Shown here in pieces: positions 1 to 47,359 of a stretch of DNA of 47,359 nucleotides. Positions within the stretch are counted from its first letter, which is position 1. The number at the start of each line of letters is the position of its first letter. The position numbers were made by a program, and so were the translations under genes. The notes under the pieces are model-generated. The model saw only the letters and a list, made by a program, of their open reading frames with translations. It was not told where the DNA came from and searched no databases. Source of the DNA: Candidatus Woesearchaeota archaeon (GTDB lineage Archaea; Nanobdellota; Nanobdellia; SCGC-AAA011-G17; DATDVL01); the NCBI GenBank assembly GCA_964365915.1, contig CAYIRJ010000004.1:1-47359 (forward strand), in the 5' to 3' direction.

Positions 1-129
1 AGGAACTTTATTAAAGTGCTTGCTCATTTTATCAGATCAATGAAAAAATCAGTGAAGATAGTTTCAATAGATTTTCAGAAAGAATTTGATGAACATATGC
101 CCAGCAAGCTCAATAACAGGCTCCTCTGA
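1..129 (+). CDS. possible 3' end of a CDS cut by the window edge
   Basis: Frame 1 is open from nt 1 to TGA at 127-129 (..RNFIKVLAHFIRSMKKSVKIVSIDFQKEFDEHMPSKLNNRLL*). No family recognised. Confidence 0.2.
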   Translation, partial: RNFIKVLAHFIRSMKKSVKIVSIDFQKEFDEHMPSKLNNRLL

Positions 130-468
130 TGGATACCATATTAAAATGCCTTTAAAAACCTAGATTATTCCCTTCTGGTTAATATCCTGCAGTTTTGCTG
201 TGACTAGGTGATTTATTCTATGGAGTTATTTAAATTCGTTGATTACTAAAAAATTTATTGCCTGCAATAGTTGTATTGATTTTTCAGTATCTATATAAAT
301 AAGCTCCCCTTCTCATAGAATTGTGTATGTGGATTGGAAATAGGTAGAATTCTCTTCTGTAGAAAGTTTTATAAATAGTCATTTTCTTTTTTGTTTCATG
401 CTCCTCCTTGCTTCATCTTATTCATTATAATGCAATAGTAAGATGACTGTAAGCAGGCAGCAGACCAT

Positions 469-565
469 GCCCTAGTCGTCTAGTGGTTAGGATACAGCCC
501 TGTCATGGGCATGCAGATCGGTCCAAAGAAAGGCTGTGGCGCGAGTCCGATTCTCGCCTAGGGCG
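469..565 (+). tRNA. tRNA-Asp(GUC) with a 25-nt canonical 37/38 intron (506-530)
   Basis: Acceptor GCCCTAG (469-475) pairs with CTAGGGC (558-564); discriminator G. D-loop is AGTGGTTA. Anticodon stem CAGCC (495-499) pairs with GGCTG (532-536); loop CT-GTC-A. BHB geometry is present: 3-nt bulges 504-506 and 529-531 flank a 4-bp helix with one G.A mismatch, and the outer helix is GGGC/GTCC. T-loop is TCCGATT (C at position 55, unusual). No encoded CCA. Confidence 0.85.
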
Positions 566-567
566 TT

Positions 568-669
568 GGGCCGGTAGCTCAGCTTGGTAGAGCATTTGCC
601 TTTTATCAAGCAAGCATATCCTGCTTCAAAGCAAGCAAGTGGTCATGGGTTCAAATCCCATCCGGCCCG
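568..669 (+). tRNA. tRNA-Lys(UUU) with a 28-nt canonical 37/38 intron (606-633)
   Basis: Acceptor GGGCCGG (568-574) pairs with CCGGCCC (662-668); discriminator G. D-arm is GCTC-AGCTTGGTA-GAGC. Anticodon stem TTTGC (595-599) pairs with GCAAG (635-639); loop CT-TTT-A. The central BHB helix CTTT/AAAG is perfect. T-arm is ATGGG-TTCAAAT-CCCAT. It lies 2 nt after tRNA-Asp. Confidence 0.9.
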
Positions 670-684
670 TTCAACTCGAGAGCA

Positions 685-927
685 ATGGCTGAAGACACCT
701 TCGACATCCGCGAACACACCCTTGTGCCAAAACACGAGCGATTGAGTGAGGAGGCTGCGCAGCAGCTCTTGCAGAGTTATCACATTGAAAGAAAGCATCT
801 GCCAAAGATTTCTGTTAAGGATCCCTCTATCAAACATCTTGAACCCAAAGAAGGAGACATCATTAAAATCACAAGAATAAGCCCGACTGCGGGGAAAATA
901 TTTTTTTATCGTGCGGTGATGGAATGA
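685..927 (+). CDS. rpoH: DNA-directed RNA polymerase subunit H (Rpo5)
   Basis: 80 aa. HTLVPKHERLSEEAAQQLLQSY..LPKISVKDP..GDIIKITRISPTAGKIFFYRAV matches the RpoH/Rpb5 C-terminal pattern. ATGA overlap with rpoB''. Confidence 0.93.
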   Translation: MAEDTFDIREHTLVPKHERLSEEAAQQLLQSYHIERKHLPKISVKDPSIKHLEPKEGDIIKITRISPTAGKIFFYRAVME

Positions 928-2405
928 AGAACGATTTATTAATCCAACGCTACTTTGAAGAACACAGTTTAATAGCAAGCAATATCCAGAGCTTTGACCA
1001 TTTTGTAGAAAAAGGCATGCAGGATATTATCAAGGAACTGCAGGATGTGGTGCCTACTATTATTCCTCAGGACATTGATGATTTCAGGATTCGTTTGGAC
1101 AAAGTTTGGGTGGAAAAGCCCAACCTTGTGGAAGCTGATGGAAGCAAACGCAACATCTTACCTATTGAAGCGCGGCTCAGGAACTTAACCTATTCTGCTC
1201 CTATCTATCTAGAAGTGTCTGCGCATATCAATGGTGTGCAGAAGGAAAGTTTTACCACACAGATTGGAAAGCTTCCTATCATGCTGAAGAGCAAGTACTG
1301 CCATCTGCATGGATTGAAACGAGATGATTTAATTAAGAACGGGGAAGATCCGCAGGATCCTGGAGGGTACTTTATTTTGAATGGCAATGAACGCGTGCTC
1401 ATTACTGTAGAAGACTTGGCGAGCAACAAGCTGTTTGTGGAGCAGCCGAGCAGCGGCACTGCCAAGTTTATTGGAAGAATCTTCTCAGAAAAAGGAAGCT
1501 ATAGGATTCCACACCTCATCGAGCAGATGAAGGATGGGATCATCACTGTTTCTTTTACGCGATTCACAAGAATTTCCGTGGTTGCGCTGATCAAGGCATT
1601 AGGAGTAACCAAGGATGTTGAAATCGTGAACTACATCGGAGAGGGGCATCAGTATGATGATGTGTACATCAATTTGTACGACATGGTGTATTTGAAAACC
1701 CAGCGGGATGCGCTTGATTACATTGCCAAGAAGGCGGGCATGGTGAACCAGCAGGAAGAGGATTATGTGAAAGTGCTGGATAACTTAGACAAATACTTGT
1801 TGCCGCACATTGGGACCACAGAAAAGGACAGAGTGTATAAAGCGTACAACCTCTGCAAGCTGCTGAAGCGCTTTTTGATTACTACGAAGCAGGACATGGA
1901 AAATCAGGACAAAGACCATTACATGAACAAACGGTTGAAACTGTCTGGAGATCTGCTTGCTGATCTTTTTAGGGTGAATATGCGTGCTTTGGTGAATGAT
2001 ATTCTCTACAACTTCCAAAGGCTGGTCAAGCGCGGCAAGTTTAGTAGCATCAAGATTATCATCAGGGATAAATTATTGACGAGTAGGGTGAAAAGTGCGA
2101 TGGCAACCGGAACATGGGTGGGAGGAAGGAAAGGCATTAGCCAGAACATGGACAGGACGAACTTCCTTGCCACATTAAGCCATCTGCAACGCGTGGTTTC
2201 CTTACTGAGTTCAAGTCAGGAAAACTTTAAAGCAAGAAGCTTGCATCCTACGAATTACTCGCGATTGTGTCCGATTGAGACTCCGGAAGGAACGCCCATC
2301 GGATTAAGAAAAAATTTAGCCATGCTTGCTTCCATAACGCAGGAAGAATATTCGGAAGAAAAAGTACGCAAGGTCTTGGAAGGCCTGGGACTGCACCATG
2401 ACTGA
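924..2405 (+). CDS. rpoB2: RNA polymerase subunit B'' (N-terminal part of split subunit B)
   Basis: 493 aa, ending ..LHPTNYSRLCPIETPEGTPIGLRKNLA. Position and size are typical of split archaeal B''. Confidence 0.95.
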   Translation: MKNDLLIQRYFEEHSLIASNIQSFDHFVEKGMQDIIKELQDVVPTIIPQDIDDFRIRLDKVWVEKPNLVEADGSKRNILPIEARLRNLTYSAPIYLEVSAHINGVQKESFTTQIGKLPIMLKSKYCHLHGLKRDDLIKNGEDPQDPGGYFILNGNERVLITVEDLASNKLFVEQPSSGTAKFIGRIFSEKGSYRIPHLIEQMKDGIITVSFTRFTRISVVALIKALGVTKDVEIVNYIGEGHQYDDVYINLYDMVYLKTQRDALDYIAKKAGMVNQQEEDYVKVLDNLDKYLLPHIGTTEKDRVYKAYNLCKLLKRFLITTKQDMENQDKDHYMNKRLKLSGDLLADLFRVNMRALVNDILYNFQRLVKRGKFSSIKIIIRDKLLTSRVKSAMATGTWVGGRKGISQNMDRTNFLATLSHLQRVVSLLSSSQENFKARSLHPTNYSRLCPIETPEGTPIGLRKNLAMLASITQEEYSEEKVRKVLEGLGLHHD

Positions 2406-4200
2406 CGTCTTCATGGATGAGCGCTTTATCGGAACAGTGGACAATGTGCAGAAGTTTACTGAGCAGGTCAAGGAAGAGCGGAAAAGCGGAAAACTTCCCA
2501 GTACTCTGAATCTTTATTACAATGATCGGCATGACGAGCTGCATGTTGAGCTTTCCAAAGGAAGAGTGAGAAGGCCGTTGATTGTTGTGAAGAACGGCAA
2601 GAGCTTGTTCACTGAAGAGATTTACCAGCAAGTACAAGCAAAAAAGATGGGATGGAAGGAACTGGTGAGCCAGGGTATTATTGAATATCTTGATGCGGCT
2701 GAAGAAGAAAATACGTATGTTGCACTCTATGAAGAGGATCTTACTCCCGAGCATACCCATCTTGAAATCTCTCCTACCATCATGTTTGGCATTACTACCA
2801 GTTTGGTGCCTTATGCGAATTTTGGTCAGTCTACACGACTCAACAGAGGAAGCAAAACTCAGAAACAATCATTGGGATTGTATGCCTTGAACTATTTATT
2901 GCGCATGGACACTGATGTTTCTATCTTGCAGTATCCCCAGCAGCCTATTGTCAGAACGTTCATGCATGAAATTTCTGGGTACAATCATCATCCTGCAGGG
3001 CAAAATATTACCATTGCGCTCATGAGCTATGAAGGATATAATATGAGCGATGCGATTATTTTGAACAAGGGCAGTGTGGAGCGAGGATTGGCGCGCAGTT
3101 TTTACTTTAGACCGTACAATGCAGAGGAACTGAGATACTCTGGAGGATTGGTGGATGAAATTGGCATTCCTGACAAGGAAACCAAAGGATACCGCAGCGA
3201 AAAAGACTATCGATTCCTGGAAGATGATGGCATTATCTACCCTGAGCAGCGCGTGAGACCTGAGGACATTCTGATTGGAAAAACCAGCCCTCCGAGATTC
3301 CTAGGAGAGATGGAAGAGTTTAGCATCGCAGCAAGCACACGGAGAGAGAGCTCGGTTGCAGTCAAGCAGGGAGAGGAAGGGGTTGTTGACTTTGTCGTTA
3401 TTACTGAAAACGAGGAAGGCAACAAGATCATCCAAGTACGATTACGTGAACAACGCATTCCTGAAATTGGAGATAAATTCGCATCACGCTACGGGCAAAA
3501 AGGAGTGATTGGCATGATTGTGCCGCAAGCTGACATGCCCTTCTCGGTTTCTGGCATTGTTCCTGATTTGATTTTCTCTCCGCACTCGGTTCCCAGCAGA
3601 ATGACTGTAAGCCATCTGATTGAAGTAATAGGAGGAAAGATGGGAGCGCTCACCGGGCGGTACATTGATGGTACGACTTTCAATTCTGAGCCTGAAGTTA
3701 ACATCCGCAGCATGCTAGGAGAGATGGGATTCAGGGAAAACGGTACTGAGCGCATGATTAACGGCATTACAGGAGAGGAATTTGAAGTCACGATCTACAC
3801 AGGAAATATGTTTTATCTGCGTTTAAAACACATGGTTGCGAACAAGCTGCATGCGCGGGCATCAGGAAGAATCCAGCTCCTGACCCGGCAGCCGGTGGAA
3901 GGAAGAAGCAAAGGCGGAGGGTTGCGCTTGGGAGAAATGGAAAAAGACTGCTTTGTCGCGCATGGCGCGAGCTTACTGCTGAAAGAACGCTTTGACTCTG
4001 ACAAGACCATTGTGCATATCTGCGAAGAATGCGGCATGCTTGCAGTCTATGACAGCTTCAGGAACAGAAAATTCTGTGTGAAAGATGGAAGCAATGTGGA
4101 AATTACCCCCATTGAAATCAGTTATGCATTCAAATTGCTGCTCGACGAATTGAAATCCATGGGTATTGCACCGAGGTTGCGCCTGAAAAGCAAATACTAA
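2398..4200 (+). CDS. rpoB1: RNA polymerase subunit B' (C-terminal part of split subunit B)
   Basis: 600 aa. Conserved blocks GDKFASRYGQKGV, PHSVPSRMTV, GGLRLGEMEKDC and a C-terminal Zn ribbon (CEECG). Confidence 0.95.
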   Translation: MTDVFMDERFIGTVDNVQKFTEQVKEERKSGKLPSTLNLYYNDRHDELHVELSKGRVRRPLIVVKNGKSLFTEEIYQQVQAKKMGWKELVSQGIIEYLDAAEEENTYVALYEEDLTPEHTHLEISPTIMFGITTSLVPYANFGQSTRLNRGSKTQKQSLGLYALNYLLRMDTDVSILQYPQQPIVRTFMHEISGYNHHPAGQNITIALMSYEGYNMSDAIILNKGSVERGLARSFYFRPYNAEELRYSGGLVDEIGIPDKETKGYRSEKDYRFLEDDGIIYPEQRVRPEDILIGKTSPPRFLGEMEEFSIAASTRRESSVAVKQGEEGVVDFVVITENEEGNKIIQVRLREQRIPEIGDKFASRYGQKGVIGMIVPQADMPFSVSGIVPDLIFSPHSVPSRMTVSHLIEVIGGKMGALTGRYIDGTTFNSEPEVNIRSMLGEMGFRENGTERMINGITGEEFEVTIYTGNMFYLRLKHMVANKLHARASGRIQLLTRQPVEGRSKGGGLRLGEMEKDCFVAHGASLLLKERFDSDKTIVHICEECGMLAVYDSFRNRKFCVKDGSNVEITPIEISYAFKLLLDELKSMGIAPRLRLKSKY

Positions 4201-4201
4201 C

Positions 4202-6811
4202 ATGGCAGAGGACTACGTTTACAAATATGTGGACCAGATCCAGTTTGGACTGTTAAGCCCGGAAGAGATCCAGAAAATGAGTGCAGTAAAAGTTGTGACG
4301 CCTGAGCTGTATGACAATGAAGGATACCCTGTGGATGGAGGATTGATGGATATTCGCCTGGGGGTGATTGATCCTGGCTTACGATGCAAGACTTGTGGAG
4401 GGAAACTCAAGGAATGCATGGGGCACTTTGGCTATATTGACTTGGCACGGCCTGTTATTCATATCAAGTACATCAAGATGCTTCTGGATTGCTTGCGGTC
4501 TTCCTGCAGAGAGTGTGGGAAATTATTGCTGCAAGATAAGGACATGGAGAAATGGGGTCATCGCTTAACAAAATCACAGGCAGAAGGGGGAGAAGATGCA
4601 CGCAGGGATGTGGTGAGTTCAGTCATTACTAGTGTGAAGAATATCAGAAAATGTCCGCACTGTAAGGCGAAACAATATAGTATCAAGATCGAGAAACCCA
4701 GCACCTTTATGGAAAATGACAGAAGATTGACTCCTATTGAGATCAGGACAAGGCTAGAACGCATTCCTGATGATGCACTAGTGTATCTGGGATTACAATC
4801 GAAATCTGCACGCCCTGAATGGGCAGTGATGAGTATTTTGAATATTCCTCCCGTAACCATGCGGCCGAGTATTACTTTGGAAACAGGAGAACGGAGCGAG
4901 GATGATTTGACGCACAAGTTGGGAGATGTGGTCAGGATCAACCAGCGGTTATTTGAGAACATCAATGCAGGCGCTCCTGAAATCATTGTGGAGGACTTGT
5001 GGGACTTACTGCAGTACCATGTGACAACCTACTTGGATAATACCATCAGCCAGGTTCCTCCTGCACGGCACAGAAGCGGACAGGCATTGAAAACCTTAAC
5101 CGAGCGCATCAAGAGCAAGGAAGGAAGATTCCGCCATAATCTCGCAGGGAAGCGCGTTAACTATGCTGCACGCACAGTCATCAGTCCTGATCCGAAAATC
5201 AAGTTCAATGAAGTGGGCATCCCCCAGCGGGTAGCAATGGAACTGACGGTTCCTGAGCGAGTGAATGTCTGGAATATTGCATTGCTGAAGGAACTGATTG
5301 AGCGCGGTCCTGAAGTGTATCCGGGAGCGAACTATGTCATTAGACATGACGGCAAGAAAAAACAGATTACTGAAGAAACACGAGAAGTGATTCTTGCGGA
5401 ATTGGGACCGGGCATGATTGTGGAACGGCATCTTGTGGATGGGGACATTGCTTTATTCAACCGGCAACCGAGCTTGCATAGGATGAGCATCATGTGCCAT
5501 CGCATTCGCGTACTTCCGGGAAAAAGTTTTCGGTTGAATCCGAGCGTGTGCAATGCGTTCAATGCAGACTTTGATGGAGATGAGATGAACTTGCACGTTC
5601 CGCAGACTGAGGAAGCGCGTGCAGAAGCAGAAATCCTGATGGAAGTGCAGACCCAGCTCATTACTCCGAAGCATGGCTATAATGTCATGGGATGTGTGGA
5701 AGATGCAGTTACCGGACTCTACTTGCTGACGAAGGGGGAGGGCATGCCATTTTCCAAAGAGGAGGCTGTACAACTGTTTGTTAGCATTGGTATTGAAGAT
5801 CCTAAGATCACCCGACAAAAAGTTAATGGAAAGGAATTGTTCAGCATGCTGCTGCCGAAGGATTTTACCTATGAAGGACTTGCCAAAGGTGTGCCGAAAG
5901 ATGCGGAATTAAAAAGAGGAGATGATGGCTTGGTTATTATTGAAAACGGGCAACTGGTGAGCGGCGTCATTGATGCCAATGCTGTCGGAGAAGAACGCGG
6001 AAAAATGATCATGGAATTTTATCGGCGCTATGGCCCGGTAACCACCATCGAATTTTTAGGGAACATCTTCAGGCTGGGGATTAAGGTCTTGCTGAAGCGC
6101 GGGTTTACGATCAGCATTGACGACATCGACATTACTGAGGAAGTGCAAGAGAAAATTACTACATCACTTAGCCAAGGGGATAAGGACGTGGATGAACTGG
6201 TCAAAGAATACCATGCAGGCAAGATGGAAACGCTGCCAGGAAGAACCCTTGCAGAAACTTTAGAAATCAAAACCTTAGGAGTCCTGAACAAGATCCGCGA
6301 CAAAATCGGACAATATGTTGCACAAAACACGCGTCCAAAAAATTCTGCGGTGATCATGGCAAAATCAGGTGCCAAAGGAAAAATTTTGAACCTTGCCCAG
6401 ATGTCAGGGTGCGTCGGGCAGCAGGCACTGATGGGACACCGCATTACTACGGGATACAAAGGAAGAACTTTGAGCATGTTCAAAAAGCACGATTTGTCTG
6501 CAAATGCGCACGGATTTGTGAAGAGCAGCTTCAAAAGAGGATTAAATCCTTACGAGTTTTTCTTCCATGCCATGACCGGAAGAGATGGATTAATGGATAC
6601 TGCACTGCGCACTCCTAAGTCTGGTTATCTTTATCGAAGGCTGGCAAATGCATTGCAAGACATGAAAGTGGAGTATGACAACAGTATCCGAGATGCCAAC
6701 AAGAACATCGTGCAGTTTGCCTATGGTGAAGACGGACTTGAAGTCAGCAAAACTTGGGGAGGCAATCTCAACATCAAGCGCATTGTGAAGAGTGTCAAAC
6801 ATGAAAGATAA
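4202..6811 (+). CDS. rpoA1: RNA polymerase subunit A'
   Basis: 869 aa. Zn motif CKTCGGKLKECMGHFG and catalytic NADFDGDEMNLHVPQ. Confidence 0.96.
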   Translation: MAEDYVYKYVDQIQFGLLSPEEIQKMSAVKVVTPELYDNEGYPVDGGLMDIRLGVIDPGLRCKTCGGKLKECMGHFGYIDLARPVIHIKYIKMLLDCLRSSCRECGKLLLQDKDMEKWGHRLTKSQAEGGEDARRDVVSSVITSVKNIRKCPHCKAKQYSIKIEKPSTFMENDRRLTPIEIRTRLERIPDDALVYLGLQSKSARPEWAVMSILNIPPVTMRPSITLETGERSEDDLTHKLGDVVRINQRLFENINAGAPEIIVEDLWDLLQYHVTTYLDNTISQVPPARHRSGQALKTLTERIKSKEGRFRHNLAGKRVNYAARTVISPDPKIKFNEVGIPQRVAMELTVPERVNVWNIALLKELIERGPEVYPGANYVIRHDGKKKQITEETREVILAELGPGMIVERHLVDGDIALFNRQPSLHRMSIMCHRIRVLPGKSFRLNPSVCNAFNADFDGDEMNLHVPQTEEARAEAEILMEVQTQLITPKHGYNVMGCVEDAVTGLYLLTKGEGMPFSKEEAVQLFVSIGIEDPKITRQKVNGKELFSMLLPKDFTYEGLAKGVPKDAELKRGDDGLVIIENGQLVSGVIDANAVGEERGKMIMEFYRRYGPVTTIEFLGNIFRLGIKVLLKRGFTISIDDIDITEEVQEKITTSLSQGDKDVDELVKEYHAGKMETLPGRTLAETLEIKTLGVLNKIRDKIGQYVAQNTRPKNSAVIMAKSGAKGKILNLAQMSGCVGQQALMGHRITTGYKGRTLSMFKKHDLSANAHGFVKSSFKRGLNPYEFFFHAMTGRDGLMDTALRTPKSGYLYRRLANALQDMKVEYDNSIRDANKNIVQFAYGEDGLEVSKTWGGNLNIKRIVKSVKHER

Positions 6812-9398
6812 CGCAATTGATTTTGCAGCAGCACTGCCGAAAAAAATTTTGGATGAGTTTGAAGAGCTGGCAGCAGCAGAAAAATTAACGCAGAAACAGA
6901 AACAGGAAGCACTGGCACTGCTGCATGAAGAATATCAGAACAGCAAGATCAGCCCTGGGGAGGCGATTGGGATCATCACTGCAGAGAGCTTTGGCGAACC
7001 AGGGACTCAAATGTCACTATTTTTTAGTAACAAAATAATTGTGAAAATAAACAACAATAAAATATTTACGGTAAAAATTGGACCGTTTGTTGATATGTTA
7101 ATGAAGATGAAAGGATCATTTAAACTCAACGATCATTCAGAAATTCTTCCTTTACATGATTTTGAAATTTATGTTCCTAGTTTAAATCAAGAAGAAAAGA
7201 TAGAATGGAAACGCGTGATTGAATGTAGTAGGCATATCACAAACAAAAAACTTATGAGAATTACTACTGCTTCTGGTAGGTCTGTTACCTGTACTGATAA
7301 TCACTCTTTTGTAAATCGTATTCATAATAAGATTACTCCAATAAAAGGGACAGAATTGCAAATTGGAAATAGAATTCCCGTTATTAATTCATTTGTGAAT
7401 CCCTTACCGATGCAAGAATTATCTATCAAAAACCACATCATCGATAATGAAGGAATAGTTGAAGAAAAAGGCGTACTTTCCAAACCAGGAACTAATGCTA
7501 AATCTATGAATGGAAGTTTACCATTAAATGAATCTACTGGATGGTTTATTGGTGCATATCTTGCAGAAGGCAATGGAGGAAAATACCACGCTTCTCTTTC
7601 CAATGTAAATGATAATTACATCAATAACGGTAAACGCTTCGCTGATTCTCTAGGTATTGAACCTGTCGACAGATTTTATATTGGAGAATATGGTCCAGGT
7701 AGATCATTAACATTACATTCTGGATTTTTAGGTAGTTTCATTATAACTCATTGTGGGCAAGGTTCAGATTTCAAAAAAGTCCCTTACTTTGCTTATTCTG
7801 CATCTGATGCGTTCATCTCTGGATTGCTGAGAGGCTACTTTGATGGCGATGGGAATTTCCATGTGGATAGAAAGATGATTCGCTGCTCTTCCAATTCCAA
7901 AGAATTAATAGATGGCATTGCCTTGCTGTTGTCACGATTCAGAATATTTTCCTTTAAAGTACAAGATAAGAAAGGGCAGCACTGGCTCTTGATTCCCTAT
8001 AAGTATGCTCCTTTATTCTTGCAGCACATTGGAAGCGATATTGATTACAAACGTGCTAGCCTCGAAACTTTAGCAGAAAAAGCCAAACGCTTCTGGAATT
8101 CGAGAAGCCAAGATTATACAGACATGATTTCAGGATTTGGAGAACTTTTCAGGAATACTGCAAAGAAGGTTGGCTATCCTACGCGTTACGTCAATAACTT
8201 TACGAACCGCCAAAAAATTGGAAGAACTGCCCTCTTCCGATACATGAAACTCTTTGAACATCTTGCCAAGGAAAAAAACATAGACATTAAGGATGAGCTT
8301 GCTATCATGCAGCGCATGTCTTCCTCTGATGTGGTGTGGGATGAGATTGTAAAGATTGAATATGTCGATAATGACAAGCCTGTTTATGACCTCAGCGTGC
8401 CAGGATTAGAAACATTCACGACAGCAGATGGCATTATCACCCATAACACTTTGAATGTTTTTCACTTTGCAGGCGTCGCGGAAGTGGCAGTGACCCAAGG
8501 ATTGCCCAGGCTTATTGAACTGTTTGATGCCAGAAAAGAAATCAAGACTCCTTTAATGGAAATTTATCTGGACAAGGATATTGCCAAGGATCCTGAAAAA
8601 GTGAGGAAGATGGCTGCACAAATCAGGGAAACCCGTGTCGAGGAAGTGGTCAGTGATTTTTCCATTGATGTTGCACGGCTGCAGATTGCATTGGTGCTGG
8701 ACAAACAGAAGATGAGAAACCTTTCCATTACCAACAATCAGCTAATGAAAGCACTGGAACAGGACATTAAAACTGCCTCGATCAAGGATGAAGGAGATAG
8801 CATTGTACTGAAAACTAAGGTAAAGGAAAATGAGCTGATGGAAACGTACAAGCTGAAGGAAAAAACAAAAACAGTGTTTGTCCGGGGAGTTGCGGGCATC
8901 ACCCAAGTATTGCCAGTGAAGGCAGGCAACGAGTTCATTATCCTTGCAGCAGGGTCGAATCTGAAGGAAGTGTTCGCACTGAAAGGAGTGGATGCTGCAC
9001 GTACGACTACGAACGACATCTTTGAAGTGCAAAAAGTGCTGGGTATTGAGGCAGCACGGCAGACCATCATTAACGAGGCGAAAAAAGTGATTGAGGACCA
9101 AGGACTGGAAGTGGATGTCCGTCATATTTTGTTTATTGCAGATGCCATGACTGCAACAGGAGTAGTAAAAGGGATTACTCGATCAGGCATTACTGGAGAG
9201 AAGGAAAGCGTGCTTGCCCGGGCCAGCTTTGAAACCCCTATTGAACACTTGGTGGATGCCTCGCTGGTGGGAGAAGTAGACTATTTGAATTCCGTCATTG
9301 AAAATGTGATGCTGAACCAGATTGTTCCTTTGGGAACAGGATTGCCTGACCTCAGGGCAGTGACCCAAACTGAGGACAAGGAAAAGAAGGAAGCATGA
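6792..9398 (+). CDS. rpoA2: RNA polymerase subunit A'' interrupted by an intein (390-aa extein plus 478-aa intein)
   Basis: The conserved A'' string GEPGTQM|TLNVFHFAGVAE is split by 478 aa. The ORF-track start at 6792 is GTG. ATG at 6801 is the alternative start. The gene overlaps the rpoA' stop (6809-6811). Confidence 0.93.
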   Translation: MSNMKDNAIDFAAALPKKILDEFEELAAAEKLTQKQKQEALALLHEEYQNSKISPGEAIGIITAESFGEPGTQMSLFFSNKIIVKINNNKIFTVKIGPFVDMLMKMKGSFKLNDHSEILPLHDFEIYVPSLNQEEKIEWKRVIECSRHITNKKLMRITTASGRSVTCTDNHSFVNRIHNKITPIKGTELQIGNRIPVINSFVNPLPMQELSIKNHIIDNEGIVEEKGVLSKPGTNAKSMNGSLPLNESTGWFIGAYLAEGNGGKYHASLSNVNDNYINNGKRFADSLGIEPVDRFYIGEYGPGRSLTLHSGFLGSFIITHCGQGSDFKKVPYFAYSASDAFISGLLRGYFDGDGNFHVDRKMIRCSSNSKELIDGIALLLSRFRIFSFKVQDKKGQHWLLIPYKYAPLFLQHIGSDIDYKRASLETLAEKAKRFWNSRSQDYTDMISGFGELFRNTAKKVGYPTRYVNNFTNRQKIGRTALFRYMKLFEHLAKEKNIDIKDELAIMQRMSSSDVVWDEIVKIEYVDNDKPVYDLSVPGLETFTTADGIITHNTLNVFHFAGVAEVAVTQGLPRLIELFDARKEIKTPLMEIYLDKDIAKDPEKVRKMAAQIRETRVEEVVSDFSIDVARLQIALVLDKQKMRNLSITNNQLMKALEQDIKTASIKDEGDSIVLKTKVKENELMETYKLKEKTKTVFVRGVAGITQVLPVKAGNEFIILAAGSNLKEVFALKGVDAARTTTNDIFEVQKVLGIEAARQTIINEAKKVIEDQGLEVDVRHILFIADAMTATGVVKGITRSGITGEKESVLARASFETPIEHLVDASLVGEVDYLNSVIENVMLNQIVPLGTGLPDLRAVTQTEDKEKKEA
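7014..8447 (+). mobile_element. Intein with LAGLIDADG homing endonuclease, in frame in rpoA''
   Basis: Starts at Ser (TCA 7014) right after GEPGTQM. Ends ..VYDLSVPGLETFTTADGIITHN (AAC 8445-8447), followed by Thr+1. Block B is TCTDNHSF. Two LAGLIDADG motifs: GWFIGAYLAEGNG and LLRGYFDGDGNF. The 5' part is very AT-rich (10/60 G+C at 7021-7080, against 30/60 at 6961-7020). Confidence 0.9.
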
Positions 9399-9649
9399 GT
9401 CTGGATGCACTGCGCAAAGCATTGAAGGAAAAAACCTTAGTCTATGGAAGTGATGCTACTTTGCGTAATCTCCGGCTGGGAAAAACGAAAACTATTTTCC
9501 TGGCGAAAAACTGCCCTGCTCTGGTGAAAGAAAGCATCCAAAGATACTCGCGGATAGCTGATGTCATGATTTATGCATTGGACGAGCCGAGCGACGAGCT
9601 TTCTCTTATCTGCAAGAAGAAATTCAATGTTGCGGTCGTGAGCTATTAA
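9395..9649 (+). CDS. rpl30e: 50S ribosomal protein L30e
   Basis: 84 aa, pattern ..LRNLRLGKTKTIFLAKNCP...Y..IADVMIYALDEPSDELSLICKKKFNVAVVSY. In the canonical position after rpoA''. Confidence 0.85.
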   Translation: MSLDALRKALKEKTLVYGSDATLRNLRLGKTKTIFLAKNCPALVKESIQRYSRIADVMIYALDEPSDELSLICKKKFNVAVVSY

Positions 9650-9652
9650 ACC

Positions 9653-10060
9653 ATGCAGTATGACCTCCAGTTGATTGGCTATCTCAATACTTTTGAATCC
9701 CTAACCCGATCGAAAGTGAAGGATGTGTTCTTTGATGCTACGGAGACCTTGGTGTTTGTGATGCAGCCAGGAGAGATGGGAAAAGCCATTGGCAAGAAAG
9801 GCAGCAATGTGAAACGCTTAGGAAACTTGCTGAAGAAGCGCATTCGCGTTATTGAATTTTCTTCTTCTGCCATTGATTTTGTTAAAAATTGCACGCTGCC
9901 CTTGATTCCGAAAAAGATGGTGCAGGAAGTGGATACTATCACTATCACCATGGAAAATACGCAACAGAAGGCTATGCTGCTGGGAAGGAACAAAAGCAAT
10001 TTCTTGAATATGCAGAAGATAGTGCAGAGATATTATCCGGTGCAGCTGAAAGTGTTATAG
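9653..10060 (+). CDS. nusA: archaeal NusA-like transcription termination/antitermination protein (KH domains)
   Basis: 135 aa. KH signature GKAIGKKGSNVKRL. In the canonical position after rpl30e. Confidence 0.85.
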   Translation: MQYDLQLIGYLNTFESLTRSKVKDVFFDATETLVFVMQPGEMGKAIGKKGSNVKRLGNLLKKRIRVIEFSSSAIDFVKNCTLPLIPKKMVQEVDTITITMENTQQKAMLLGRNKSNFLNMQKIVQRYYPVQLKVL

Positions 10061-11266
10061 AAATATATCATCCTCAGCATCGTAGTCCATTCCTAAGGCC
10101 TTTGTGAATTTTACTTGGTTTTCCTTGATCTGCAGTTTTTGCAGTGCCTTGTTCCTTATTTGTCGAATTCTTTCTCGTGTCACGTTTCCCTCGATTGTAC
10201 CTACTTCTTCCAATGTTCTTTTTTCTCCTGTAAGATACAATAATCTTATTATTCTTTTTTCTCTTTCTTTTAAAGAAGTTTTATCAAGTGCTTGAATAAT
10301 CATTTCTTTATCATAGACTAAAATATTTTCCCTTATCCTTTCTTGGTAATCATGGCAATCTCTTTTTTCCAAATAATCAACTATTTCTTGATCTTGTTGA
10401 TTGTGCTGAATATTTTCTTTTGCTGGAGTTAAGTCCTGCTTAGCTCTGTCATCTAATGTCAACGTTCGATGAAGATTCTGATCTTTGGGTTCTTGGTAAA
10501 GAGTGTTTATTTCTAGATTTACAGGATTCAAAGCCTTGCATATTAATTCAGTTTTTTTATCCGCAATTTCTTCTCCTCTTATTACCTTTTCTGCCCTTAG
10601 GAATAAAAAAGAATCTAGATGCACTGCTGCATAGGAATAGTTATGATAATTTTCACTCATTACACCAAAAAAGGCAGCTCTATACACTGCTGTGTATCCT
10701 GGATGTTTTTCTGCTTTTCTCACGAAATTAATAATAGATATAGAAGCCCGCTGTATGAGATCTTCCAATGGTGGTGATTCTAAATTCCTTGATTTTCTAT
10801 AGCGAATAAATGATTTTCCTGCCTGCGTGGCTGTATGCAGAAAATACGTCTCCATAAATCGTTGCATCTCTTGTTCAGAATATCCTGCTTCTTTCAACGC
10901 TGGAGCAATATGCCCTCGATAATGATGTACAAATGTTGCATGGTATCTTTGATTTACTTCTTCTTGCGTGGCAGATGGGTGCTGCTGTAAAAATTTGAGA
11001 AAGTTCCTTTTTCTTTCATCCCAGACTTTCTCTGACAATTGCCCTTTTCCCCTATTCCAAGCTGATTTTGAAATGCCTACATCTTTTTTTGCATTGTTAA
11101 TTCTCAACCGGTAGAACTTTTTGAGAATGGATTCTAGTCCTGCTTTCCTTACATCCCTTATGCTCGCTCCTTGATGACTTGCTAAATAGTCATAAAATTC
11201 TGTTAATCCTCTTTCCCAATATGCGTAATCCTTCTGTACCTGTTTTTGCTCTGATATAGTAGTCAT
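10055..11266 (-). CDS. sigma-70 family-like protein (region 2-like and region 4 HTH)
   Basis: 403 aa. The C-terminus LKEREKRIIRLLYLTGEKRTLEEVGTIEGNVTRERIRQIRNKALQKLQ is the classic sigma-70 region 4.1/4.2 signature. LEDLIQRASISIINFVRKAEKHPGYTAVYRAAF resembles region 2.1-2.3. The gene is AT-rich (15/60 G+C at 10201-10260). Confidence 0.8.
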   Translation of the reverse strand: MTTISEQKQVQKDYAYWERGLTEFYDYLASHQGASIRDVRKAGLESILKKFYRLRINNAKKDVGISKSAWNRGKGQLSEKVWDERKRNFLKFLQQHPSATQEEVNQRYHATFVHHYRGHIAPALKEAGYSEQEMQRFMETYFLHTATQAGKSFIRYRKSRNLESPPLEDLIQRASISIINFVRKAEKHPGYTAVYRAAFFGVMSENYHNYSYAAVHLDSFLFLRAEKVIRGEEIADKKTELICKALNPVNLEINTLYQEPKDQNLHRTLTLDDRAKQDLTPAKENIQHNQQDQEIVDYLEKRDCHDYQERIRENILVYDKEMIIQALDKTSLKEREKRIIRLLYLTGEKRTLEEVGTIEGNVTRERIRQIRNKALQKLQIKENQVKFTKALGMDYDAEDDIFL

Positions 11267-11287
11267 TTATCTCTTGTCATTCATTTT

Positions 11288-11306
11288 CTTTTTAAGACTT
11301 GTGAAC
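11288..11306 (-). promoter_or_regulatory. TATA box plus shared upstream motif for the sigma-like gene
   Basis: Minus strand reads GTTCACAAGTCTTAAAAAG. The TATA centre is about 26 nt upstream of ATG 11266. The motif recurs at 26553-26569. Confidence 0.45.
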
Positions 11307-11308
11307 TT

Positions 11309-11722
11309 TTAGAATTCCATAACGTGAGGAGATTCCTTTATTTCCTCATTAGCAATCAGTGGAGCTGGTTCCCTACGATACACTCTTCCTTTTGCAATCA
11401 GTTTCGAAGACTCTTCAGGGTGCACTAAAGGAGGATGTTTATACCGTACTTTGACAGCATCATTTTGATACAGTACTGTTCCCTCTGCTTGTAAAATACA
11501 TACCAACCCCTCATCAAGTCCTGCTAGTGGAATATGCCATCCTAAATGAGTTTTTACAGAAGCGAACTGGATACTTTGATTGGGATATGTACATACATAC
11601 CAAAATTTTCCTTCCTCCTCACCCCTTGTTATTCCTCGTGTGATAATGGTCAGAATTTCATTTTTCTTTACTGTCCTTAATACTTCTTCTAATGCAGAAA
11701 AGACCCCCATATGTGACTTCAT
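11309..11722 (-). CDS. hypothetical protein (137 aa), directly upstream of the sigma-like gene
   Basis: Long ORF on the same strand as the sigma-like gene and in the same AT-rich insert. No family recognised. Confidence 0.55.
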   Translation of the reverse strand: MKSHMGVFSALEEVLRTVKKNEILTIITRGITRGEEEGKFWYVCTYPNQSIQFASVKTHLGWHIPLAGLDEGLVCILQAEGTVLYQNDAVKVRYKHPPLVHPEESSKLIAKGRVYRREPAPLIANEEIKESPHVMEF

Positions 11723-11787
11723 ACGTGACTTATTAGGCGTTATGAGTATAAATACTTAATGTCTACCAAATAAAAAATCAGCACAAT

Positions 11788-11797
11788 CTTTATAAAT
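11788..11797 (+). promoter_or_regulatory. TATA box (CTTTATAAAT) for rps12
   Basis: Centre lies about 28 nt upstream of ATG 11820, which fits a leaderless transcript starting at [11 protein letters not shown]. Confidence 0.45.
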
Positions 11798-12257
11798 GGC
11801 TTTCAGAAATTATTTTCTTATGTCTGGAAAATCCAATGGATTATTTGCTGGAAAGCGCTTGAAGAATCGGAGAAAACAATTTCGGTGGAACTCTAAATGG
11901 TTCACTAGGAAAACACTGAATCTTAAGGAGAAAGCAGATCCTCTGGGAGGAGCTTCGCAGGCTAAGGGAATTGTTTTGGAAAAGACACAGCGGGAAGCGA
12001 AACAGCCAAATTCAGCGATGAGAAAATGCGTTCGCGTTCAGCTTCAGAAAAATGGAAAGATCATCACTGCATTTGCGCCAAGAGATGGAGCCATTAAGCA
12101 GATTGATGAGCATGATGAAGTCATTGTTGAATGCATTGGTGGTACTATGGGAAGGGCGAAAGGAGATTTGCCTGGTGTGAGATGGCAAGTGATCAAGATT
12201 AACGATCAAAGCTTGGATGCCTTACTGAAAGGCAAGATTGAAAAGGGACGACGATGA
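11796..12257 (+). CDS. rps12: 30S ribosomal protein S12 (uS12)
   Basis: [24 protein letters not shown]...[25 protein letters not shown]. The true start is probably ATG 11820 (see TATA spacing); the ORF-track start at 11796 overlaps the TATA box. Confidence 0.93.
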
Positions 12258-12844
12258 AGCTTTTTGGTAGATGGGATGTTGCTGGAATCCAGGTGGCTGA
12301 TCCTGGGCTGAAGGAGTACATTAATTTGAGAGCAATGCATGTGCCCCGCATGGCAGGTAGAAATATGAAAGTAAGATTCTGGAAGAACAAGTACACTTTA
12401 GTTGAACGCTTCATGAACAAGCTGATGGTGCCTGGGCATAAGGGAAAAAAACATCTCTTGAGTTCGGGAAGATGCGGAGGAAAGGGATTGACTTCTGTTG
12501 CTCTCACCTTGAAAACTTTCCAGCTTGTGGAGCAGAAGACCAAGAAAAACCCTATAGAAATTTTTGTGAAGGCTGTTGAGAATGCTGCTCCGCGCGAGGA
12601 TATTACTACTATTGAATATGGGGGTGCAAAATACCCGCATTCTGTTGACTGTGCACCACAACGCAGGATTGATATTGCCCTTCGCTTCATGATCCAGGGC
12701 AGCTACGGAAAAAGCTATGGCAAGAAAATTAAAGCGCATGAGGCTTTGGCAGATGAAATTATCAGAGCATATCAGAGTGATGGAAGGAGCTTTGCCATCT
12801 CCAAGAAACTGGAATTGGAACGGCAAGCTGATGCTGCGCGATAA
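12254..12844 (+). CDS. rps7: 30S ribosomal protein S7 (uS7)
   Basis: 196 aa starting [29 protein letters not shown] overlap with rps12. Confidence 0.93.
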
Positions 12845-13267
12845 TTACTCTTCTTCGATCCGTTTTTTCTCTACTCTATATCCAGCATATCGAAAAATAG
12901 ACTGATACTCTTTTTTACATACACTGCGTCGTGGTGATTGTTCGGGTTTTGGTTGATGGAGAAGTTCGTCAAGACTCTTGAGATTATAGTCCCATAATTT
13001 ACTTATTCTTCCTTGCGCAGCAAGTTCATTAAAAATTATTTTTATATTCTCTTCAGCATATACTCTCTTGTATCTTTCCCCTATACGTCCCAACATTTTT
13101 GCAATTTTTTCGTCTAGATACTGTACATAGGGAGCAAGTCTCCTTTCTAATCCTCCCCTTCTGCATCCTAATTGGAGTGCCATAGCTTTTACTTCTGGAA
13201 GGACATAGACCAACGTTTTCCCTTCCTGCGCTAATTGTTCTCGATACTGACGTAAACTTTCTGTCAT
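12845..13267 (-). CDS. hypothetical protein (140 aa) inserted between rps7 and EF-2
   Basis: Long ORF with its own TATA (revcomp of 13288-13298) about 25 nt upstream of ATG 13267. Its stop abuts the rps7 stop (TAATTA). No family recognised. Confidence 0.55.
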   Translation of the reverse strand: MTESLRQYREQLAQEGKTLVYVLPEVKAMALQLGCRRGGLERRLAPYVQYLDEKIAKMLGRIGERYKRVYAEENIKIIFNELAAQGRISKLWDYNLKSLDELLHQPKPEQSPRRSVCKKEYQSIFRYAGYRVEKKRIEEE

Positions 13268-13337
13268 ATGTTACCATTATTAAGAGACTCTTTTTAAACA
13301 TTATGCATCAGGAAACGTTTCCTTTCAGTGTTGAAAA

Positions 13338-13349
13338 GGTTTTTAAATC
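13338..13349 (+). promoter_or_regulatory. TATA box (GGTTTTTAAATC) for EF-2
   Basis: Centre lies about 28 nt upstream of ATG 13372; no SD sequence in between. Confidence 0.45.
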
Positions 13350-13371
13350 ATTTTCTTGATCTTCTTGAGTC

Positions 13372-15576
13372 ATGGGGAAAGCTACCACTATTGAAGATCT
13401 TAAGGCGTTGATGAAGAAGCCTGATAATATCAGGAATATCTGTACTTCAGCACACATCCATCACGGCAAAACGGCATTAACAGACAACCTTTTAGCAGCT
13501 GCTGGACTGATGAGTGAAAAGGCAGCAGGCAGTCTAGAAGAAGGCATGGCTACTTGGCAGCACAAGGATGAGCAAGAACGATTAATGACTGTGGATGCTG
13601 CGAACGTGAGCATGAGCCATGAGTATGAGGGGCAATCGTATTTGATTAATCTCATTGATACTCCTGGACACGTTGACTTTGGGGGCAATGTAACAAGGGC
13701 CATGCGCGCCATTGATGGTACGATTGTTTTGATTTGTGGGGTGGAAGGGATCATGCCCCAAACCGAGACTGTAATGAAGCAGGCCATCCGCGAACGGGTC
13801 AAACCAGTGTTGTTCATCAACAAAGTAGACAGGATGATCAATGAATTGAAATTGACTCCTGAGCAGATGCAGGAGCGATTCGTGAAACTGGTACTTGATT
13901 TCAACAAGTTAGTGGAAAATATTACAGAAGATGAATTCAAAGAAACATGGAAAGTTAACATTTTGGATGGTAGCGTGGCATTTGGATCTGCACGGGAAAA
14001 CTGGGGATTGAGCATTCCCAACATGAAGAAAAAAGGCATCACCTTCAAACACATCATTGAGCAATACACTTCAGGAAAACCCAAAGAGGAGATTACTGAC
14101 TGGTTCTGGAAGAACGCTCCTCTTTATGAAGTCATACTCGACATGGTGATTAAACATTTGCCGAATCCTCTGATTGCACAGCAATATAGAATTCCGCACA
14201 TCTGGAAAGGAGATATTCAAAGCCGTTTTGGGCAGGATCTGGTGCACTGCAATTCTGAGGGAAAAATTGCCTTTGTCATTACAAGAATTGTGATTGATCC
14301 GAAATTCAGCAGGGAGATGGCTGCAGGAAGGTTATTTTCTGGAACCATTAAAGATGGCATGCAGGTCTGGCTGAACAACGCCAAGCTGCACCAACGGGTA
14401 GGCCAAGTATTTCTCTATAAAGGAACAAGGCCTGAGCAGATTGGAGAAGCTGTTGCGGGGAATGTGATTGCCTTGGGAGGGGTTTCTGGATTTGCAGGAG
14501 AGACGATTACTTTAGAACAGGAGCAGCCGTTTGAGGATATGAAACACATCTTTGAACCTGTCATTACCAAGAGCATTGAACCTATGAAACCTCAAGATCT
14601 GCCGAAACTCGTAGAGATCCTGAAAAAAGTGAGCAAGGAAGATCCTTCCTTGAAAGTCACGATTAACCTGGAAACGGGAGAGAATTTAATTCACGGTATG
14701 GGAGAGTTGCATTTAGAGATTATTGAAAATAGGATCAAGGATGAGCGCGGTTTCCAGGTGAAGACAGGAGAGCCTATTGTTGTGTATCGAGAGACTGTGC
14801 AAAAGCCTTCTGTGGAAATGGAAGGGAAATCTCCGAACAAGCATAATAAATTCTACATTACTGTTGAACCTCTGAGCAAGGAATGGTACACATTAATAAA
14901 AGAAGACGTGCTCACAGGAGGAAAAATGAAGAAAGGCGATGCCGAGGCCTACTTGAAACTGGAAAAGGCAGGTATTCCTGTAAAGGAAGCAAAGAAAATC
15001 AGAGATGTCTACAATGAAAACGTGCTGATTGATGACACGAAAGGAATTGTGGCTATAGGAGAAGTGCAGGAACTGATTAATGAAGGATTTGAACAAGTGA
15101 TGCGCGAGGGTCCCATTGCTCGAGAGCCGTGCGTAAAATTAAAGGTATTTATCAAAGATTGCAAGCTGCATGAGGATGCAATCCATCGAGGGCCTGCTCA
15201 AGTGCTGCCTGCGATCAGAGAAGGTATCAAAGCTGCGATGGTGGATGCGAAGGCACTGCTCTACGAGCCGTACCAAGTTATTCTGATTGAGTGTCCCAGT
15301 GATTTCATGGGAGAAATCAACAAATTGGTTTCGAACAAGCGGGGTCAATTATTCGATATTGAGCATAAGGGCACAGAGATCTTAGTAAAATGCAGGATGC
15401 CGGTGGCTGAGATGATTGGGTTAGCTTCTGATCTGAGAAGCGCAACTGAAGGGAGAGGTACCTATTTCATGGTGGATCAGGAATTTGACAAGGTTCCTGG
15501 GGACTTGCAGGAAAAAGTGGCACGAAAGATTAGGGAAAGAAAAGGTTTGAATCCTGATCAAATGAACCTGAGCTAG
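13372..15576 (+). CDS. fusA: translation elongation factor aEF-2
   Basis: 734 aa. G domain AHIHHGKTALTD, DTPGHVDF, NKVDR. The diphthamide-site context HEDAIHRGPAQ is intact. Confidence 0.96.
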   Translation: MGKATTIEDLKALMKKPDNIRNICTSAHIHHGKTALTDNLLAAAGLMSEKAAGSLEEGMATWQHKDEQERLMTVDAANVSMSHEYEGQSYLINLIDTPGHVDFGGNVTRAMRAIDGTIVLICGVEGIMPQTETVMKQAIRERVKPVLFINKVDRMINELKLTPEQMQERFVKLVLDFNKLVENITEDEFKETWKVNILDGSVAFGSARENWGLSIPNMKKKGITFKHIIEQYTSGKPKEEITDWFWKNAPLYEVILDMVIKHLPNPLIAQQYRIPHIWKGDIQSRFGQDLVHCNSEGKIAFVITRIVIDPKFSREMAAGRLFSGTIKDGMQVWLNNAKLHQRVGQVFLYKGTRPEQIGEAVAGNVIALGGVSGFAGETITLEQEQPFEDMKHIFEPVITKSIEPMKPQDLPKLVEILKKVSKEDPSLKVTINLETGENLIHGMGELHLEIIENRIKDERGFQVKTGEPIVVYRETVQKPSVEMEGKSPNKHNKFYITVEPLSKEWYTLIKEDVLTGGKMKKGDAEAYLKLEKAGIPVKEAKKIRDVYNENVLIDDTKGIVAIGEVQELINEGFEQVMREGPIAREPCVKLKVFIKDCKLHEDAIHRGPAQVLPAIREGIKAAMVDAKALLYEPYQVILIECPSDFMGEINKLVSNKRGQLFDIEHKGTEILVKCRMPVAEMIGLASDLRSATEGRGTYFMVDQEFDKVPGDLQEKVARKIRERKGLNPDQMNLS

Positions 15577-15793
15577 AACTGAAAAACGAAATATTAATAA
15601 AGGGATTTTCTTTCATTTTTATATCTTTATTCCTGTACGATTGGGTTTTCTTTTTCCCGCAGGAAAGGAGATTTTCTCCTCATCGTTTTCTTAGAGGGTT
15701 TTTGCTCTTTTTTACTCTTTAGTAGTTACAAAACGAAAACTTTAAATATGCAAAGGATTTATTTCTCTTCATAACTTAATGAGGTGTTGACGA

Positions 15794-16117
15794 ATGAAAC
15801 TGATTACAGCAACGGAAAAAGTTGAAAGAATTCTTAATAAAGAAATTAGTGAATATAGAGTTGGGCATAGCTCTTATCAATCTGATTTTGCACGTGCCCT
15901 CCATCTTCGCGAACAGCTCTTCTCTTGTGTTGATCGCATTCTTGATGGGGACACAGAAATCCCACAGATTGTTGGCGTTATTCAACGTGCTTTAAATTAT
16001 GGACCTGAGGTAGAAAATCTTGTTTTACAACTTGGTGCTCAGAGGAATACTACTGTTAGTACTGTCTTACCTGCACCTATTGCAGAAGCAGTTTTTCACT
16101 ATCGACGGAAGAGGTGA
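15794..16117 (+). CDS. hypothetical protein (107 aa)
   Basis: ORF preceded by GAGGTG (15781-15786). No family recognised. Confidence 0.5.
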   Translation: MKLITATEKVERILNKEISEYRVGHSSYQSDFARALHLREQLFSCVDRILDGDTEIPQIVGVIQRALNYGPEVENLVLQLGAQRNTTVSTVLPAPIAEAVFHYRRKR

Positions 16118-16617
16118 TAATCATGAAGGAAAACGGTGCTGTTGCTGTTCTTGATCAATTTCCTTTTCATTTTGATGATGAGAGATATGTTTCTAGTGTT
16201 GGAGGCACTTATTGTGTTCCTTTACACACTTCGACGCTACGATGTTTCAGTAAGAAGGAAAGGATCTCCCTCCTTCGAGATAGAGAGGAAAGTCTTCAAG
16301 CAAGTCTTTTAGATGCGCGCCACGCATTCGCCAATGATGTTTTAGAACGATGGGTATGCAGAACTTATATTGCCCGACCGGAAGGAGGATCAGAACCATC
16401 TCTGGAAGATGCGGGCGACACTCGTTTATTGTGGTATATTATCGAGGAAAACACGGAACTCCAGTCACGCCTTGAAGATTTCAGAGAACTGAAAGAGGGT
16501 CCTGTGAATCGTGATAACCTTCTGCAAAGACTTTCCGGCTATATAAGGGGGAACTACGACTCGCTCGTTAATGAAGTTTTGGATACTCTCGCAGAAAAAA
16601 ACAGACTTACTGTTTAA
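16114..16617 (+). CDS. hypothetical protein (167 aa; likely start ATG 16123)
   Basis: GAGGTGA (16111-16117) sits 5 nt upstream of ATG 16123 and overlaps the upstream stop, so the two genes are coupled. No family recognised. Confidence 0.5.
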   Translation: MIIMKENGAVAVLDQFPFHFDDERYVSSVGGTYCVPLHTSTLRCFSKKERISLLRDREESLQASLLDARHAFANDVLERWVCRTYIARPEGGSEPSLEDAGDTRLLWYIIEENTELQSRLEDFRELKEGPVNRDNLLQRLSGYIRGNYDSLVNEVLDTLAEKNRLTV

Positions 16618-16729
16618 ATTTATCCTTTTCTTTTTTATTCATGCTAAAAGGATTGAAAAATTCTTTTATGGGGTTAAGATCACAAGTTTTAAATATCCCC
16701 TAATTCTGGCAATTTCCCCACGAGGTTTT

Positions 16730-17120
16730 ATGGTTTATCTTTTCAAGAACGATCGAGGAAGATTTACCTACAAGTTTCATACTCTTCTTGAAGGCAGGCC
16801 TCTGCGTGTGGGTGATATTTATCAGGAACTTACCGCTATTCAGGAATGCCTTGGTCAGCCCTGGCATGAGCACCCTGTTGCGCGACGCAGGATGGGAAAA
16901 GGTGAGATTACGCTTCCGGTATGGAACCTTGTCTCTTGTCATCCTCCGTTATGAACGGAACAAAACTCTTGTTGATGCCACTTTGAAAGCAGAAAAGTTT
17001 CTATCGCTTGACACTCCCGCGCTTCTTGCTCTTGAAGATTATTTCTTATCTTATCAGCACAAAGGAAAAGTCCTCCAACTTCTTCGAGAAAAACCTGTAT
17101 CTGCGTTTTCTGCGCTTTAG
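16730..17120 (+). pseudogene. hypothetical gene apparently split by a +1 frame change near 16860-16875
   Basis: Protein-like sequence runs in the frame of ATG 16730 (MVYLFKNDRGRFTYKFHTLLEGRPLRVGDIYQELTAIQECLGQPWHEH). It then continues in the +1 frame (..MSTLLRDAGWEKVRLRFRYGTLSLVILRYERNK...SAFSAL*). Each frame looks like junk outside its own half. Confidence 0.35.
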
Positions 17121-17671
17121 AATTCTTTCCTTTCCCTGAGATGCTTTATCAGTCCTGGAGGAAGCAAGGGCTTTCCCTTCCTGAGAACGTAAGTGAACGG
17201 CAGCTCTACAGATTCTGTTGTGTTCAAGTGAATTTCAATACCGTCTCGGAATTGAAGATCGTTCAGCTTCTTTCCCTGCATAATCTTTCTTGCCACATAG
17301 ACTGCAGTGTCTGTAGAGAACTGTTTCTTTCCTAGGTTTCTTGTGGGATAGGGGAGCTTTAAGGAAAGCTCTTTTTTGGTTCTTGCACGCGGAGGATGAT
17401 CACCTAAAATGCCCCCTAAAATCAGCGTATCAAACCTGTCCTGCGGGGATAATGTTTTTTGAGCAGACGGATCTAACACATATGCATTTGGGAACTTCAG
17501 CTGGAGAATTGATTTTTTATATACTGTCCCCCACTTTTGGAGTTCCCTTTTTCCCTTCTTGATATTGGTGAAGATAACATTTTCCTTTCCCGCAATCTTG
17601 GAAATGTGCTTGTATTCTATCAGGCACCAGGGAAATAATTCAGGTTCACGATGCTCGACGATGAACTTCAT
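17117..17671 (-). CDS. SPOUT-class SAM-dependent methyltransferase, DUF431/Sfm1 family
   Basis: 184 aa. MKFIVEH.EPEL..W.L.EYKHIS, GGILGDHPPRARTKKEL, STDTAVYVARKI and ELPFTYVLRKGKPLLPPG align closely with yeast Sfm1/YOR021C as I recall it. Confidence 0.82.
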   Translation of the reverse strand: MKFIVEHREPELFPWCLIEYKHISKIAGKENVIFTNIKKGKRELQKWGTVYKKSILQLKFPNAYVLDPSAQKTLSPQDRFDTLILGGILGDHPPRARTKKELSLKLPYPTRNLGKKQFSTDTAVYVARKIMQGKKLNDLQFRDGIEIHLNTTESVELPFTYVLRKGKPLLPPGLIKHLRERKEF

Positions 17672-17836
17672 GGTTGCTCTTCAATAAAAATAAGCAAGCA
17701 AAGGCAAGGTTTATAACAATATTTATCTTGTTCATTTAACTTAACAGTAATGAAATCTCAAGAAATAGAAACGCTTATAAATCATCATCTCCGCATCTCC
17801 ACACATCTTTATCCTAATAAACATGAGGTAACCACT

Positions 17837-19123
17837 ATGGCACGAACAAAACCCCATTTGAACGTTGTCTTTGTCGGACACGTTGACCATGGAAAAAGCA
17901 CTACGATAGGAAGATTGCTCTATGATTCTGGGAACATTGATGAAACTGCTATGCGCAAGCTGAAGGAAACTGCGCAGCAAGTAGGAAAAGTAGGATTTGA
18001 ATTTGCATTTGTCATGGATAACCTCAAGGAAGAGCGCGAGCGGGGAGTGACCATTGACCTTTCGTACAAGAAATTCATCACGCAAAAGTTTGAAATTACC
18101 ATTATTGATGCGCCGGGGCACAAGGATTTTATCAAGAACATGATTACTGGCACAAGTCAGGCAGATGCGGCATTTTTAGTGGTTGCTGCGCCTGAAGGTG
18201 CTATGGCCCAGACCAAGGAGCACTTATGGCTGCTCAAGACATTGGGAGTGCAGCAGCTTGCAGTGCTTATTAATAAAATGGATGTTTCTAAGTATGACCA
18301 GAAGCGCTTTGAAGAAGTGAAGAATGAATTAAGCAAGCTCATTCAAAGCGTTGGGTACAAGCTAGAGAAGGTACAGTTCATCCCCACTGCTGGATTCCCT
18401 GGGGACAATGTAGCAAAGAAATCCCAGAACATGTCCTGGTATACGGGGCCTACGTTACTAGAACAGCTGGACAAGTTTGACACTCCCGAAAAGCCGACGC
18501 AACTACCTTTACGCCTGCCTATCCAGGATGTGTACAACATCACGGGAATTGGTGTGGTCCCTGTAGGCAGAGTAGAAACTGGAATCATGAAAGTCAATGA
18601 CAAAGTTATTATTGTTCCTGGGAGAGATGGAAAAGGAGTGAAAGGAGAAGTCAAGACCATTGAAATGCACCATGAACAGATTCCTGAAGCATTGCCTGGA
18701 GACAATGTCGGATTTTCCATTAAAAACATTGGGAAGAAGGACATTGAACGGGGAGATGTGTTAGGGCATGAGAACAATGTGCCTACAGTGGTGAGCGAGT
18801 TTACTGCGCAGATTGCAGTGATCAACCATCCTACAGTCATTACTGTAGGCTATACTCCCGTGTTCCATATCCATACTGCACAAGTGGCATGCCAATTTGC
18901 AGAATTAATGTACAAGGTGGATCCTCGCACAGGACAGAAGATGGAAGGCAAAGTGGACTTCCTCAAGAATGGGGATGTGGCTGTAGTGAAGATCAAGCCT
19001 ACCAAGCCTGTAGTGCTGGAGAAGCAAAAAGACATTCCGCACATGGCACGATTTGCTATTCGAGATGCAGGCGCTACGGTTGCCGCAGGCATGTGCATTG
19101 ACTACGTGAAGAAGACGCTGTAA
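17837..19123 (+). CDS. tuf: translation elongation factor aEF-1alpha
   Basis: [39 protein letters not shown] (17825-17829) lies 7 nt upstream of ATG 17837. The ORF-track start at 17750 adds 29 non-conserved residues. Confidence 0.95.
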
Positions 19124-19332
19124 CAGCGGTTCTTTTCTTATTTTAATCTCTTGTTTTTTAATTCTGCTTCTGTTAACATCATGTTAATTTATGAAGACTT
19201 AGTGATTGTAACATAGTTGCCCAGCTTTGCACATAAATCTATTTAAATCAGTTTGTCTAAAGAATATGGAAGGAATATGGATAAAATGCATGATTCATAT
19301 GAACCGCAGGATATTGATATTATATAACCAAA

Positions 19333-19917
19333 ATGGTAAAATTATTTTTAGTGCGCCACGGGGAAGCAATTGAAGCAGAGCCTGAGCCTATGCTTTCGAA
19401 AAAAGGTAAACAACAAGCAAAGGCTGTTGCAAAAAGGCTTGTACAATTTCGAATAACGAAAGTATATACGAGTAGCGCACGGCGAGCTTTGGAAACTTAT
19501 GAGCTATACAAAAAATTGAAACCTGATATTCCGGTTATAGTTTCTGATAAGTTAAAAGAAGTATATCGTACATTAGTTGGTGGTCCTGAACGTGAAGGTA
19601 CATCTCTCGATCGTGCAAAGAAAGATATGCAACGTGCAGATACTATCTTAAAAGAGATCCTTGATGATACTAAAGAAGATGATATTGTTCTTTTGTTTAT
19701 TCATGGAAATTTAATTCGATATATTCTTGCTCACTTTTTACAAATAAGTAAAGTGAACTTATGGGAAGAGTTAGAGATTCATGATGCTTCAATCTCATTA
19801 ATCGAAATTGTTAACAACAAACCACAAATCCGCTTGGTTAATTCCATCGAACATTTAGATAAAAAAGAAGTTGATGAATTCTACAATTGCTATGCAAAAA
19901 CAGAATATCTTTCTTAG
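19333..19917 (+). CDS. histidine phosphatase family protein (phosphoglycerate-mutase-like)
   Basis: 194 aa. N-terminal LFLVRHGEA (RHG catalytic motif) and a later IHGNLIRY block. Confidence 0.75.
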   Translation: MVKLFLVRHGEAIEAEPEPMLSKKGKQQAKAVAKRLVQFRITKVYTSSARRALETYELYKKLKPDIPVIVSDKLKEVYRTLVGGPEREGTSLDRAKKDMQRADTILKEILDDTKEDDIVLLFIHGNLIRYILAHFLQISKVNLWEELEIHDASISLIEIVNNKPQIRLVNSIEHLDKKEVDEFYNCYAKTEYLS

Positions 19918-21086
19918 GAAAGAAGTGTAACTAAAGATTTTGAAGGGCTATCATTAAATTGGTTAATTCCTCGTATTCGTCCTTGCCTTCCCATTGTTGC
20001 TCGTAATTCTGAAAAATTGTATAGTTCAATCGTTTTTGCCTCTAATGCTCCTCTTGATTTTGGATTGATAAGATAACCTGTTGTTCCGTTAACTATTGCT
20101 TCAACAACTCCTCCACTGTTTCCTCCTATAACTGGTATTTGATGCATGCCAGCTTCAAGAAAGACAATTCCAAAACCCTCTACATCATTAGGTGGAATAA
20201 ATTCTGTTGGTAAAACAAAAATATCAGCAGCACCATAGTGCGTTGCTAAACCCACGTTATCAACTTGATCATGAATGTGCACTCTTTCTTCGAGATTATG
20301 AAGATTTATGGTTTCTTGAATATGTGCTTTATTTGGACCATCACCTACGATGGCATAATGGATGTTAGGTATAGCTGTTCGCAGATTAGGAAATATCTCA
20401 ACAAAGCTATACTGACCTTTTCTGTCTATGAGACGCCCTACAGAGAGCACAACAAAATCATCTGGAGTATAACCAAGTGCTATTTTACAATTTGCTTTAT
20501 CTTGTAATGTTGGCGTGCTTAAAGAAGGCGGAAGTAAATGGAATCTTGCATGAATACCTTGATGTACCAATAAATTTTGCGTGAATTTGCTAATACAAAA
20601 AACACGATCTGCATCTTGTAATACAGTTTTGTAAAATAGAGCTTCATCTTGTGTGTATCCTTGATGTGCCCCTGTCGAAGAGCGGTTTTCATTAACAATA
20701 GCATTATCAATGAATACTTCTTTTGCATGGGTAATAATTCCTGTTCGTACAGAAGGTTTATATATTTTATAATCTCGACCAGCTTCTGGATGTGAGCGGA
20801 GATAACCAAAAAGTGCTATATCTGTGTTTGTTTGTCTTAAGATGTCAACAATAGTACGATTCGTTTGTCTTCTGGGAGGAGTTTCATGTTCAAAGGGAAA
20901 AAAATCGGTCCTATACACATCAAATGGTAGACTTTGATAATCTGTAACTTGGCCAATATTATTAGGAACAATAACTTGAAAACGCTCACTTGCAAAATAC
21001 TTTCTATAAATTTGCATTAAGTAAGTTGCTATGCCTCCCTTCATAGGATGGAAATCTTGTGTGATCAGTGTAACACTTTTTACCAT
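19914..21086 (-). CDS. glycosyltransferase family 4 (GT-B, retaining type)
   Basis: 390 aa. EGFGIVFLEAGMHQIPVIGGNSGGVVEAIVNGTTGYLI is the GT4 E-x7-E region. Confidence 0.85.
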   Translation of the reverse strand: MVKSVTLITQDFHPMKGGIATYLMQIYRKYFASERFQVIVPNNIGQVTDYQSLPFDVYRTDFFPFEHETPPRRQTNRTIVDILRQTNTDIALFGYLRSHPEAGRDYKIYKPSVRTGIITHAKEVFIDNAIVNENRSSTGAHQGYTQDEALFYKTVLQDADRVFCISKFTQNLLVHQGIHARFHLLPPSLSTPTLQDKANCKIALGYTPDDFVVLSVGRLIDRKGQYSFVEIFPNLRTAIPNIHYAIVGDGPNKAHIQETINLHNLEERVHIHDQVDNVGLATHYGAADIFVLPTEFIPPNDVEGFGIVFLEAGMHQIPVIGGNSGGVVEAIVNGTTGYLINPKSRGALEAKTIELYNFSELRATMGRQGRIRGINQFNDSPSKSLVTLLS

Positions 21087-21090
21087 AGGA

Positions 21091-21915
21091 TTATTTGAAT
21101 ACCTCTCGGAATTGTCTTAAAGATGTTTTCGCCTCCCTTGGATGTCCCCATCGATGACGATCATATGCCTGAATTAAAAAGAAAATACCTCTGCCGAAGC
21201 GTAATTCTTCTTGACTTAAGTGAGATTTTCCTTGAAAATATTGATCAAGGTAAGTTGCTTGTTCTGTTCCATTACGACAAACTCGAAGAAGAGGTCTTGC
21301 TAAATCGAAGGCGACAGGTCCATCTAATACATGTTCTAAATCAATAGCAACGAGCCTTTGTTTTGTTTTAACAATATTGCTCAGCGAATAGTCTCCATGA
21401 ATCAACCCATAAGTAGAAAATTGAGGTGTAGGCAATTCATTTTTTCTTACTAACTGATGCTGTAAAAGATAGGTGTAAACACGATCAAGTTTTTCAGCCC
21501 AACCATCTAAATTATAATTATCTACCTGGTGGAATGCTGCTTGAAGCTGTGCGACAGCAAAAATATCTAGGGTAGGTAAGGTCTCTAACACCTCTCCATC
21601 GATAAATGTAGTTACAAATCCTCGTTCAAGTATTCCTACAATAGGTGAAGAAATTATTCTTGATCTATTTTTCTCATCGAGTCTTTGTTTATATTGTGTT
21701 ATATTTGACGTTCTATCTGTAGGATGATAAATAAACGTTCCATTTGCTGTTGTAAATAATAATGGGCTTTGTCTTGTTCCTGCTTTCCATCCCGTATTAA
21801 TAACTTGGTGATGAGTGATTTCTCCAAAATTTCTTGATAATGTAGACATTACTTCTCTTACATTATTTATACTCATTTGAATAATCCTCGGTATGTTTGG
21901 AAGATAATATTCCAA
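21091..21915 (-). CDS. aminoglycoside/choline-kinase-like phosphotransferase (APH fold)
   Basis: 274 aa. GLIHGDYSLSNIV (HxDxxxxN) and VAIDLEHV (IDxE) motifs. Confidence 0.7.
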   Translation of the reverse strand: MEYYLPNIPRIIQMSINNVREVMSTLSRNFGEITHHQVINTGWKAGTRQSPLLFTTANGTFIYHPTDRTSNITQYKQRLDEKNRSRIISSPIVGILERGFVTTFIDGEVLETLPTLDIFAVAQLQAAFHQVDNYNLDGWAEKLDRVYTYLLQHQLVRKNELPTPQFSTYGLIHGDYSLSNIVKTKQRLVAIDLEHVLDGPVAFDLARPLLRVCRNGTEQATYLDQYFQGKSHLSQEELRFGRGIFFLIQAYDRHRWGHPREAKTSLRQFREVFK

Positions 21916-23060
21916 TCAAATAATGTTTCTGCTCGTATTCTTCCCTTTACTCCCATAGCACGTCGTGTTGTAGGGTTTTGGATAAGCTCAACAAGCCTAT
22001 TGGCTGCTGTTTCATAATCTCTTTCAGATACTAAGAACCCCGTTTCACCATCTTGCACTATTTCAGGGACGCCTCCTACTCGAGAAGCGATGATGGGTAG
22101 ACCTGAAGCAGACGCTTCACAAAGACATCTTCCCATAGTTTCCGTGTGAACATAAGATGAGCCTCGTTCATGCTTTTCTAAGTGGATAGGCATATGTAAA
22201 AAAATATCTGCTGTCCTGAAATATGCAGGCATATCTTCTATTCTTCGTGCACCAAGTAAATGCACATTATTCAATCCACGATCAACCACTATCTTTTCGA
22301 TAGTTTCTCGTTCTGGACCATCACCTAAAATATGATATTGAAAATGGACATCTTGCCTTGTTGCTTGTTCTATTGCTCGAAGTGAATATTCCCAACCTTT
22401 AAAATCAACAAGTCGTGCAGCAGTTAGTATGTTAACAGTTTCTCTTGAGGATGATGTAGTGGGATAAAAAGTATTACAGTCAACACCACCAGTAACTTTA
22501 ACAAGTTTGTCAGAATTCACGCCGACCGATATTGTTCTATGATAAGAGTATTGACTATTGACTATGAATCTGTCTACGTATTTATTTACTAAGTTTACAA
22601 CTCTTGCTCGTGAAGCCTCTAAGCTTCTTGTAGTGTCTGTTTCATCTCCAATCCATCCAGCCACAATATCATTTCCACCTGATCGAACAATAACTTGTGT
22701 TTGTGGATATGTTTGCTTGATAATTGCAAGCGAAGGTAGCCATGTTGGACTATTTAAGTAGAAAATAGTGTTGTTAGGATCTTGATTTGCAAGGAGTATT
22801 ACTGCATCTTTCTCAAAGTTGCCAGTTAATGATTTGTTTACCAATACTTCTAAATCTTTATTTGCAAGTGCTTGTGCTGGTCCATGTGAACTGTCGCCTG
22901 GAGCTGGAACGCCGTCAGTGACTAAATCTTTAACAAATATCTTACTTATAGGAAATTCTTGATGCCCAGCAAATGCACGAGCGAATTCATACGCATGTGT
23001 TTCCATACCACCGATATGGCTAGAGAATTTTGGTGAGATAAAGCAAATTTGCTTAACCAT
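21873..23060 (-). CDS. glycosyltransferase family 4
   Basis: 395 aa. The N-terminus ICFISPKFSSHIGGMETH and CEASASGLPIIASRVGGVPEIVQDGETGFLV are typical of GT4. Confidence 0.85.
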   Translation of the reverse strand: MVKQICFISPKFSSHIGGMETHAYEFARAFAGHQEFPISKIFVKDLVTDGVPAPGDSSHGPAQALANKDLEVLVNKSLTGNFEKDAVILLANQDPNNTIFYLNSPTWLPSLAIIKQTYPQTQVIVRSGGNDIVAGWIGDETDTTRSLEASRARVVNLVNKYVDRFIVNSQYSYHRTISVGVNSDKLVKVTGGVDCNTFYPTTSSSRETVNILTAARLVDFKGWEYSLRAIEQATRQDVHFQYHILGDGPERETIEKIVVDRGLNNVHLLGARRIEDMPAYFRTADIFLHMPIHLEKHERGSSYVHTETMGRCLCEASASGLPIIASRVGGVPEIVQDGETGFLVSERDYETAANRLVELIQNPTTRRAMGVKGRIRAETLFDWNIIFQTYRGLFK

Positions 23061-23698
23061 TAAAACTCACCTCGTTCACGAAGAATATCGTCAACAGGTA
23101 CGCCCTTTTTAATATCTTCTTTTATCTTTTGTTCTAAATCGGCAACTGCAACACATTGTGTGAGAACTTCACTTTCAATTGTTTGAGGAATAACAGCGAC
23201 CGCATCATAATCACCAAATAATAAATCTCCTGGCTTGATAGTACATTCTCCAATAATGACTGATATATCTAATTTATCAACAATACCTCTCTTTTTAATA
23301 TCTCGAGCATAGTTGGTTCGCGCAAAGACAGGATAACACATATTTATGGTTTCAATAGTATCTCTTGTACAACCATCAATAATTGTTCCATCAACACCCC
23401 GATATTGAGCTAATGTTGCCATGAGTTCCCCAAAAAATGCCATTTCTTTGAAACCATTTCCAACAACAAGAACATCTCCCTTATTTAATTGCTCAAGAAA
23501 ATGGGGTCCTCTATAAACCTCTCGGTGGTCTTCACCATTAGTAATCGGTTTAAGAGACATTGGTCTTGCTCGCCCAAATAAACGTGCTTTAACAAAGTTA
23601 GGTTTAATGTCTGAAGGAAGTAATTGGTGTGTATACCCCATTTCGTCTAAAACATCAGAGATTATTGCTGAAGAGAGACGTGTTTTATAATCAATCAT
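23060..23698 (-). CDS. RraA-like / class II pyruvate-aldolase-like protein
   Basis: 212 aa. SSAIISDVLDEMG, GDVLVV.., FFGELMATLAQYRGVDGTIIDGCTRD and PVFAR follow the RraA/HMG-aldolase family pattern. Confidence 0.75.
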   Translation of the reverse strand: MIDYKTRLSSAIISDVLDEMGYTHQLLPSDIKPNFVKARLFGRARPMSLKPITNGEDHREVYRGPHFLEQLNKGDVLVVGNGFKEMAFFGELMATLAQYRGVDGTIIDGCTRDTIETINMCYPVFARTNYARDIKKRGIVDKLDISVIIGECTIKPGDLLFGDYDAVAVIPQTIESEVLTQCVAVADLEQKIKEDIKKGVPVDDILRERGEF

Positions 23699-25112
23699 GG
23701 TTATTCACCCTTTTAAGCCCACGCATGACTGTTTCTGCAAATGCAAAATCTTCTTCAGTATTGATGTCAATACTTTCTATTAATTGGATTGGAAGAATAT
23801 GCGGGGTTTTTCCAATGCGGGATTTACCACTGAGAAGCGCAGCTCTTCTGATAGCATATAAACTCATAGTTTCAATAATGGTTGCGGGAAGGTCAACACT
23901 GTTAGGAATATGGATTGGATCATAGTTTCTTGGTGTACCATCTGCATTCCAAAGATATATCTTTTCTCTTCGTGCAGCAAAGACACTATCATGTTCTTTT
24001 CTTACTGTCAGACGAAATACTGCTTCATCAATAGTACTTCGTAAGAGAAATGGCGCTGTAGGAAGTACCTGCACATATATATCAGCATCTGGAACTCGTC
24101 CTGCCTCGTACAAAAGCAGTTGATTACCGTCAGTGCTATTAGAGGCAAGGCTCTCTGGTCGACGTAATTCTTTATGTCCTCGTCCACTTGCAATATCAAA
24201 TACGATTTGTGATTCACTATCTAAGTAAACGTCTTGAATAGTGTGGCAAGTGAGTAAGGTATCTAAGACATGAAGGAGTAATGGTTTATCACCGAGCTGT
24301 CTAATATTTTTACTTGTAACTCGAGTGCTTGTTCCTTTTGCAGGCACAAATGCTACAACATGATATTTTTGCGCAATTTTTCCTAATAAATCTTCTTGTA
24401 CAAATACATCTAATGAACTTGTTGCATCGTTGACAATACGTCGTCCTGCTTGTTCAAATTGTCGTTGCGCTTCTTGCATATAACTTATAATGAGTGCACG
24501 ATATTCAGGATGCCCAGGTAAACCTTTTTGGATAATGTGACTTTGTGTTCTTGGAAATATTAAATTTGGGAAGTCAGTATTTCGATGAATTTCATAAGCG
24601 TGACCATCTTTTCCCCAATCGTGGTTTGTGCTCAGATCCATGCCTATAATATTTACTCTATTAAATCCAAGGAAGTATGCAAGTTGTAATGCGTCATAGG
24701 CTACTGTTTTTCCTCGCCAAAACCCCTCTTGTAAAGGATTTTGTGCAAAACGAACAACTCCCTGCGGATGACATTGCGGTACAAAGTAGGTTCGCTCATC
24801 TGCTAATTCTTGAGGAAATGTTTTGCAGGCTCCAGCAGCAATAATCTTTATAGTTGGTGTGCCTCTCAATACTCGTTCATACACATCTCTGAACTGGGGA
24901 ATAACATCTTTGTCAGCAACAATGTTAAATGTAGGAGTTACACCTGATTGCCTTAAGATAAGTGGGCTGAGGTTAAGACCAATGGTTACTTCATTTCTCA
25001 GCGCTGAGAGGTCCCTATAGGCTAAACTTGGGCCCGTTCCTGCAATAAACCCATGCTTTCCTCTGAACTTATTTTCCAAGCTAAGAAGGGCTTCAAGACT
25101 ATTTGTAACCAT
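23691..25112 (-). CDS. fusion protein: N-terminal DUF115/MptE-like (Maf-type) domain plus C-terminal CMP-sugar-acid cytidylyltransferase (NeuA/KdsB-like)
   Basis: 473 aa. The N-terminal half (GFIAGTGPSLAY...NIVADKD) resembles DUF115. The C-terminal half (VAFVPAKGTSTRVTSKNIRQLGDKPLLLHVLDT...VQVLPTAPFL...SIDINTEEDFAFAE) matches the acylneuraminate cytidylyltransferase pattern. Confidence 0.7.
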   Translation of the reverse strand: MVTNSLEALLSLENKFRGKHGFIAGTGPSLAYRDLSALRNEVTIGLNLSPLILRQSGVTPTFNIVADKDVIPQFRDVYERVLRGTPTIKIIAAGACKTFPQELADERTYFVPQCHPQGVVRFAQNPLQEGFWRGKTVAYDALQLAYFLGFNRVNIIGMDLSTNHDWGKDGHAYEIHRNTDFPNLIFPRTQSHIIQKGLPGHPEYRALIISYMQEAQRQFEQAGRRIVNDATSSLDVFVQEDLLGKIAQKYHVVAFVPAKGTSTRVTSKNIRQLGDKPLLLHVLDTLLTCHTIQDVYLDSESQIVFDIASGRGHKELRRPESLASNSTDGNQLLLYEAGRVPDADIYVQVLPTAPFLLRSTIDEAVFRLTVRKEHDSVFAARREKIYLWNADGTPRNYDPIHIPNSVDLPATIIETMSLYAIRRAALLSGKSRIGKTPHILPIQLIESIDINTEEDFAFAETVMRGLKRVNNHD

Positions 25113-25242
25113 TATTGGATAGTGGTTTTAATATTATATAAACCATTTGTTTTTCTAACATTTGTGGTAGGTTTCTTTATCAATCACATGCATTCGACTT
25201 AAGAATCATCACCCGTTATTGCGACAGAGAGGCTCACACAAA

Positions 25243-25254
25243 GTTTTATAAATC
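25243..25254 (+). promoter_or_regulatory. TATA box (GTTTTATAAATC) for rps10
   Basis: Centre lies about 27 nt upstream of ATG 25275; no SD sequence. Confidence 0.45.
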
Positions 25255-25274
25255 ACTTTTTAGAAGATATTCTT

Positions 25275-25583
25275 ATGCCTCAAGCAAGAATCAACTTATC
25301 ATCCTTAGACATTGGAAAATTGAATGAGATCTGTACCAGCATTGTCGACATTGCAGATAAAACGAAGACCCAAATTTCCGGACCGATTCCTCTGCCGACG
25401 AAGCGATTGCGCCATACGGTGAGAAAAAGCCCGTGTGGAAATGGAAAAGCTTCCTTTGATAATTTTGAGATGCGCATCCATAAGCGCTTGATCTACATGG
25501 GCATTGATGATCGAGCATTGCGATTAGTCATGAGAGTTCCTATTCCTGAAGGGGTCCAAATCAGTATTGCAAGCGTTGAGTAA
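25275..25583 (+). CDS. rps10: 30S ribosomal protein S10 (uS10)
   Basis: 102 aa. ..GPIPLPTKRLRHTVRKSPCGNGKASFDNFEMRIHKRLI. Confidence 0.93.
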   Translation: MPQARINLSSLDIGKLNEICTSIVDIADKTKTQISGPIPLPTKRLRHTVRKSPCGNGKASFDNFEMRIHKRLIYMGIDDRALRLVMRVPIPEGVQISIASVE

Positions 25584-25632
25584 ATTAATGCTGTAGTGCT
25601 CTTAATTCTTCCTTTATTCCCAGCTGGGTTTA

Positions 25633-25655
25633 ATACCCCGCAGCTCTGCTGCGGT
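25633..25655 (+). repeat. IS left-end hairpin repeat ATACCCCGCAGCTCTGCTGCGGT
   Basis: Identical 23-mer at 26119-26141. Stem 25638-25644 pairs with 25648-25654. Confidence 0.85.
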
Positions 25656-25687
25656 ACTATTATAACTTCAGCAGACATTCCAGTTTA

Positions 25688-26119
25688 ATGGATGTTCAGC
25701 ATGCGTGCCATTGTTCATATAGGATTCGCTATCACATGGTGTTTGTGCTCAAGTATAGGAAAAATCTCATCAGCGATGAGATATTTGAATTTCTGAAAGA
25801 AATTTGCAAAGGGATTGAACAGCGTTACTTCATCAAGTTCGATGCTCTTGGCAGCGATGGAGATCATCTGCATTTGGTGATTGAAGCTGCTCCTCGCTAT
25901 GCTCCATCAAATGTTATGCAGATCTGCAAGAGCATTCTTGCAAAGCAAGTCTTCAAGCAATTTCCTGAAGTGCGTGAAGAGCTGTGGAATGGAGAGTTCT
26001 GGAGTGATGGAGGACACATTGATACTGTTGGAGATGGCAGAGGACTGGATGCAGTCAGGCAATATGTAGAAAAGCAAGGTAAGAAATCAGATCAGCTCAC
26101 ACTCTACTCGTTCGTCTGA
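25688..26119 (+). CDS. tnpA: IS200/IS605 family transposase TnpA (Y1, HUH)
   Basis: 143 aa. YHMVFVLKYRK, HUH motif GDHLHLVIE, and a C-terminal ..VRQYVEKQ tyrosine helix. Confidence 0.9.
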   Translation: MDVQHACHCSYRIRYHMVFVLKYRKNLISDEIFEFLKEICKGIEQRYFIKFDALGSDGDHLHLVIEAAPRYAPSNVMQICKSILAKQVFKQFPEVREELWNGEFWSDGGHIDTVGDGRGLDAVRQYVEKQGKKSDQLTLYSFV

Positions 26120-26531
26120 TACCCCGCAGCTCTGCTGCGGTTGGGTAGTTCATTTGAGCAAATTCATTCCCGGATAGATCTTTGAGAAGAATATAATTTC
26201 CGGAAGGATCTCTTGCAAATAGTTGATACGTCGGAAGCTGTTGCGAATCTTTGATAATAAAACTTGTGGAGCCTATTGTCTGGTTTATCCTGATTTCCAA
26301 GGGGATTCCCAAACCGTAAATAATATACGAAAGCGCCGATGCAACCCCGAAATCGGATGGTCTTGCAGCAATTTCTATCCTTCTTTCAAAGTCTAAGGCA
26401 TACACCCCTTTCTTAAGCATCCAAGTCTCTCCCTCTTTCTTTTTCATTTCTTCTGCAGATGTGATGCGCTCGCGCTCAAGAAAATCCAAGATATCTTTGC
26501 TGATTAGTTTTCGCAATTGAGAAGTTATCAT
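26097..26531 (-). CDS. hypothetical protein (144 aa); the last 14 codons are encoded by the IS right end
   Basis: Long ORF with a TATA about 24 nt upstream. The C-terminal TAAELRGIRRTSRV is read from the IS hairpin and the tnpA 3' end. Confidence 0.5.
   Translation of the reverse strand: MITSQLRKLISKDILDFLERERITSAEEMKKKEGETWMLKKGVYALDFERRIEIAARPSDFGVASALSYIIYGLGIPLEIRINQTIGSTSFIIKDSQQLPTYQLFARDPSGNYILLKDLSGNEFAQMNYPTAAELRGIRRTSRV
26119..26141 (+). repeat. IS right-end hairpin repeat ATACCCCGCAGCTCTGCTGCGGT
   Basis: Identical to 25633-25655. It starts at the last base of the tnpA stop codon. Confidence 0.85.
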
Positions 26532-26552
26532 ATTCTTTTCTTCTTTTCTTTC

Positions 26553-26569
26553 TTTTAAGACTTATGAAC
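26553..26569 (-). promoter_or_regulatory. TATA box plus shared upstream motif (GTTCATAAGTCTTAAAA on the minus strand)
   Basis: Lies about 24 nt upstream of ATG 26531. It matches 11290-11306 at 16 of 17 positions. Confidence 0.4.
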
Positions 26570-26614
26570 CACTGCAGCACTCTATGAACCTGGAACTACT
26601 CTTTAATACGGAAT

Positions 26615-26625
26615 CTTTAAAAAAG
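26615..26625 (+). promoter_or_regulatory. TATA box (CTTTAAAAAAG) for the tRNA at 26648
   Basis: Centre lies about 28 nt upstream of tRNA position 1. Confidence 0.5.
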
Positions 26626-26647
26626 AACTTTCTTGTTTTATTTCATT

Positions 26648-26767
26648 GCCGCAGTCGCATAACCTGGTATTGCACAAATCAAGTTTTGAGTGTAGGCCTG
26701 GAAACTTCCAGAATTACTAGGGAGCTTGACCTGAAAGGGTATCACGGTTCAAATCCGTGCTGCGGCG
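26648..26767 (+). tRNA. intron-containing tRNA, isotype unresolved (best model anticodon UUG/Gln, with non-canonical extra nucleotides)
   Basis: Perfect 7-bp acceptor: GCCGCAG (26648-26654) pairs with CTGCGGC (26760-26766); discriminator G. D-loop AACCTGGTA is canonical. T-arm is CACGG-TTCAAAT-CCGTG. The only canonical anticodon arm is TCAAG (26679-26683) with loop TT-TTG-A and, after about 34 nt, CTTGA (26725-26729). That model leaves 4 extra nt (CAAA, 26675-26678) after position 26 and a 13-nt class-II-like variable arm (CCT-GAA-AGG-GTAT). Confidence 0.7.
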
Positions 26768-26808
26768 TACTTAATAACTAGAATATTTAAGAAAGAAAAT
26801 TGTTGAAA

Positions 26809-27012
26809 TCAATTAACCTTCTTTTCTAATTTATTCTGCTCTTCTAATTTCTTCTGCTCTGCTTCCAAATCCACGCCTAAGTCTTTCAATGCATTCAGAT
26901 GCGCTTGAATCAATTGCTCAGTAATTGCAACCATTCTCAATAATTCCTGGCGCTCTTTTGCCAAGGTTGTTAATGATCCTTTATGGAAACCCACTTGTTC
27001 TGCTTTGTCCAT
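26809..27012 (-). CDS. small coiled-coil protein (67 aa), hypothetical
   Basis: ORF with heptad-like charged sequence (..LEAEQKKLEEQNKLEKK). No family recognised. Confidence 0.4.
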   Translation of the reverse strand: MDKAEQVGFHKGSLTTLAKERQELLRMVAITEQLIQAHLNALKDLGVDLEAEQKKLEEQNKLEKKVN

Positions 27013-27063
27013 GAAAAAAAGCAGGACAGAAACTATTTAAGGCTTCTTTTTTATTATCCTCTC

Positions 27064-27441
27064 ATGCACCTTATGGAATCTTATCCTGTAACGATTACTG
27101 CTTCCCTTGATGAAGAGCTACAGCATACAACAACTGCAAGCTTTGCAGGCTATCAACCTGATAATATTGAACGTGATGAGGATGGATTCTTACGGGTATT
27201 TCTGAACAGTTATCAAATAGGAGACACGGAAACGTTAGGATTTATGAACTGGTATTCTCCTGAAAAAGTTGTCTTCATTAATGCAGATAAAGTAAGAACG
27301 CAGCCCGCGCTTGAATGGATTGTGTTGCATGAAAAAGGGCATACTTTGCATACGAATGAATTAACAAACAGAAGACACACCTATACTTACAATAACTATG
27401 CCATGCGTTCTCCTGAATTGATTCTTTCGGGAACGTACTAA
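27064..27441 (+). CDS. putative small zinc metallopeptidase (HExxH)
   Basis: Contains IVLHEKGHTLH. TATA TATTTAAG (27034-27041) lies about 27 nt upstream of ATG 27064. The ORF-track start at 26983 would overlap the divergent gene. Confidence 0.45.
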   Translation: MHLMESYPVTITASLDEELQHTTTASFAGYQPDNIERDEDGFLRVFLNSYQIGDTETLGFMNWYSPEKVVFINADKVRTQPALEWIVLHEKGHTLHTNELTNRRHTYTYNNYAMRSPELILSGTY

Positions 27442-27662
27442 GGCCTTCTGAAAAAGATCAGCATGAGAATAAAAATAATTATTGCAAGTATCCAGAGTAC
27501 GAAAAATATTTTTTTGTTGCCAAAACCAAACAACGGAATCGGGCCGAGAAAGATTCCTCCGGAAGCCTGCACATTATTTTTATTTTGCTGCAAAGATCCC
27601 ACAATAATAAGAAGGAGAGCAATGAACAATAAGATTATTCCGATATTGAACAAATTTGTCAT
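27438..27662 (-). CDS. small two-TM membrane protein (DUF131/TIGR00304-like)
   Basis: 74 aa. Two hydrophobic helices flank GGIFLGPIPLFGFG. Confidence 0.5.
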   Translation of the reverse strand: MTNLFNIGIILLFIALLLIIVGSLQQNKNNVQASGGIFLGPIPLFGFGNKKIFFVLWILAIIIFILMLIFFRRP

Positions 27663-27706
27663 GTCTTTTTCGCGGATAAATAACCATATAAACTTTTAGA
27701 AAAAAA

Positions 27707-27988
27707 TTACTCAGGATTAGGCATTAAGTCTGCAGGTGATGTGTGACCAATATTAATGAGCAGATCCACGCTTTTCAGATAAGCAGGATAGTCGCAGGAA
27801 CCCCAATTCGTGTCTAGCCAGATGACTATCTTTGCTTTTGTTTTCTTTCCTAGATAATCAGCAATAGCAGTGGCATAGGGCTTCAACCCATCTGCCAACT
27901 GGATACAGACTGTTCTCGCTTTCTCTTTTTTGATGCGCGCAATGATTTCCGGCCATTCCAAATCATATCCCTTGATGTGAGGTTGCAT
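27707..27988 (-). pseudogene. dph2: N-terminal remnant (93 aa) of diphthamide synthase Dph2
   Basis: ..ARTVCIQLADGLKPYATAIADYL...IVIWLDTNWGSCDYPAYLKSVDLLINIGHTS aligns with the first ~90 aa of archaeal Dph2 (~330-340 aa), including the first Fe-S cysteine. The remaining two thirds are absent. Confidence 0.65.
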
Positions 27989-28028
27989 ATTTCCTTCAAG
28001 CAGTGAGCGCTTTTATTTGTATCGGAAT

Positions 28029-28043
28029 CCTTTTATATAAATT
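28029..28043 (+). promoter_or_regulatory. TATA box (CCTTTTATATAAATT) for the AbrB-PhoU gene
   Basis: Centre lies about 24 nt upstream of ATG 28060. Confidence 0.4.
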
Positions 28044-28059
28044 CCTACAAGAAATATAT

Positions 28060-28974
28060 ATGCAGCGCAAGGTTGCCAAGATTGGGCCAAGCACGTTGAT
28101 GGTCAGCCTGCCCACGCAATGGGTAAAAAAGCACGGCATCAACAAAGGAGATGTGGTGAATGTGCTGGAGGATGGCGATAAATTAACCATCAATCTCGGA
28201 ACGCATACCCCTACAGAAAAGAGCGCAACACTTTCTGTCGAAGGACTTGATGTCATGCTGAGCAGGGCTATTGCTGGATATTATAAAAAAGGCTACTCTG
28301 AAATCAAGATTGTTTGCGATTCCCACAAAAAGCTTGCTGATGTCTATCAAGCATTAAATGTGCACTGGACAGGCATGGAAATTGTGGAACAAGGAGCTTC
28401 TCACATTTTGCTCCGTCAGGTTAGCGAGGTTACTAAGGAAAGTTTTCCTGCCATGCTTAACCGCGCCTTCCTTTTTTTGATTGCGACGAGTGATGCGTCC
28501 TGCCATGCGCTTACGTCTGGGAATAAAGAATCCTTACGGATGGTGGTTGCACGCGATCCTACACAAAATAAGTACTGTGATTTCTGCAGGAGAGTGCTGA
28601 ACAAAGAATCGATCACCGGAGCACCCATGATTTACTACATTGTGGAACAGCTTGAGCGGATGGGGGATTTGTATCGCGATCTTTGCAAGCATTTTCTGGA
28701 ACATCCCGCGAAGCTGAAAAAACATACTGCACTCTTCCAAGAGGCGCATGCATTGCTGCAACAGTTCTATACTCTTTATTACCGGTTTACTCTGGAACGC
28801 TATGAAACTCTGGGAACTTCCTTTAAAACATTGCAGAAGAGGATTGAAGATGCTCTTTCCCCTGCGGATAAACAAGATGTTTTCTTTCTGATGTATCTGC
28901 ACCAGATTGCAGAAGCCATTTTTGATATCAATGGTGCTGCACTGGTTCTTAACCTAGAAACACGGAAGGATTGA
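28060..28974 (+). CDS. AbrB/SpoVT-domain plus PhoU-domain regulator
   Basis: MQRKVAKIGPSTLMVSLPTQWVKKHGINKGDVVNV is an AbrB swapped hairpin. The later IVEQLERMGDLYRDLCKH is PhoU-like. The ORF-track start at 28003 lies upstream of the TATA box. Confidence 0.75.
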   Translation: MQRKVAKIGPSTLMVSLPTQWVKKHGINKGDVVNVLEDGDKLTINLGTHTPTEKSATLSVEGLDVMLSRAIAGYYKKGYSEIKIVCDSHKKLADVYQALNVHWTGMEIVEQGASHILLRQVSEVTKESFPAMLNRAFLFLIATSDASCHALTSGNKESLRMVVARDPTQNKYCDFCRRVLNKESITGAPMIYYIVEQLERMGDLYRDLCKHFLEHPAKLKKHTALFQEAHALLQQFYTLYYRFTLERYETLGTSFKTLQKRIEDALSPADKQDVFFLMYLHQIAEAIFDINGAALVLNLETRKD

Positions 28975-30595
28975 TACTTTCTTCAAATGATTTATTTAAT
29001 TCTGGATATGTTTCAGCAATTGCACGCTTGGTTCCTACATAGATACGCTCTATTCTTTCTTTATCTTCAGGCTTGCGGCGCTCTGACAGTGCAGCAAGCT
29101 GACACAACGAGTTTTGAATGGTAATATTCTTCCACGTATCTATCCAAAGCTGATAATCGCGAGCAGGAAAATATTTTTTCCATTCGTTCCATGCATGCTG
29201 CAAGAGTTCATTACGCTGACCTGGACGGGCAGCCATGAATGCAGCAATGTCGTGCAAAGAATCGGAACGTCCACCGGTCTCCCAGTCAATGACATATCCC
29301 CCTTCCAAAACGTTTGATTCTGCAGCATCACGATGCGCAAGCACTTCAATCCCTAACAGATTACGAAGCTTCGCAAGATTTTCCAATTTTCTTTCGTACT
29401 GGTCCAAAAATTCCTGCTGCCTTGAATGCTGCAACCTTCTCCTGCACCTTCTCTTAAATTCATCTTGATAATCATGCACCGGCTCATCAGGAAAATGCTC
29501 TTGGTACGGGCCTGTTCCTGCTGCCATCAACTTGATGAGATGGGTAATGCCTTGCTTGAAATCATTTAAGTTATTTTCTGCACATTGGTTCAAAGTTTTT
29601 TTGTTTACTCGACGCGTTACAAGAATATACTCCTCCCCATATGGAAAACTGCTCAACGGATCTTCGCATGGCACCTGTTCAATATTCAGTACACCATAGC
29701 GTTGTATATATGCATCTCGCTGCAAACTGGCTATTGCTTCCTCTCGCTTCAATGCTTTTGGATCAATACTACGCTTGAAGAAATAACTATCTTTAGTGAA
29801 AAGATTCTCTTTGCATTCTAACAATACATGTGTCTTGCGGGATTGTGTAACTTTAGCTAATCGTGCAGGATTCTCTAAGATCTTTTCCAATGAAGAACGA
29901 AAATGCTGCTGTGCACGTTTGTATTCTCCCAGAGAACGACAAAAAATTCCTGCCAATAATTCAAGATTTACCGTGTTCTCAGGATATTTCTTAGGAAGCG
30001 ACTCGACTATTCGATGTGCAAGGTAATACCAACCCGATCTTTGATACATATCAAACCGCATAATATCCTTTCTTAATGTCCCACGGAAAGGAAATCCCAA
30101 CCATCCCAACAACGGCAGCATATATTCTGCAAATGTTTTAATATTATCATATTTTTTTTGGTTTTGGATCTTTTGTGCAGTATACAAAAAATATTGATCA
30201 TATCTCTGATTGAGGAACGCTTCCTTTGCACATAGGTCCAAATAAATAGTTGGATTATTTGTTTGTTCTTTTATTGTATCGATTTTTTCAAGGATTTTCT
30301 TTTTTTTCCCAAAAACAGTTTTCGCAAGAGGGAGTATTCCCGTTTTTGGTTCTGCACTTGTTAAGAAGCAAGATGTCATGAACGTCCCACCAAAAAAGCC
30401 CAAAAAAAACAAACGAAGATGATCTTCAATAGGTAGATCTATGTCTGATAACCAATATCGTATTCCTCCATAGATAACTGCGCCCCCTCCTATGGAAAGA
30501 CCATTCATTTCTTTTACCCATTTTTGATGCTTTCGTAATCTCTCCTCAAGCGTTTGTTCCTGATACATCAACTTTTTCTCGTTTTTGAAATTCAA
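28949..30595 (-). CDS. membrane-anchored protein with a C-terminal APH/choline-kinase-like phosphotransferase domain
   Basis: 548 aa. N-terminal hydrophobic helices (GLSIGGGAVIYGGIRYWL, FFLGFFGGTFMTSCFL) and C-terminal LAHRDAAESNVLEGGYVIDWETGG (HxDxxxxN, IDWE). Confidence 0.6.
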   Translation of the reverse strand: MNFKNEKKLMYQEQTLEERLRKHQKWVKEMNGLSIGGGAVIYGGIRYWLSDIDLPIEDHLRLFFLGFFGGTFMTSCFLTSAEPKTGILPLAKTVFGKKKKILEKIDTIKEQTNNPTIYLDLCAKEAFLNQRYDQYFLYTAQKIQNQKKYDNIKTFAEYMLPLLGWLGFPFRGTLRKDIMRFDMYQRSGWYYLAHRIVESLPKKYPENTVNLELLAGIFCRSLGEYKRAQQHFRSSLEKILENPARLAKVTQSRKTHVLLECKENLFTKDSYFFKRSIDPKALKREEAIASLQRDAYIQRYGVLNIEQVPCEDPLSSFPYGEEYILVTRRVNKKTLNQCAENNLNDFKQGITHLIKLMAAGTGPYQEHFPDEPVHDYQDEFKRRCRRRLQHSRQQEFLDQYERKLENLAKLRNLLGIEVLAHRDAAESNVLEGGYVIDWETGGRSDSLHDIAAFMAARPGQRNELLQHAWNEWKKYFPARDYQLWIDTWKNITIQNSLCQLAALSERRKPEDKERIERIYVGTKRAIAETYPELNKSFEESINPSVFLG

Positions 30596-30612
30596 AAATT
30601 TTTCGCCAAAAA

Positions 30613-30625
30613 GCTTATATAAACC
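30613..30625. promoter_or_regulatory. single palindromic TATA element (GCTTATATAAACC) between divergent genes
   Basis: Lies about 24 nt from the minus-strand ATG 30595 and about 26 nt from the plus-strand ATG 30645. Confidence 0.4.
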
Positions 30626-30644
30626 CTTTTTAACTGACTTGATT

Positions 30645-32486
30645 ATGGCGAAGAAAACACCTGACGCACCTTCTTCTCAACCTGATTTGGCTTCCAAGCT
30701 TCCAGAACTGCCTGATGCAGTGAAACAGCGCTTTGAAGAAGTCAAGAAAAAACTAGAAACTTTTAAAGATAAGACCTTAGAAAAATTTGACAAATATATT
30801 CTGGGCATTTCATTATTGCCGCCAGAGAAACAGCCTTTTGAAGGTCCCCCTCCTGCGGCTGCAACACCTCCTCCCGGACCTGAACAGAAAAGTGATGAAC
30901 TGAACATTCTTGTCTTGATAAATGATAGTGACAGTGAGAAAATGAGCAAGTTTGAGCTGCGGGAAAAAATGTTTACTGTTCTTGACAAGATTGCTGCGGA
31001 CATTGACAAAAGCTTCAAGCCTGAAGTGATGCTGCTGACAGAACTGCGCGAAAGTTTGTATGACGCGAAATATGAAATTTTGCGACTTATCGGCATGAGC
31101 GCTCCTATTTACGATCCCAAGGATCTGCTTGCTGCACTCAGGATCAGCGAAGTGCACAAAAGCATGGTCATCAAGAAATTTGAGAAATATGTGGTGAGCT
31201 ATGTTGCTGTGGGAAGCTTGTTTAGAGGAGATGCAAAGAGCAATGACATTGACGTTGCGGTGATCATTGATGATACTGATGTGAAAAAGATGAGCAGGGC
31301 AGAGCTGAGAGACAAGCTTGGAGCAATCATCAGAAGCATGGGATACGAGGCTTCTTCCATTACTGGAGTGAAAAAGAGCTTTCACATTCAAGTATACATC
31401 TTAACTGACTATTGGGAAAGCATCAAGGAAGCGAATCCCGTAATCTTTACGTTCTTGAGAGATGGCGTGCCGCTCTATGACCGAGGGACGTTCATGCCCT
31501 GGAAACTGCTGTTGGAACAGGGAAGAATTCGACCCAGCCCGGAAGCCATTGACTTGTTCATGGACATGGGAAAACGGCTGATTGAGAGGGCAAAAGGAAG
31601 GATGATTGGTATTGTTGCAGAAGATATTTACTATGCAGCCTTGAATCCGAGTCAGGCTGCGTTGATGCTGTATGGCATTCCTCCTCCTACGCCGAAGGAA
31701 ACGGTGAAACTGCTGGAGGATATTTTTGTGAAGAAAGAAAAATTACTGGAAATGAAGTATGTCAACACGCTTGAAAAGATCAGGAAGTGCTACAAGGACA
31801 TTGAGCATGGCACGATCAAGGACATTACGGGAAAAGAAATTGACCAGATGCTGCAGGAGACTGAGGATTATTTGAAGAGGATTGATCATTTGTTCAAGCA
31901 GATTGAGAAGCAGGCTGACAAGAAAGCAGTTGAGGAATTTTACAGCACTTTTGCTAAGGCGGTAAATGATGTTCTTGCTACTGAAAACATTATTGCCAAC
32001 AAAGACTTGGAAAAGGACTTCAAGCTGCTTGTCAAGAAAAACATCATTCCCAAGACCTTTGAAAAAAATCTTGAAGCTGTTGTTGGGCTGAAAAAGAAAA
32101 AATTAACGCGCTTTGAACAGAACAAAGTCATTCGTGAGAATACTTTTTTGATCCGCATCTTGTTTGAACATATCCAACGGAAAAAGGCGCTGGAGCTGGA
32201 ACGGGCAAAGATACGGGTGAAATACGGGGAGAAGTTTGCAGATGTTTACTTATTGGATAAGGTGGCTTATCTGGTGGAGGATGCGGATGGAACGGAAAAA
32301 CGCATCAACAAGGCTCTCTTGACTAAGGAAGGGGGATTAGAAAACATCCAGGAAAGTAACTTAAATGAACTGGAGACGGCATTGACTGCAGTGCCGATTC
32401 CCCAGAAGGTGTTCATCAAGGAAAAGATCTTTGAAGACTTAAGAAAATTGTATGGCGAAGATATTGAGATTGCTGTCGGACGATAA
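30645..32486 (+). CDS. large nucleotidyltransferase (Pol-beta superfamily) protein with a degenerate N-terminal NTase repeat and a helical C-terminal region
   Basis: GSLFRGDAKSNDIDVAVIIDD is the NTase G-S...D-x-D motif. An earlier degenerate copy reads LNILVLINDSDSEKMSKFELREKM. The segment ..LLEQGRIRPSPEAI..YGIPPPTPKE is paralogous to 42354-43166. The likely start is ATG 30645. Confidence 0.65.
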   Translation: MAKKTPDAPSSQPDLASKLPELPDAVKQRFEEVKKKLETFKDKTLEKFDKYILGISLLPPEKQPFEGPPPAAATPPPGPEQKSDELNILVLINDSDSEKMSKFELREKMFTVLDKIAADIDKSFKPEVMLLTELRESLYDAKYEILRLIGMSAPIYDPKDLLAALRISEVHKSMVIKKFEKYVVSYVAVGSLFRGDAKSNDIDVAVIIDDTDVKKMSRAELRDKLGAIIRSMGYEASSITGVKKSFHIQVYILTDYWESIKEANPVIFTFLRDGVPLYDRGTFMPWKLLLEQGRIRPSPEAIDLFMDMGKRLIERAKGRMIGIVAEDIYYAALNPSQAALMLYGIPPPTPKETVKLLEDIFVKKEKLLEMKYVNTLEKIRKCYKDIEHGTIKDITGKEIDQMLQETEDYLKRIDHLFKQIEKQADKKAVEEFYSTFAKAVNDVLATENIIANKDLEKDFKLLVKKNIIPKTFEKNLEAVVGLKKKKLTRFEQNKVIRENTFLIRILFEHIQRKKALELERAKIRVKYGEKFADVYLLDKVAYLVEDADGTEKRINKALLTKEGGLENIQESNLNELETALTAVPIPQKVFIKEKIFEDLRKLYGEDIEIAVGR

Positions 32487-32540
32487 CCTGCTTAGAAGTT
32501 ATCACCATCGCTTGCCTTCTTTCCCTTTTTTGTTCAGCGA

Positions 32541-32918
32541 TCACCACATAAATACTAAATCTTCTGCTGTTTTCCTTATCCGATCCATCAGCTCCCTTCG
32601 CTCTTTTCTCTCAGTAATAGGTTCAAAAAAGGAAACACGTGACTGATCATTTTTCCTCGGTTGATAAAACGGATAGGGTAATTTATTTTCCTTTTCCCTT
32701 GACCCTTTATAGTATCCTAAAATCACCCGGTAATTGGCATTGAGCATTATTGATTCTTTGGGATCCTTTCCTAACTCTCTTAAGAATGCTTCCTTTTGTG
32801 ATTGCGCAACATATTCTGGAAAACTTGAACCGGGAAGAGTTAGAACGATGACTTCTTTATTTTTATAAATTATTCTTTCTAAGTGTTCATCCTTTTTATG
32901 GCAGTAATGTATGATCAT
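32541..32918 (-). CDS. hypothetical protein (125 aa)
   Basis: Long ORF downstream of 32950-33705 on the same strand. No family recognised. Confidence 0.45.
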   Translation of the reverse strand: MIIHYCHKKDEHLERIIYKNKEVIVLTLPGSSFPEYVAQSQKEAFLRELGKDPKESIMLNANYRVILGYYKGSREKENKLPYPFYQPRKNDQSRVSFFEPITERKERRELMDRIRKTAEDLVFMW

Positions 32919-32949
32919 TTTTTTCTTGCTTTATCAAAAGGAAACATCT

Positions 32950-33705
32950 TCATTGCTTTACCACCTTGAGCAACCCTTCCATGCGCTCCACCAAACCCCC
33001 AACATTCGCTTGCGTATATGGCTCTTCATGATATCCAATAAGCAACTGCAATATTGAAGATTCCTTTTCAGCGAATGAAGTGATGTGGAATCTCTTTCCT
33101 TGGCTCCCTTCTATAAACACTTGAGGTGTGCCTGATCTGTAGGTCCAGTCATGAACATCCTCTCCATACGTGTAGGCATTCACTATTCTTCCTGGTAATT
33201 GCATGCAGAGAACTCCTTTGATCATACGTGTTATTGCTGCGGGGCGATCTGCTGCATATTTGATCGTTACATTCTCTCTGTGTTCATCTTTTGTATTATG
33301 AAGGTAGCGTTCTAATTCTTGCGCATTCTTAATTAGCACAGGTCGTTGTTTCGCCTCTTCTGCAACATTGGTAAGACGGTACTCCAGACCCAGCCATCCT
33401 CTCGCAACCTTGATGGGACTGCATTCCTGTATATAGAGGACACCATTAAAATGCTTAGTGAATGCTTCTTGAATGCATCTATCGGAAGGAATGGTGGGAC
33501 AGGGATAAAATATTTCTTGTATTACGCGCATCTCATGCAGTGCTGCGCCATATTGTCGATGTTGCCATACTACTCCTTGCATGTGCTGGAGCTGTTGTCC
33601 CAATATATTCATTCCCATGATCTTGATTGGTTCATTCCTTCTTTTAAATCTTTCTATTAATGTCACTTTAGAGTAATTATTATAATCTTCTCGTCTCTTG
33701 GGCAA
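32950..33705 (-). CDS. hypothetical protein (up to 251 aa; start uncertain)
   Basis: Long ORF. The codon at 33705 is TTG; the first in-frame ATG is at 33618. No family recognised. Confidence 0.5.
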   Translation of the reverse strand: MPKRREDYNNYSKVTLIERFKRRNEPIKIMGMNILGQQLQHMQGVVWQHRQYGAALHEMRVIQEIFYPCPTIPSDRCIQEAFTKHFNGVLYIQECSPIKVARGWLGLEYRLTNVAEEAKQRPVLIKNAQELERYLHNTKDEHRENVTIKYAADRPAAITRMIKGVLCMQLPGRIVNAYTYGEDVHDWTYRSGTPQVFIEGSQGKRFHITSFAEKESSILQLLIGYHEEPYTQANVGGLVERMEGLLKVVKQ

Positions 33706-33706
33706 A

Positions 33707-33718
33707 GTTTTTTAAACC
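33707..33718 (+). promoter_or_regulatory. TATA box (GTTTTTTAAACC) for rpl35ae
   Basis: Centre lies about 26 nt upstream of ATG 33738. Confidence 0.4.
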
Positions 33719-33737
33719 TTTTTTGACAGTTACGATT

Positions 33738-33995
33738 ATGGCACAAGCATTAATTACCCAGTTCCGTAGAGGAAAAACCACAAAACAAGAACGGCAAATG
33801 CTCATTTGTATTACCGGCGTAGATAAAAAGAAGGCTGTAGGTTACTTAGGTAAGCAAGTCGTCTGGAAAAGCACTGCAGGAAAAGAAATCAAGGGTATGA
33901 TCAGCAGAATCCATGGCAATAAGGGAGTGATGAGTGTTATTTTCGAGAAAGGCATGCCTGGCCAGGCCATTGGCACAGCAGTAGAGGTGCAATAA
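33738..33995 (+). CDS. rpl35ae: 50S ribosomal protein L35Ae (eL33)
   Basis: MAQALITQFRRGKTTKQERQMLI..GKQVVWKS.AGKEIKGMISRIHGNKGVMSVIFEKGMPGQAIG. The ORF-track start at 33723 is TTG. Confidence 0.85.
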   Translation: MAQALITQFRRGKTTKQERQMLICITGVDKKKAVGYLGKQVVWKSTAGKEIKGMISRIHGNKGVMSVIFEKGMPGQAIGTAVEVQ

Positions 33996-33996
33996 T

Positions 33997-34551
33997 ATGG
34001 CAGGATTACGACCCGCGCATTGCTATACTGAAATTAAGCGTGCGTACACCAGAAAAAGCAAGTTCAAAAGCAAGGGATATGTCAAGGCAGCACCGAATTC
34101 CAAGATTGTGAAATACTTCTTTGGCGATGTTACAAAAAATTTCAGCCATCAGCTGGATTTTGTTGCAATAGTTCCTGTGCAAATTCGGCATAATGCATTG
34201 GAAAGCGTGCGCCAGATTGTGAACAGGAGATTAAGCATTGATATTGGGAAGAATTACCGCCTAATTATTCGAGGGCATCCCCATCATGTGCTGCGCGAGC
34301 ATAAAATGTTAACGGGAGCGGGTGCAGACCGCATGAGCCCGGGAATGGCCCATGCCTTTGGAAGGCCTATTGGACTAGCAGTGCAAGCAAAGAGAGGCAA
34401 AGTGCTGATGAGTATATGGGTGGACAAATCTGATATTGAGAAAGCGAAATACGCGTACAGCAAGGCCTTTCCCCGATTGCCAGGACGATGGAATGTGGTT
34501 GTAACAGACATTGTAAAAATTCCTGAAATTACTTCCTTTCCAAGCAGATAA
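33997..34551 (+). CDS. rpl10e: 50S ribosomal protein L10e (uL16)
   Basis: MAGLRPAHCYTEIKRAYTRKSKFKSKGYVKAAPNSKI. Confidence 0.9.
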   Translation: MAGLRPAHCYTEIKRAYTRKSKFKSKGYVKAAPNSKIVKYFFGDVTKNFSHQLDFVAIVPVQIRHNALESVRQIVNRRLSIDIGKNYRLIIRGHPHHVLREHKMLTGAGADRMSPGMAHAFGRPIGLAVQAKRGKVLMSIWVDKSDIEKAKYAYSKAFPRLPGRWNVVVTDIVKIPEITSFPSR

Positions 34552-34630
34552 AAAGAATTCTGAATTTTTGATTATTTTCTACTCTTATTCTGTTGTCTTT
34601 AAGACCTATATCTTTTTATAGATAATTTTT

Positions 34631-36292
34631 ATGCGCGGGGGTATGTTGATTGCCTGGTTGAATGCTGCAACGCCTGAAACCTTTATTGGAGAGAAAGCAA
34701 GAACCCTTGCTGCATTAGCAACTCATGGGATCAATGTGCCGAAAGGATTTGTCATTACCCAAGAGGCATTTACCCACTTTCTTGCGGCAAACCAGATTGA
34801 CTTGCAGTTTCTTGAAAACTTGAACTTGGAGGATCAGGAACAAGTGGCGCATGCGGCAGCAGAACTCCAGCATCTTTTCCAGCAGGCCTATTTTCCAGAA
34901 ACACTACAGCAGGAAATTCTTTCAGCGTATGACCAGATGCTGGTGAGTGCTGAAGTGTATCATCATGTCAGCGCAGAAGCCTTGAACATTCTGAAGACAG
35001 GAAGAGACCTTCCTAAGGTCCTGATTCGGTCCAGCTGGAAGGAAGGAAAAGCGCTTTTTCATATTAAAGGGAAGGAAGCACTGCTGCAAGCCATCAAGGA
35101 AAGTTGGATGCTCCGCTTTCAGCCTGCACTATTGCAGCACCACATGCATGACATGGAAGTTATTGTACAAAAAATGCTTACTGTAGAACGCTCGGGTGTT
35201 GTTGTCCCTGATCAGCAGACTCACATTGAAGTAGTGTTAGGACTCTATGATGCGGTTACTCAGCAGCTTGTTCAGCCTGATGTGTATGCTCTTGATGAGC
35301 AGGGCACGTTTATTACCAAACAAGTGGTGAAGCAGGAATTCCTCTTCGTACGCGATTCCCAGGGAAGCTTGATCAAAAAGCATTTATTCTACCATGGGGA
35401 AAGCCAGAAACTCAGCGATTATGATGCACGCCAAATAGCAAAGCTCTACCAGAAAATTACGAGCATACTTGGATACATGTCTATTCTTGAATTTGCATTT
35501 GATGGTAATCAATTGTATGTACTGCAGGCTACCCAGCAGAAGCAGGAACCTGTCGTGGAACACGTAATGCAGCAAGCACAACCAGATATGCAAGCACAGG
35601 AACCGGAAACGCTTTCTTCAGAAGATCTGCATACTGTGACTGAACTGAAGGTGTTTCTTGAACAGAAGGACAGCTCTATTCCCTGTGATGGAGTGTTTAC
35701 TACTGCCTCTCTCCAAGATCTTCAAGAGATAGCCAAGGAATACCAACAAAATACGGTGTGGTATGCATTGCGCGATGCGCAGGATCTCCTGGACATTGCT
35801 AAGTTCCATGATGCAGGAGCGAACAATGTGGGGATTGCTATTTGTGGACTCACGGAAATTGAGCAGCTGCGGATGGTGAAGAACTCCCTGAAGAAGGCGG
35901 GGCTGGAACCTTTGGAGGAAATTGAAGTAGGATTAGTTATCGATTCCCCTCTTCTCCTCTATTTGCTTGATGACATTGACAGAGAAGGAATTGATTTCTT
36001 AGTAGTGGATTTTGCAACGCTGGCAGAGCGGAGTGCGGGAAAAGTCACGGACGGAAAAAACAAGGGATACTTGAAGTTACTGCATCATTTAGTGAAGGAA
36101 TGCAAATTGAGAAATATTGAAATTGGGGTTGCGGGGACCTTTGATGACGAACTGATTGACTTCTTTGTGAAGGCAGGATTTGACAGCTTGATATTGCCGA
36201 AGGCACAGCTGGAAAATGTGAAGAAAACAGTTGCGCGTGCGGAAAAAAGGCTGTTATTAAACGCTGCACGAAGAGACTTGAAAGAGATATGA
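34631..36292 (+). CDS. PEP synthase/PPDK-like protein without the phosphohistidine swivel domain
   Basis: 553 aa. The N-terminus GEKARTLAALATHGINVPKGFVITQEAF..VQKMLTVERSGVV is a PPDK_N-type ATP-grasp. The C-terminus ..IEVGLVIDSPLLLYLLDDIDREGIDFLVVDFATLAE is PEP-utilizer TIM-barrel-like. No GGxTSHAAI-type motif is present. Confidence 0.6.
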   Translation: MRGGMLIAWLNAATPETFIGEKARTLAALATHGINVPKGFVITQEAFTHFLAANQIDLQFLENLNLEDQEQVAHAAAELQHLFQQAYFPETLQQEILSAYDQMLVSAEVYHHVSAEALNILKTGRDLPKVLIRSSWKEGKALFHIKGKEALLQAIKESWMLRFQPALLQHHMHDMEVIVQKMLTVERSGVVVPDQQTHIEVVLGLYDAVTQQLVQPDVYALDEQGTFITKQVVKQEFLFVRDSQGSLIKKHLFYHGESQKLSDYDARQIAKLYQKITSILGYMSILEFAFDGNQLYVLQATQQKQEPVVEHVMQQAQPDMQAQEPETLSSEDLHTVTELKVFLEQKDSSIPCDGVFTTASLQDLQEIAKEYQQNTVWYALRDAQDLLDIAKFHDAGANNVGIAICGLTEIEQLRMVKNSLKKAGLEPLEEIEVGLVIDSPLLLYLLDDIDREGIDFLVVDFATLAERSAGKVTDGKNKGYLKLLHHLVKECKLRNIEIGVAGTFDDELIDFFVKAGFDSLILPKAQLENVKKTVARAEKRLLLNAARRDLKEI

Positions 36293-36580
36293 TTACTTCT
36301 TTGAATACTGCTCACTGGGATCGTAGGGAAGAGGATTCTCTGCATACGAGATGATCATTTCTTTCTTTCCCAGATTGTGGTACATCATGAAAAACTGCTC
36401 AAGAGGTGGAGGGGCAGGTAAAGACTTTTCTGGTTTGGGAGGAGCTACAGGCATTTGGCTCATGATCTTTCCTCTTTGATATTGTTCTTGTTTATCTGGT
36501 AATGTTTTTTTGGTCATGCATGCAACAGTTAATGCACTGAGTATGGCAAGCAATGATGAAGTACGTGCAAGCGATCTCAT
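36293..36580 (-). CDS. small putative lipoprotein (95 aa)
   Basis: Signal-like MRSLARTSSLLAILSALTVAC followed by a Pro-rich region. ATGA overlap with the upstream gene. Confidence 0.5.
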   Translation of the reverse strand: MRSLARTSSLLAILSALTVACMTKKTLPDKQEQYQRGKIMSQMPVAPPKPEKSLPAPPPLEQFFMMYHNLGKKEMIISYAENPLPYDPSEQYSKK

Positions 36581-37806
36581 TTTCTTCCTCCGCTTTTATC
36601 TAAGACTTCTGGTAGCATAGGAAGCGCTTCTGGAGTTAATCTCTCAGTTCCATACACCACTTCTCCTGTTATTTCTCCTTCTTTCCTGTTTATCTGGAGG
36701 CGAAGATGAGAACTTTTGAATTTTACTTTCCCGTTACCAATCTTTTCATCAATGTGCTCAGGCCGGACTAATGCATATGCTATCTGTGCATCCTCTGATG
36801 GCAATTTTATTCCGATGACTTCTCCTTCATTGTCTAAATTGAGAAAATCAAACTTCAGCACGGGTATTTCCTTGACGGTTCCTTCTGTGACTGTGATATC
36901 CCCCCAGTAATGTGCAGAAGTTCCCTTTGGGACAAAGAGGCTTGATTGCTTCGGCTGGACTGAGTTTTGACGCATCAATTCTTTCTTTTCTGCATCATAT
37001 TTTTGTTGCAAATCCAGAATGAGGCCATTGGTCCCTTTGATCATTTCCTTTGTGTTTCCCATGTCGTCAATTACTTTTTCTAGATTATTATTGACGGCAC
37101 CTAGGGAAGTCTCTACTCCTTCCACTCTTTCGTTCAATGTCCTTGTCATTCCTGCAGTCTTTTGCATATCTTGTGAGATCCTATTATAGGTTCCATCCTG
37201 TTTTCTTTGCATTCCGCGAAATTGGCGCTGCAATTCTCTTTTCTCTCTGCCTGCTGCATTCTTCACTTCATCCCGATATTGCTGCAATGTTTGCTGCTCT
37301 GCAGCATGCATCTGATCATGCACTTCCCATCCTTTTCTTGTTATGTAATATGCAGTAATACCCATAGCAAGTGCTGCAATGCCAATTCCTATTCCGAGAC
37401 CCCATCCTATTCTTTCTGGTAGTTGCGGTGGAACTTGTGGGACTGGGGCAGGTGGAGCTAGAGTTTGAGGAAGAACATAGATGGGTGGTTGATTTTTTCC
37501 TGCTTGCTTCACTTCTTCTCGTAACTGACCATAATTTTGCTGCGCTTCTGCCCGCAGAGCATCCACCTTTGCATGTAACCTTTCTTGATTCTTGTCTATT
37601 TTATCCATTCCTCTTAATCCTACTGCGGCAGCTTCTCCATATACTACTAATGTTTCTTTAGTGAGGTCATTCTCCTTGCGGTACTGTTCTTCAAATTTGT
37701 TTAGTGTGGTATTTACATTCTTCACATCTGTTGTTAAACCTGCAAGGGAGCATTCTATTCTAAGCCCTTGTTCGAGAATATCAGAGAAACTTCCGTCCGC
37801 AGTCAT
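36577..37806 (-). CDS. bitopic coiled-coil membrane protein (409 aa)
   Basis: Coiled-coil N-terminus, a Pro-rich linker, one TM helix (IGWGLGIGIGIAALAMGITAYYI), a second coiled coil and a beta-rich C-terminal domain. No family recognised. Confidence 0.55.
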   Translation of the reverse strand: MTADGSFSDILEQGLRIECSLAGLTTDVKNVNTTLNKFEEQYRKENDLTKETLVVYGEAAAVGLRGMDKIDKNQERLHAKVDALRAEAQQNYGQLREEVKQAGKNQPPIYVLPQTLAPPAPVPQVPPQLPERIGWGLGIGIGIAALAMGITAYYITRKGWEVHDQMHAAEQQTLQQYRDEVKNAAGREKRELQRQFRGMQRKQDGTYNRISQDMQKTAGMTRTLNERVEGVETSLGAVNNNLEKVIDDMGNTKEMIKGTNGLILDLQQKYDAEKKELMRQNSVQPKQSSLFVPKGTSAHYWGDITVTEGTVKEIPVLKFDFLNLDNEGEVIGIKLPSEDAQIAYALVRPEHIDEKIGNGKVKFKSSHLRLQINRKEGEITGEVVYGTERLTPEALPMLPEVLDKSGGRK

Positions 37807-37808
37807 AC

Positions 37809-38222
37809 TTATTTCCTTGTCCGAATATCAAACTTCTCTTTCCCACAGTCAACTTGTACCCGAGATTCTGGAGATTTTCGTTCTCCCATTGGGCCATATT
37901 GGGGATGGCTGGAAGCAGGTGCTGATGGCAAGGATTGCTGAATCATATGCTGCAATAATTGCTGGTACTGTTGCATGAGCATTTGTATTTGTACATCTCC
38001 CTGAGGCTGATATGTCGGTATAGGGATTATTGTCGAGGCATTTGCTGGCTGGTTCAGGACATAGCTTAGTCCAGATCCTTGAGGAACGCCTTGAAATACG
38101 AAAACTTGTGGTTCAGGTTTTTCACATTTCTTGCTACAATCTATGTTAATTCCTGGTGCAGTGCACGCGGCAAGCGCAATGCCTACTAAAGAACTTTCTG
38201 TTAATGCTTTGAACATCTTCAT
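37809..38222 (-). CDS. putative lipoprotein (137 aa from ATG 38222)
   Basis: MKMFKALTESSLVGIALAAC has a lipobox-like Cys, followed by a Gln/Pro-rich region. ATG 38222 lies 1 nt after the upstream stop (38224-38226). The ORF-track start is 38264. Confidence 0.5.
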   Translation of the reverse strand: MKMFKALTESSLVGIALAACTAPGINIDCSKKCEKPEPQVFVFQGVPQGSGLSYVLNQPANASTIIPIPTYQPQGDVQIQMLMQQYQQLLQHMIQQSLPSAPASSHPQYGPMGERKSPESRVQVDCGKEKFDIRTRK

Positions 38223-38223
38223 T

Positions 38224-38754
38224 TTATTTTCCTCCCCTGCTTTGAGCATACTGTTCCACTTCATTGATCAAACCCACAAGATCGTCTTGCGACTGGACCT
38301 CGATATCATTCCAAAATGCATAAACCCCAGTATCACACGGATCTTTTGACCTTCCGAAATAGAAATGCGGACGGACGGTAGTTTCTCCATCATGATATAC
38401 AACCCATGCACGATCTCCCTCTTTTTCTCCATAGAAATGTTCTCTGACTTTTCCACCTACTATTAGTGCACATCTTTCCGGCGCTGCCTTTGCACGCTCT
38501 TCTAAGTTCTTTTTTTGTGAAGAAGCAGCTTCCTTTGGCTTTTTTTCTGGCTCTTCTATCAACTCGTCTGAATCCTTTGGCATGGAATCTGGGTTTTCAA
38601 CAAGGTACTCTTTGCCATTTTTATCAGTTTTTTCTTCCCTTCTCACTGTTTCTTGTGGTACATAGGCTTTATTGCAGTGAGTAGCAACAAGAATTCCCGC
38701 TAATCCTGCTAAAGTAAGTGTACTGGTGATCGCAGTATATTTTGCTGTATTCAT
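38224..38754 (-). CDS. putative membrane-anchored/secreted protein (176 aa)
   Basis: N-terminal hydrophobic segment ITSTLTLAGLAGILVATHC, then a charged linker and a globular C-terminus. No family recognised. Confidence 0.5.
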   Translation of the reverse strand: MNTAKYTAITSTLTLAGLAGILVATHCNKAYVPQETVRREEKTDKNGKEYLVENPDSMPKDSDELIEEPEKKPKEAASSQKKNLEERAKAAPERCALIVGGKVREHFYGEKEGDRAWVVYHDGETTVRPHFYFGRSKDPCDTGVYAFWNDIEVQSQDDLVGLINEVEQYAQSRGGK

Positions 38755-38836
38755 TTTTCAAACCCCTCTTTTTTGCAAATGCTAAGATTATTTAAAGCTT
38801 TCTATTGTTCTTATCCTTAAGTGGTTACTTAGGTTG

Positions 38837-39703
38837 TTATGATTGGGTGGCTTTTGCTGTAAGTCCTAAGAAAGGTTCTACGCCAATGAATAGGTTAGGA
38901 TTTGCTCTTTGGGTTTCTACAAGATTGTCTAGAGACTGTAAACGCCGTATATCCATTGCTTTAGGATGTTGTTCGTAGAATTCTGCGGCTTTTGCATACT
39001 CTGCTGCCATTTCTGTTTCTTTTTTGGCCAAATTTAAACGTCCTTCTGCTTCTTCGGCTGCAAGAGTTGCTTCTGCTAATCTTGCCTCTAATTCAGGAGG
39101 GAGATCTATGCGACGGTATAATAGTGCATCTGCCGTTATCCCTAATTGTTCTATTGCGAATTTTTTTGTATCCTCAGAGAGGGTATCAATAGTCTTCTGT
39201 CCACCAACAGTTGCTTGCGCGAGTTCTCTCATTTCTTTTAACTTTTTAGAAAGCACGAATTGCCGCAAGTCTGCTTCTGCGCGATGAATGAGTAAAGTTT
39301 TATAATCAATCTTTTCTGATTCGCTATCATATGCGGCTTGTACAGTTTTTTTTGGATCAGTAATACGGTAATAAAGTGATGCTGACGCCGAAAGGACATC
39401 AATATAATCCCCAGTCTGCACTGTCTTTACCTCGATGTGTTCATTTCTTGGTCTTACGGTATTAATGACCATTCCGCTGCCCCATAATTTAGCTGGGCTA
39501 AAAATAATACGCCATCCTGCACCCTTTACTTCCTCACTTAATTTTCCCCTTCTCCAATAAATCCATTCTTGACCCGACCGTATTTGTAATAATTTAAGAA
39601 ATCTTGTTTCAATAATCATTTCTTCATGAGGACTTTCTAAATAGAACTTGTTTTGCGTATCTTCATCACTTGATTCTGAAAGTTCTGGCTCTTCTGTTGA
39701 CAT
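38837..39703 (-). CDS. SPFH/Band-7 (stomatin-prohibitin-like) domain protein with no N-terminal TM helix
   Basis: 288 aa. ..VKTVQTGDYIDVLSASASLYYRITDPKK, ..HRAEADLRQFV.., ..LGITADALLYRRIDLPPELEARLAEA.. and ..AMDIRRLQSLDNLV follow the SPFH pattern. The N-terminus is acidic, not hydrophobic. Confidence 0.72.
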   Translation of the reverse strand: MSTEEPELSESSDEDTQNKFYLESPHEEMIIETRFLKLLQIRSGQEWIYWRRGKLSEEVKGAGWRIIFSPAKLWGSGMVINTVRPRNEHIEVKTVQTGDYIDVLSASASLYYRITDPKKTVQAAYDSESEKIDYKTLLIHRAEADLRQFVLSKKLKEMRELAQATVGGQKTIDTLSEDTKKFAIEQLGITADALLYRRIDLPPELEARLAEATLAAEEAEGRLNLAKKETEMAAEYAKAAEFYEQHPKAMDIRRLQSLDNLVETQRANPNLFIGVEPFLGLTAKATQS

Positions 39704-39824
39704 ATTATTTTACAGTCATTTCCCCTTTAAAAATCTTTCTTTTGTCGTCTTTTTATGGTGATTACAAATGCATAAGGTTTATATAGGAGTTCAACTATTA
39801 TGATTACTATTAAGTAGTATACTT

Positions 39825-40145
39825 ATGGAGAGAAAAATGGATGTTAAAACAAAAGTAAAAGAAAAGGGAAAGAAACATTGGAAATACGCAGTGGGTTTAG
39901 CAATTGGAATTCCCTTAGGTACGTGTGCAGGATCTTGCGCGGGCGAACCTGATAAATATTATAGAATAGATGCAACAGGAGACGGCAAGCAGGATATTGT
40001 CCTAGAAGACAGGGGCTATTGTTTTGGTCTTTGGGGTGTTGATCATTATGTCCTTACTAGAGATGGAAGCAAGAACCGTATCTTGGATGGGAAAACTCTT
40101 ATTGAACGCATTGCTGAAAATGCGGAGAATGTTGAGGTAGAATAA
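39825..40145 (+). CDS. small membrane-anchored protein with one FG-GAP-type Ca-binding motif (106 aa)
   Basis: Hydrophobic AVGLAIGIPLGTCAGSC followed by DATGDGKQDIVL. Confidence 0.5.
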   Translation: MERKMDVKTKVKEKGKKHWKYAVGLAIGIPLGTCAGSCAGEPDKYYRIDATGDGKQDIVLEDRGYCFGLWGVDHYVLTRDGSKNRILDGKTLIERIAENAENVEVE

Positions 40146-40146
40146 T

Positions 40147-40269
40147 ATGAAATGCGCTAAATGTTATTACATCTGGGAAAGCAGAATCGAAGATCCGAAA
40201 AGCTGTCCACGCTGCAAAACGCGCTTGGATTATGGAAAAGCTTTAGAAGCTGTAATGATAGGAGCATAA
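40147..40269 (+). CDS. 40-aa zinc-ribbon mini-protein (absent from the ORF track)
   Basis: MKCAKCYYIWESRIEDPKSCPRCKTRLDYGKALEAVMIGA carries CxxC-x13-CxxC. Its ATG is 1 nt after the upstream TAA, and its TAA is 1 nt before the next ATG. Confidence 0.55.
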   Translation: MKCAKCYYIWESRIEDPKSCPRCKTRLDYGKALEAVMIGA

Positions 40270-40270
40270 T

Positions 40271-40582
40271 ATGAAAGAAGAAAATAGCAATACGGGAAGA
40301 ATCTTAGTACTTAGTTTTATTGGTGGAATCGCAGCTACGACCTGTGTTCGAACAGGTGATATCAAGGAGAGATTAAATGAAATAGATCAGAAACAGATAA
40401 GGTATATACAACATCAATTAGATGAATTAGACAAAAAAACGAAACAAGAAACCGTTACTTCAAGCAACGTTTTTGGTGATGAGAAACCAGAAACTTTTTA
40501 TGAAGTCAATGGCCAGCGCGCTTATCTTACCATTGACGGAAAACCTGTTGAAGAATATATAAGGGATATAAGGGAACGATAA
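40271..40582 (+). CDS. small N-terminally anchored protein (103 aa)
   Basis: TM-like ILVLSFIGGIAATTCV, a coiled segment and a C-terminal FYEVNGQRAYLTIDGKPVEEY. No family recognised. Confidence 0.5.
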   Translation: MKEENSNTGRILVLSFIGGIAATTCVRTGDIKERLNEIDQKQIRYIQHQLDELDKKTKQETVTSSNVFGDEKPETFYEVNGQRAYLTIDGKPVEEYIRDIRER

Positions 40583-40584
40583 CA

Positions 40585-41226
40585 ATGGCAGAAACAAAAG
40601 AAACAAAGAAACCTGTATACACGCTTGAAAGCGCTCGCAAGAGCTTGCCTTTTACTGGGTATGGCATTCATAGACATCTTGTTGAAACGTATTCTGGCAT
40701 GCTGAAAAAGACCAAGGGATCACTTTACATTGATCCTCAACAGATTGAAGCCTTGAATAACGTTCTTGCTGAGGAAACAGAAAAGGCAGTTTTACGTGAA
40801 GTGGGAGTCAAAGAACTTGCAACTCCTGCTAAAGGTTCAGAAGCTATGGGTGCTTTTTTTCAACGTGCCTTGGGCTTGAAAGAACTTACCCCAAAATTTG
40901 GAAAAGATGGCTCGCTTCTTGGTGTTTATGAGCAGATTAACCGATTTACTCAAGGATATCGCCAACGCGTACAAAGTACTATGGTTCAGGAAATGCCTGG
41001 AGATGATAGAAAATCCCTTGCTGGAGAAATTCAGAAATACGGGAATTTCAAACTCAAAGAAGAAGTTGTAAATACTCCTGAAGCACTCGCTGCAGCTTGG
41101 GCCACCTACGAGAATATTAAACAAAGTGAAGAGAAGGATGAAGATAAGAAGTTCGCATTACGAAAAAGTCTTGAAAAACTGATCAAAGAAGAGGAAGAAA
41201 AACAAGAAATGAGGAAAGCTGCTTAA
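40585..41226 (+). CDS. hypothetical soluble protein (213 aa)
   Basis: Long ORF in the operon with no signal sequence and a Lys/Glu-rich tail. No family recognised. Confidence 0.5.
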   Translation: MAETKETKKPVYTLESARKSLPFTGYGIHRHLVETYSGMLKKTKGSLYIDPQQIEALNNVLAEETEKAVLREVGVKELATPAKGSEAMGAFFQRALGLKELTPKFGKDGSLLGVYEQINRFTQGYRQRVQSTMVQEMPGDDRKSLAGEIQKYGNFKLKEEVVNTPEALAAAWATYENIKQSEEKDEDKKFALRKSLEKLIKEEEEKQEMRKAA

Positions 41227-41237
41227 GGAGAAAAACC

Positions 41238-41534
41238 ATGAAAACATTACCAAAACTCGGATTGCTGGGATTATTGGGTGGTGGTTTAATGGGTTGTGGA
41301 GATGTAGGATATCAACCTGCTAATGAACCTCTCGAAAGAGATACTTCCCAGGATACTGTTCCTTTCTTTAACCAGTTTGGGGTGCTCTATCCTGTAGAGT
41401 CTACTTTTGGAATTGACTATCCAGTTAATTCCCTTGCTACTGGTGATTTTGATGGTGATGGGGATTTAGATCTTGCTGTGGGAAGTGAAGATGCGATAAT
41501 TATTTACGAGAACAAAATTCCTCAGAAGAAATAA
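41238..41534 (+). CDS. small lipoprotein with one FG-GAP repeat (98 aa)
   Basis: MKTLPKLGLLGLLGGGLMGC has a lipobox-like Cys; ATGDFDGDGDLDLAVG follows. GGAG lies upstream of the ATG. Confidence 0.6.
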   Translation: MKTLPKLGLLGLLGGGLMGCGDVGYQPANEPLERDTSQDTVPFFNQFGVLYPVESTFGIDYPVNSLATGDFDGDGDLDLAVGSEDAIIIYENKIPQKK

Positions 41535-41535
41535 C

Positions 41536-41952
41536 ATGAAACTGTTGCAAACGCTGGGACTCATTGGTGCAGGATTAGCATCTTTGCTCCAGGGATGCAG
41601 TAAAACCCCTTCCGTTTCTATCAATAACAATGTCGTGCCGAAAGAAGGGGACAGGGCTATTCTGCAGTTACCCAGTCTGATTAAACCTCCTTACTACTAT
41701 GCCTATATCTGGGATTTAAATGGTGATGGGAACATTGATGAAGCAGTCCATGTCTATGACGTTGATCATCTCAACATAGGTGTAGATCTCAACAAATTGG
41801 CAGGAATTCTTAACACATTAAATAAAGAACAATGGGCTCATTTCCGAGCTGAGGATATTCAACAACCTTATTTTGTTACTCCTCAAACGCGAATCATGTC
41901 TGAAGACCAAAGAACATTTTTCACGCAATCCTATCAACGTTTGCAAAGATAA
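41536..41952 (+). CDS. small lipoprotein with one DxNxDGxID Ca-binding motif (138 aa)
   Basis: MKLLQTLGLIGAGLASLLQGC is followed later by WDLNGDGNIDEAV. Confidence 0.55.
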   Translation: MKLLQTLGLIGAGLASLLQGCSKTPSVSINNNVVPKEGDRAILQLPSLIKPPYYYAYIWDLNGDGNIDEAVHVYDVDHLNIGVDLNKLAGILNTLNKEQWAHFRAEDIQQPYFVTPQTRIMSEDQRTFFTQSYQRLQR

Positions 41953-41953
41953 C

Positions 41954-42352
41954 ATGACTCATCCTACAAAACCTTCAGTTGAATTTAAGGAAGAACCCTT
42001 ACGCTATCTTTGTAATGAATCCTTCTTTGGATTACGAAAACTTTTTCCTGAACATTGGAACGATGGAAATATTGCATATATTGAAGGACTGATTGGAGGA
42101 TACTTTTTGGCAGATGCAGGCACAAGCCTTTATGGAGAAGCTGCTGTTCTTCCTAATATTAATCAACCTACGTTTTCACGCGATACAGAATTGCAAGGAA
42201 TAGTTAAAGGATCATTACTTGTCGAAGGCATTTACAGTTTAATTGCACCTAAGAAATTAAAACAATTCTGGAATGAAAATCCCATTTATTCCCGTGGCGC
42301 ACTCGGAACCATGATTGGCGCATCAGCACGAGGCATTCAACAACTTTTGTAA
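41954..42352 (+). CDS. hypothetical protein (132 aa from ATG 41954)
   Basis: ATG 41954 lies 1 nt after the upstream TAA. The ORF-track start at 41873 overlaps the previous gene. Confidence 0.5.
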   Translation: MTHPTKPSVEFKEEPLRYLCNESFFGLRKLFPEHWNDGNIAYIEGLIGGYFLADAGTSLYGEAAVLPNINQPTFSRDTELQGIVKGSLLVEGIYSLIAPKKLKQFWNENPIYSRGALGTMIGASARGIQQLL

Positions 42353-42353
42353 T

Positions 42354-43166
42354 TCACATTCCCTTTTTCTTCTCAATATATTCCTTCATTGCATGTACAA
42401 AATCCTCTGCCTTTTCCTTTAATTCATCGTAGTGCTTTCCAGAAATTTCCTTGATGTCGCGATGTACAATGTGCTTGAATGTTAGATACAGTTCTTGCAT
42501 GATCTTGGCATGCTTATGCTTAATATGGGTTCCTGCTAGTTTTCTTTCCACCATTTCAGCAACATGGCTCGGAGTGGGGGGAATCTCGCCTGCAGCCATT
42601 AAAGCAGCATGTGCAGCGTCAATAGCAGCCCAATACAAATCAATGGTTGCTCCGAGCAGGTGATCCCGCGACCTGGCAAGAGAAGCAGGAGCCAAGGTAA
42701 AATAGGTCCAGACTGATTCGTCTGTTGGTCTGATCCTTCCTTGTTCCAGCAATGCCTGCAGAGGATCAAAGAAGCCTGTGTCAATGACTGCAATGCCATA
42801 GCGCATGACATTAATGGCAACAGGATCGCCTGCACGCACATATTCCCACCAGGCAGTCAACTTCATGGACTGGACATGCAATCTCCTTGGATCGACATCA
42901 TTCATTGCCCTTGCCACGATAACCCGGTAAGCCTCGACCAATTCTTTATTGAACTGAAAACGGAGATCATCTACGATAATAAGAATGTCCAGATCGCGCT
43001 TCTTTCCTCCCGGATCCTTGACTGCAGAACCAAACAAGACCAAGGCGCGGATAAAATTGCCAAATTCCTTGTAAAGAATCTTAGCGAATTTCTGCGTGGT
43101 TTCAATATCCTCTGCAAGATAACGGGAGAAATTCCTCTGCTCACGCTGCGGAATAGAAAACTTCAC
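42354..43166 (-). CDS. nucleotidyltransferase (Pol-beta superfamily) fused to a helical HEPN-like C-terminal domain
   Basis: 270 aa. LVLFGSAVKDPGGKKRDLDILIIVDD is the NTase motif. ..LLEQGRIRPTDES..AGEIPPTPSH is paralogous to 30645-32486. Confidence 0.7.
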   Translation of the reverse strand: MKFSIPQREQRNFSRYLAEDIETTQKFAKILYKEFGNFIRALVLFGSAVKDPGGKKRDLDILIIVDDLRFQFNKELVEAYRVIVARAMNDVDPRRLHVQSMKLTAWWEYVRAGDPVAINVMRYGIAVIDTGFFDPLQALLEQGRIRPTDESVWTYFTLAPASLARSRDHLLGATIDLYWAAIDAAHAALMAAGEIPPTPSHVAEMVERKLAGTHIKHKHAKIMQELYLTFKHIVHRDIKEISGKHYDELKEKAEDFVHAMKEYIEKKKGM

Positions 43167-43296
43167 GGTATCACCTCTGGACTAAAAGGCAGGAAAAGAG
43201 TATATAAATGTTATTCTTGATCTGGGCTAAGGCATCGAGAATTGAATTCCTTCATCCTCTTTCTGCTTGAAGCGCGACCTTCTTCAACGCTTTTTC

Positions 43297-43458
43297 TTAA
43301 TGATCAGCTTGTTCTTTACTTAACATTCCTGCAAATTTTAGAATACTTCCTTTATTTGTAATCCTCTTAATAACACCACTAAAGCTTTCATTTTCTCTTT
43401 TCTTGCTTGCAAGACGTTTGTATGCTTCTTCTGTGATCTTTATTTTTTTGGTAGCCAT
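43297..43458 (-). CDS. 53-aa COG1753/DUF217-type putative antitoxin (absent from the ORF track)
   Basis: MATKKIKITEEAYKRLASKKRENESFSGVIKRITNKGSILKFAGMLSKEQADH matches the archaeal VapB-like K-I-x-I-x-E-E-x-Y..L...K...ESFS.VI.R pattern. Confidence 0.6.
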   Translation of the reverse strand: MATKKIKITEEAYKRLASKKRENESFSGVIKRITNKGSILKFAGMLSKEQADH

Positions 43459-43486
43459 GCTTATTTTCTTATTCGTAAAATTTTAT

Positions 43487-45355
43487 CTATTCTAATGGCA
43501 CTTGGCTCCAGAGCGTCCAGTCCTTGGAGGGGGCGAAATCTCCTACAATATAGCTGGGAGCCTGCGTTCTGCCGAAGTAACTGCCCTGAATATCTGTCCA
43601 TGCGCGTGACGTAGTATCTGTCCTGTAAATAGGAGAGGCATTCATTCCTAGGGCGCTTGTCCAGGGGGTATGGAACTGCCCTTGCTTTTGCCCACCTGGC
43701 TCTGCAATGATTTTTCCTTTATAGCCTGCTTTTTCTAGTTCCTTCAAAAATTCCTTAATCGGAGCATTGCCTTCTCCTGGACGGAGATGCTCGTCATGAA
43801 AACCAAAATTATCTGAAATATGCACATTGCCAAGAATGCCTTCTTCAAAAAGGGTTTTGACATTCTGCACTGCCCACTTTTTGAAATCCTCATCACTGCC
43901 TTCATAGTACTTCTTCCAAAAATTAAGATGGCCAATGTCAAACGTGCCTTTGATATGGTCATTTGCAATGCGCTTGGCATCTTCTGGATCTACTTCTTTC
44001 TTGATGAGCTCTTTCTCCATCTCCTTGCGCGCATCCACAATGAGCTCTTTCATTTCTTTGGGATGCGATCCGTACAATTCCGGAGTCCAGTTTTCAGGAG
44101 CTATCCATAAGGGCTTATCTAAGTCCTGCTTCTTTTCTACTTCATATGCATACAATGCAGCCTGCGCAAGATTATGTGCAGACTGTTCTTTTCCGTATTC
44201 TTCTATAGGCACGGTGTTTTCCAAGCGCTTCTTTGCTTCATCAATGCGGGATTGCGCAGCAAGTGCAGTTTGCTGGCCTGATTCCATCACCTTTTTCAGC
44301 CTGTCTTGCTCCTTTCCCAAATATTGCATAGGATCCAAGACTTGTGCAGGAAGAAATGGCTGGTTCTGGAATTTGAATGACTCCTTTAATATTGCCCATT
44401 TTTTTTCTTTCTCCTCTTCAGAACGATCAGGATTCTCAAAGATCGCGTCCTTTAGTTGCTTAAATTTCACATATTCCTGATGAGTACGTTCATAGAGCTC
44501 TTTTGCTTGGTCATACTGCGCTTCATATTCTCGTGCTTGCCCCTCTGCCTGCCTGATCTGTACCGCATTCTGCTCCTTGTAAAATTCCTTTGCAATTTTT
44601 CCTTCGTCTACGATGCCTTTTTTCTTTTGAATTTCAACATACTCTTTCCAAGGAACTGGCTTCAGCTCGATATCTCCTGTTTCCGTATGCTTGAACTCCT
44701 TCAATCCTATGCCTTCTTCCTTCCAGATGATGTTTCCTTCGTTGTCGAGAGGGCGATAAATGACTTCATCATTGCGCACGGTTTGAATGACTTCTCCGGT
44801 TTTCTTGTCCACCAGATAATGGCGCGCAGTCTCTTCTTCTTTTTCATATTGCCTGAACTTTCCAGGAGCTTTTTCTCCGTACCATTCACCCTCATCCACA
44901 TTATAGATGGGGCGGGGAAACTCATGTGTGTGCACGACTACTGGGCCGCCTTCAGCAACGTCTGCTGCAAACTCAATCGCGCGCTTCACTTCGTGAATGC
45001 TCTGCTCTGCTGCTTCCTTGGAAAATGACCTTCCATCAAAACCTGAAAGCGCTCCTAAATCTGGAGCTGCGTGGGTAGATAATTCAACCTCATTGATCTT
45101 TGCAAGCTGGCGCATCTCCTCGCGCTCGTCCTTGCCGTAACTTTCCGGAGTGTGACCTGTGGGGTTGGAACGTGACCCTTTGCCGCGACCGAAGAATCCC
45201 AATTCCACAGTGGAGGCGCCTAGGAAAATGTCTGCCTTTAATCCTTCTGCGACGTCTCCAATGCCATGGGAAATGCCAATGTTCTTCAAGTCTAAACGTA
45301 AATCTTCGTCAAAGATCCTATCGTTCGCGTTGAAATACTCATCTTCAAATGCCAT
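43487..45355 (-). CDS. xylose-isomerase-like TIM-barrel protein (AP_endonuc_2 type) with a large internal charged insertion of a few hundred residues
   Basis: 622 aa. The N-terminal part is ..ELSTHAAP..AIEFAADVAEGGPVVVHTHEF. The C-terminal part is ..GTFDIGHLNFW..GNVHISDNFGFHDEHLRPGEGNAPIKEFLKELEKAGYKGKIIAEPG. The middle is Glu/Lys-rich and helical. Confidence 0.65.
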   Translation of the reverse strand: MAFEDEYFNANDRIFDEDLRLDLKNIGISHGIGDVAEGLKADIFLGASTVELGFFGRGKGSRSNPTGHTPESYGKDEREEMRQLAKINEVELSTHAAPDLGALSGFDGRSFSKEAAEQSIHEVKRAIEFAADVAEGGPVVVHTHEFPRPIYNVDEGEWYGEKAPGKFRQYEKEEETARHYLVDKKTGEVIQTVRNDEVIYRPLDNEGNIIWKEEGIGLKEFKHTETGDIELKPVPWKEYVEIQKKKGIVDEGKIAKEFYKEQNAVQIRQAEGQAREYEAQYDQAKELYERTHQEYVKFKQLKDAIFENPDRSEEEKEKKWAILKESFKFQNQPFLPAQVLDPMQYLGKEQDRLKKVMESGQQTALAAQSRIDEAKKRLENTVPIEEYGKEQSAHNLAQAALYAYEVEKKQDLDKPLWIAPENWTPELYGSHPKEMKELIVDARKEMEKELIKKEVDPEDAKRIANDHIKGTFDIGHLNFWKKYYEGSDEDFKKWAVQNVKTLFEEGILGNVHISDNFGFHDEHLRPGEGNAPIKEFLKELEKAGYKGKIIAEPGGQKQGQFHTPWTSALGMNASPIYRTDTTSRAWTDIQGSYFGRTQAPSYIVGDFAPSKDWTLWSQVPLE

Positions 45356-45363
45356 GCTTTACT

Positions 45364-45930
45364 TCAGATCCCCAATCTTTTATATTTTTCCGTTTTCTTC
45401 AGCTCGCGCTCTGCAGGACTTTTCGTAGCTTCTTCAAGCTGCTCTTGTGCAGTCTTTTCTGGCTTAAATGTTTCTGTAGGAGTGCCGCCAGGCTTCCATT
45501 CTGCTGGTTTATAACTTTCTTCTTTTCCATAGGCGGGACGTTCAGCTCCATACGTAATCACAGGAACAGGTTCCTCTTTCTTCACTGGAGTTTCTTCCAC
45601 TACAGTATCTAAGGTGGGAGTTTGCGCCTTGACTTCAGAAAAACGCCTTCTTTCCTCTCGCCCCCTTTCTTCTCGTGCTTCTGTTGATTCTGGCTGCAGG
45701 GCAAGTTCATCCACAGATTTTCCTAAAGATTTCCAGGGCTCTTGCTTTTTCTGCTTGATAGGATGCTCAAGATGGGGTGTAGGAGAAAAAGTTGCCAGCA
45801 GCTGCAGCATTTCCTGCTTGATTTTGGGATCCCCTACTGTGGATAATTCCTTCTCTATGGTAAGCCGCTGGTCTATAAGGGGGAGCTTCTTCAATGATTC
45901 CTTGAGCTTCATCCAGGAACGCTGATCCAT
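45364..45930 (-). CDS. hypothetical Lys/Glu/Pro-rich, probably disordered protein (188 aa)
   Basis: Long ORF between two co-oriented genes. No family recognised. Confidence 0.45.
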   Translation of the reverse strand: MDQRSWMKLKESLKKLPLIDQRLTIEKELSTVGDPKIKQEMLQLLATFSPTPHLEHPIKQKKQEPWKSLGKSVDELALQPESTEAREERGREERRRFSEVKAQTPTLDTVVEETPVKKEEPVPVITYGAERPAYGKEESYKPAEWKPGGTPTETFKPEKTAQEQLEEATKSPAERELKKTEKYKRLGI

Positions 45931-47359
45931 TAGGGAGTGTACATTTTATGCGCCTTCTTAAAGATATCATACAACAACAATGCTTCAGTTTTAGCGCTAT
46001 CGTTTGCTGCCTTTTTCTCAACAGCTAGTTCCTTCTTTGATACTACTCTTTCTTTTTCTTCCTTGTCTTCAGTTTTCCACTGGAAGGGAATTTTTCCTAT
46101 TTCTGCAAAGCCAGAAAGCAAGGCTTTGAATGGCTCGAAAAGAGAATTGGATTCCTTTTGCTTTTTTTCTTCAGCAATGGGATACAAGCCTTGCACATTC
46201 TCCAGCTTGTACAGCTCTACTGCTTCCTTCAGATATTTATCCAGGTCATCCTTCAATGCCTCGACTGTCTGGTCCACTGCAGCAAGCACTTCAAAAGTGT
46301 CATAGTCCTGTTGTTTTTTGTACATTTCCAAGTCTTCTTTCTTGGCAACAAATCCTTCGATAGTGATTTCTGTATGACCTGTATGAATAGCGCCGCGCTG
46401 GTATTCTTGCTGGTATGCCATCTGCGGAATCGTCACATGCTTGATGCGCGCCCTGATGACAGGAAAATACTTTGCAAAAAACCGTTCTTCCTTGTTGCCA
46501 TAGTACGTTTCTATTTCGTATCTCTTTCGGATGGCAATGACCTCCAGCTCAATCTTTGCAGTATCAAATGCAGTAGCAATATCATAGCTTGCGAGGTCTG
46601 CGCGCTGCTGCAGTTTTTTGATATTTTCCAAGTACGGCTTGAGCCACTGCGCATACATCTTGATGATATTGAATTCCTGGATCAGATACACCAGCACAAA
46701 CTTTCTGCGTTGACGTAATTCCCGCTCGGTATTGTCACGCCATAAGATGTACTGCTCCAGCTTTCTTTTCAGCACTTCCCTCACTTTCCTGTTGATGCCT
46801 TTGCTTTCATAGCCCTCTACAATTTTATCTACGCTTTCTCCTGACTTGACAAACGTATCGAAGAACAGATCAGGCAACGTAACAAATCCTACTTGGCTTG
46901 CCAATCCATAGACAGAAGAAGGATTCTTTCCTGCGCCTTCCACAATATCTACCCAGATGCCTTTTAACGCAATGTCTGCTGCTTTTTCTCCTTTCAGAAT
47001 GCCATCGTAAAATCCTAAACGCTCATCAAGAATGCGGAGCTCGCGAATGATCTGGAACAAGTCCTTGATGAATTTTCCGATGTTGGCAAGATATTGTCCT
47101 ACCCGATCCTGCTGGACTCCCTTGCGCTGCTCTACATTTCCCCAGTAAGAAGAAGTTTCTGCAGAGGTATAGACATCCTTGATCTTGATGATCTCTCCAT
47201 TTTCTCCGGAGAACTCCCTGCCAAACGCCCCTGCCTTTTCCAGATAGCGGATGATCCAGAAATAATAGCGCTCCACATTTGCAGTAGGAGCATTGATAGT
47301 AATGCGAAAAGGGCCTCCATCATCCACAGGCCTTTTGAAGCTTTCGGGAAGTTCCCAGC
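45930..47359 (-). CDS. large hypothetical protein, probably 5'-truncated by the window edge
   Basis: The ORF-track start at 47327 is a GTG. The frame stays open to nt 47359 (..WELPESFKRPVDDGGPF..). At least 465 aa. Overlaps the downstream gene by 1 nt. No family recognised. Confidence 0.6.
   Translation of the reverse strand, partial: WELPESFKRPVDDGGPFRITINAPTANVERYYFWIIRYLEKAGAFGREFSGENGEIIKIKDVYTSAETSSYWGNVEQRKGVQQDRVGQYLANIGKFIKDLFQIIRELRILDERLGFYDGILKGEKAADIALKGIWVDIVEGAGKNPSSVYGLASQVGFVTLPDLFFDTFVKSGESVDKIVEGYESKGINRKVREVLKRKLEQYILWRDNTERELRQRRKFVLVYLIQEFNIIKMYAQWLKPYLENIKKLQQRADLASYDIATAFDTAKIELEVIAIRKRYEIETYYGNKEERFFAKYFPVIRARIKHVTIPQMAYQQEYQRGAIHTGHTEITIEGFVAKKEDLEMYKKQQDYDTFEVLAAVDQTVEALKDDLDKYLKEAVELYKLENVQGLYPIAEEKKQKESNSLFEPFKALLSGFAEIGKIPFQWKTEDKEEKERVVSKKELAVEKKAANDSAKTEALLLYDIFKKAHKMYTP

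Follow-up and report, generated by a model that had tools for sequence, protein, structure and literature searches.

Two open reading frames lie on the minus strand between nusA-KH (9653..10060, plus strand) and rps12 in the window, the whole 47,359-nucleotide stretch of DNA that was analysed. ORF calling placed them at 10055..11266 (403 aa) and 11309..11722 (137 aa, hereafter orf137), which confirmed both products proposed in an initial annotation of this DNA. The features of the locus are as follows:

9653..10060, plus strand: nusA (KH domains), tail to tail with the sigma-like gene, the stop codons overlapping by 6 nt
10055..11266, minus strand: sigma-like gene, 403 aa plus stop, with two repeats, sigma2-like bundle, degenerate middle, sigma4 and acidic tail
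11057..11236, minus strand: repeat 1 (aa 11-70), pLDDT above 90, no Pfam model
10856..11038, minus strand: repeat 2 (aa 77-137), second copy of the ~60-aa repeat
10652..10855, minus strand: sigma region 1.2/2.1-2.4-like helical bundle (aa 138-205), 2.2 motif PPLEDLIQ retained
10307..10651, minus strand: degenerate middle (aa 206-320), region 3 unrecognisable, low model confidence, acidic 3.2-like linker at its end
10127..10306, minus strand: sigma region 4.1-4.2 helix-turn-helix (aa 321-380), recognition helix VTRERIRQIRNKAL
10058..10126, minus strand: family-specific C-terminal tail (aa 381-403), acidic and hydrophobic, ..LGMDYDAEDDIFL, common to the relatives P0121 and P0122
11289..11295, minus strand: TATA-like TTAAAAA, its centre about 26 nt upstream of the sigma-like ATG
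11309..11722, minus strand: orf137, uncharacterised, a real gene upstream of the sigma-like gene on the same strand, not a family-conserved partner
11747..11752, minus strand: TATA box TTTATA, about 27 nt upstream of the orf137 ATG
11789-11796, plus strand: rps12 TATA, back to back with the orf137 TATA
11820..12257, plus strand: rps12, probable true start 11820, the other border of the insertion slot

The start of rps12 is most likely the ATG at 11820 and not 11796, because the TATA occupies 11789-11796 and the L008 orthologue begins MSGKSNG.

The two minus-strand genes had been described as an AT-rich, opposite-strand insert between nusA and rps12, and the G+C count of 15/60 at 10201-10260, the low GC3 and the gene order of relatives support this description and mark the insert as lineage-specific. 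The sigma-like gene has 35.6 % GC and 27.7 % GC3, while the RNAP and ribosomal genes range from 40 to 57 % GC3; the low-GC3 class also contains other native-looking genes of the window. TATA-like hexamers begin 29-30 nt 5' of the ATGs of the sigma-like gene and orf137, and the TATA box ascribed earlier to the sigma-like gene itself is indeed present, 29 nt upstream of its ATG. The same TATA-to-ATG spacing was detected in about ten further genes of the window, and a BRE/TATA geometry like that of the sigma-like gene was found ahead of six relatives. The sigma-like gene is thus predicted to have a leaderless archaeal TATA geometry, as native genes do. Analysis of the bacterial-type hexamer TTGACA demonstrated no enrichment within the window (23 matches against 37.8 expected).

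Assemblies L001 (13 kb) and L007 (5.5 kb) each show an identical gene order. The agreement of three assemblies excludes a misassembled or chimeric bacterial fragment, a possibility that had been raised at the outset. The gap between nusA and rps12 is a variable slot that holds other genes in close relatives, and the sigma-like gene is confined at this locus to one species-level lineage. These results show that the sigma-like gene entered the slot recently and is specific to its lineage. Its neighbour orf137 matched no family in Pfam, NCBIfam, PHROGs or PADLOC, and a word-index search was likewise empty. The earlier proposal of an anti-sigma-like partner was not borne out, given that orf137 has no recognisable anti-sigma domain, that a homologue occupies the slot in the relative L009 without a sigma-like gene, and that none of the neighbours of other family members resemble orf137.

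The 403-aa product carries a sigma region 4. Its motif spans aa 332-379 and was recognised by the Pfam model Sigma70_r4 (PF04545) with an E-value of 1.3e-10 and 41.1 bits, above the cut-off of 24.1; region 4.2 departs hardly at all from the consensus TRERIRQIE.KAL. The initial annotation was therefore correct in assigning a canonical region 4, although the motif lies near the end of the product rather than at its end, because 24 residues come after it. Helix-turn-helix domains of the sigma4 type also occur outside sigma factors, without sigma2, in the WhiA and LuxR/GerE-type families; in contrast to the WhiA C-terminal domain and the LuxR/GerE-type domains, the helix-turn-helix of the window protein is clearly sigma-derived in its sequence and still joined to a sigma2-like domain. 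A PADLOC match to MzaA covered region 4 only and provides no evidence for a defence system.

Region 2 presented a more complicated picture. The block LEDLIQRASISII... aligns with bacterial region 2.2, BLASTP aligned aa 166-392 to an RpoD (E 5e-11), and an hhalign comparison of the family profile with a bacterial sigma profile supported homology over regions 2.1-2.4 (99.8 %, E 1.6e-27), so that the resemblance to regions 2.1-2.3 noticed from the letters reflects true homology. Nevertheless, the Pfam models for r2 (PF04542) and r3 (PF04539) gave no match at E<=1 in the sigma-like protein, and TIGR02937 fell under its cut-off (28.6 versus 42.9 bits). The aromatic and polar residues of region 2.3/2.4 (YATWWIRQ..T.R) serve in -10 recognition and melting in sigma70. 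In the window protein this stretch reads VYRAAFFGVMS, relatives carry R..LFRMIS-type sequences, and the WW/Y/Q/T/R positions are substituted in all five family members. With these residues gone and region 3 unrecognisable, the protein is not a complete sigma factor. The region 2.2 motif is the main core-RNAP-binding determinant of bacterial sigma factors. Every family member has D169 and Q172 of LEDLIQ, and apart from region 4 no block is better conserved than GLPSPPLEDL; the window protein reads DLIQRAS where bacterial proteins have DLIQEGN. Conservation of this motif suggests some protein partner, for which a plain repressor would have no use. The RNAP encoded in the window is archaeal only, with split B''/B', A' and A''. 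A structure model predicted a sigma-like fold with residues 206-320 at pLDDT below 60; its alignment included bacterial sigma sequences, and the fold is therefore not independent evidence. The single-sequence AlphaFold model reached a pLDDT of 40.5, too low for use.

An exhaustive search recovered a handful of full-length relatives, and the informative contexts among them were all DPANN-type archaeal contigs. The repeat-plus-sigma-like family as defined here consists of the window protein, P0121, P0122, P0128 and P0137, and its architecture was confirmed as N-terminal ~60-aa repeats, a sigma2-like domain with GLPSPPLEDLxQE and then sigma4. P0121 aligned to query residues 7-399 with 343 bits and P0122 with 224 bits; identity of these two relatives is 33-37 % overall, peaking at 47-54 % in region 4 and reaching 61 % in region 2.2. 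A further relative on an archaeal contig, P0138, keeps an ECF-like sigma in complete form, recognised by Pfam Sigma70_r2. A second contig encodes a variant of the window protein that differs at two residues and is named by NCBI 'sigma factor-like helix-turn-helix DNA-binding protein [Nanoarchaeota archaeon]'. With just 2 aa between them, the strain variants give no power for a within-species dN/dS estimate. Region 4, the homologous region 2 and the NCBI-named variant together uphold the original view of a sigma-70-derived gene in a DPANN archaeon. Judged by its sequence, this intact gene of a tiny archaeon from groundwater descends from a bacterial sigma factor.

The N-terminus consists of two copies of a previously undescribed ~60-aa helical repeat with the motif W..R...L..YL...P.AT..DV..AG....L.KFY...IN.AK.D.GI. 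The repeat has no model in Pfam and gave only weak HTH_24 matches; an identity as a 'homing endonuclease associated repeat' was considered and rejected, no such Pfam match being obtained even at E<=10. These repeats were absent from the initial annotation and are the most informative feature of the protein. Searches with the repeat also found it joined to the RNAP alpha-CTD, to TFIIB/TFB cyclin domains and, on the sigma side, either to region 4 by itself or to a complete ECF-like sigma; the module is repeatedly fused to promoter-binding domains. Genomic context was readable for a minority of the repeat proteins; where it was informative, sigma-type-plus-repeat genes lay on archaeal contigs in 5/5 cases. 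The TFIIB-plus-repeat genes examined were all on bacterial contigs, with DnaB, RecR, bL21 and DnaX, and all came from one syntenic lineage, so that n is effectively 1. The TFB-repeat fusions stand behind bacterial promoters and the sigma-type set behind archaeal-type signals.

We consider there to be about an even chance that the gene derives from a bacterial group-1-like sigma and has been domesticated, its product now acting as a sequence-specific DNA-binding transcription regulator inside the archaeon and not as an initiation factor. A repurposed regulator is favoured over a working sigma because the DNA-reading end is kept, the promoter-melting residues are lost and the protein is fused to the repeat. 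In such a regulator sigma4, possibly with the help of the repeats, would bind a DNA motif and modulate archaeal transcription. Protein contacts would be made through the conserved 2.2 motif and the acidic tail, with the RNAP clamp coiled-coil as one candidate partner. Against a plain regulator of this kind stand the absence of TTGACA enrichment in the window and the strong conservation of the 2.2 motif.

The A' clamp coiled-coil corresponds by homology to the beta' clamp helices of bacteria. A rather unlikely alternative is that the protein associates with the archaeal RNAP: 2.2 would dock on this coiled-coil and sigma4 would hold the polymerase at selected promoters, such as those of genes with a bacterial origin, either alongside TBP/TFB or in competition with TFE or Spt4/5. 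The invariant D169 and Q172, the strength of conservation in GLPSPPLEDL and the complete ECF-like sigma retained by P0138 are in keeping with this proposal, and Castelle et al. 2021 (PMC8204110) raise a role for DPANN sigma factors beside TBP, TFB and TFE with the mechanism left open. Loss of the -10 melting residues and degeneracy of region 3 argue against it, as does the replacement of the E407-equivalent residue by R in the window protein (QRAS versus QEGN).

It is unlikely that the gene belongs to an integrated virus, a plasmid or some other mobile element and, as its cargo, controls the genes of that element. Such an origin would fit the GC3 of 27.7 %, which resembles that of two other antisense orphan ORFs, the different genes carried in the slot by the nearest relatives, the Bro-N and toxin-antitoxin-like genes in the neighbourhood of P0122 and the intein homing endonuclease nearby. 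However, direct or inverted repeats flanking the insert were not above chance, adjacent integrase or capsid genes are absent and the gene end is packed tightly against nusA. IMG/VR scans with the sigma-like protein and the repeat consensus returned nothing convincing, and a BFVD structure search gave no significant match for the sigma-like protein. For the mobile-element relic suggested in the initial annotation, no sign of an element or virus was found.

We regard as improbable a cross-domain effector, made by the archaeon and directed at a bacterial partner's RNAP or promoters, for which the TFB-cyclin-plus-repeat proteins of bacteria living on archaea would be the mirror image. The reciprocal placement of sigma-type and TFIIB-type fusions and the host-type expression signals in each set would be expected of such effectors, and parasitism of Patescibacteria on methanogenic archaea is documented (PMC10936435). 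Against this, neither a secretion signal nor a delivery system came to light, the protein lacks the -10 recognition residues that driving a bacterial RNAP requires, and this archaeon has no known bacterial host; the single syntenic lineage behind the bacterial cases and the minority of readable contexts also weaken the reciprocal pattern itself. A functionless, decaying relic of horizontal transfer is very improbable: the degenerate regions 2.3/2.4 and 3 and the restriction to one species-level lineage at the locus would suit decay, but the reading frame stays open over 403 aa in DNA of 36 % GC, relatives of 33-37 % identity keep the architecture, the motifs and the family-specific tail, and a host-type promoter stands at the canonical distance.

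Bacterial group 1/2 sigma-70 factors (RpoD/SigA) are among the nearest known counterparts of the window protein. It is homologous to them from region 2.1 through region 4.2, and it retains an acidic linker of the 3.2 type as well as the DLIQ residues of region 2.2 (DLIQE in bacteria). Unlike RpoD/SigA, it lacks region 1.1 and a recognisable region 3, has its -10 residues replaced, adds two unrelated N-terminal repeats and an acidic C-tail, and is encoded in an archaeon for which the window shows an archaeal RNAP only. Archaeal TFB3, the subject of PMC6101594 and PMC6101591, is reportedly a truncated general-factor paralogue repurposed as an activator. It could serve as a conceptual analogue only, a degenerate initiation-factor copy turned regulator; TFB3 is part of the host's own machinery, whereas the window factor comes from another domain of life. 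A sigma in DPANN is not new in kind, because Castelle et al. 2021 (PMC8204110) reported sigma-70 family genes (fam00359) on bona fide DPANN contigs, especially of Woesearchaeota, and found no anti-sigma factor there. The window gene is likewise of sigma-70 type and on a DPANN contig, and no anti-sigma factor was recognised beside it; the repeat fusion and the degeneracy of region 2.3/2.4 belong to the window protein and have no description in the available text of the paper (PMC8204110).

The distribution of the repeat allows a wider reading, which we consider doubtful: the repeat may mark an unrecognised chimeric class that arose by reciprocal cross-domain exchange, DPANN archaea having acquired bacterial promoter-recognition domains and ultra-small bacteria archaeal ones, for service at foreign-type promoters or manipulation of a partner. 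On the archaeal side, DPANN would carry sigma2/sigma4 and the alpha-CTD; on the bacterial side, an OD1/Parcubacteria-like lineage would carry the TFB cyclin core and a full-length TFB, each protein being expressed from host-type signals. The products might act on foreign-type promoters of horizontally acquired DNA, by reading or by silencing them, or might interfere with the transcription apparatus of a partner belonging to the other domain. A full-text literature search found no paper containing both 'TFIIB' and 'Patescibacteria', and a broader search combining TFIIB/TFB with CPR terms gave none among the top matches listed.

Archaeal transcription initiates with TBP/TFB. A sigma descendant in such an archaeon poses the question of how sigma domains are used without a bacterial polymerase, and the locus offers a compact test case: sigma4 is intact, sigma2 retains just the 2.2 motif that binds core RNAP in bacteria, and the repeat module is new. 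Through the repeat the gene joins a larger group of fusions, found in DPANN archaea and also in one or more bacterial lineages. Should this pattern be true, basal-transcription modules would move between the domains of life among co-occurring ultra-small microbes, and the fusions would be candidates for how such organisms deal with foreign genes or partners.

The sigma-like gene of the window lies within a cluster of typical archaeal arrangement.

Features of the cluster
924-4200, split rpoB''/B', first of the archaeal cluster
4202-6811, rpoA', after rpoB''/B'
6792-9398, plus strand, rpoA'' with a LAGLIDADG intein (Intein_splicing and LAGLIDADG_3 domains)
Between rpoA'' and nusA-KH, L30e
9653-10060, nusA-KH, one border of the insert
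10055-11266, minus strand, sigma-like gene, 403 aa, between nusA and rps12
11309-11722, minus strand, orf137, 137 aa, between nusA and rps12
After the insert, rps12, rps7 and EF-2, in that order
12845-13267, minus strand, orf140, 140 aa, third antisense orphan, in the rps7-EF-2 gap

The stop codons of nusA and the sigma-like gene overlap by 6 nt. L001 (13 kb) and L007 (5.5 kb), two further contigs obtained from replicate 0.1-um samples of groundwater, show the same gene order, which excludes the misassembly that the initial annotation had raised as a possibility. The sigma-like protein on L007 differs from that of the window by 2 aa; NCBI names the variant 'sigma factor-like helix-turn-helix DNA-binding protein' and assigns it to a 'Nanoarchaeota archaeon' MAG. 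The low G+C first ascribed to the insert was confirmed (15/60 at 10201-10260), and the GC3 of the sigma-like gene is 27.7 % compared with 40-57 % for the flanking housekeeping genes. This low-GC3 class also includes orf140 (27 %) and a glycosylation island at 19.3-25.1 kb. The latter, a six-gene block (19333-25112) of very low GC3 (19-25 %), encodes two GT1 glycosyltransferases, an APH-type kinase, an RraA-like aldolase, a cytidylyltransferase/MptE-like protein and a histidine phosphatase, and is probably a surface-glycan island that is accessory or foreign by origin. The closest relative, L008, shares the rpoA'' intein; in the compared loci L009-L014 the two halves of the extein adjoin and no intein is present.

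In the sigma-like gene, orf137, orf140 (about 30 nt), rps12 (ATG 11820), EF-2 and about eight other genes of the window, a TATA-like hexamer precedes the ATG, with its first base 28-31 nt away; the insert therefore does have its own TATA box, as originally proposed, at the standard distance. This spacing indicates leaderless archaeal promoters, and transcription in this genome seems to be leaderless as a rule. The mechanical rps12 start at 11796 is probably an over-extension: ATG 11820 is the more likely start, given both the TATA box 27 nt before it (11789-11796, plus strand) and the orthologue in L008, which begins at the equivalent MSGKSNG.

Region 4 of the sigma-like protein is unambiguous. 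Sigma70_r4 (Pfam) matched at 41.1 bits against a cut-off of 24.1, RpoD_Cterm (NCBIfam) at E 4.8e-13, a PHROG sigma factor at E 1.2e-10 and solved SigA sigma4 domains at E about 1e-8, with VTRERIRQI conserved. The HMM searches thus detected region 4, whereas the Pfam region 2 and region 3 models gave no match and the TIGR02937 (NCBIfam) score was under its cut-off. The resemblance to region 2 noticed in the initial annotation was upheld by BLASTP against bacterial RpoD (aa 166-392 aligned, E 5e-11) and by comparison of a profile of archaeal relatives only with a bacterial region 2-4 profile (99.8 % probability, E 1.6e-27, 215 columns). In the alignments the region 2.2 motif PPLEDLIQ is present, with D169 and Q172 invariant across the family, and the 2.3/2.4 signature GYKFSTYATWWIRQAITR is exchanged for GYTAVYRAAFFGVMSEN; the relatives have similar non-canonical sequences there. 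In sigma70 genetics, the kept 2.2 positions are core-binding determinants and the lost 2.3/2.4 positions serve the capture and recognition of the -10 element.

A word-index search with the sigma-like protein returned itself and then only bacterial RpoD at 45 bits or less. The true relatives came from an exhaustive HMMER search over 1.84 billion representatives, namely P0121 (835 aa, 343 bits, aligned to query 7-399), P0122 (775 aa, 224 bits), P0128, P0137 and P0126. The N-terminus of every relative consists of tandem units of about 60 aa with the motif W..R...LL.YL.E.P.AT..DV..AG....L.KFY.GRINEAKKDAGI, of which the window protein has two copies (aa 11-70 and aa 77-137). No Pfam model covers this repeat, the search giving weak HTH_24 matches to its first helix only; a link to the homing-endonuclease-associated repeat found no support in the Pfam search. 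The repeat also occurs by itself and in further fusions.

Repeat fusions other than repeat plus sigma-like protein
Repeat with region 4 only: P0126, P0139, P0140, P0144, P0145, P0155
Repeat after a complete ECF-like sigma: P0138
Repeat with RNAP alpha-CTD: P0161
Repeat with TFIIB/TFB cyclin repeats: P0133, P0150, P0152, an ORF on L041

With the exception of P0124, which has an N-terminal CENP-B-type HTH, the Pfam-significant partner domains come from the basal transcription machinery, where they recognise or bind promoters; the C-terminal parts of some repeat proteins match no family. In P0161 (L034:107-1222) the repeats are combined with an HTH segment resembling region 4 and with a bacterial RNA_pol_A_CTD (Pfam, 29.8 bits); the contig is too short for its host domain to be called. 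P0125 and P0134 from Aenigmarchaeota, repeat-only as to known domains, are tandem paralogues at adjacent loci (KAT37_00210, KAT37_00215), with 3-6 repeat copies and, C-terminal to these, a domain of about 300 aa that both share and that matches no family.

Comparison of gene orders bears on the origin of the insert. In L010, L011, L012 and L014 (Woesearchaeota and other archaea) rps12 directly follows nusA. In L008, the nearest relative (NusA 73 %, S12 94 % identical), the gap holds an unrelated 242-aa plus-strand ORF, and in L009 a 168-aa orf137 homologue stands straight after nusA with no sigma-like gene. These differences mark the nusA-rps12 gap, which lies at an operon boundary, as a variable slot. 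The rps7-EF-2 gap is a second such slot in the conserved cluster, since in L008 the place of orf140, which itself matches no family, is taken by an unrelated ORF of 204 aa. Within L008 the EF-2 N-terminus is matched twice (7960-8178 and 8608-10404; residues 1-74, then 17-617, about 430 nt between), which suggests that the sequence there is partly duplicated, carries an insertion or is misassembled. Judged by these gene orders, the sigma-like gene is a species-level arrival and orf137 the older occupant; the nearness of a species-level arrival to the RNAP genes is probably incidental. The suggestion that orf137 is a dedicated, anti-sigma-like partner fails because the neighbours of other family members are unrelated and L009 has the homologue without a sigma-like gene; orf137 matched no family in any library searched. 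The insert as a mobile-element relic finds no backing either, with no transposon-like repeats flanking it and nothing related in IMG/VR or BFVD.

The best-supported reading is that the protein is a domesticated sigma descendant that would act as a DNA-binding regulator through sigma4, the repeats serving as putative accessory DNA- or protein-binding modules. Canonical -10 melting is predicted to be beyond its capability. The conserved 2.2 motif and an acidic tail specific to the family (LGMDYDAEDDIFL) suggest a protein partner, for which the archaeal clamp coiled-coil would be an obvious candidate.

Castelle et al. 2021 (PMC8204110) have already reported that DPANN carry genes of the sigma-70 family and that these are prevalent in Woesearchaeota; anti-sigma factors were not found in that study, and it left the mechanism unclear. 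Our literature searches found no description of the repeat or its fusions, which by this measure appear to be new. The most unusual result is that sigma-type and TFB-type fusions are distributed reciprocally. It is based on five contexts in archaea and a single lineage of bacteria; gene context was readable for a minority of the repeat proteins, many of the others lying on contigs too short for this. All five sigma-type-plus-repeat genes with informative context are on archaeal contigs.

Context of sigma-type-plus-repeat genes
Window sigma-like gene, archaeal contig
P0128, Pacearchaeota MAG
P0122, adjoins RtcB and archease
P0155, adjoins GatD/GatE-type genes and TrmB
P0138, adjoins PcrB, eIF-5A and DUF460

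The contigs that carry TFIIB-plus-repeat genes are bacterial, reach 114 kb and also encode DnaB (317 bits), RecR, bL21, DnaX and CysS; one of them has in addition a full-length TFB homologue (100 bits) with a Zn ribbon followed by two cyclin repeats. TFIIB/TFB-family genes on these contigs lie at L029:6001-6870, L035:422-1372 and 3377-4213, and L041:4999-5700 and 5983-6981. The bacterial cases share synteny and therefore represent one lineage, for which the name of one contig ('GBSOD1_12') hints at OD1/Parcubacteria; a full-text literature search returned no paper combining 'TFIIB' and 'Patescibacteria'. The predicted expression signals of both sets match their hosts: a BRE/TATA-like element precedes the archaeal repeat-family genes (about -33 to -25 relative to the ATG), and in the bacterial set GGAGG ribosome-binding sites occur together with TTGACA-N17-TATAAT-type promoters. 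If true, the wider cross-domain reading would be an exchange of basal-transcription modules between the domains.

Follow-up and report, generated by a model that had tools for sequence, protein, structure and literature searches.

Unrelated gene blocks separate the conserved units of an archaeal str/L30e cluster in a groundwater Woesearchaeota-type genome

Introduction

How can a cluster of transcription and translation genes keep its canonical order while unrelated genes stand between its parts? The question is raised by the window analyzed here, one whole contig of 47,359 nucleotides from a groundwater (Hainich) MAG of Woesearchaeota type (Nanoarchaeia, DPANN), whose best relatives by EF-2 and EF-1α are Nanoarchaeia/Woesearchaeota MAGs. 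The archaeal cluster and its splits at nusA/S12 and around fusA/EF-1α/S10 have been described (PMC10833476, 2023), and sigma-70-like genes, to which a gene found between the core genes here is similar, are prevalent in Woesearchaeota (PMC8204110).

Organization of the cluster

Pfam searches recovered the archaeal str/L30e cluster in canonical gene order with every core gene on the + strand. The order is interrupted at nusA/S12, S7/EF-2, EF-2/EF-1α, and EF-1α/S10, and an intact IS200 element follows S10. This reproduces the gene identities and coordinates of a first-pass annotation, which had described a preserved core order with five unrelated blocks wedged in. The first unit (685..10060, +) comprises rpoH (685-927), rpoB'' (924-2405), rpoB' (2398-4200), rpoA' (4202-6811), rpoA'' (6792-9398, with an intein at about 7158-8447), the L30e gene rpl30e (9395-9649), and nusA (9653-10060), all on the + strand with intergenic gaps of -20 to +3 nt. 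The second (11820..12844, +) consists of rps12 and rps7, which overlap by 4 nt; the rps12 ORF opens at 11796, and its likely start from the translation is 11820 (MSGKSNG...), the gene caller giving 145 aa in L163. EF-2 forms the third unit (13372..15576, +; 734 aa, without intein). The fourth (17774..19123, +) holds the promoter, leader, and CDS of EF-1α (17837-19123, 428 aa), whose ORF opens at 17750 and whose start is ATG 17837 (MARTKPHLN). The fifth (25245..25583, +) holds the TATA box and CDS (25275-25583) of rps10.

Variability of the junctions among related loci

Junction gaps were surveyed in about 160 related loci, those longer than 250 nt being counted; the counts describe the boundaries of this cluster and do not rank them against other inter-operon boundaries of the genomes. 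Within units (rpoH to nusA, S12-S7), median gaps were -14 to 9 nt over the roughly 160 loci, and junctions of the rpoH-nusA unit exceeded 250 nt in only 2 of 56 scored instances in relatives. Gaps above 250 nt were found in 6 of 18 relatives at nusA/S12, 20 of 25 at S7/EF-2, 37 of 59 at EF-2/EF-1α (20 more being unlinked), and 30 of 89 at EF-1α/S10 (9 more unlinked), where the 6151-nt gap of the window is the largest of the 89. The same four junctions thus vary lineage-wide, and the within-unit junctions are tight. Compact forms of the cluster are also present (L089 and L066).

The 217 gap ORFs of the relatives make up 184 families, of which 166 are singletons, and their Pfam content is heterogeneous, consisting mostly of ordinary operons (ABC transporter, aminotransferase, regulators). 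In the nearest relative, L001/L081 (EF-2 89% identical in amino acids), the gaps hold ORFs unrelated to those of the window. The inserts are lineage-specific in that, apart from the SFM1 gene described below, no homologue of them could be detected at these junctions in the 160 loci.

Promoters and terminators of the units

Each core gene after a break had been credited with its own TATA box about 25-28 nt before the ATG. Boxes on the + strand are indeed found at this distance for the S12-S7 unit (TTTATAAA, 11789-11796, centre 27.5 nt upstream of ATG 11820), for EF-2 (BRE/TATA gaaaaggTTTTTAAAtc, 13340-13347, 28.5 nt), and for rps10 (TTTATAAA, 25245-25252, 26.5 nt). For S12 this distance is counted from the ATG at 11820, which replaces 11796 as the start. 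EF-1α departs from the pattern: its box (CTTATAAAT, 17774-17782, +) lies about 58 nt upstream of ATG 17837, and its leader carries a Shine-Dalgarno motif, GAGGT (17825-17829, +). Relatives carry stop codons in the reading frame upstream of EF-1α and share the promoter and the Shine-Dalgarno motif, the box being kept lineage-wide. Several oligo-T tracts follow EF-2 (15600-15725), and an oligo-T terminator region is predicted after EF-1α (19130-19160). First genes throughout the contig, those of the inserts among them, normally have a TATA box centred near -26, a leaderless-type arrangement that is not peculiar to the core genes. Promoters and terminators were called here at motif level, in spacers that are AT-rich, and from such sequence motifs alone we infer that the cluster comprises several transcription units.

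Of 21 relatives, 19 have a TATA box where the S12 box lies, tight ones among them, and the EF-2 motif is also found in L001. Where the junction is tight, TATA-like boxes precede S12 in 7 of 9 relatives, EF-2 in 3 of 3, and EF-1α in 10 of 11, using a score that gave 0-20% positives at control within-operon genes. Only for S10 is an own box associated with separation (22 of 50 tight versus 29 of 40 open junctions, p = 0.01). Because TATA-like boxes are found in compact relatives, the transcription units are probably older than the inserts, and the proposal of an ancestral operon later broken into units with promoters of their own is not supported.

A glycan cassette inserted downstream of EF-1α

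Insert 4 (19320..25156; gene span 19333-25112), annotated with Pfam and NCBIfam, is a six-gene glycan cassette of 5.8 kb. A His_Phos gene on the + strand (19333-19917) is followed on the - strand by a GT4 gene (19914-21086), an APH-type kinase (21091-21915), a second GT4 gene (21873-23060), an RraA-like aldolase (23060-23698), and an MptE-like (DUF115) plus cytidylyltransferase gene (23691-25112), preceded by a TATA box of its own at about 25135-25142. Blastn aligns the cassette with L170 collinearly as one block (85.7% nucleotide identity) and with L173 at 78%, with different neighbours in each, whereas the core genes reach only 75-79% nucleotide identity to the nearest relative. The G+C content is 0.35 in L170, 0.34 in L173, and 0.416 in the window, the cassette having 0.37 in both genomes.

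The left edge is resolved to the nucleotide. Downstream of EF-1α, a 16-codon stump (MDKMHDSYEPQDIDII*, 19277..19327, +) is left of a gene that continues, without recognizable function, in a co-occurring strain (L168). The tail of L168 matches the window up to 19321 and is unrelated thereafter, while the window matches the L170 cassette from 19322 onward. This variant strain is a mosaic, the 3' part of EF-1α being about 90% identical and the 97 nt that end at the breakpoint 99%. With its sharp edges, a copy in another context, and its absence here in a co-occurring strain, the glycan block, recognized at first pass as an unrelated insert, is clearly an inserted, discrete module. The direction and recency of the transfer and the biochemical role of the cassette are matters on which we can only infer. 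The L170 host may simply be a closer relative with unsampled core genes, and a co-occurring strain about 90% identical in EF-1α nucleotides does exist; the case for recent transfer would then be weaker, that for a different location being unaffected.

Flexible (replacement) genomic islands encode cell-surface glycosylation in prokaryotic populations. Like them, the cassette is a low-GC glycosyltransferase/nucleotide-sugar block with sharp edges and without mobility genes, missing here in a co-occurring strain and located elsewhere in another genome; unlike them, it is compared at strain level at its left edge only.

The IS200-type element and the hotspot question

The IS200-type element (25628..26141, +) carries a Y1/HUH transposase gene (25688-26119, Y1_Tnp 1.8e-30) and is bounded by two direct repeats of 28 nt (25628-25655 and 26114-26141), both of which hold a hairpin by folding, CCGCAGC-TCT-GCTGCGG. 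It is also present in replicate contig L164, and no copy was found at this position in relatives. As in the IS200/IS605 family, the transposase is about 140 aa of Y1/HUH type, the hairpins are subterminal, and the element is about 0.5 kb with tnpA only. Within that family it is distinguished as a single copy in 47 kb with native-like composition, known from its sequence.

The junctions had been proposed to act as an integration hotspot. In such a mechanism, foreign cassettes would be recruited preferentially through the universally conserved, highly similar core genes, used as arms of homology, or through some site-specific system, and the str cluster would anchor flexible genomic islands. The lineage-wide variation of all four junctions would fit, as would an EF-1α/S10 site apparently hit at least twice (first the stump gene, then the cassette), the mosaic identity of L168, the IS200 element adjoining S10, and a truncated integrase and Fic gene downstream of EF-1α in L001. 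However, none of the window junctions has an integrase, a tRNA, an att site, or direct repeats on its flanks, and a scan of 102 gap ORFs from relatives detected a single transposase and no recurrent mobile element. The fillers are mostly ordinary operons, and the backbone downstream of S10 has the same pattern, variable segments alternating there with conserved anchor genes. The hotspot thus lacks the marks by which it would be recognized, and we regard it as unlikely.

Composition of core genes and inserts

The three G+C spot counts on which a compositional difference was first suspected (17/60, 15/60, and 29/60) were reproduced exactly, and the contrast between core and inserts is far stronger at third codon positions. 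GC3 is 0.48 in core genes, 0.29 in inserts, and 0.38 in the other 23 window genes (Mann-Whitney, core vs inserts p = 5e-5, inserts vs rest p = 0.003). The inserts are AT-richer as a group, with SFM1 (0.476) and IS200 (0.438) as exceptions, and the cassette genes (0.19-0.25) lie below every other gene of the window.

Low GC3 may in part reflect low expression instead of foreign origin. One could accordingly take the inserts for old native genes, AT-rich through weak codon selection at low expression and without any lateral transfer. Native window genes range from 0.26 to 0.49, the gap ORFs of L001 are also low in GC3 and give an equal core-high, gap-low pattern, SFM1 and possibly orf167 are common to sister lineages, and the gene with the cytidylyltransferase fusion is widely distributed among DPANN. 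For insert 4, the cassette breakpoint already refutes this account. L170 and L173 also carry the cassette in other surroundings, and the co-occurring strain lacks it here; it is closer to L170 than the core genes are to any sampled relative and has the lowest GC3 in the window, while unrelated genes fill the same gaps in the nearest relative. As an explanation of the inserts in general, we judge it improbable.

Sigma-like gene, orphans, and SFM1

Insert 1 (10055-11722, -; Pfam) pairs a sigma-factor-like gene with an orphan. The former (10055..11266, -; 403 aa, Sigma70_r4 1.3e-10, GC3 = 0.277) converges on nusA with a 6-nt overlap; the centre of its own TATA box lies 26.5 nt before the ATG. In its product, two HTH-like repeats stand at the N-terminus, sigma region 2.2 is degenerate, and region 4.2 is well conserved. 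The protein matches the RpoD C-terminus at 4.8e-13 (under the family cutoff; 236 aa align with RpoD at 29% identity) and SigA region 4 in the PDB at 8.7e-9. Like the sigma-70-like genes of fam00359 (Castelle et al. 2021, PMC8204110), it occurs in a Woesearchaeota-type host, is clearly homologous to bacterial RpoD/SigA in the linker between regions 3 and 4 and in region 4.2, and has no anti-sigma factor nearby. It differs from them in its degenerate region 2, where Pfam Sigma70_r2 is undetected, and in the two N-terminal copies of a rare HTH-like module, which has 36 homologues (those with a named source all DPANN) and is elsewhere fused to Sigma70_r2 or a TFIIB repeat. The 137-aa orphan orf137 (11309..11722, -), upstream in the same orientation, has no Pfam or NCBIfam match, and its exact sequence is restricted to the same Hainich population. 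Insert 2 is a 140-aa orphan (orf140, 12845..13267, -) that converges on rps7 and abuts its stop codon; the TATA box of the orphan (TTTAAAAA) has its centre 27.5 nt before the ATG, its sole Pfam match is a sub-threshold PhoH, and no NCBIfam match or viral relative was found.

Insert 3 (15794-17671, mixed strands; Pfam) contains orphans of 107, 167, and 127 aa (15794..16954, +; Pfam/NCBIfam search) and an SFM1-like (DUF431) SPOUT methyltransferase (17117..17671, -; Pfam 1.4e-52). SFM1, of native-like composition and with 632 homologues, belongs to the conserved housekeeping genes of DPANN; its best amino-acid identity is 65%, that of the cassette proteins 80-87%. It occupies the equivalent position in L001, L002, and L011. 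The protein of orf167 is weakly similar to a 169-aa ORF at the equivalent L001 position (blastp E = 0.002), of which it may be a diverged positional orthologue. Insert 3 would therefore be partly old.

The sigma-like gene and SFM1 could also be here for their role in transcription and translation, co-regulated with the cluster. SFM1-family proteins are annotated as ribosome-related methylases, SFM1 adjoins EF-2/EF-1α in four related genomes, and the nearest sigma-like homologue likewise edges a ribosomal/RNAP cluster, after rps2 and near rpoK, a case of n = 2. Yet no sigma-like homologue was found at nusA/S12 in the 18 relatives with that junction, both genes have promoters of their own and run opposite to the core genes, and the glycan cassette, orphans, and IS200 have no link to transcription or translation, so that functional clustering has little probability.

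Contigs of three replicate samples match the window at 99.7-99.97% over nusA-orf107, EF-2-EF-1α, and RraA/MptE-S10-IS200 and beyond, the EF-1α/His_Phos joint being covered by just the window and the variant tail of L168. Despite the low coverage of the source MAG (3-5x) and the joining of two strains in replicate contig L168 itself, this reproduction of the layout makes an assembly or binning chimera of unrelated fragments between core genes extremely improbable.

Discussion

The gene map, the variability of these junctions, the edges and alternative context of the cassette, and the composition contrast are direct observations. They likely reflect a cluster that is a string of separately promoted units, with boundaries filled by lineage-specific material of mixed age and origin. 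In this lineage the units would be rpoH to nusA, S12-S7, EF-2, and EF-1α with or without S10, each held together by purifying selection. Since the boundaries would already carry a terminator and a promoter, insertion, replacement, and rearrangement of genes there would be harmless, and boundaries so tolerant would have been filled over time with lineage-specific material. SFM1, and perhaps orf167, would be relocated housekeeping material common to sister lineages; the sigma-like gene with orf137, orf140, orf107, and orf127 would be orphan fillers with their own TATA boxes; and the intact IS200 element would be a further filler. The 5.8-kb cassette, putatively for a CMP-activated ulosonic-acid-type surface glycan, would have been acquired laterally, probably from a lower-GC relative, and would have entered a small gene downstream of EF-1α or taken its place.

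The window shares genes, order, orientation, and break sites with the archaeal clusters surveyed before (PMC10833476). In contrast to those, its pieces are not dispersed but collinear on one strand, with 0.5-6 kb of inserted genes between them, all four boundaries are open together, and the EF-1α-S10 gap ranks as the largest among 89 relatives. Both the cluster splits and the sigma-70-like genes of Woesearchaeota are already published. Insertion tolerance at unit boundaries, with occasional lateral transfer, is the best reading of this locus, which is a well-documented case of an ordinary process and not a new kind of system.

A conserved gene order interrupted at four junctions

The window, which is the complete 47,359-nt NCBI/ENA contig (overall GC 0.416), has the gene order that PMC10833476 gives for the archaeal str/L30e cluster. 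Pfam scans placed rpoH (685-927), rpoB'' (924-2405), rpoB' (2398-4200), rpoA' (4202-6811), rpoA'' (6792-9398), L30e (9395-9649), nusA (9653-10060), S12-S7 (start 11820, to 12844), EF-2 (13372-15576), EF-1a (start 17837, to 19123) and S10 (25275-25583), all on the forward strand. The core gene order and five interposed blocks lie where the first-pass annotation had located them. The cluster is not contiguous, as 0.5-6.2 kb of other genes occupy four junctions. Insert 1 (10055-11722, reverse strand), between nusA and S12, encodes a 403-aa protein with a Pfam Sigma70_r4 domain and a 137-aa orphan, and insert 2 (12845-13267, reverse strand), between S7 and EF-2, a 140-aa orphan. Insert 3 (15794-17671), between EF-2 and EF-1a, comprises three orphans and an SFM1-like/DUF431 methyltransferase (SFM1), and insert 4 (19333-25112), between EF-1a and S10, six genes identified by Pfam as His_Phos, GT4, APH, GT4, RraA-like and MptE-like+cytidylyltransferase. 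The fifth block, past S10, carries an IS200 Y1 transposase (25688-26119, Pfam). None of the five orphans has an NCBIfam or Pfam match.

Mis-assembly of this layout is ruled out by contigs of three replicate samples, which match the window at 99.7-99.97% from nusA through the orphan orf107, from EF-2 through EF-1a, from RraA/MptE through S10, and over the IS200 element and beyond; the joint between EF-1a and His_Phos rests on the window and on the variant tail of one replicate contig, L168. Strain-level comparison was made solely via exact-protein look-ups, and all contigs with proteins identical to those of the window derive from the 0.1-µm fraction of Hainich groundwater well H51. EF-2 and EF-1a are 89% and 87% identical at the amino acid level to the closest MAGs, labelled Candidatus Nanoarchaeia/Woesearchaeota, and an EF-1a scan of metagenomes returned no contig closer than 87%.

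A pair of neighbouring tRNA genes, 97 and 102 nt in length (469-565 and 568-669, forward strand), lies directly upstream of rpoH; both are long enough for introns and were detected by Rfam (49 and 60.7 bits), while ARAGORN reported none in the window. An intein (~7158-8447) with a LAGLIDADG homing-endonuclease domain extends RpoA'' to 868 aa, and the GC content dips to 0.34 over it; this intein is also present in the nearest relative and in the replicate contigs.

Promoters and transcription units

Each core gene following a break had been credited with its own TATA box about 25-28 nt upstream of its ATG, a description that is accurate for S12, EF-2 and S10 and wrong for EF-1a; in all, two start codons and the EF-1a promoter of the earlier map were corrected. 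The S12 start is the ATG at 11820 (MSGKSNG...), called identically in the replicate contig L163, with TTTATAAA (11789-11796) centred 27.5 nt upstream. The corresponding boxes are gaaaaggTTTTTAAA centred at -28.5 for EF-2 and TTTATAAA centred at -26.5 for S10. EF-1a starts at the ATG at 17837 (MARTKPHLN), preceded by GAGGT at 17825-17829, and its CTTATAAAT box (17774-17782) stands about 58 nt upstream. A 457-aa EF-1a reading frame from the ATG at 17750 was discarded, since in every relative stop codons interrupt its 29-codon extension. A TATA box at about -26 also precedes the sigma-like gene, orf140, the first gene of the insert 4 cassette and many other first genes, so leaderless-type promoters appear to be the norm on the contig and do not set the core genes apart. 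On the reverse strand, the predicted promoters of the sigma-like gene (aagtCTTAAAAAgaaa, 11289-11296) and of orf144 (aagtCTTAAAAGaaag, ~26553-26560) are near-identical.

With BRE/TATA motifs ahead of S12, EF-2, EF-1a and S10, oligo-T tracts after EF-2 and after EF-1a, and nine reverse-strand genes between the core units, the region does not read as a single polycistronic operon with one promoter and free of internal promoters, terminators and opposite-strand genes. It had been proposed that the inserts themselves split an ancestral operon into separately promoted units. Apparently they did not, as boxes precede S12, EF-2 and EF-1a at tight junctions too: among relatives, a strong TATA-like box was scored before S12 in 19/21 cases overall and 7/9 at tight junctions, before EF-2 in 3/3 at tight junctions, and before EF-1a in 94/114 overall and 10/11 at tight junctions, against 0-20% positives for control genes inside operons. 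The EF-1a promoter (CTTTATAAAYCA) is conserved lineage-wide, together with a Shine-Dalgarno leader. For S10 alone, the presence of the box depends on separation (22/50 tight junctions versus 29/40 separated ones, p = 0.01). Read most simply, these motifs suggest that the cluster consisted of a series of independent units before the inserts arrived.

Variability of the junctions among relatives

Window proteins were mapped onto 160 related loci, sampled around EF-2 in species-representative genomes and around EF-1a in metagenomes, and every junction was measured. Gaps larger than 250 nt were found at nusA/S12 in 6/18 loci, at S7/EF-2 in 20/25, at EF-2/EF-1a in 37/59 and at EF-1a/S10 in 30/89, and the partner was not within 5 kb or more in 2, 1, 20 and 9 loci, respectively. 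Within rpoH to nusA and within S12-S7, junctions are practically always tight (median gaps from -14 to 9 nt). The EF-1a-S10 gap of the window, at 6151 nt, is the largest among the 89, and two loci of the same lineage (L089 and L066) have fully compact clusters.

The gap contents turn over almost completely: clustering of the 217 ORFs with 80 aa or more gives 184 similarity families, of which 166 have a single member. A Pfam census covering 102 of the 217 (the 115 EF-2/EF-1a gap ORFs of relatives were clustered only) revealed EF-2 inteins, scattered metabolic, transport and regulatory genes and one DDE transposase. In the nearest relative (L001/L081) every gap is filled too, by ORFs unrelated to those of the window. 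The sole insert gene common to both is SFM1, which is also found in two further relatives, L002 and L011. A permissive blastp of the window orphans against the gap ORFs of L001 and L002 gave one marginal match, between orf167 and a 169-aa ORF of L001 at the same position (E = 0.002). The synteny comparison thus bears out the lineage specificity of most of the inserted material, and insert 3 is partly older, as it holds SFM1.

Mini or LAGLIDADG-containing inteins interrupt EF-2 near the N-terminus in L001 (10001-12799), L002 (3414-7211), L004, L009, L049 and L065; the window EF-2 has none, and L016 encodes two tandem EF-2 paralogues. In two relatives, L004 (3398-5452) and L003 (about 1401-3356), the S12 gene is a 684-aa ORF in which an intein-like insert follows the conserved NSAMRKC motif and ends ...SN/C; we know of no report of a ribosomal protein as an intein host. 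In L001, S10 is not within 5 kb of EF-1a; at 1.7-3.2 kb downstream from the EF-1a gene (17620-19100) there is a gene with a Fic domain, together with a fragment of a truncated tyrosine integrase.

The glycan cassette between EF-1a and S10

On recount, the spot GC values of the first-pass annotation were exact, and the inserts are indeed AT-richer. The contrast resides mainly in the third codon position, with GC3 of 0.48 in core genes, 0.29 in inserts and 0.38 in the other 23 genes (core versus inserts, p = 5e-5; inserts versus the rest, p = 0.003). SFM1 (GC3 0.476) and the IS200 gene (0.438) are native-looking. The six cassette genes, at 0.19-0.25, fall below every other gene of the contig, and the GC of the cassette block, 0.368, is below the minimum of 0.401 among all 6.15-kb windows in the remaining 21 kb.

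The cytidylyltransferase fusion protein has many DPANN homologues, and a look-up of the best of them located all six genes, with order and orientation kept, on contigs of other Nanoarchaeia. One of these, L170, aligns with window positions 19320-25156 as one collinear block at 85.7% nucleotide identity (80-87% for the proteins), and another, L173, is 78% identical. Their unrelated flanks carry genes for a methyltransferase, peptidase S66, NUDIX, HAD and PHP proteins rather than EF-1a and S10. Similarity ends at two outward promoters, the right edge having been compared with L170 only and the left edge also at strain level with the L168 variant. L168 (3520-4397, Hainich H51 R1) is a join of two co-occurring strains, with 185 nt of EF-1a duplicated. 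Its tail represents a ~90% identical relative that has another gene where the window has the glycan cassette: it is ~90% identical to the EF-1a 3' end and 99% across the final 97 nt ending at window position 19321, past which it continues into an unrelated ORF (MDKMHDLYEPQDIDIEKWLKRK...). In the window this ORF is a 16-codon stump (19277-19327), followed by the L170-type cassette. Therefore, the left edge at 19321/19322 is a true recombination breakpoint, and the junction has changed at least twice. Insert 4 combines atypical composition with discrete edges, another context elsewhere and absence from the site in a close relative, and is a real insertion.

As for its source, the locus GC of L170 (0.35) and L173 (0.34) is far closer to that of the cassette (0.37) than the GC of the window is (0.416). 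At the nucleotide level, the best-conserved core genes share just 75-79% identity with their counterparts in the nearest sampled relative, and for the native SFM1 no homologue among 5.8 billion proteins exceeds 65% amino acid identity. We infer that the cassette was acquired laterally from a lower-GC relative. Vertical descent plus rearrangement may also account for its history, the core-gene comparison being confined to sampled relatives. Given its domain content, the cassette plausibly makes a CMP-activated ulosonic-acid-type sugar and transfers it onto a surface glycan.

The sigma-like protein and the IS200 element

From region 2.2 through region 4.2, the sigma-like protein of insert 1 shows homology to bacterial RpoD/SigA (29% over 236 aa), with region 4 well conserved and region 2 apparently degenerate. 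Region 4, the -35-binding HTH, matches PF04545 at 1.3e-10 (41 bits versus a cutoff of 24.1) and SigA region 4 in the PDB at 8.7e-9. For region 2, the part responsible for core binding and -10 recognition in this family, Pfam Sigma70_r2 gives no match, and TIGR02937 scores 28.6 bits, below its cutoff of 42.9; BLASTP places residues 166-225 on RpoD region 2.1-2.3, and the aromatic 2.3/2.4 motif is not conserved. A single-sequence AlphaFold2 model was unusable (pLDDT 40). Two copies of a rare HTH-like module make up the N-terminal half; this module has 36 homologues (P0133-P0168) among 1.84 billion representatives, of which those with a named source are all DPANN, and some members carry it in fusion with Sigma70_r4, Sigma70_r2 or a TFIIB cyclin repeat (P0145). 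The RNAP encoded by the host is archaeal, and sigma-70-like genes have been reported to be prevalent in Woesearchaeota (PMC8204110). The nearest homologue, of 835 aa (L178, 4545-7052), lies directly downstream of rps2, near rpoK, and no relative has one at nusA/S12. A proviral origin is unsupported, scans of viral contigs with the sigma-like protein, orf140 and the variant-strain ORF having returned no relatives.

The IS200 gene product is a Y1 (HUH) transposase (PF01797, 1.8e-30); its HUH-type motif reads HLH, and RQYVEKQ supplies a candidate tyrosine. Two 28-nt repeats (25628-25655 and 26114-26141), each with a 7-bp GC-rich hairpin, provide subterminal hairpins at both ends without terminal inverted repeats, as in the IS200/IS605 family, and the element is structurally intact. 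By tblastn it is present as a single copy in the window, and the 160 related loci have none, so neither multiple copies nor transposition are seen in these; a 24-nt repeat at 39318 had hinted at another copy, which tblastn did not bear out.

Hotspot or permissive boundaries

The junctions are clearly variable, and their proposed role as an integration hotspot is unsupported. The inserts contain no integrase or recombinase Pfam domain, no att target was found, ARAGORN and Rfam detect no tRNA within 9653-26150, no direct repeats flank inserts 1-4, and no element type recurs at the junctions of relatives (184 families among 217 gap ORFs; one transposase among 102 scanned). Integration targeted to tRNA genes was dropped, both intron-containing Rfam tRNAs being outside the region and none at the junctions. 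A mechanistic hotspot claim cannot be supported from these loci.

Conserved anchors are split by variable segments downstream of S10 too, in comparison with L004 and L119; these anchors are a MazE-like/APH pair, L10e with a PPDK-like gene, and o270-o622. The MazE-like/APH-like pair lies ~2.5 kb after S10, as in L004, and the order S10, L10e, PPDK-like, o270, o622 is that of L119, L096 and L086, with variable segments between. Backbone synteny past the cluster covers window positions 28003-30595, 33997-36292 and 42354-47327.

It is unlikely, in our estimate, that the unit boundaries of the str/L30e cluster are preferred exchange sites in groundwater Woesearchaeota, with the slowly evolving, near-universal flanks (EF-1a, S10, EF-2, S12/S7) serving as homology anchors. 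If they were, diverged DPANN lineages would use homologous recombination to exchange complete cassettes, surface-glycan ones among them, and the cluster would be a scaffold for flexible genomic islands, beyond mere tolerance of junk. Permissive unit boundaries explain the data: insertions would pile up at boundaries that already existed, because they would be harmless there.

Implications

The split str/L30e cluster, the flexible glycan island, the IS200 element and the DPANN sigma-like gene are all of known kinds, here in a new and well-resolved instance, and the contig reveals no new mechanism. For the annotation of DPANN MAGs it is a useful reminder of how easily gene starts, leaderless promoters, introns and inteins are overlooked. 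It is also a clear case study of how an information-processing cluster with deep conservation erodes in a reduced-genome DPANN archaeon, with breaks confined to boundaries between transcription units that probably existed beforehand. At least one filler, the surface-glycan cassette, was demonstrably inserted and is also found in a compositionally different relative, which lends support to the view that these putative symbionts exchange cell-surface glycan genes.

What the first reader, a model, noticed from the sequence alone, without database searches (positions are those of the whole stretch)
19333..25112. Glycosylation island between EF-1alpha and rps10 has an unusual enzyme set for an activated sugar acid
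Five tightly overlapping minus-strand genes sit next to a convergent histidine phosphatase on the + strand. The five are a DUF115-cytidylyltransferase fusion, an RraA-like class II pyruvate-aldolase-like protein, a GT4, an APH-like kinase and a second GT4. No NeuB/KdsA-type synthase is visible. An RraA/HMG-aldolase-like enzyme could condense pyruvate with a sugar aldehyde to make a 2-keto-3-deoxy acid, and the kinase and phosphatase could handle a phospho-intermediate. The cytidylyltransferase would activate the product as a CMP-sugar, and the DUF115 and GT4 enzymes would transfer it. That would be a non-canonical route to a Kdo/Kdn/nonulosonate-like surface sugar. This pathway is a hypothesis.
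Basis: inference. Interest (0 to 1): 0.6.

Follow-up and report, generated by a model that had tools for sequence, protein, structure and literature searches.

The report
Archaeal sugar-acid glycosylation cassette with RraA
A compact six-gene cassette in a tiny groundwater archaeon most likely makes, activates and attaches a Kdo/Kdn-like acidic sugar, and its odd "RraA-like" enzyme proves to be a constant but unstudied partner of this sugar-activating enzyme in archaea and bacteria.

Summary
Six genes with the stated domains lie at 19333-25112, between EF-1alpha and rpS10, in a DPANN (Nanoarchaeota) groundwater genome. They form a discrete 5.84-kb cassette. An 85.7%-identical copy sits in a different genomic context in another MAG, and all six genes are under purifying selection (dN/dS 0.13-0.21).

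- **New:** the RraA-like protein is tied to this cytidylyltransferase by gene fusion. There are hundreds of bacterial CTP~RraA fusions, archaeal CTP~RraA and DUF115~CTP~RraA fusions, and four-domain epimerase~DAHP-synthase~CTP~RraA proteins. Its catalytic Arg/Asp/Glu are invariant.
- **Against RraA as a general KdsA/NeuB replacement:** bacterial fusions usually sit inside canonical kdsD-kdsA-kdsC operons.
- **For the archaea specifically:** no PEP-dependent synthase lies within 10 kb of any of 29 archaeal loci. A kinase and a histidine phosphatase are conserved there instead. RraA therefore remains the best candidate sugar-acid synthase in archaea, but this is unproven.

I found no literature on this module.

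The parts
19320..25156 (.). Whole cassette (5.84 kb), a discrete unit
   Evidence: blastn shows window 19320-25156 equals L012 8529-2694 at 85.7% identity. The homology stops at both ends and the flanks are unrelated; L012 has no EF-1alpha or rpS10. GC is 0.355-0.39, against 0.41-0.46 in the flanks.
24371..25112 (-). DUF115/MptE-like domain (residues 1-247 of the fusion protein), a predicted Maf/WaaZ-like CMP-ulosonic acid transferase
23691..24368 (-). CTP_transf_3 domain (residues 249-473), a NeuA-type CMP-ulosonic acid synthetase
   Evidence: PF02348 scores 57.3 bits. A profile against PDB hits PpNeuA 9t4z at 2.4e-27, mouse CMAS at 5e-17, and KdsB only at 4e-5. The top Foldseek hit is the CMP-Kdn synthetase. 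It is 45% identical to the CTP domain of bacterial CTP~RraA fusions.
23060..23698 (-). RraA-like protein, a predicted Mg2+-dependent 2-oxo-acid (class II pyruvate-aldolase-type) enzyme acting on the ulosonic acid
   Evidence: PF03737 scores 102 bits. PDB hits are 3k4i at 2e-23 and HMG/CHA aldolase 3noj at 1.6e-12, with R112/D113/E189 aligned to Arg-123/Asp-124/Glu-199. These residues are invariant in 19 archaeal orthologues and in 153-154 of 154 fused domains. dN/dS is 0.125. It overlaps the fusion gene by 8 nt.
21873..23060 (-). GT4 glycosyltransferase (proximal)
   Evidence: Glycos_transf_1 scores 97.4 bits. It follows RraA directly in the archaeal type-1 loci that reach that far.
21091..21915 (-). 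APH-fold kinase. The likely start is the ATG at 21876, giving 261 aa.
   Evidence: PF01636 scores 34.8 bits. The HGDxxxxN...D motif is visible in the sequence. It is homologous to the small kinase found in the same slot in 13 other loci (hhalign probability 96.5%; Pfam RIO1/APH weak).
19914..21086 (-). GT4 glycosyltransferase (distal)
   Evidence: Glycos_transf_1 scores 110.8 bits. It is conserved as the last gene of the operon.
19333..19917 (+). Histidine phosphatase (His_Phos_1), convergent; a candidate KdsC-like ulosonate-phosphate phosphatase
   Evidence: PF00300 scores 91.5 bits, with the RHG motif at residues 8-10. It lies inside the 85.7%-identical cassette. It is adjacent to the cassette in 13 of 14 archaeal loci that reach that far, and it stays next to CTP~RraA in rearranged loci L018 and L036-L039.
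25113..25274 (.). Divergent intergenic region between the fusion gene and rpS10, with an AT-rich TATA-like element at 25128-25141
   Evidence: Sequence read. The 14-nt element TT[G/A]ATATTATATAA recurs at 19314-19327. It is probably a promoter element.

Best explanation
**What it is**
The island is a self-contained 5.84-kb cassette conserved in DPANN archaea (Nanoarchaeota, Woese-/Pacearchaeota-type MAGs). It builds a small surface glycoconjugate around a CMP-activated, non-aminated 3-deoxy-2-ulosonic acid of the Kdo/Kdn type.

**Steps shown by homology, fold and fusion**
- The C-terminal NeuA-like domain of the 473-aa protein converts the free ulosonic acid plus CTP into the CMP-sugar.
- The fused N-terminal Maf/WaaZ-like DUF115 domain transfers it to an acceptor.
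- Two GT4 enzymes add further sugars.

**Inferred steps**
- The RraA-like protein is an active Mg2+-dependent 2-oxo-acid enzyme. It works on the C3-C4 region of the ulosonic acid (aldol or retro-aldol chemistry) immediately before the cytidylyltransferase. It is an obligate partner of that enzyme in archaea and bacteria.
- The archaeal cassette encodes no PEP-dependent synthase, isomerase or KdsC. There RraA is the best candidate to form the sugar acid from pyruvate and an aldose (phosphate). The conserved histidine phosphatase would play the KdsC role and pull the reversible aldol reaction forward.
- The kinase either supplies the aldose phosphate or, about equally likely, phosphorylates the finished glycan.

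**Limit on the claim**
In bacteria the same module coexists with KdsD/KdsA/KdsC. RraA is therefore not a general KdsA replacement. There it may make or interconvert a Kdo epimer or analogue that only this NeuA-like synthetase accepts.
For: **Cassette**
- The cassette is real and conserved, with identical order in window, L012, L014, L023, L025, L026, L029, L032 and L004.
- It has discrete boundaries and a different genomic context in L012.
- dN/dS is 0.125-0.21 for all six genes.

**Activation and transfer**
- The CTP domain is closest to CMP-Kdn and CMP-Neu5Ac synthetases.
- Maf enzymes transfer CMP-NulO and CMP-Kdo (bioRxiv 10.1101/2020.06.03.131540).

**RraA-CTP coupling**
- After the archaeal orthologues, the next-best hits to the fusion protein are hundreds of 431-438-aa bacterial CTP~RraA fusions.
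- A profile of the archaeal RraA finds the RraA domains of such fusions as its closest relatives among 1.84 billion representatives.
- Other architectures occur: the triple fusion DUF115~CTP~RraA, P0029; archaeal loci with CTP~RraA fused and DUF115 separate (L018, L036-39, L052); Ribul_P_3_epim~DAHP_synth_2~CTP~RraA; and KdsC~RraA.

**Catalytic competence of RraA**
- Arg/Asp/Glu are invariant, with their roles described in PMC5065237.
- An RraA-family enzyme is known to act on a 2-keto-3-deoxy sugar acid (FlDet, PMC8563752).

**Kdo-type chemistry**
- Bacterial neighbours are bona fide KdsA, KpsF/KdsD and KdsC above NCBIfam cut-offs.
- KpsC/S-like and DUF115-like transferases are also adjacent.

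**Archaeal copies**
- No NeuB, KdsA, DAHPS, API or KdsC was found in 337.5 kb of 29 archaeal loci.
- The phosphatase and the kinase are conserved.
Against: - **Synthase co-occurrence.** In bacteria the orthologous module co-occurs with a complete PEP-dependent Kdo pathway. KdsA lies within 8 kb in 17 of 57 distinct loci, and in 7 of 15 loci with at least 4 kb on both flanks. The bacterial RraA most similar to the archaeal one (P0161) sits in a kdsD-kdsC-kdsA-CTP~RraA operon. A synthase role for RraA is therefore unnecessary there.
- **Loci without RraA.** Archaeal locus L027 keeps the rest of the cassette without RraA. L013 keeps only a 41-aa remnant. The divergent DUF115~CTP homologue P0040 has no RraA nearby.
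- **Incomplete genome coverage.** Only +/-10 kb around each archaeal copy could be inspected. A KdsA or NeuB elsewhere in these roughly 0.6-1 Mb genomes is not excluded.
- **Kinase position.** The kinase travels with the GT4 genes. It alternates with methyltransferase or sulfotransferase genes, which suggests glycan tailoring.
- **No direct data.** The sugar's identity, the acceptor and the RraA reaction have no biochemical support. No paper addresses this module.
Confidence: 0.5

Rival explanations
1. RraA is the sole, PEP-independent synthase (pyruvate plus aldose phosphate gives ulosonate phosphate). The APH kinase makes the aldose phosphate, the histidine phosphatase removes the phosphate, the CTP domain activates the sugar, and DUF115 and the GT4s transfer it. 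The route would be a full replacement for KdsA/NeuB.
For: - No synthase, isomerase or KdsC is found near any archaeal copy.
- The kinase and the phosphatase are both conserved in the cassette.
- The aldolase catalytic residues are intact.
- A kinase, reversible aldolase and irreversible phosphatase in sequence is chemically coherent (inference).
- A Kdo aldolase activity, EC 4.1.2.23, is known (cited in PMC12199768).
Against: - The same RraA clade is fused to, or operonic with, true KdsA, KdsC and a DAHP-synthase-like domain in bacteria and in four-domain proteins.
- L027 lacks RraA but keeps the rest of the cassette.
- The kinase segregates with the GT4 block and not with CTP~RraA in rearranged loci.
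- Whole genomes were not searched.
Confidence: 0.3
2. RraA is an editing enzyme downstream of a conventional PEP-dependent synthase. It converts Kdo or Kdo8P into a different sugar acid, which only the NeuA-like synthetase accepts. Possible reactions are C4 epimerisation by retro-aldol and aldol, or dehydration as in FlDet. The archaeon would get the Kdo-type precursor from genes elsewhere or from its host.
For: - Operons with the order kdsA-kdsD-kdsC-CTP~RraA have CTP~RraA as the only cytidylyltransferase.
- Clusters L007 and L068 carry both a true KdsB~KdsC and CTP~RraA, which implies two different CMP-sugars.
- The CTP domain is NeuA-like, not KdsB-like.
- FlDet is a precedent for non-aldolase chemistry on a 3-deoxy-2-ulosonic acid in this fold.
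- RraA is dispensable in L027.
Against: - No precursor pathway lies near any archaeal copy.
- DPANN genomes are small (inference from general knowledge).
- The conserved histidine phosphatase in the cassette is unexplained if the precursor arrives already dephosphorylated.
- No natural 4-epi-Kdo-type sugar is known to me.
Confidence: 0.3
3. RraA has no catalytic role. It acts as an oligomerisation or regulatory domain for the cytidylyltransferase, in the way E. coli RraA acts as a protein-binding regulator.
For: - E. coli RraA is a non-enzymatic regulator (PMC5065237 introduction).
- NeuA-type enzymes often carry accessory C-terminal domains (own knowledge).
Against: - The catalytic Arg, Asp and Glu are invariant in more than 290 non-identical sequences.
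- The NCBIfam RraA equivalog scores 47.6 bits against a cut-off of 136.
- RraA is the most constrained gene in the cassette (dN/dS 0.125).
Confidence: 0.05
4. The cassette is not a ulosonic-acid system. In this reading the DUF115 domain is an MptE-type pyrophosphokinase, the kinase and phosphatase handle a small-molecule cofactor or compatible solute, and the GT4 enzymes make a phosphorylated glycoside that the phosphatase then dephosphorylates.
For: - GT4 plus histidine phosphatase pairs make compatible solutes in other organisms (own knowledge).
- The GT4 genes have weak similarity to sucrose-phosphate synthase, MshA and BshA.
Against: - The fusion to a NeuA-like cytidylyltransferase, and the recurrent bacterial neighbours (KdsA/D/C, KpsC/S-like, polysialyltransferase-like), point to CMP-sugar transfer.
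- Maf is the best structural match and the longest.
Confidence: 0.05

Closest known systems
Canonical CMP-Kdo pathway (KdsD/KpsF, KdsA, KdsC, KdsB/KpsU) of Gram-negative bacteria
   Same: The end product is a CMP-activated 3-deoxy-2-ulosonic acid. Bacterial orthologues of the CTP~RraA module sit in operons with true KdsA, KdsD and KdsC.
   Different: The archaeal cassette has none of KdsD, KdsA or KdsC. Its cytidylyltransferase is NeuA-like, with KdsB models far below their cut-offs. An RraA-like enzyme is added, and a histidine phosphatase and an APH kinase replace the HAD phosphatase and the SIS isomerase.
Maf flagellin nonulosonic-acid glycosyltransferases and WaaZ (DUF115/PF01973)
   Different: Here the protein is only the roughly 245-aa core domain, without Maf's flanking flagellin-binding domains. 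It is fused to the CMP-sugar synthetase. The host is an archaeon with no flagellin, and the acceptor is unknown.
HMG/CHA aldolase (LigK/ProA, PDB 3NOJ), class II pyruvate aldolase with the RraA fold
   Same: They share the fold, and the essential Arg-123 and the metal ligands Asp-124 and Glu-199 are conserved (PMC5065237).
   Different: It is not an orthologue: the LigK equivalogs score 86-89 bits against cut-offs of 304.5 (TIGR02798) and 179 (NF006731). The genomic context is glycan synthesis, not aromatic catabolism, and the substrate is unknown.
FlDet, an RraA-family 2-keto-3-deoxy-glucarate dehydratase/decarboxylase (Flavobacterium sp. UMI-01)
   Same: It is an RraA-fold enzyme acting on a 2-keto-3-deoxy sugar acid (PMC8563752).
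   Different: FlDet is catabolic and is not linked to nucleotide activation. Its sequence relationship to this clade was not tested.
CMP-Kdn / CMP-Neu5Ac synthetases (PpNeuA 9t4z, mouse CMAS, N. meningitidis NeuA)
   Same: These are the best sequence and fold matches of the C-terminal domain. As with Kdn, no amination or acetylation genes lie in the cassette.
   Different: Those pathways use a NeuB-type PEP-dependent synthase. None is present here.
Kdo aldolase activity (EC 4.1.2.23) and chemoenzymatic one-pot systems of aldolase, CMP-sugar synthetase and transferase
   Same: The logic proposed for RraA, CTP and DUF115 is the same: reversible pyruvate addition to an aldose is pulled forward by CTP activation and transfer. 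The triple fusion P0029 has all three in one chain.
   Different: This is an analogy only. I know of no assigned gene family for EC 4.1.2.23, and no activity was tested here.

Membership tests
CTP_transf_3 CMP-ulosonic acid synthetases (NeuA/KdsB/PseF) | Pfam PF02348 above the gathering score | tested here: met
   57.3 bits against a cut-off of 22.6.
CTP_transf_3 CMP-ulosonic acid synthetases (NeuA/KdsB/PseF) | Fold and sequence similarity to solved CMP-NulO synthetases over the whole domain, including the N-terminal nucleotide-binding loop | tested here: met
   Profile against PDB: 9t4z at 2.4e-27 and 1qwj at 5e-17, aligned over residues 232-460; the motif VAFVPAKGTSxRVxxKN aligns with the NeuA loop. 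Foldseek TM(target) is 0.73-0.78.
CTP_transf_3 CMP-ulosonic acid synthetases (NeuA/KdsB/PseF) | Equivalog-level assignment to one substrate (PseF, KdsB) | tested here: not met
   PseF scores 59 bits against 205.7. KdsB models score 30 bits or less against 193-281.
CTP_transf_3 CMP-ulosonic acid synthetases (NeuA/KdsB/PseF) | Formation of a CMP-sugar from CTP and a free ulosonic acid | not testable with these tools
   Needs an enzyme assay.
Maf/WaaZ-type DUF115 glycosyltransferases | Pfam PF01973 above the gathering score | tested here: met
   43.5 bits against 34.6.
Maf/WaaZ-type DUF115 glycosyltransferases | A sialyltransferase-like (GT42-like) fold that is closer to Maf than to the MptE pyrophosphokinase | tested here: inconclusive
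Maf/WaaZ-type DUF115 glycosyltransferases | Maf's flanking flagellin-binding domains and a flagellin acceptor | tested here: not met
   The domain is only about 245 aa and is followed directly by the CTP domain. The host is archaeal.
HMG/CHA-type class II pyruvate aldolases (RraA-like fold) | Pfam PF03737 above the gathering score | tested here: met
   102.2 bits against 24.5.
HMG/CHA-type class II pyruvate aldolases (RraA-like fold) | Essential Arg-123 and metal ligands Asp-124 and Glu-199 (Asp-102 water-mediated) | tested here: met
   R112, D113 and E189 are present, with E91 at the Asp-102 position. They are invariant in 19 archaeal orthologues and in 153-154 of 154 fused domains. Residue roles are from PMC5065237; the water-mediated role of Asp-102 is from my own knowledge, as one search found no mention of it in that paper.
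HMG/CHA-type class II pyruvate aldolases (RraA-like fold) | Orthology to LigK/PcmE (equivalog cut-off) | tested here: not met
   TIGR02798 scores 86.1 bits against 304.5. NF006731 scores 88.9 against 179.
RraA, regulator of RNase E | Equivalog score | tested here: not met
   NF006875 scores 47.6 bits against 136.
Canonical Kdo or NulO biosynthesis locus | A PEP-dependent synthase (KdsA/DAHP_synth_1, NeuB, or DAHP_synth_2) in the locus | tested here: not met
   tblastn with KdsA (two sequences), NeuB and RPE-DAHPS2 found no hit at E<0.3 in the window or in 28 other archaeal loci, 337.5 kb in all. Pfam scans of the window ORFs found none. As a positive control, KdsA was found in 19 bacterial loci.
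Canonical Kdo or NulO biosynthesis locus | Arabinose-5-P isomerase (SIS+CBS) and a KdsC-type HAD phosphatase | tested here: not met
   No archaeal hits. They were found in 22 and 12 bacterial loci respectively.
GT4 glycosyltransferases | Glycos_transf_1 above the cut-off | tested here: met
   110.8 and 97.4 bits against 26.4. No equivalog-level match.
APH-fold small-molecule kinases | PF01636 above the cut-off, plus the HGDxxxxN and downstream Asp catalytic motifs | tested here: met
   34.8 bits against 23.2. The sequence reads 'LIHGDYSLSN...IDLEH'. No PDB relative at E<=1. No specific subfamily assignment.
Histidine phosphatase superfamily, branch 1 | PF00300 above the cut-off, plus the RHG catalytic motif | tested here: met
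   91.5 bits against 21.7. The sequence reads 'LVRHGEA' at residues 6-12. The nearest PDB entry is the PhoE phosphatase 1h2e at 1e-11. No equivalog match.
Anti-phage defence systems (PADLOC) | Any PADLOC model hit | tested here: not met
   None of the six proteins gave a hit at E<=0.001.

The most novel reading that the evidence does not exclude
RraA-like enzymes of this clade would be a previously unrecognised enzyme of ulosonic-acid biosynthesis, found in bacteria and DPANN archaea and, as part of four-domain proteins, in one further lineage of unknown taxonomy. They would be class II, pyruvate-dependent Kdo-type aldolases that feed a dedicated NeuA-like CMP-synthetase. In DPANN archaea this would give a PEP-independent route of kinase, aldolase, phosphatase, cytidylyltransferase and transferase. 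It would also be the first Kdo/Kdn-type glycoconjugate in that superphylum. In bacteria the module would yield a Kdo epimer or analogue distinct from LPS Kdo.
Probability: 0.3. Interest if true: 0.8.

Novelty: new variant of a known kind. Interest (0 to 1): 0.62.

Why it matters
- **An unstudied pathway component.** CMP-activated keto-deoxy sugar acids (Kdo, Kdn, sialic, pseudaminic and legionaminic acids) are central to microbial surfaces. Their pathways are considered well mapped, always starting from a PEP-dependent synthase. Here a fifth, unstudied enzyme is fused or adjacent to a distinct NeuA-like synthetase in hundreds of bacterial proteins, in DPANN archaea and in four-domain proteins.
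- **Consequences if RraA is an aldolase or epimeriser.** If RraA forms or epimerises the sugar acid, this is a new biosynthetic route and probably a new sugar.
- **Surface chemistry of unculturable archaea.** For DPANN archaea, which live attached to hosts and cannot be cultured, it gives a concrete and testable handle on surface glycan chemistry.
- **Practical uses.** It offers a natural template of aldolase, synthetase and transferase for glyco-engineering.
- **Annotation.** Current labels for these proteins ("regulator of RNase E activity", "MptE-like pyrophosphokinase") are almost certainly wrong.

Tried and rejected
- **Genome-contig scan.** The scan with the full-length fusion alignment returned only 7 loci, because the chosen peptide patterns were specific to the DUF115 domain. 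The metagenome scan with a CTP-domain alignment supplied most of the comparative data.
- **Homologue search with RraA.** The word-index search found only archaeal orthologues. The exhaustive representative search was needed to see the fused relatives.
- **Literature.** No paper combines RraA with cytidylyltransferase, DUF115 with cytidylyltransferase and archaea, or DPANN with octulosonate. The RraA+Kdo hits were irrelevant.
- **Kinase structure.** The kinase has no PDB sequence relative at E<=1, so its substrate class could not be narrowed.
- **Defence system.** I considered this because of a weak GT4-conflict Pfam hit. PADLOC gave nothing.
- **Flanking 14-nt direct repeat.** I considered whether the repeat at 19314 and 25128 is an attachment site or target duplication. 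The corresponding L012 ends carry only loosely similar TATA-like sequences. I read them as promoter elements and a probable chance match.
- **RraA as a stand-in for another Kdo enzyme.** I considered RraA as the missing phosphatase or isomerase of the Kdo pathway. I rejected this because KdsC and KdsD co-occur with it and KdsC~RraA fusions exist.
- **Whole-genome absence of kdsA/neuB.** This could not be tested for the archaea.

Full report
**1. Observation**

Their Pfam assignments all exceed the gathering scores.
- 19333-19917(+): His_Phos_1.
- 19914-21086(-): GT4.
- 21091-21915(-): APH-fold kinase.
- 21873-23060(-): GT4.
- 23060-23698(-): RraA-like.
- 23691-25112(-): a 473-aa fusion of MptE-like/DUF115 (N-terminal) and CTP_transf_3 (C-terminal).

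NCBIfam gives no equivalog-level name to any of them.

The window is archaeal. Rfam finds two tRNA-model matches of 97 and 102 nt, longer than the 71-position model (consistent with introns, not checked), that ARAGORN does not call. The gene order is rpoB''/B'/A'/A''-nusA-S12-S7-EF2...EF1a-[island]-S10. Identical short contigs come from Hainich groundwater 0.1-um filtrates. The closest named relatives are Candidatus Nanoarchaeia, Woesearchaeota and Pacearchaeota MAGs.

No NeuB, KdsA or DAHP-synthase homologue exists anywhere in the 47 kb. This rests on Pfam scans of the long ORFs and on tblastn.

**2. The island is a discrete, conserved cassette**

blastn aligns window 19320-25156 to L012 8529-2694 at 85.7% identity. 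The homology ends at both borders, and L012 has unrelated flanks with no EF-1alpha or rpS10. The island GC is 0.355-0.39 against 0.41-0.46 around it. Between the two copies every gene has dN/dS of 0.125-0.21, with RraA the lowest.

I mapped 98 fetched loci with phmmer. There are two archaeal layouts.
- **Type 1:** [DUF115~CTP][RraA][GT4][kinase, or methyltransferase+small kinase][GT4], then a convergent histidine phosphatase. Loci: window, L004, L012, L014, L023, L025, L026, L029, L032.
- **Type 2:** [CTP~RraA] is fused, DUF115 is separate, and the same GT4-MT-kinase-GT4 block and phosphatase are present. Loci: L018, L036-L039, L052.

The small protein in the kinase slot is homologous to the window's APH kinase (hhalign probability 96.5%; weak RIO1/APH Pfam hits). 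The phosphatase is adjacent in 13 of 14 archaeal loci that extend far enough. In rearranged loci it stays beside CTP~RraA, while the kinase stays with the GT4 genes.

Optional neighbours are tailoring or glycosyl-transfer genes: sulfotransferases, methyltransferases, GT9, GT10-like, Nucleotid_trans and UDP-sugar dehydrogenase. Exceptions exist. L003 lacks the kinase and the phosphatase. L027 lacks RraA. L013 has only a 41-aa RraA remnant.

**3. Activation and transfer of a CMP-ulosonic acid**

A profile of 13 archaeal fusion proteins hits PDB NeuA-type enzymes best: PpNeuA 9t4z at 2.4e-27, mouse CMAS at 5e-17 and N. meningitidis NeuA at 3e-11. KdsB scores only 4e-5. The AF2 model (pLDDT 83) gives the same order by Foldseek, with the CMP-Kdn synthetase on top.

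Maf enzymes are CMP-nonulosonate transferases. Their DUF115 core resembles GT42 sialyltransferases, and they can also transfer Kdo (bioRxiv 10.1101/2020.06.03.131540).

The fusion of this domain to a CMP-sugar synthetase, and the lack of any amination or acetylation genes, point to a non-aminated Kdo/Kdn-type sugar. The two GT4 enzymes are generic retaining glycosyltransferases.

**4. The RraA-like protein is the real novelty**

It keeps the residues that define catalysis in HMG/CHA aldolase. R112, D113 and E189 align with Arg-123 (enolate stabilisation), Asp-124 and Glu-199 (Mg2+ ligands), and E91 aligns with Asp-102 (roles of Arg-123, Asp-124 and Glu-199 from PMC5065237; Asp-102 from my own knowledge). 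These residues are invariant in 19 archaeal orthologues. They are also invariant in 153-154 of 154 non-identical fused domains and in 137-138 of 138 stand-alone relatives. It is neither a LigK orthologue nor an RNase E regulator by curated cut-offs.

Its link to the cytidylyltransferase is exceptionally strong.
- After about 45 archaeal orthologues, the next-best matches to the window fusion protein are hundreds of bacterial 431-438-aa CTP_transf_3~RraA fusions. Their CTP domain is 45-50% identical to the window's and their RraA domain is 31% identical.
- A profile of the archaeal RraA searched against 1.84 billion representatives finds the RraA domains of such fusions as its nearest non-archaeal relatives.
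- P0029 is a single DUF115~CTP~RraA chain.
- Other architectures in this clade are KdsC~RraA and four-domain Ribul_P_3_epim~DAHP_synth_2~CTP_transf_3~RraA proteins. One of the latter lies next to a nucleotide-sugar transporter gene.

I found no paper on any of this.

**5. What the bacterial contexts say**

Among 57 distinct bacterial CTP~RraA loci, the following lie within 8 kb: an arabinose-5-P isomerase in 19, KdsA in 17, a TylF-like O-methyltransferase in 15 and KdsC in 9. Among the 15 loci with at least 4 kb on both sides, 8 have the isomerase and 7 have KdsA.

The KdsA, KpsF/KdsD and KdsC neighbours pass NCBIfam equivalog or subfamily cut-offs. Typical operons read kdsA-kdsD-kdsC-CTP~RraA, with CTP~RraA as the only cytidylyltransferase. 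The bacterial RraA most similar to the archaeal one sits in such an operon (P0161).

Two clusters (L007, L068) carry both a genuine KdsB~KdsC and CTP~RraA. This suggests two different CMP-sugars. Other neighbours are KpsC/S-like and DUF115-like transferases, a polysialyltransferase-like protein and Wzt-like ABC ATPases.

The module therefore belongs to Kdo-type chemistry, but RraA is an extra component and not a generic KdsA replacement.

**6. What the archaeal contexts say**

In 337.5 kb from 29 archaeal loci there is no homologue of KdsA, NeuB, class II DAHP synthase, arabinose-5-P isomerase or KdsC at E<0.3. The same queries find them readily in the bacterial loci.

The cassette instead conserves a kinase and a histidine phosphatase. 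A scheme of kinase, then reversible pyruvate aldolase, then irreversible phosphatase, then CTP activation, then transfer is chemically coherent. It parallels KdsD/KdsA/KdsC/KdsB. A reversible Kdo aldolase activity (EC 4.1.2.23) has long been known (cited in PMC12199768). An RraA-family enzyme acting on a 2-keto-3-deoxy sugar acid has been characterised (FlDet, PMC8563752).

Several points weigh against taking this literally:
- RraA coexists with KdsA in bacteria.
- One otherwise intact archaeal cassette has lost RraA (L027).
- The kinase associates with the GT4 block.
- I could not search whole DPANN genomes.

**7. Verdict**

*Shown:*
- a conserved, mobile six-gene DPANN cassette;
- a Maf-like transferase fused to a NeuA-like CMP-ulosonate synthetase;
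- a catalytically intact RraA-like enzyme coupled to that synthetase by recurrent gene fusion in archaea and bacteria;
- absence of a PEP-dependent synthase nearby in archaea and its frequent presence in bacteria.

*Inferred:*
- the sugar is Kdo/Kdn-like;
- RraA performs aldol-type chemistry on it, as a synthase in archaea and possibly as an epimeriser or alternative synthase in bacteria;
- the histidine phosphatase is the KdsC analogue;
- the kinase primes the aldose or decorates the glycan.

I rate this a new variant of a known kind of system, with moderately high interest. The RraA-cytidylyltransferase module is widespread, uncharacterised and directly testable.

Noticed in passing
window 6792-9398 (+): The RNA polymerase A'' (Rpb1 domain 5) gene carries an intein with a LAGLIDADG homing-endonuclease domain (Intein_splicing 1.3e-18, LAGLIDADG_3 3.5e-11).
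   Followed up: no
window 469-565 and 568-669 (+): Rfam finds two adjacent tRNA genes of 97 and 102 nt (49 and 60.7 bits) that ARAGORN does not call. They are probably intron-containing archaeal tRNAs.
   Followed up: no
window 25688-26119 (+): An IS200-like Y1 transposase lies immediately downstream of rpS10, next to the inserted cassette.
   Followed up: no
window 19314-19327 and 25128-25141: A 14-nt direct repeat TT[G/A]ATATTATATAA sits at both borders of the cassette, 5814 nt apart. The L012 copy has only loosely similar TATA-like sequences at its ends. These are probably promoter elements or chance, not proven attachment sites.
   Followed up: partly
window 28949-30595 (-): A second, much larger (548 aa) protein has an APH-like kinase domain at its C-terminus, 4 kb from the cassette. 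Its function is unknown.
   Followed up: no
window 34631-36292 (+): A 553-aa protein has PPDK_N (ATP-grasp) and a weak PEP-utilizers_C domain. This is shorter than a normal PEP synthase or PPDK. It could bear on PEP/pyruvate supply but was not examined.
   Followed up: no
window 10055-11266 (-): A 403-aa protein in an archaeal genome has a Sigma70_r4-type helix-turn-helix at its C-terminus.
   Followed up: no
L099 10001-13450 (P0203); also P0191, P0195, P0293: Four-domain proteins of 985-1149 aa have the architecture Ribul_P_3_epim~DAHP_synth_2~CTP_transf_3~RraA. One is flanked by a nucleotide-sugar transporter (PF04142) gene and many ORFans. The source may be a protist or a giant virus, but taxonomy is unknown.
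   Followed up: partly
bacterial loci L033, L041-L043, L062, L078, L084 and others: A recurrent bacterial arrangement reads Wzt-like ABC ATPase, TylF-like O-methyltransferase, CTP~RraA, then a KpsC/S-like (Capsule_synth) protein. It suggests a methylated Kdo-type residue in ABC-transporter-dependent polysaccharides.
   Followed up: partly
L027 614-3265; L013 11415-11537; L100: Some relatives lack RraA. L027 goes directly from DUF115~CTP to GT4. L013 keeps a 41-aa RraA remnant followed by a glutamine amidotransferase gene. The divergent P0040 locus has an FMN-dependent dehydrogenase and TylF nearby instead.
   Followed up: partly
L014 3013-4005 and L025 8220-9212: A GT9 (heptosyltransferase-family) gene lies divergently upstream of the cassette in two DPANN loci. 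Together with the Kdo-type transferase, GT4 and kinase, this resembles an LPS inner-core enzyme set.
   Followed up: no
PDB 5ir2 / bioRxiv 10.1101/516542: The second-best PDB sequence match of the RraA-like protein (8.4e-16) is deposited as a 'cellulase' (HLB5 from Parabacteroides johnsonii) although it has the RraA/aldolase fold. That annotation looks doubtful.
   Followed up: no

Follow-up and report, generated by a model that had tools for sequence, protein, structure and literature searches.

Archaeal tRNA genes can carry up to three bulge-helix-bulge (BHB) introns each, and 29/30 is one of the listed non-canonical intron positions (PMC4090602). The multi-intron genes of Crenarchaeota and Thaumarchaeota, for example in the Thermoproteales (Pyrobaculum, Caldivirga), contain EndA-type introns, usually with one at 37/38, as in the gene described here; their other sites include 22/23, 25/26, 29/30, 30/31 and 45/46, and relaxed HBh'/hBH motifs are common to both (PMC4090602). 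Like our gene, they are invisible to plain covariance models until they are pre-spliced (PMC4090602, PMC8450103). The host differs, being in our case a mesophilic groundwater DPANN archaeon and not a TACK thermophile, and the endonuclease presumably has another architecture. tRNAscan-SE 2.0 seeks non-canonical introns by default, with BHB models trained on Cren- and Euryarchaeota and Thaumarchaeota, not on DPANN (PMC8450103). The 29/30 break point is also that of the split tRNA-Ala(CGC/UGC) of Caldivirga maquilingensis, which undergoes BHB-like processing (PMC4090602). That tRNA is trans-spliced from separate loci, whereas the gene studied here has an 18-nt intron that is in cis, as both of its flanks are contiguous. 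A split or permuted tRNA was rejected for our locus because the halves are contiguous and in normal order.

Two further comparisons come from one study (PMC5829648). The pre-tRNA-Glu(UUC) of Methanopyrus kandleri also has two introns, one canonical and strict and one relaxed, and experiments suggest that the canonical one is removed first; it differs from our gene in the second site (D loop versus 29/30), in its Glu isotype and in its (alpha-beta)2 enzyme. In the same study Kaneta et al., whose genomes included one from the Woesearchaeota, report that tRNA genes are disrupted more often in DPANN archaea and that the predicted tRNA sets are incomplete, and they attribute the gaps to undetected disrupted genes. 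DPANN EndAs with an 'L3' loop, which are alpha4 in several lineages, and the epsilon2 form in ARMAN are linked to this disruption, and relaxed motifs (HBh'/hBH or bulge-helix-loop, BHL) are given as substrates only of broad-specificity EndAs. The superphylum is that of our host; a tRNA-Ser 29/30 intron family is not described in the available part of their paper.

Here we analyzed a stretch of 47,359 nucleotides (the window) from contig CAYIRJ010000004.1 of a Candidatus Woesearchaeota archaeon. A preliminary description, made from the letters alone, had recognized a genuine tRNA gene at 26648-26767 and had noted that no standard cloverleaf can be folded from it, and both observations stood. 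The acceptor stem GCCGCAG/CTGCGGC pairs at 7/7 positions and is followed by G73, the D arm GCA-TAACCTGGTAT-TGC has a 3-bp stem and G18G19, the T arm CACGG-TTCAAAT-CCGTG carries GTTCAAATC, and a TATA box lies upstream. The failure to fold is a property of the unspliced DNA. ARAGORN, which had been proposed as a check, called no tRNA anywhere in the window by default, and when introns were allowed its output was an implausible Gly(UCC), with a giant variable arm and an intron of 24 nt. The Rfam tRNA model (cmscan) missed 26648-26767 at the gathering score and also at E<=10 on a 221-nt slice, where the only match was a chance sRNA; the same model does detect the tRNA-Asp and tRNA-Lys genes at 469-669. 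We also derived a covariance model, R1, from 15 intronless relatives and applied it to the unspliced window with its filters disabled; it matched no more than pieces of the gene, 26.8 bits for the 3' part and 12 bits for the D arm, since Infernal cannot bridge two long inserts. The covariance-model fold was approximated by profile scoring and by consensus folding of the pre-spliced sequence.

We enumerated all one- and two-segment excisions within local nucleotides 28-95. The 254,026 excisions correspond to 135,025 distinct products, each of which was scored with a profile HMM trained on tRNA-Ser genes of Woesearchaeota, 15 in number and all intronless. The excision (30,48)+(56,75) ranked first of the 135,025 with 70.9 bits, against a median of 51.9 bits and 62.8 bits for the best single-intron product. 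We conclude, with a probability of roughly 0.93, that 26648-26767 is a functional tRNA-Ser(GGA) gene with two BHB introns, carried by a DPANN archaeon of the Woesearchaeota/Nanoarchaeia group. The gene and its surroundings are laid out as follows.

25275 to 25583, plus strand: rps10, encoding ribosomal protein S10 (Pfam Ribosomal_S10, 2e-27)
25688 to 26119, plus strand: IS200-type transposase gene (Pfam Y1_Tnp, 1.8e-30), between rps10 and the tRNA gene
26616 to 26624, plus strand: TATA-box-like TTTAAAAAA, -32 to -24 from the first tRNA base
26648 to 26767, plus strand: whole tRNA-Ser(GGA) gene, three exons and two introns; CCA is not encoded, the gene being followed 3' by TAC
26648 to 26677, plus strand: exon 1, tRNA positions 1-29 (acceptor 5' strand, U8 C9, D arm, A26, C27 A28 A29)
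26678 to 26695, plus strand: intron 1, ATCAAGTTTTGAGTGTAG, 18 nt, at the non-canonical site 29/30 in the 5' strand of the anticodon stem
26696 to 26703, plus strand: exon 2, positions 30-37 (G30 C31, loop C32 U33, anticodon G34 G35 A36 at 26700-26702, A37)
26704 to 26722, plus strand: intron 2, ACTTCCAGAATTACTAGGG, 19 nt, at the canonical site 37/38
26723 to 26767, plus strand: exon 3, positions 38-73 (A38, anticodon-stem 3' strand GCTTG, variable arm, T arm, acceptor 3' strand, G73)
26729 to 26742, plus strand: variable arm ACCTGAAAGGGTAT, stem CCU/GGG with a GAAA loop

Two of the explanations listed in the preliminary description, a second non-canonical intron and a different anticodon, thus correspond to intron 1 and to GGA. 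Neither ARAGORN nor motif geometry would have sufficed to find this solution. ARAGORN called 8,730 of the 135,025 excision products a tRNA, with dozens of isotypes; it does not discriminate among them, since the acceptor, D and T arms suffice for it to call a tRNA. A scan of the 120 nt for BHB motifs only returned 160 candidates with a 4/4 central helix. Both introns were in the top six but were not unique, so BHB geometry alone is insufficient to solve the gene.

Removal of both introns leaves 83 nt, which ARAGORN calls tRNA-Ser(gga). The MFE fold of this product is an exact class-II cloverleaf (-30.5 kcal/mol) in which all stems are perfect, with the anticodon stem CAAGC/GCUUG, a 7-nt loop CU-GGA-AA (U33 and a purine at 37) and G73. 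The variable region is the 14-nt ACCUGAAAGGGUAU with its CCU/GGG stem, and includes CCTGAAAGGGTAT at 26730-26742. The identity features of tRNA-Ser are a long variable arm with its own stem and the discriminator G73. The product combines the class-II cloverleaf, an NGA anticodon, such a variable arm with G73 and orthology with recognized tRNA-Ser genes, in line with the earlier remark that the long variable arm, the 3-bp D stem and G73 are class-II features resembling those of tRNA-Ser. Its anticodon loop is identical to that of the intronless relatives L004 and L007, and L007 reads ...GCG-CAAGC-CTGGAAA-GCTTG-..., the same anticodon arm as in our spliced gene. The 83-nt tRNA-Ser(GGA) would decode UCC and UCU, and its charging with serine and its use in translation are predicted.

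The reading favored in the preliminary description was a different one. It took TCAAG (26679-26683) and CTTGA (26725-26729) as the only canonical anticodon arm, so that TCAAG/UU-UUG-A/.../CTTGA with a single intron of about 34 nt at 37/38 would give a tRNA-Gln(UUG), perhaps a class-II-like body that could read CAA/CAG, with CAAA (26675-26678) left over as four surplus nucleotides. The 5-bp complementarity is real, and forms part of a 9-bp pairing in the MFE fold of the unspliced RNA; the claim that it is the sole anticodon arm holds as long as the gene is read contiguously, and falls once the introns are removed. The product of this model is called tRNA-Gln(ttg) by ARAGORN, only by way of a distorted D arm, and it scores 55.9 bits against the 70.9 bits of the Ser product. 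Its junction is a poor BHB, with the central helix U-G, U-G, U-A, UxU and no distal helix, and here the earlier remark that the Asp and Lys genes at 469-669 have cleaner splice junctions was accurate: these have canonical introns of 25 and 28 nt with 7-bp proximal helices. The Gln model also leaves unexplained the four nucleotides after A26, the 13-14-nt Ser-type variable arm and G73, and the gene has neither the 4-5-nt variable loop nor the anticodon stem directly after position 26 that would be expected of a tRNA-Gln(UUG) with a class-I body. The CAAA is not surplus in the Ser reading, in which it is C27, A28 and A29 plus the first base of intron 1. The comparative data effectively refute the Gln(UUG) model already: L025, L037 and L038 have neither the UUUUG loop nor the TCAAG/CTTGA pairing but keep the CTGGAA loop and the 29/30 intron, and the rps10-adjacent gene in several relatives is a tRNA-Ser. 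We consider a tRNA-Gln close to impossible, and with a spliced product that is Ser(GGA) the suggested decoding of CAA/CAG by a class-II body falls away too. TCAAG/CTTGA is a chance pairing of the 5' part of intron 1 (UCAAG) with the 3' anticodon-stem strand plus A44 (CUUGA). A Leu(CAA) loop at AUCAAGU was also rejected, as the stem that it needs leaves a 6-nt loop and G73 is not Leu-like.

Intron 1 of the tRNA-Ser(GGA) gene is bounded by a central helix in which 26672-26675 (GCAC) and 26690-26693 (GTGT) are paired at 4/4 positions (G24-U, C25-G, A26-U, C27-G). The bulges are AA^A on the 5' side and AG^G on the 3' side (the caret marks the junction), 3 nt each and in the canonical register, and a 4-bp distal helix, 26679-26682 (TCAA) with 26686-26689 (TTGA), closes a GTT loop. 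A proximal closing helix is absent, which makes the motif a relaxed HBh' type and not a strict hBHBh'. In the local MFE fold of nucleotides 20-51 the central helix, the distal helix and the 5' bulge all reappear; an additional U24-A47 pair, which is not conserved in the relatives, makes the 3' bulge shorter. As the central helix borrows G24 and C25, it excludes the 3-bp D stem and forms only when that stem is open.

The exact position of intron 1 requires further evidence, because the tRNA-Ser profile scores boundary shifts of 1-3 nt almost equally (70.9 vs 70.7 vs 70.3 bits), and the assignment to 29/30 rests on BHB geometry and on the Watson-Crick stem. An intron 1-3 nt further 5' (26/27, 27/28 or 28/29) would leave the gene a tRNA-Ser(GGA) with the stem UAGGC/GCUUG or CAGGC/GCUUG, and these 70.3-70.7-bit products have 5-bp stems if G-U pairs are allowed. 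Such placements form only 2-3 of the 4 central pairs, however, and only 29/30 gives 4/4 pairs, 3-nt bulges and a 4-bp distal helix, together with an all-Watson-Crick stem that matches intronless L007. In addition, a 26/27 placement in L025 puts an A-A mismatch in the stem. We consider a shifted intron 1 highly improbable.

Intron 2 at 37/38 has the central helix 26698-26701 (CTGG) with 26717-26720 (CTAG), formed by C32-G, U33-A, G34-U and G35-C, and 3-nt bulges AA^A and GG^A in the canonical register. Its proximal helix is 5 bp long and a distal helix is lacking, which makes it a relaxed hBH/BHL motif rather than a strict hBHBh'; the central helix and the 3' bulge are good, while the 5' cut site falls within a loop. 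The boundaries 26705-26723 are equally possible and leave the product unchanged. Homologous introns 2 are present in L025, L037 and L054.

To place these introns in a comparative frame, we scanned one representative genome per prokaryotic species with the pattern GCCGCAGT ... GGTTCRAATCCNNNCTGCGGCG. This gave 43 loci. Of these, 36 are archaeal, most of them under the label Woesearchaeota, Nanoarchaeia or Nanoarchaeota (DPANN), and every one of the 36 is a tRNA-Ser gene of 82-127 nt with the anticodon GGA, UGA, CGA or GCU. Parsed by hand, 16 are intronless, 15 have the canonical intron only, one (L039) has a D-arm intron, and four (L023, L025, L037 and L038) have an extra insertion after position 29. 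A metagenome scan for an insertion at the same site added L057 as well as L049, L050/L052, L054, L055 and L056. L057 comes from a groundwater metagenome of Hainich; the gene on this contig is identical to ours, and over 2058 nt the two contigs agree at 99.8% of positions. The Rfam tRNA model missed L038, L049, L055 and L039 and matched L025 with 37.8 bits. MAFFT misplaced gaps when intron-containing and intronless genes were aligned together, and the introns were parsed by hand and checked by script.

The 29/30 site is common to L025, L037, L054, L038, L049, L050/L052, L055, L056 and L023, and the site and motif of intron 1 recur in eight relatives. The 29/30 intron also interrupts the Ser(UGA) genes L056 and L023, and in L055 it occurs alone, which indicates that the two introns are independent. 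Across nine distinct sequences the intron is 16-30 nt long. Its bulges are invariant among the relatives (WA^A and AG^G), and its central helix occurs as GCAC/GTGT, GCAC/GTGC and GCGC/GCGT; the last of these is an A-U to G-C compensatory change at one pair, and there is also one G-U/G-C change. In this small sample of nine sequences, 97.2% of cells in the helix are paired, against 0-69% in slid registers, and 17 of 500 shuffles score equally for covariation. Neither the sequence nor the length of the distal region is shared; most relatives could form a helix there, and RNAfold predicted none in the distal region of L055.

All spliced relatives fold into class-II cloverleaves. RNAalifold, run on 20 sequences (our spliced tRNA, seven spliced relatives and 12 intronless ones), returned a class-II cloverleaf of 25 pairs, 14 of them with compensatory changes and essentially none broken. 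The variable arm covaries, as does the anticodon stem, which is CAAGC/GCTTG in some relatives and CTAGC/GCTAG in others.

The genomic context also recurs in several relatives. The window holds the conserved archaeal block rpoB/rpoA - S12 - S7 - EF-2 - EF-1alpha ... S10, and several relatives have no more than a few kb between rps10 and the tRNA-Ser gene, which is mostly downstream and on the same strand. S10 is found near tRNA-Ser in L049, L023, L034, L025, L001, L008, L017, L054 and L038, several of which also have EF-1alpha, and the S10 proteins of relatives that share the gene architecture are 66-91% identical. Most of the related genes examined keep a TATA-like box, located roughly between -24 and -33; the A/T boxes TTTATAAA, TTTAAAAG, TTTAAAAAAG and TTTAAATAA lie at a similar upstream distance in L025, L037, L038, L049, L056, L001 and L008. 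Since rps10 linkage is seen in several relatives and a TATA-like box in most, a pseudogene is unlikely.

This bears on another option raised earlier, a decayed tRNA-Ser whose insertions are no longer removed and which gives no functional tRNA. The rejection of the gene by standard finders, the IS200 transposase just upstream and the relaxed form of both BHB motifs would fit such a decay; among the fetched loci, this transposase is present only in the near-identical contig L057. Against it, every cloverleaf stem is perfect once the introns are excised, the putative promoter box is conserved in most of the related genes, and the same architecture is kept in relatives in which the anticodon stem covaries and the BHB helix shows a compensatory change. 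Furthermore, in the MAGs CAZJUI01 (L025/L036) and DATDYQ01 (L037/L020) the two-intron gene is the sole Ser(GGA) gene found by the acceptor-based pattern. We consequently regard decay as very unlikely, and retain the functional tRNA-Ser(GGA) gene as our reading.

Our model for its processing is drawn from the gene architecture and from the described archaeal systems. The gene would be expressed from TTTAAAAAA, which probably acts as its promoter, with transcription starting from this upstream TATA box. By analogy, EndA would cut in the 3-nt bulges flanking each 4-bp central helix, four sites in all, an RtcB-type ligase would join the three exons, and RNase P and RNase Z would trim the ends. As CCA is not encoded in the gene, it would be added post-transcriptionally. 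Because both motifs are relaxed, a broad-specificity EndA would be required; the window itself contains no EndA gene. The mature RNA of the two-intron model would carry the junctions GCACAA^GCCTGGAA^AGCTTG, or in longer form TTGCACAA^GCCTGGAA^AGCTTGACC, while circularized intron 1 would carry GAGTGTAG^ATCAAGTT and circularized intron 2 would carry TACTAGGG^ACTTCCAG. The order of splicing is likewise predicted rather than observed. When intron 2 is removed in silico, the MFE fold retains the intron 1 helices. The MFE fold of the unspliced RNA is a rod of -45.1 kcal/mol in which neither BHB is present; it is dominated by the chance pairing of intron 1 with exon 3, and tRNA-like conformers reach about -26 to -28 kcal/mol. 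With the rod as thermodynamic optimum, folding in vivo must be kinetic or guided by protein.

Introns at 29/30 and multi-intron tRNAs were already known in archaea, and what is modestly new here is the DPANN host and the conserved tRNA-Ser 29/30 family. We tentatively propose, as an idea that is more doubtful than probable, that this intron represents an undescribed, vertically inherited family that is specific to tRNA-Ser(GGA/UGA) in a groundwater clade of Woesearchaeota, and that it is spliced with the D arm unfolded by a DPANN alpha4 L3-loop EndA, a class once thought to act on strict motifs only. If this is true, the family would offer a natural substrate set for studying how DPANN endonucleases gained broad specificity, and would account for some of the 'missing' tRNAs in annotations of DPANN MAGs. 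As both ARAGORN and Rfam miss the gene, a genome annotated with them would seem to lack tRNA-Ser(GGA), and anyone who reads the sequence naively by eye is led to a non-existent tRNA, an exotic Gln or a recoding one. For DPANN, the gene and its small family of relatives provide a documented case in which a cis intron at 29/30 is combined with a canonical one. It leaves the understanding of tRNA splicing unchanged, and fits the published hints that DPANN archaea harbor hidden disrupted tRNA genes.

In the unspliced tRNA-Ser(GGA) RNA, we observed a 9-bp complementarity between window positions 26679-26687 and 26721-26729, where UCAAGUUUU pairs with GGGAGCUUGA. Its partners are intron 1 on one side and the end of intron 2 together with the 3' strand of the anticodon stem on the other. 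This pairing is the dominant element when the transcript with both introns is folded to its energy minimum (-45.1 kcal/mol). It misled the preliminary description, which had taken TCAAG/CTTGA as the anticodon arm of a tRNA-Gln(UUG). As the complementarity is not conserved in the fetched loci L025, L037 and L038, it is probably due to chance. The pairing might nevertheless influence how the RNA folds or which intron is spliced first.

Two further tRNA genes of the window lie in tandem, separated by 2 nt, with the RNA polymerase B/A operon directly downstream:

469-565, plus strand: tRNA-Asp(GUC), canonical 37/38 intron of 25 nt
568-669, plus strand: tRNA-Lys(UUU), canonical 37/38 intron of 28 nt

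Both introns have a near-strict bulge-helix-bulge motif.

Next to the tRNA-Ser gene, the interval from rps10 contains two overlapping reading frames:

25688-26119, plus strand: IS200-type Y1 transposase gene
26097-26531, minus strand: 144-aa ORF with zero Pfam matches

Among the fetched loci, this pair occurs elsewhere only in L057, the near-identical groundwater contig. The gap between the S10 gene and the tRNA is 1.07 kb in the window versus approximately 0.5 kb in locus L049, which suggests that the segment is a recent insertion.

Other protein-coding genes of the window are:

6792-9398, plus strand: RNA polymerase subunit A'' (Rpb1 domain 5), intein-bearing
10055-11266, minus strand: 403-aa ORF, C-terminal sigma-70 region 4 match (helix-turn-helix, 1.3e-10)
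27707-27988, minus strand: 93-aa ORF, partial match to the diphthamide-synthesis (Dph2) profile
27438-27662: 74-aa hydrophobic ORF, following the 93-aa ORF

The intein contains a LAGLIDADG homing-endonuclease domain. Sigma-70 region 4 was the only domain matched in the 403-aa ORF of this archaeal genome. Of the 302 positions in the Dph2 profile, the 93-aa ORF covers just the initial ~55, and the other frames do not contain the remainder. The ORF is thus either a truncated remnant or a stand-alone fragment.

Bacterial tRNA-like sequences of 114-116 nt share the GCCGCAG acceptor of the window gene and have normal D and T arms:

L011 862-977, minus strand; L031 6867-6980, plus strand; L035 6885-7000, minus strand: Lachnospiraceae (Blautia, Acetatifactor)

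They carry ~40 additional nt, including the hairpin GGGTCTTGACAAAGACCC. L011 scored 43.9 bits with the Rfam tRNA model, and ARAGORN returned three isotypes for the three near-identical copies, with no consistent call for the central region. These sequences are bacterial and have no relation to the window.

Two intronless Woesearchaeota tRNA-Ser genes, L004 and L007, have a copy of a variable-arm-like string (GTTTCCTTCGGGATAC or GTTCCCGCAAGGATAC) ~20-40 nt upstream (L004, about 1260-1300; L007, upstream flank), which may have been left behind when part of a tRNA was duplicated or by an integration event.

Non-canonical introns were present in two related tRNA-Ser genes:

L039 590-711, minus strand: Woesearchaeota tRNA-Ser(GGA), 38-nt D-arm insertion
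L055 950-1007 and downstream, minus strand: metagenomic relative, 21-nt 29/30 intron

The L039 gene, undetected by the Rfam tRNA model and miscalled as Ala by ARAGORN, lacks an anticodon-loop intron. Its insertion lies between GGTAC and TGCG (~position 22/23) and represents a second non-canonical intron type within the same tRNA-Ser family. RNAfold gave no distal helix for the L055 intron. That L055 carries the 29/30 intron without the canonical one shows that these two introns are gained or lost independently of each other.

Follow-up and report, generated by a model that had tools for sequence, protein, structure and literature searches.

Throughout, the window is the whole stretch of DNA that was analysed, 47,359 nucleotides in length. 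The archaeal RNAP-NusA-S12-S7-EF-2-EF-1α-S10 region is present here in its classical form, interrupted by insertions, and 2 kb beyond the S10 gene lies the small open reading frame (ORF) that is the subject of this report. The ORF runs from ATG to stop over 93 codons on the minus strand and resembles the N-terminal domain (NTD) of the diphthamide synthesis enzyme Dph2. The features that matter for what follows are listed here.

6792-9398, plus strand: RNA polymerase A'' gene with an intein (Intein_splicing and LAGLIDADG_3 matches inside Rpb1 domain 5)
10055-11266, minus strand: 403-aa protein between NusA and S12, with Sigma-70 region 4 HTH as its sole Pfam match (E 1.3e-10)
13372-15576, plus strand: EF-2, the Dph2 substrate, 734 aa (TIGR00490 aEF-2, 923 bits)
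17117-17671, minus strand: SFM1-like SPOUT protein arginine methyltransferase, between EF-2 and EF-1α (PF04252, E 1.4e-52)
25275-25583: ribosomal protein S10, preceding the Y1 transposase
25688-26119, plus strand: IS200-like Y1 transposase, just after S10 and before the NTD gene (PF01797, E 1.8e-30)
27438-27662, minus strand: DUF131 membrane protein, the next minus-strand gene, starting 45 bp downstream of the ORF
27707-27988, minus strand: the dph2 NTD gene, 93 codons, ATG to stop, probably encoding domain 1 of a split Dph2
27989-28059: divergent intergenic region, 71 bp, A/T-rich, separating the NTD gene from the MazE/AbrB-PhoU gene
28060-28974, plus strand: MazE/AbrB-PhoU fusion protein, 304 aa, divergent from the NTD gene
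28949-30595, minus strand: APH-like kinase-fold protein, 548 aa, with a long N-terminal extension, overlapping the MazE/AbrB-PhoU gene

In canonical archaeal Dph2, a [4Fe-4S] cluster is held by three cysteines, one from each of three domains. With this cluster the enzyme cleaves SAM and transfers the 3-amino-3-carboxypropyl group to a conserved histidine of EF-2. This three-domain, three-cysteine picture is established from the structures of PhDph2 (3LZD), CmnDph2 (6BXM), and MsDph2 (6Q2D).

The original prediction took the ORF for the first ~90 residues of Dph2, including the cysteine, and profile searches together with a structure-based alignment bore this out. PF01866 (Diphthamide_syn) matched at E 4.4e-10 (39.9 bits, cut-off 33.2) over profile positions 2-55 of 302, and the Dph1/Dph2 domain model TIGR00322 matched at E 1.9e-18 (67 bits, cut-off 35) over positions 1-82 of 320. 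Both scores place the 93-aa product in the Dph1/Dph2 superfamily, with domain 1 alone covered. The equivalog TIGR03682 reached 48.7 bits, far under its cut-off of 202.8. A single-chain Dph2 (TIGR03682 / arCOG04112) has three cysteines and ~330 aa; the ORF has C64 only, and the further claim that the other two Fe-S ligands are missing from it is correct. The alignment to the solved M. smithii Dph2 (6q2d_A) spans residues 3-85 at E 1.2e-10, with WGSCD of the ORF opposite FGACD, and the same region of Dph2 from Ca. Methanoperedens and P. horikoshii also aligns. Across domain 1, the ORF is 29-39% identical to canonical archaeal Dph2, and its cysteine aligns with the first cluster ligand.

The predicted fold agrees with the profiles. 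An AlphaFold model of the ORF product (pLDDT 76.2) returned Dph2 chains as its top 15 PDB matches (TMq 0.58-0.71), and the predicted structure has the fold of Dph2 domain 1. Three features stand out in the protein: C64 within WGSCD, which is the first [4Fe-4S] ligand, the GH motif at G80-H81, and the tail DLMPNPE. The ORF ends at HMM position 84 plus a tail of 8 residues, as expected of the NTD of a split Dph2. An identical ORF with the same neighbours was found on three independently assembled contigs from assemblies of 0.1-µm-filtered Hainich groundwater, and it is therefore no assembly artefact. The window derives from the Hainich H51 0.1-µm fractions, with ENA assemblies ERZ1292627 and ERZ1292643 and run ERR3858114.

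The substrate of Dph2 is encoded in the same window. EF-2 contains CKLHEDAIHRGPAQ, and its diphthamide loop of the form H-x-D-x-x-H-R-G is intact, with His605 as the target; the earlier reading that EF-2 keeps HEDAIHRGPAQ is accurate. EF-2 in the window has no intein. The intein site differs between relatives, lying in RNA polymerase A'' (with a LAGLIDADG homing endonuclease) in the window and in EF-2 (a 1224-aa product) in the relative represented by L001/L002. No ORF matching Dph5 or Dph6 was found within the 47-kb window, which is only part of the genome. Similarly, no second piece of Dph2 was detected when all six frames of these 47 kb were searched at maximum HMM sensitivity with a full-length Dph2 profile of 333 positions built from 25 proteins.

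Around the ORF itself, the DUF131 membrane protein gene downstream is unrelated to Dph2, as had been stated. In the 71-bp region on the other side, TATA-like TTTATATAAA occurs at ~28032-28041, and CAAATAAAAG is found on the minus strand ~22-31 nt upstream of the NTD ATG. Judged by their letters and position, these boxes are candidate promoters. GAAGGA is present just 5' of the NTD start on direct reading. The divergent pairing of the NTD gene with the MazE/AbrB-PhoU gene is kept in 13 other retrieved loci (L001-L009, L042, and the window's own L109-L111), which represent only a few related lineages. Both the MazE/AbrB-PhoU fusion and the APH-like kinase-fold gene are syntenic with the NTD within the window's sub-clade. 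The Y1 transposase separates the NTD gene from the translation cluster, and such an element could help explain local rearrangement. Elsewhere in the window, the bacterial-type Sigma-70 region 4 match of the protein at 10055-11266 is unusual for an archaeal RNAP/ribosomal cluster.

Stand-alone NTDs of this kind form a large family. In a word-indexed protein search, the ORF had nine close homologues, 76-108 aa long and 62-99% identical to it, all from Nanoarchaeota-type MAGs or metagenomes. Eight of the nine are 90-108 aa long, and the 76-aa homologue is flagged as partial by its source. The close homologues share the C-terminus GHTSPxDLMPNPE-stop, and NWGSCDYP also marks the window's sub-clade. 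When the stub alignment was searched with HMMER against 1.8 billion cluster representatives, 693 matches were obtained at E<=1e-3. Nearly all of the best ~58 clusters at 50% identity were 64-133 aa long (one was 158 aa), with the match reaching the C-terminus, and full-length Dph2 (320-340 aa) first appeared at E~1e-12 in this search. C64, D65, G80, and H81 were invariant in 47 of 47 stand-alone NTDs, every one of which stops no more than ~10 residues past the GH motif.

A genome scan with one genome per GTDB species identified at least 434 NTD loci. The best 80 of these came from 80 different assemblies, nearly all labelled as Woese-, Pace-, or Nanoarchaeota MAGs. The best genome matches of the ORF itself were to Woesearchaeota, Nanoarchaeota, and Pacearchaeota MAGs, with 79% identity to a Woesearchaeota MAG, which places it among the lineages with split Dph2. 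Among the best 80 loci, the NTD frames that are complete on their contig stop at HMM positions 84-97 of 333, mostly 84-89, while one contig-truncated NTD ends at position 66. A stand-alone archaeal Dph2 NTD was also seen on a 2.7-kb contig (L081, JAFCCF010000080.1) in a MAG labelled Candidatus Aminicenantes bacterium; this is probably a mis-binned DPANN contig.

Comparison of the ORF with its relatives gave saturated synonymous sites but a dN of only 0.09-0.58, with omega of 0.07-0.33 where computable. By the NG86 method, dS was undefined (saturated) for most pairs, and dN/dS therefore supports a qualitative statement only. The stand-alone NTD is a stable gene under purifying selection and no truncation remnant. 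The original prediction had described Dph2 as reduced to a stub. That description does not hold, as the ORF belongs to a large conserved NTD family with a fixed end point, and a family of C-terminal domain (CTD)-only proteins complements it.

The CTD-only family came to light in three of the 80 best NTD loci (L054, L085, and L086), each of which has a second Dph2 ORF covering profile positions ~90-316. In L054 and L085, the CTD starts directly after the NTD, TAA then ATG, in the other frame. In L086, the CTD is 2.1 kb downstream of the NTD, and two unrelated genes lie between. The CTD-only proteins are 220-255 aa long and keep both of the other cluster-cysteine motifs, GQxLGC and NTACPR. CTDs cut from full-length Dph2 gave an output dominated by full-length proteins when used as the query, and the three loci above were used as seeds instead. 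The resulting CTD-only profile had 4711 matches in the protein database, and the best 120 were all 227-267 aa long. On two CTD-only proteins, PF01866 aligned over profile positions 76-284 and 81-270, compared with 2-55 on the stub. NTD (2-88) and CTD (90-316) tile the full-length Dph2 profile, as a gene split cleanly at the boundary of domains 1 and 2 would. Given a large NTD family of fixed length and a CTD family with exactly the cysteine motifs that the NTD lacks, the stub is best read as a subunit, not a remnant.

The two halves occur in paired and in dispersed arrangements. A metagenome scan with the CTD profile gave 50 loci, comprising ~25 pairs, in which the halves are adjacent or at most ~1 kb apart, 6 full-length or eukaryote-type proteins, and ~15-19 orphan CTDs, defined as having no NTD in flanks of up to 10 kb. 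Separated pairs are known at 0.4-2 kb spacing as well as directly adjoining ones. In the adjacent pairs of L054 (911-918), L085 (10245-10261), and L112 (9989-9999), just 1-2 nt separate the stop codon of the NTD from the start codon of the CTD, which is in a different frame (GGATGGTAAGATG, GGATGGTAAAATG). Such spacing suggests translational coupling of the halves. Several CTDs have an NTD of 89-90 aa directly upstream, in the order CarS-like gene, CDP-alcohol phosphatidyltransferase (opposite strand), NTD, CTD. The orphan CTD P0419 (222 aa) directly follows a CDP-alcohol phosphatidyltransferase gene, with a 38-bp gap at the position that the NTD takes in the pairs. An orphan CTD is without one of the three cluster ligands and therefore depends on an NTD from another locus, for which orphan NTDs such as that of the window are the obvious candidates.

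Both kinds of orphan are found near translation genes. In at least 12 distinct lineages, an orphan NTD has S10, EF-1α, or EF-2 no more than 10 kb away, and in the Pacearchaeota locus L014, EF-2, EF-1α, and the NTD follow in this order on one strand. The long contigs JBAZJB010000001.1, DAOWKC010000002.1, and CAYGYR010000001.1 are among those with orphan NTDs. Orphan CTDs adjoin S7 in five loci. The S7-associated orphan CTD loci named in the analysis are L150 (8370-10642), L134, L137, L156, L136, and L132. The gene order in L150 is RpoB'-RpoA'-RpoA''-NusA-S12-S7-CTD, with the CTD where EF-2 usually follows S7. The halves may have been separated by the break-up of one ancestral translation gene cluster. 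That both stay near translation genes, including the gene for the substrate, fits a retained role in EF-2 modification. Near another orphan CTD (L149), we also observed a homologue of the SFM1-like methyltransferase (41% identity).

Neighbour-joining (NJ) trees of the NTD and the CTD have the same shape. In both, full-length Dph2 is set apart from a single clade of split halves. The paired lineages are nested in that clade, with matching internal groups in the two trees, and the orphans fall outside the nested paired group. The trees were built on short domains without support values, and different seeds were used to sample the two sets of loci. The congruence of NTD and CTD is therefore supportive, rather than conclusive.

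For the genome represented by the window, we searched for the matching CTD. It is absent from the 47-kb window, and in the closest relatives (L001-L013) a six-frame, maximum-sensitivity HMM search of up to 10 kb around the stub found none. Megablast of orphan NTD loci against orphan CTD loci gave no overlapping contigs. The overlap of NTD and CTD contigs was limited to one lineage (L086/L125), which has both halves ~2 kb apart. Among the proteins examined by NCBI accession, some of which are absent from NCBI, none placed an orphan NTD and an orphan CTD in a shared MAG. GC and tetranucleotide distances, compared within one metagenome, linked no orphan NTD to an orphan CTD either. Look-ups of the genes at the ends of the window returned only contigs of 2.8-6.3 kb at ~4x coverage, and the window was not extended. 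The samples with orphan NTDs and those with CTDs derive from the same aquifers, and the GC content of paired loci from Hainich is 27.5%, versus 41.6% in the window. The original prediction had offered three options: loss of diphthamide synthesis, a second dph2 elsewhere, or a new role. The second comes closest, except that the gene to be expected elsewhere is the complementary half and not a full-length copy.

Split Dph2 has been reported before. Several DPANN genomes were described as having two genes, for the NTD and CTD of Dph1/2, which were concatenated for phylogeny (Narrowe 2018, PMC6143161). A review lists split Dph1/2 in Parv-, Pace-, Woese-, and Altiarchaeota (Dombrowski 2019, PMC6349945). 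In the nanoarchaeon Nst1, the split genes include a 'Diphthamide synthase sub. DPH2' encoded by the non-adjacent Nst_222 and Nst_440 (Podar 2013, PMC3655853). Split Dph2, including its dispersed form, is already described, and the ORF is a known kind of split gene. Compared with the DPANN split Dph1/2, the window belongs to the same taxonomic group and has the same stand-alone NTD of ~90 aa, with nothing different in kind. As in Nst1, the halves need not adjoin. What is added here concerns the size of the family, its constant break at profile position ~88-90, the adjacent and dispersed arrangements, and the location of dispersed halves near the EF-2/EF-1α/S10 and S12/S7 clusters.

Two other systems are useful for comparison. 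The canonical single-chain Dph2 homodimer (3LZC/3LZD, 6BXM, 6Q2D) and the ORF are alike in the sequence and fold of domain 1, and the chemistry and substrate are presumed to be the same. However, the ORF's polypeptide lacks domains 2-3, and with them two cysteines and the majority of the contacts to SAM and EF-2. The eukaryotic Dph1-Dph2 heterodimer, like split Dph2, makes an active enzyme from two gene products of the same superfamily. Its subunits are full-length paralogues with three domains each, whereas split Dph2 is one protomer spread over two genes.

Taken together, we consider it likely that the ORF is the N-terminal subunit of the two-gene Dph2 known from DPANN archaea. A 93-aa ORF is most likely ordinary for this lineage and no sign of loss of the diphthamide pathway. 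In Woese-, Pace-, and Nanoarchaeota, dph2 would have been cut at the boundary of domains 1 and 2, with one gene encoding domain 1 (~90 aa, with the cysteine in xGxCD) and the other encoding domains 2-3 (~220-255 aa). The halves would be dispersed in this genome, with a CTD gene presumably located beyond the 47-kb window. The 93-aa protein would supply domain 1 and Cys64, and would dock non-covalently on the separately encoded domain 2-3 protein. The joined halves could then rebuild the three-cysteine cluster site and act like an ordinary Dph2. We know of no biochemical demonstration of an active enzyme assembled from the two halves. The target of the complex would be His605 of EF-2, whose gene lies 12 kb from the ORF, and the remaining steps would fall to Dph5 and Dph6 from other loci.

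Several alternatives have to be weighed against the split-subunit reading. The first holds that the CTD half or the whole pathway was lost, and that the NTD was repurposed, for example as a small Fe-S- or EF-2-binding factor, or that diphthamide is no longer made. It draws on the lack of a CTD, Dph5, or Dph6 in 47 kb, on the sub-clade's own conserved NWGSCDYP and GHTSPxDLMPNPE, and on the documented loss of diphthamide synthesis in other archaea (PMC6143161). However, the window samples little of the genome, neither the Fe-S cysteine nor the GH motif varies, and purifying selection on the ORF is strong. The sub-clade is also nested in the general family of stand-alone NTDs, which has CTD-only partners. 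EF-2 keeps the full diphthamide loop, although this is a weak argument against pathway loss because canonical EF-2 retains the diphthamide motifs even in dph-lacking lineages (PMC6143161). On balance, we regard loss of the half or of the pathway as unlikely.

A related possibility is prompted by NWGSCDYP, by the tail GHTSPxDLMPNPE, and by the move next to EF-2/EF-1α/S10. The NTD of the window's sub-clade could supply its cluster ligand as a dissociable subunit that gates Dph2 activity, perhaps in a regulatory role, or it could have another partner, or its genome could be CTD-less. We judge this to be quite unlikely. The conserved tail DLMPNPE of the sub-clade is the one feature that leaves a little room for loss of the CTD with a new role for the NTD.

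It is very unlikely that the ORF is an extra, paralogous NTD beside a complete NTD and CTD pair, or beside a full-length dph2, elsewhere in the genome. Paired and orphan NTDs do fall into separate groups of the NJ tree, and paired loci and orphan NTDs occur in the same metagenomes. Two findings nevertheless speak against this scenario. No genome among the best 80 species representatives has two NTD loci, although paired NTDs score like many orphans (46-51% identity), and there are orphan CTDs, which need an NTD encoded in trans. The orphan NTDs HLD12255 and HLD15161 have accessions distant from those of the pairs HLC70931/2 and HLD79371/2, which indicates different MAGs, and the GC difference between the Hainich paired loci and the window points the same way.

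Finally, a decaying pseudogene, frameshift, or assembly artefact of a full-length dph2 would leave just such a match to the first quarter of the protein, but this is highly improbable, given that no Dph2-like sequence follows in any frame before the next gene 45 bp on, that length and C-terminal tail are kept down to 62% identity, that dS is saturated with dN low, and that the arrangement is identical on three independent contigs. The pseudogene or truncation reading is effectively refuted, the relatives showing neither a dN/dS near 1 nor variable stop positions.

The identification of the ORF as a probable split-Dph2 subunit leaves the current understanding unchanged. For annotation, it means that a 93-aa Dph2 match in Woese-, Pace-, or Nanoarchaeota does not equal a pseudogene or the loss of diphthamide. 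In the same groups, Dph2 is unsuitable as a single-copy completeness marker, a point already made as a warning against Dph1/2 as such a marker (Narrowe 2018, PMC6143161). For the enzyme family, split Dph2 amounts to a natural experiment in which two polypeptides contribute the three cluster ligands of a non-canonical radical-SAM site, and it could be used for the biochemistry of [4Fe-4S] assembly across a subunit interface.
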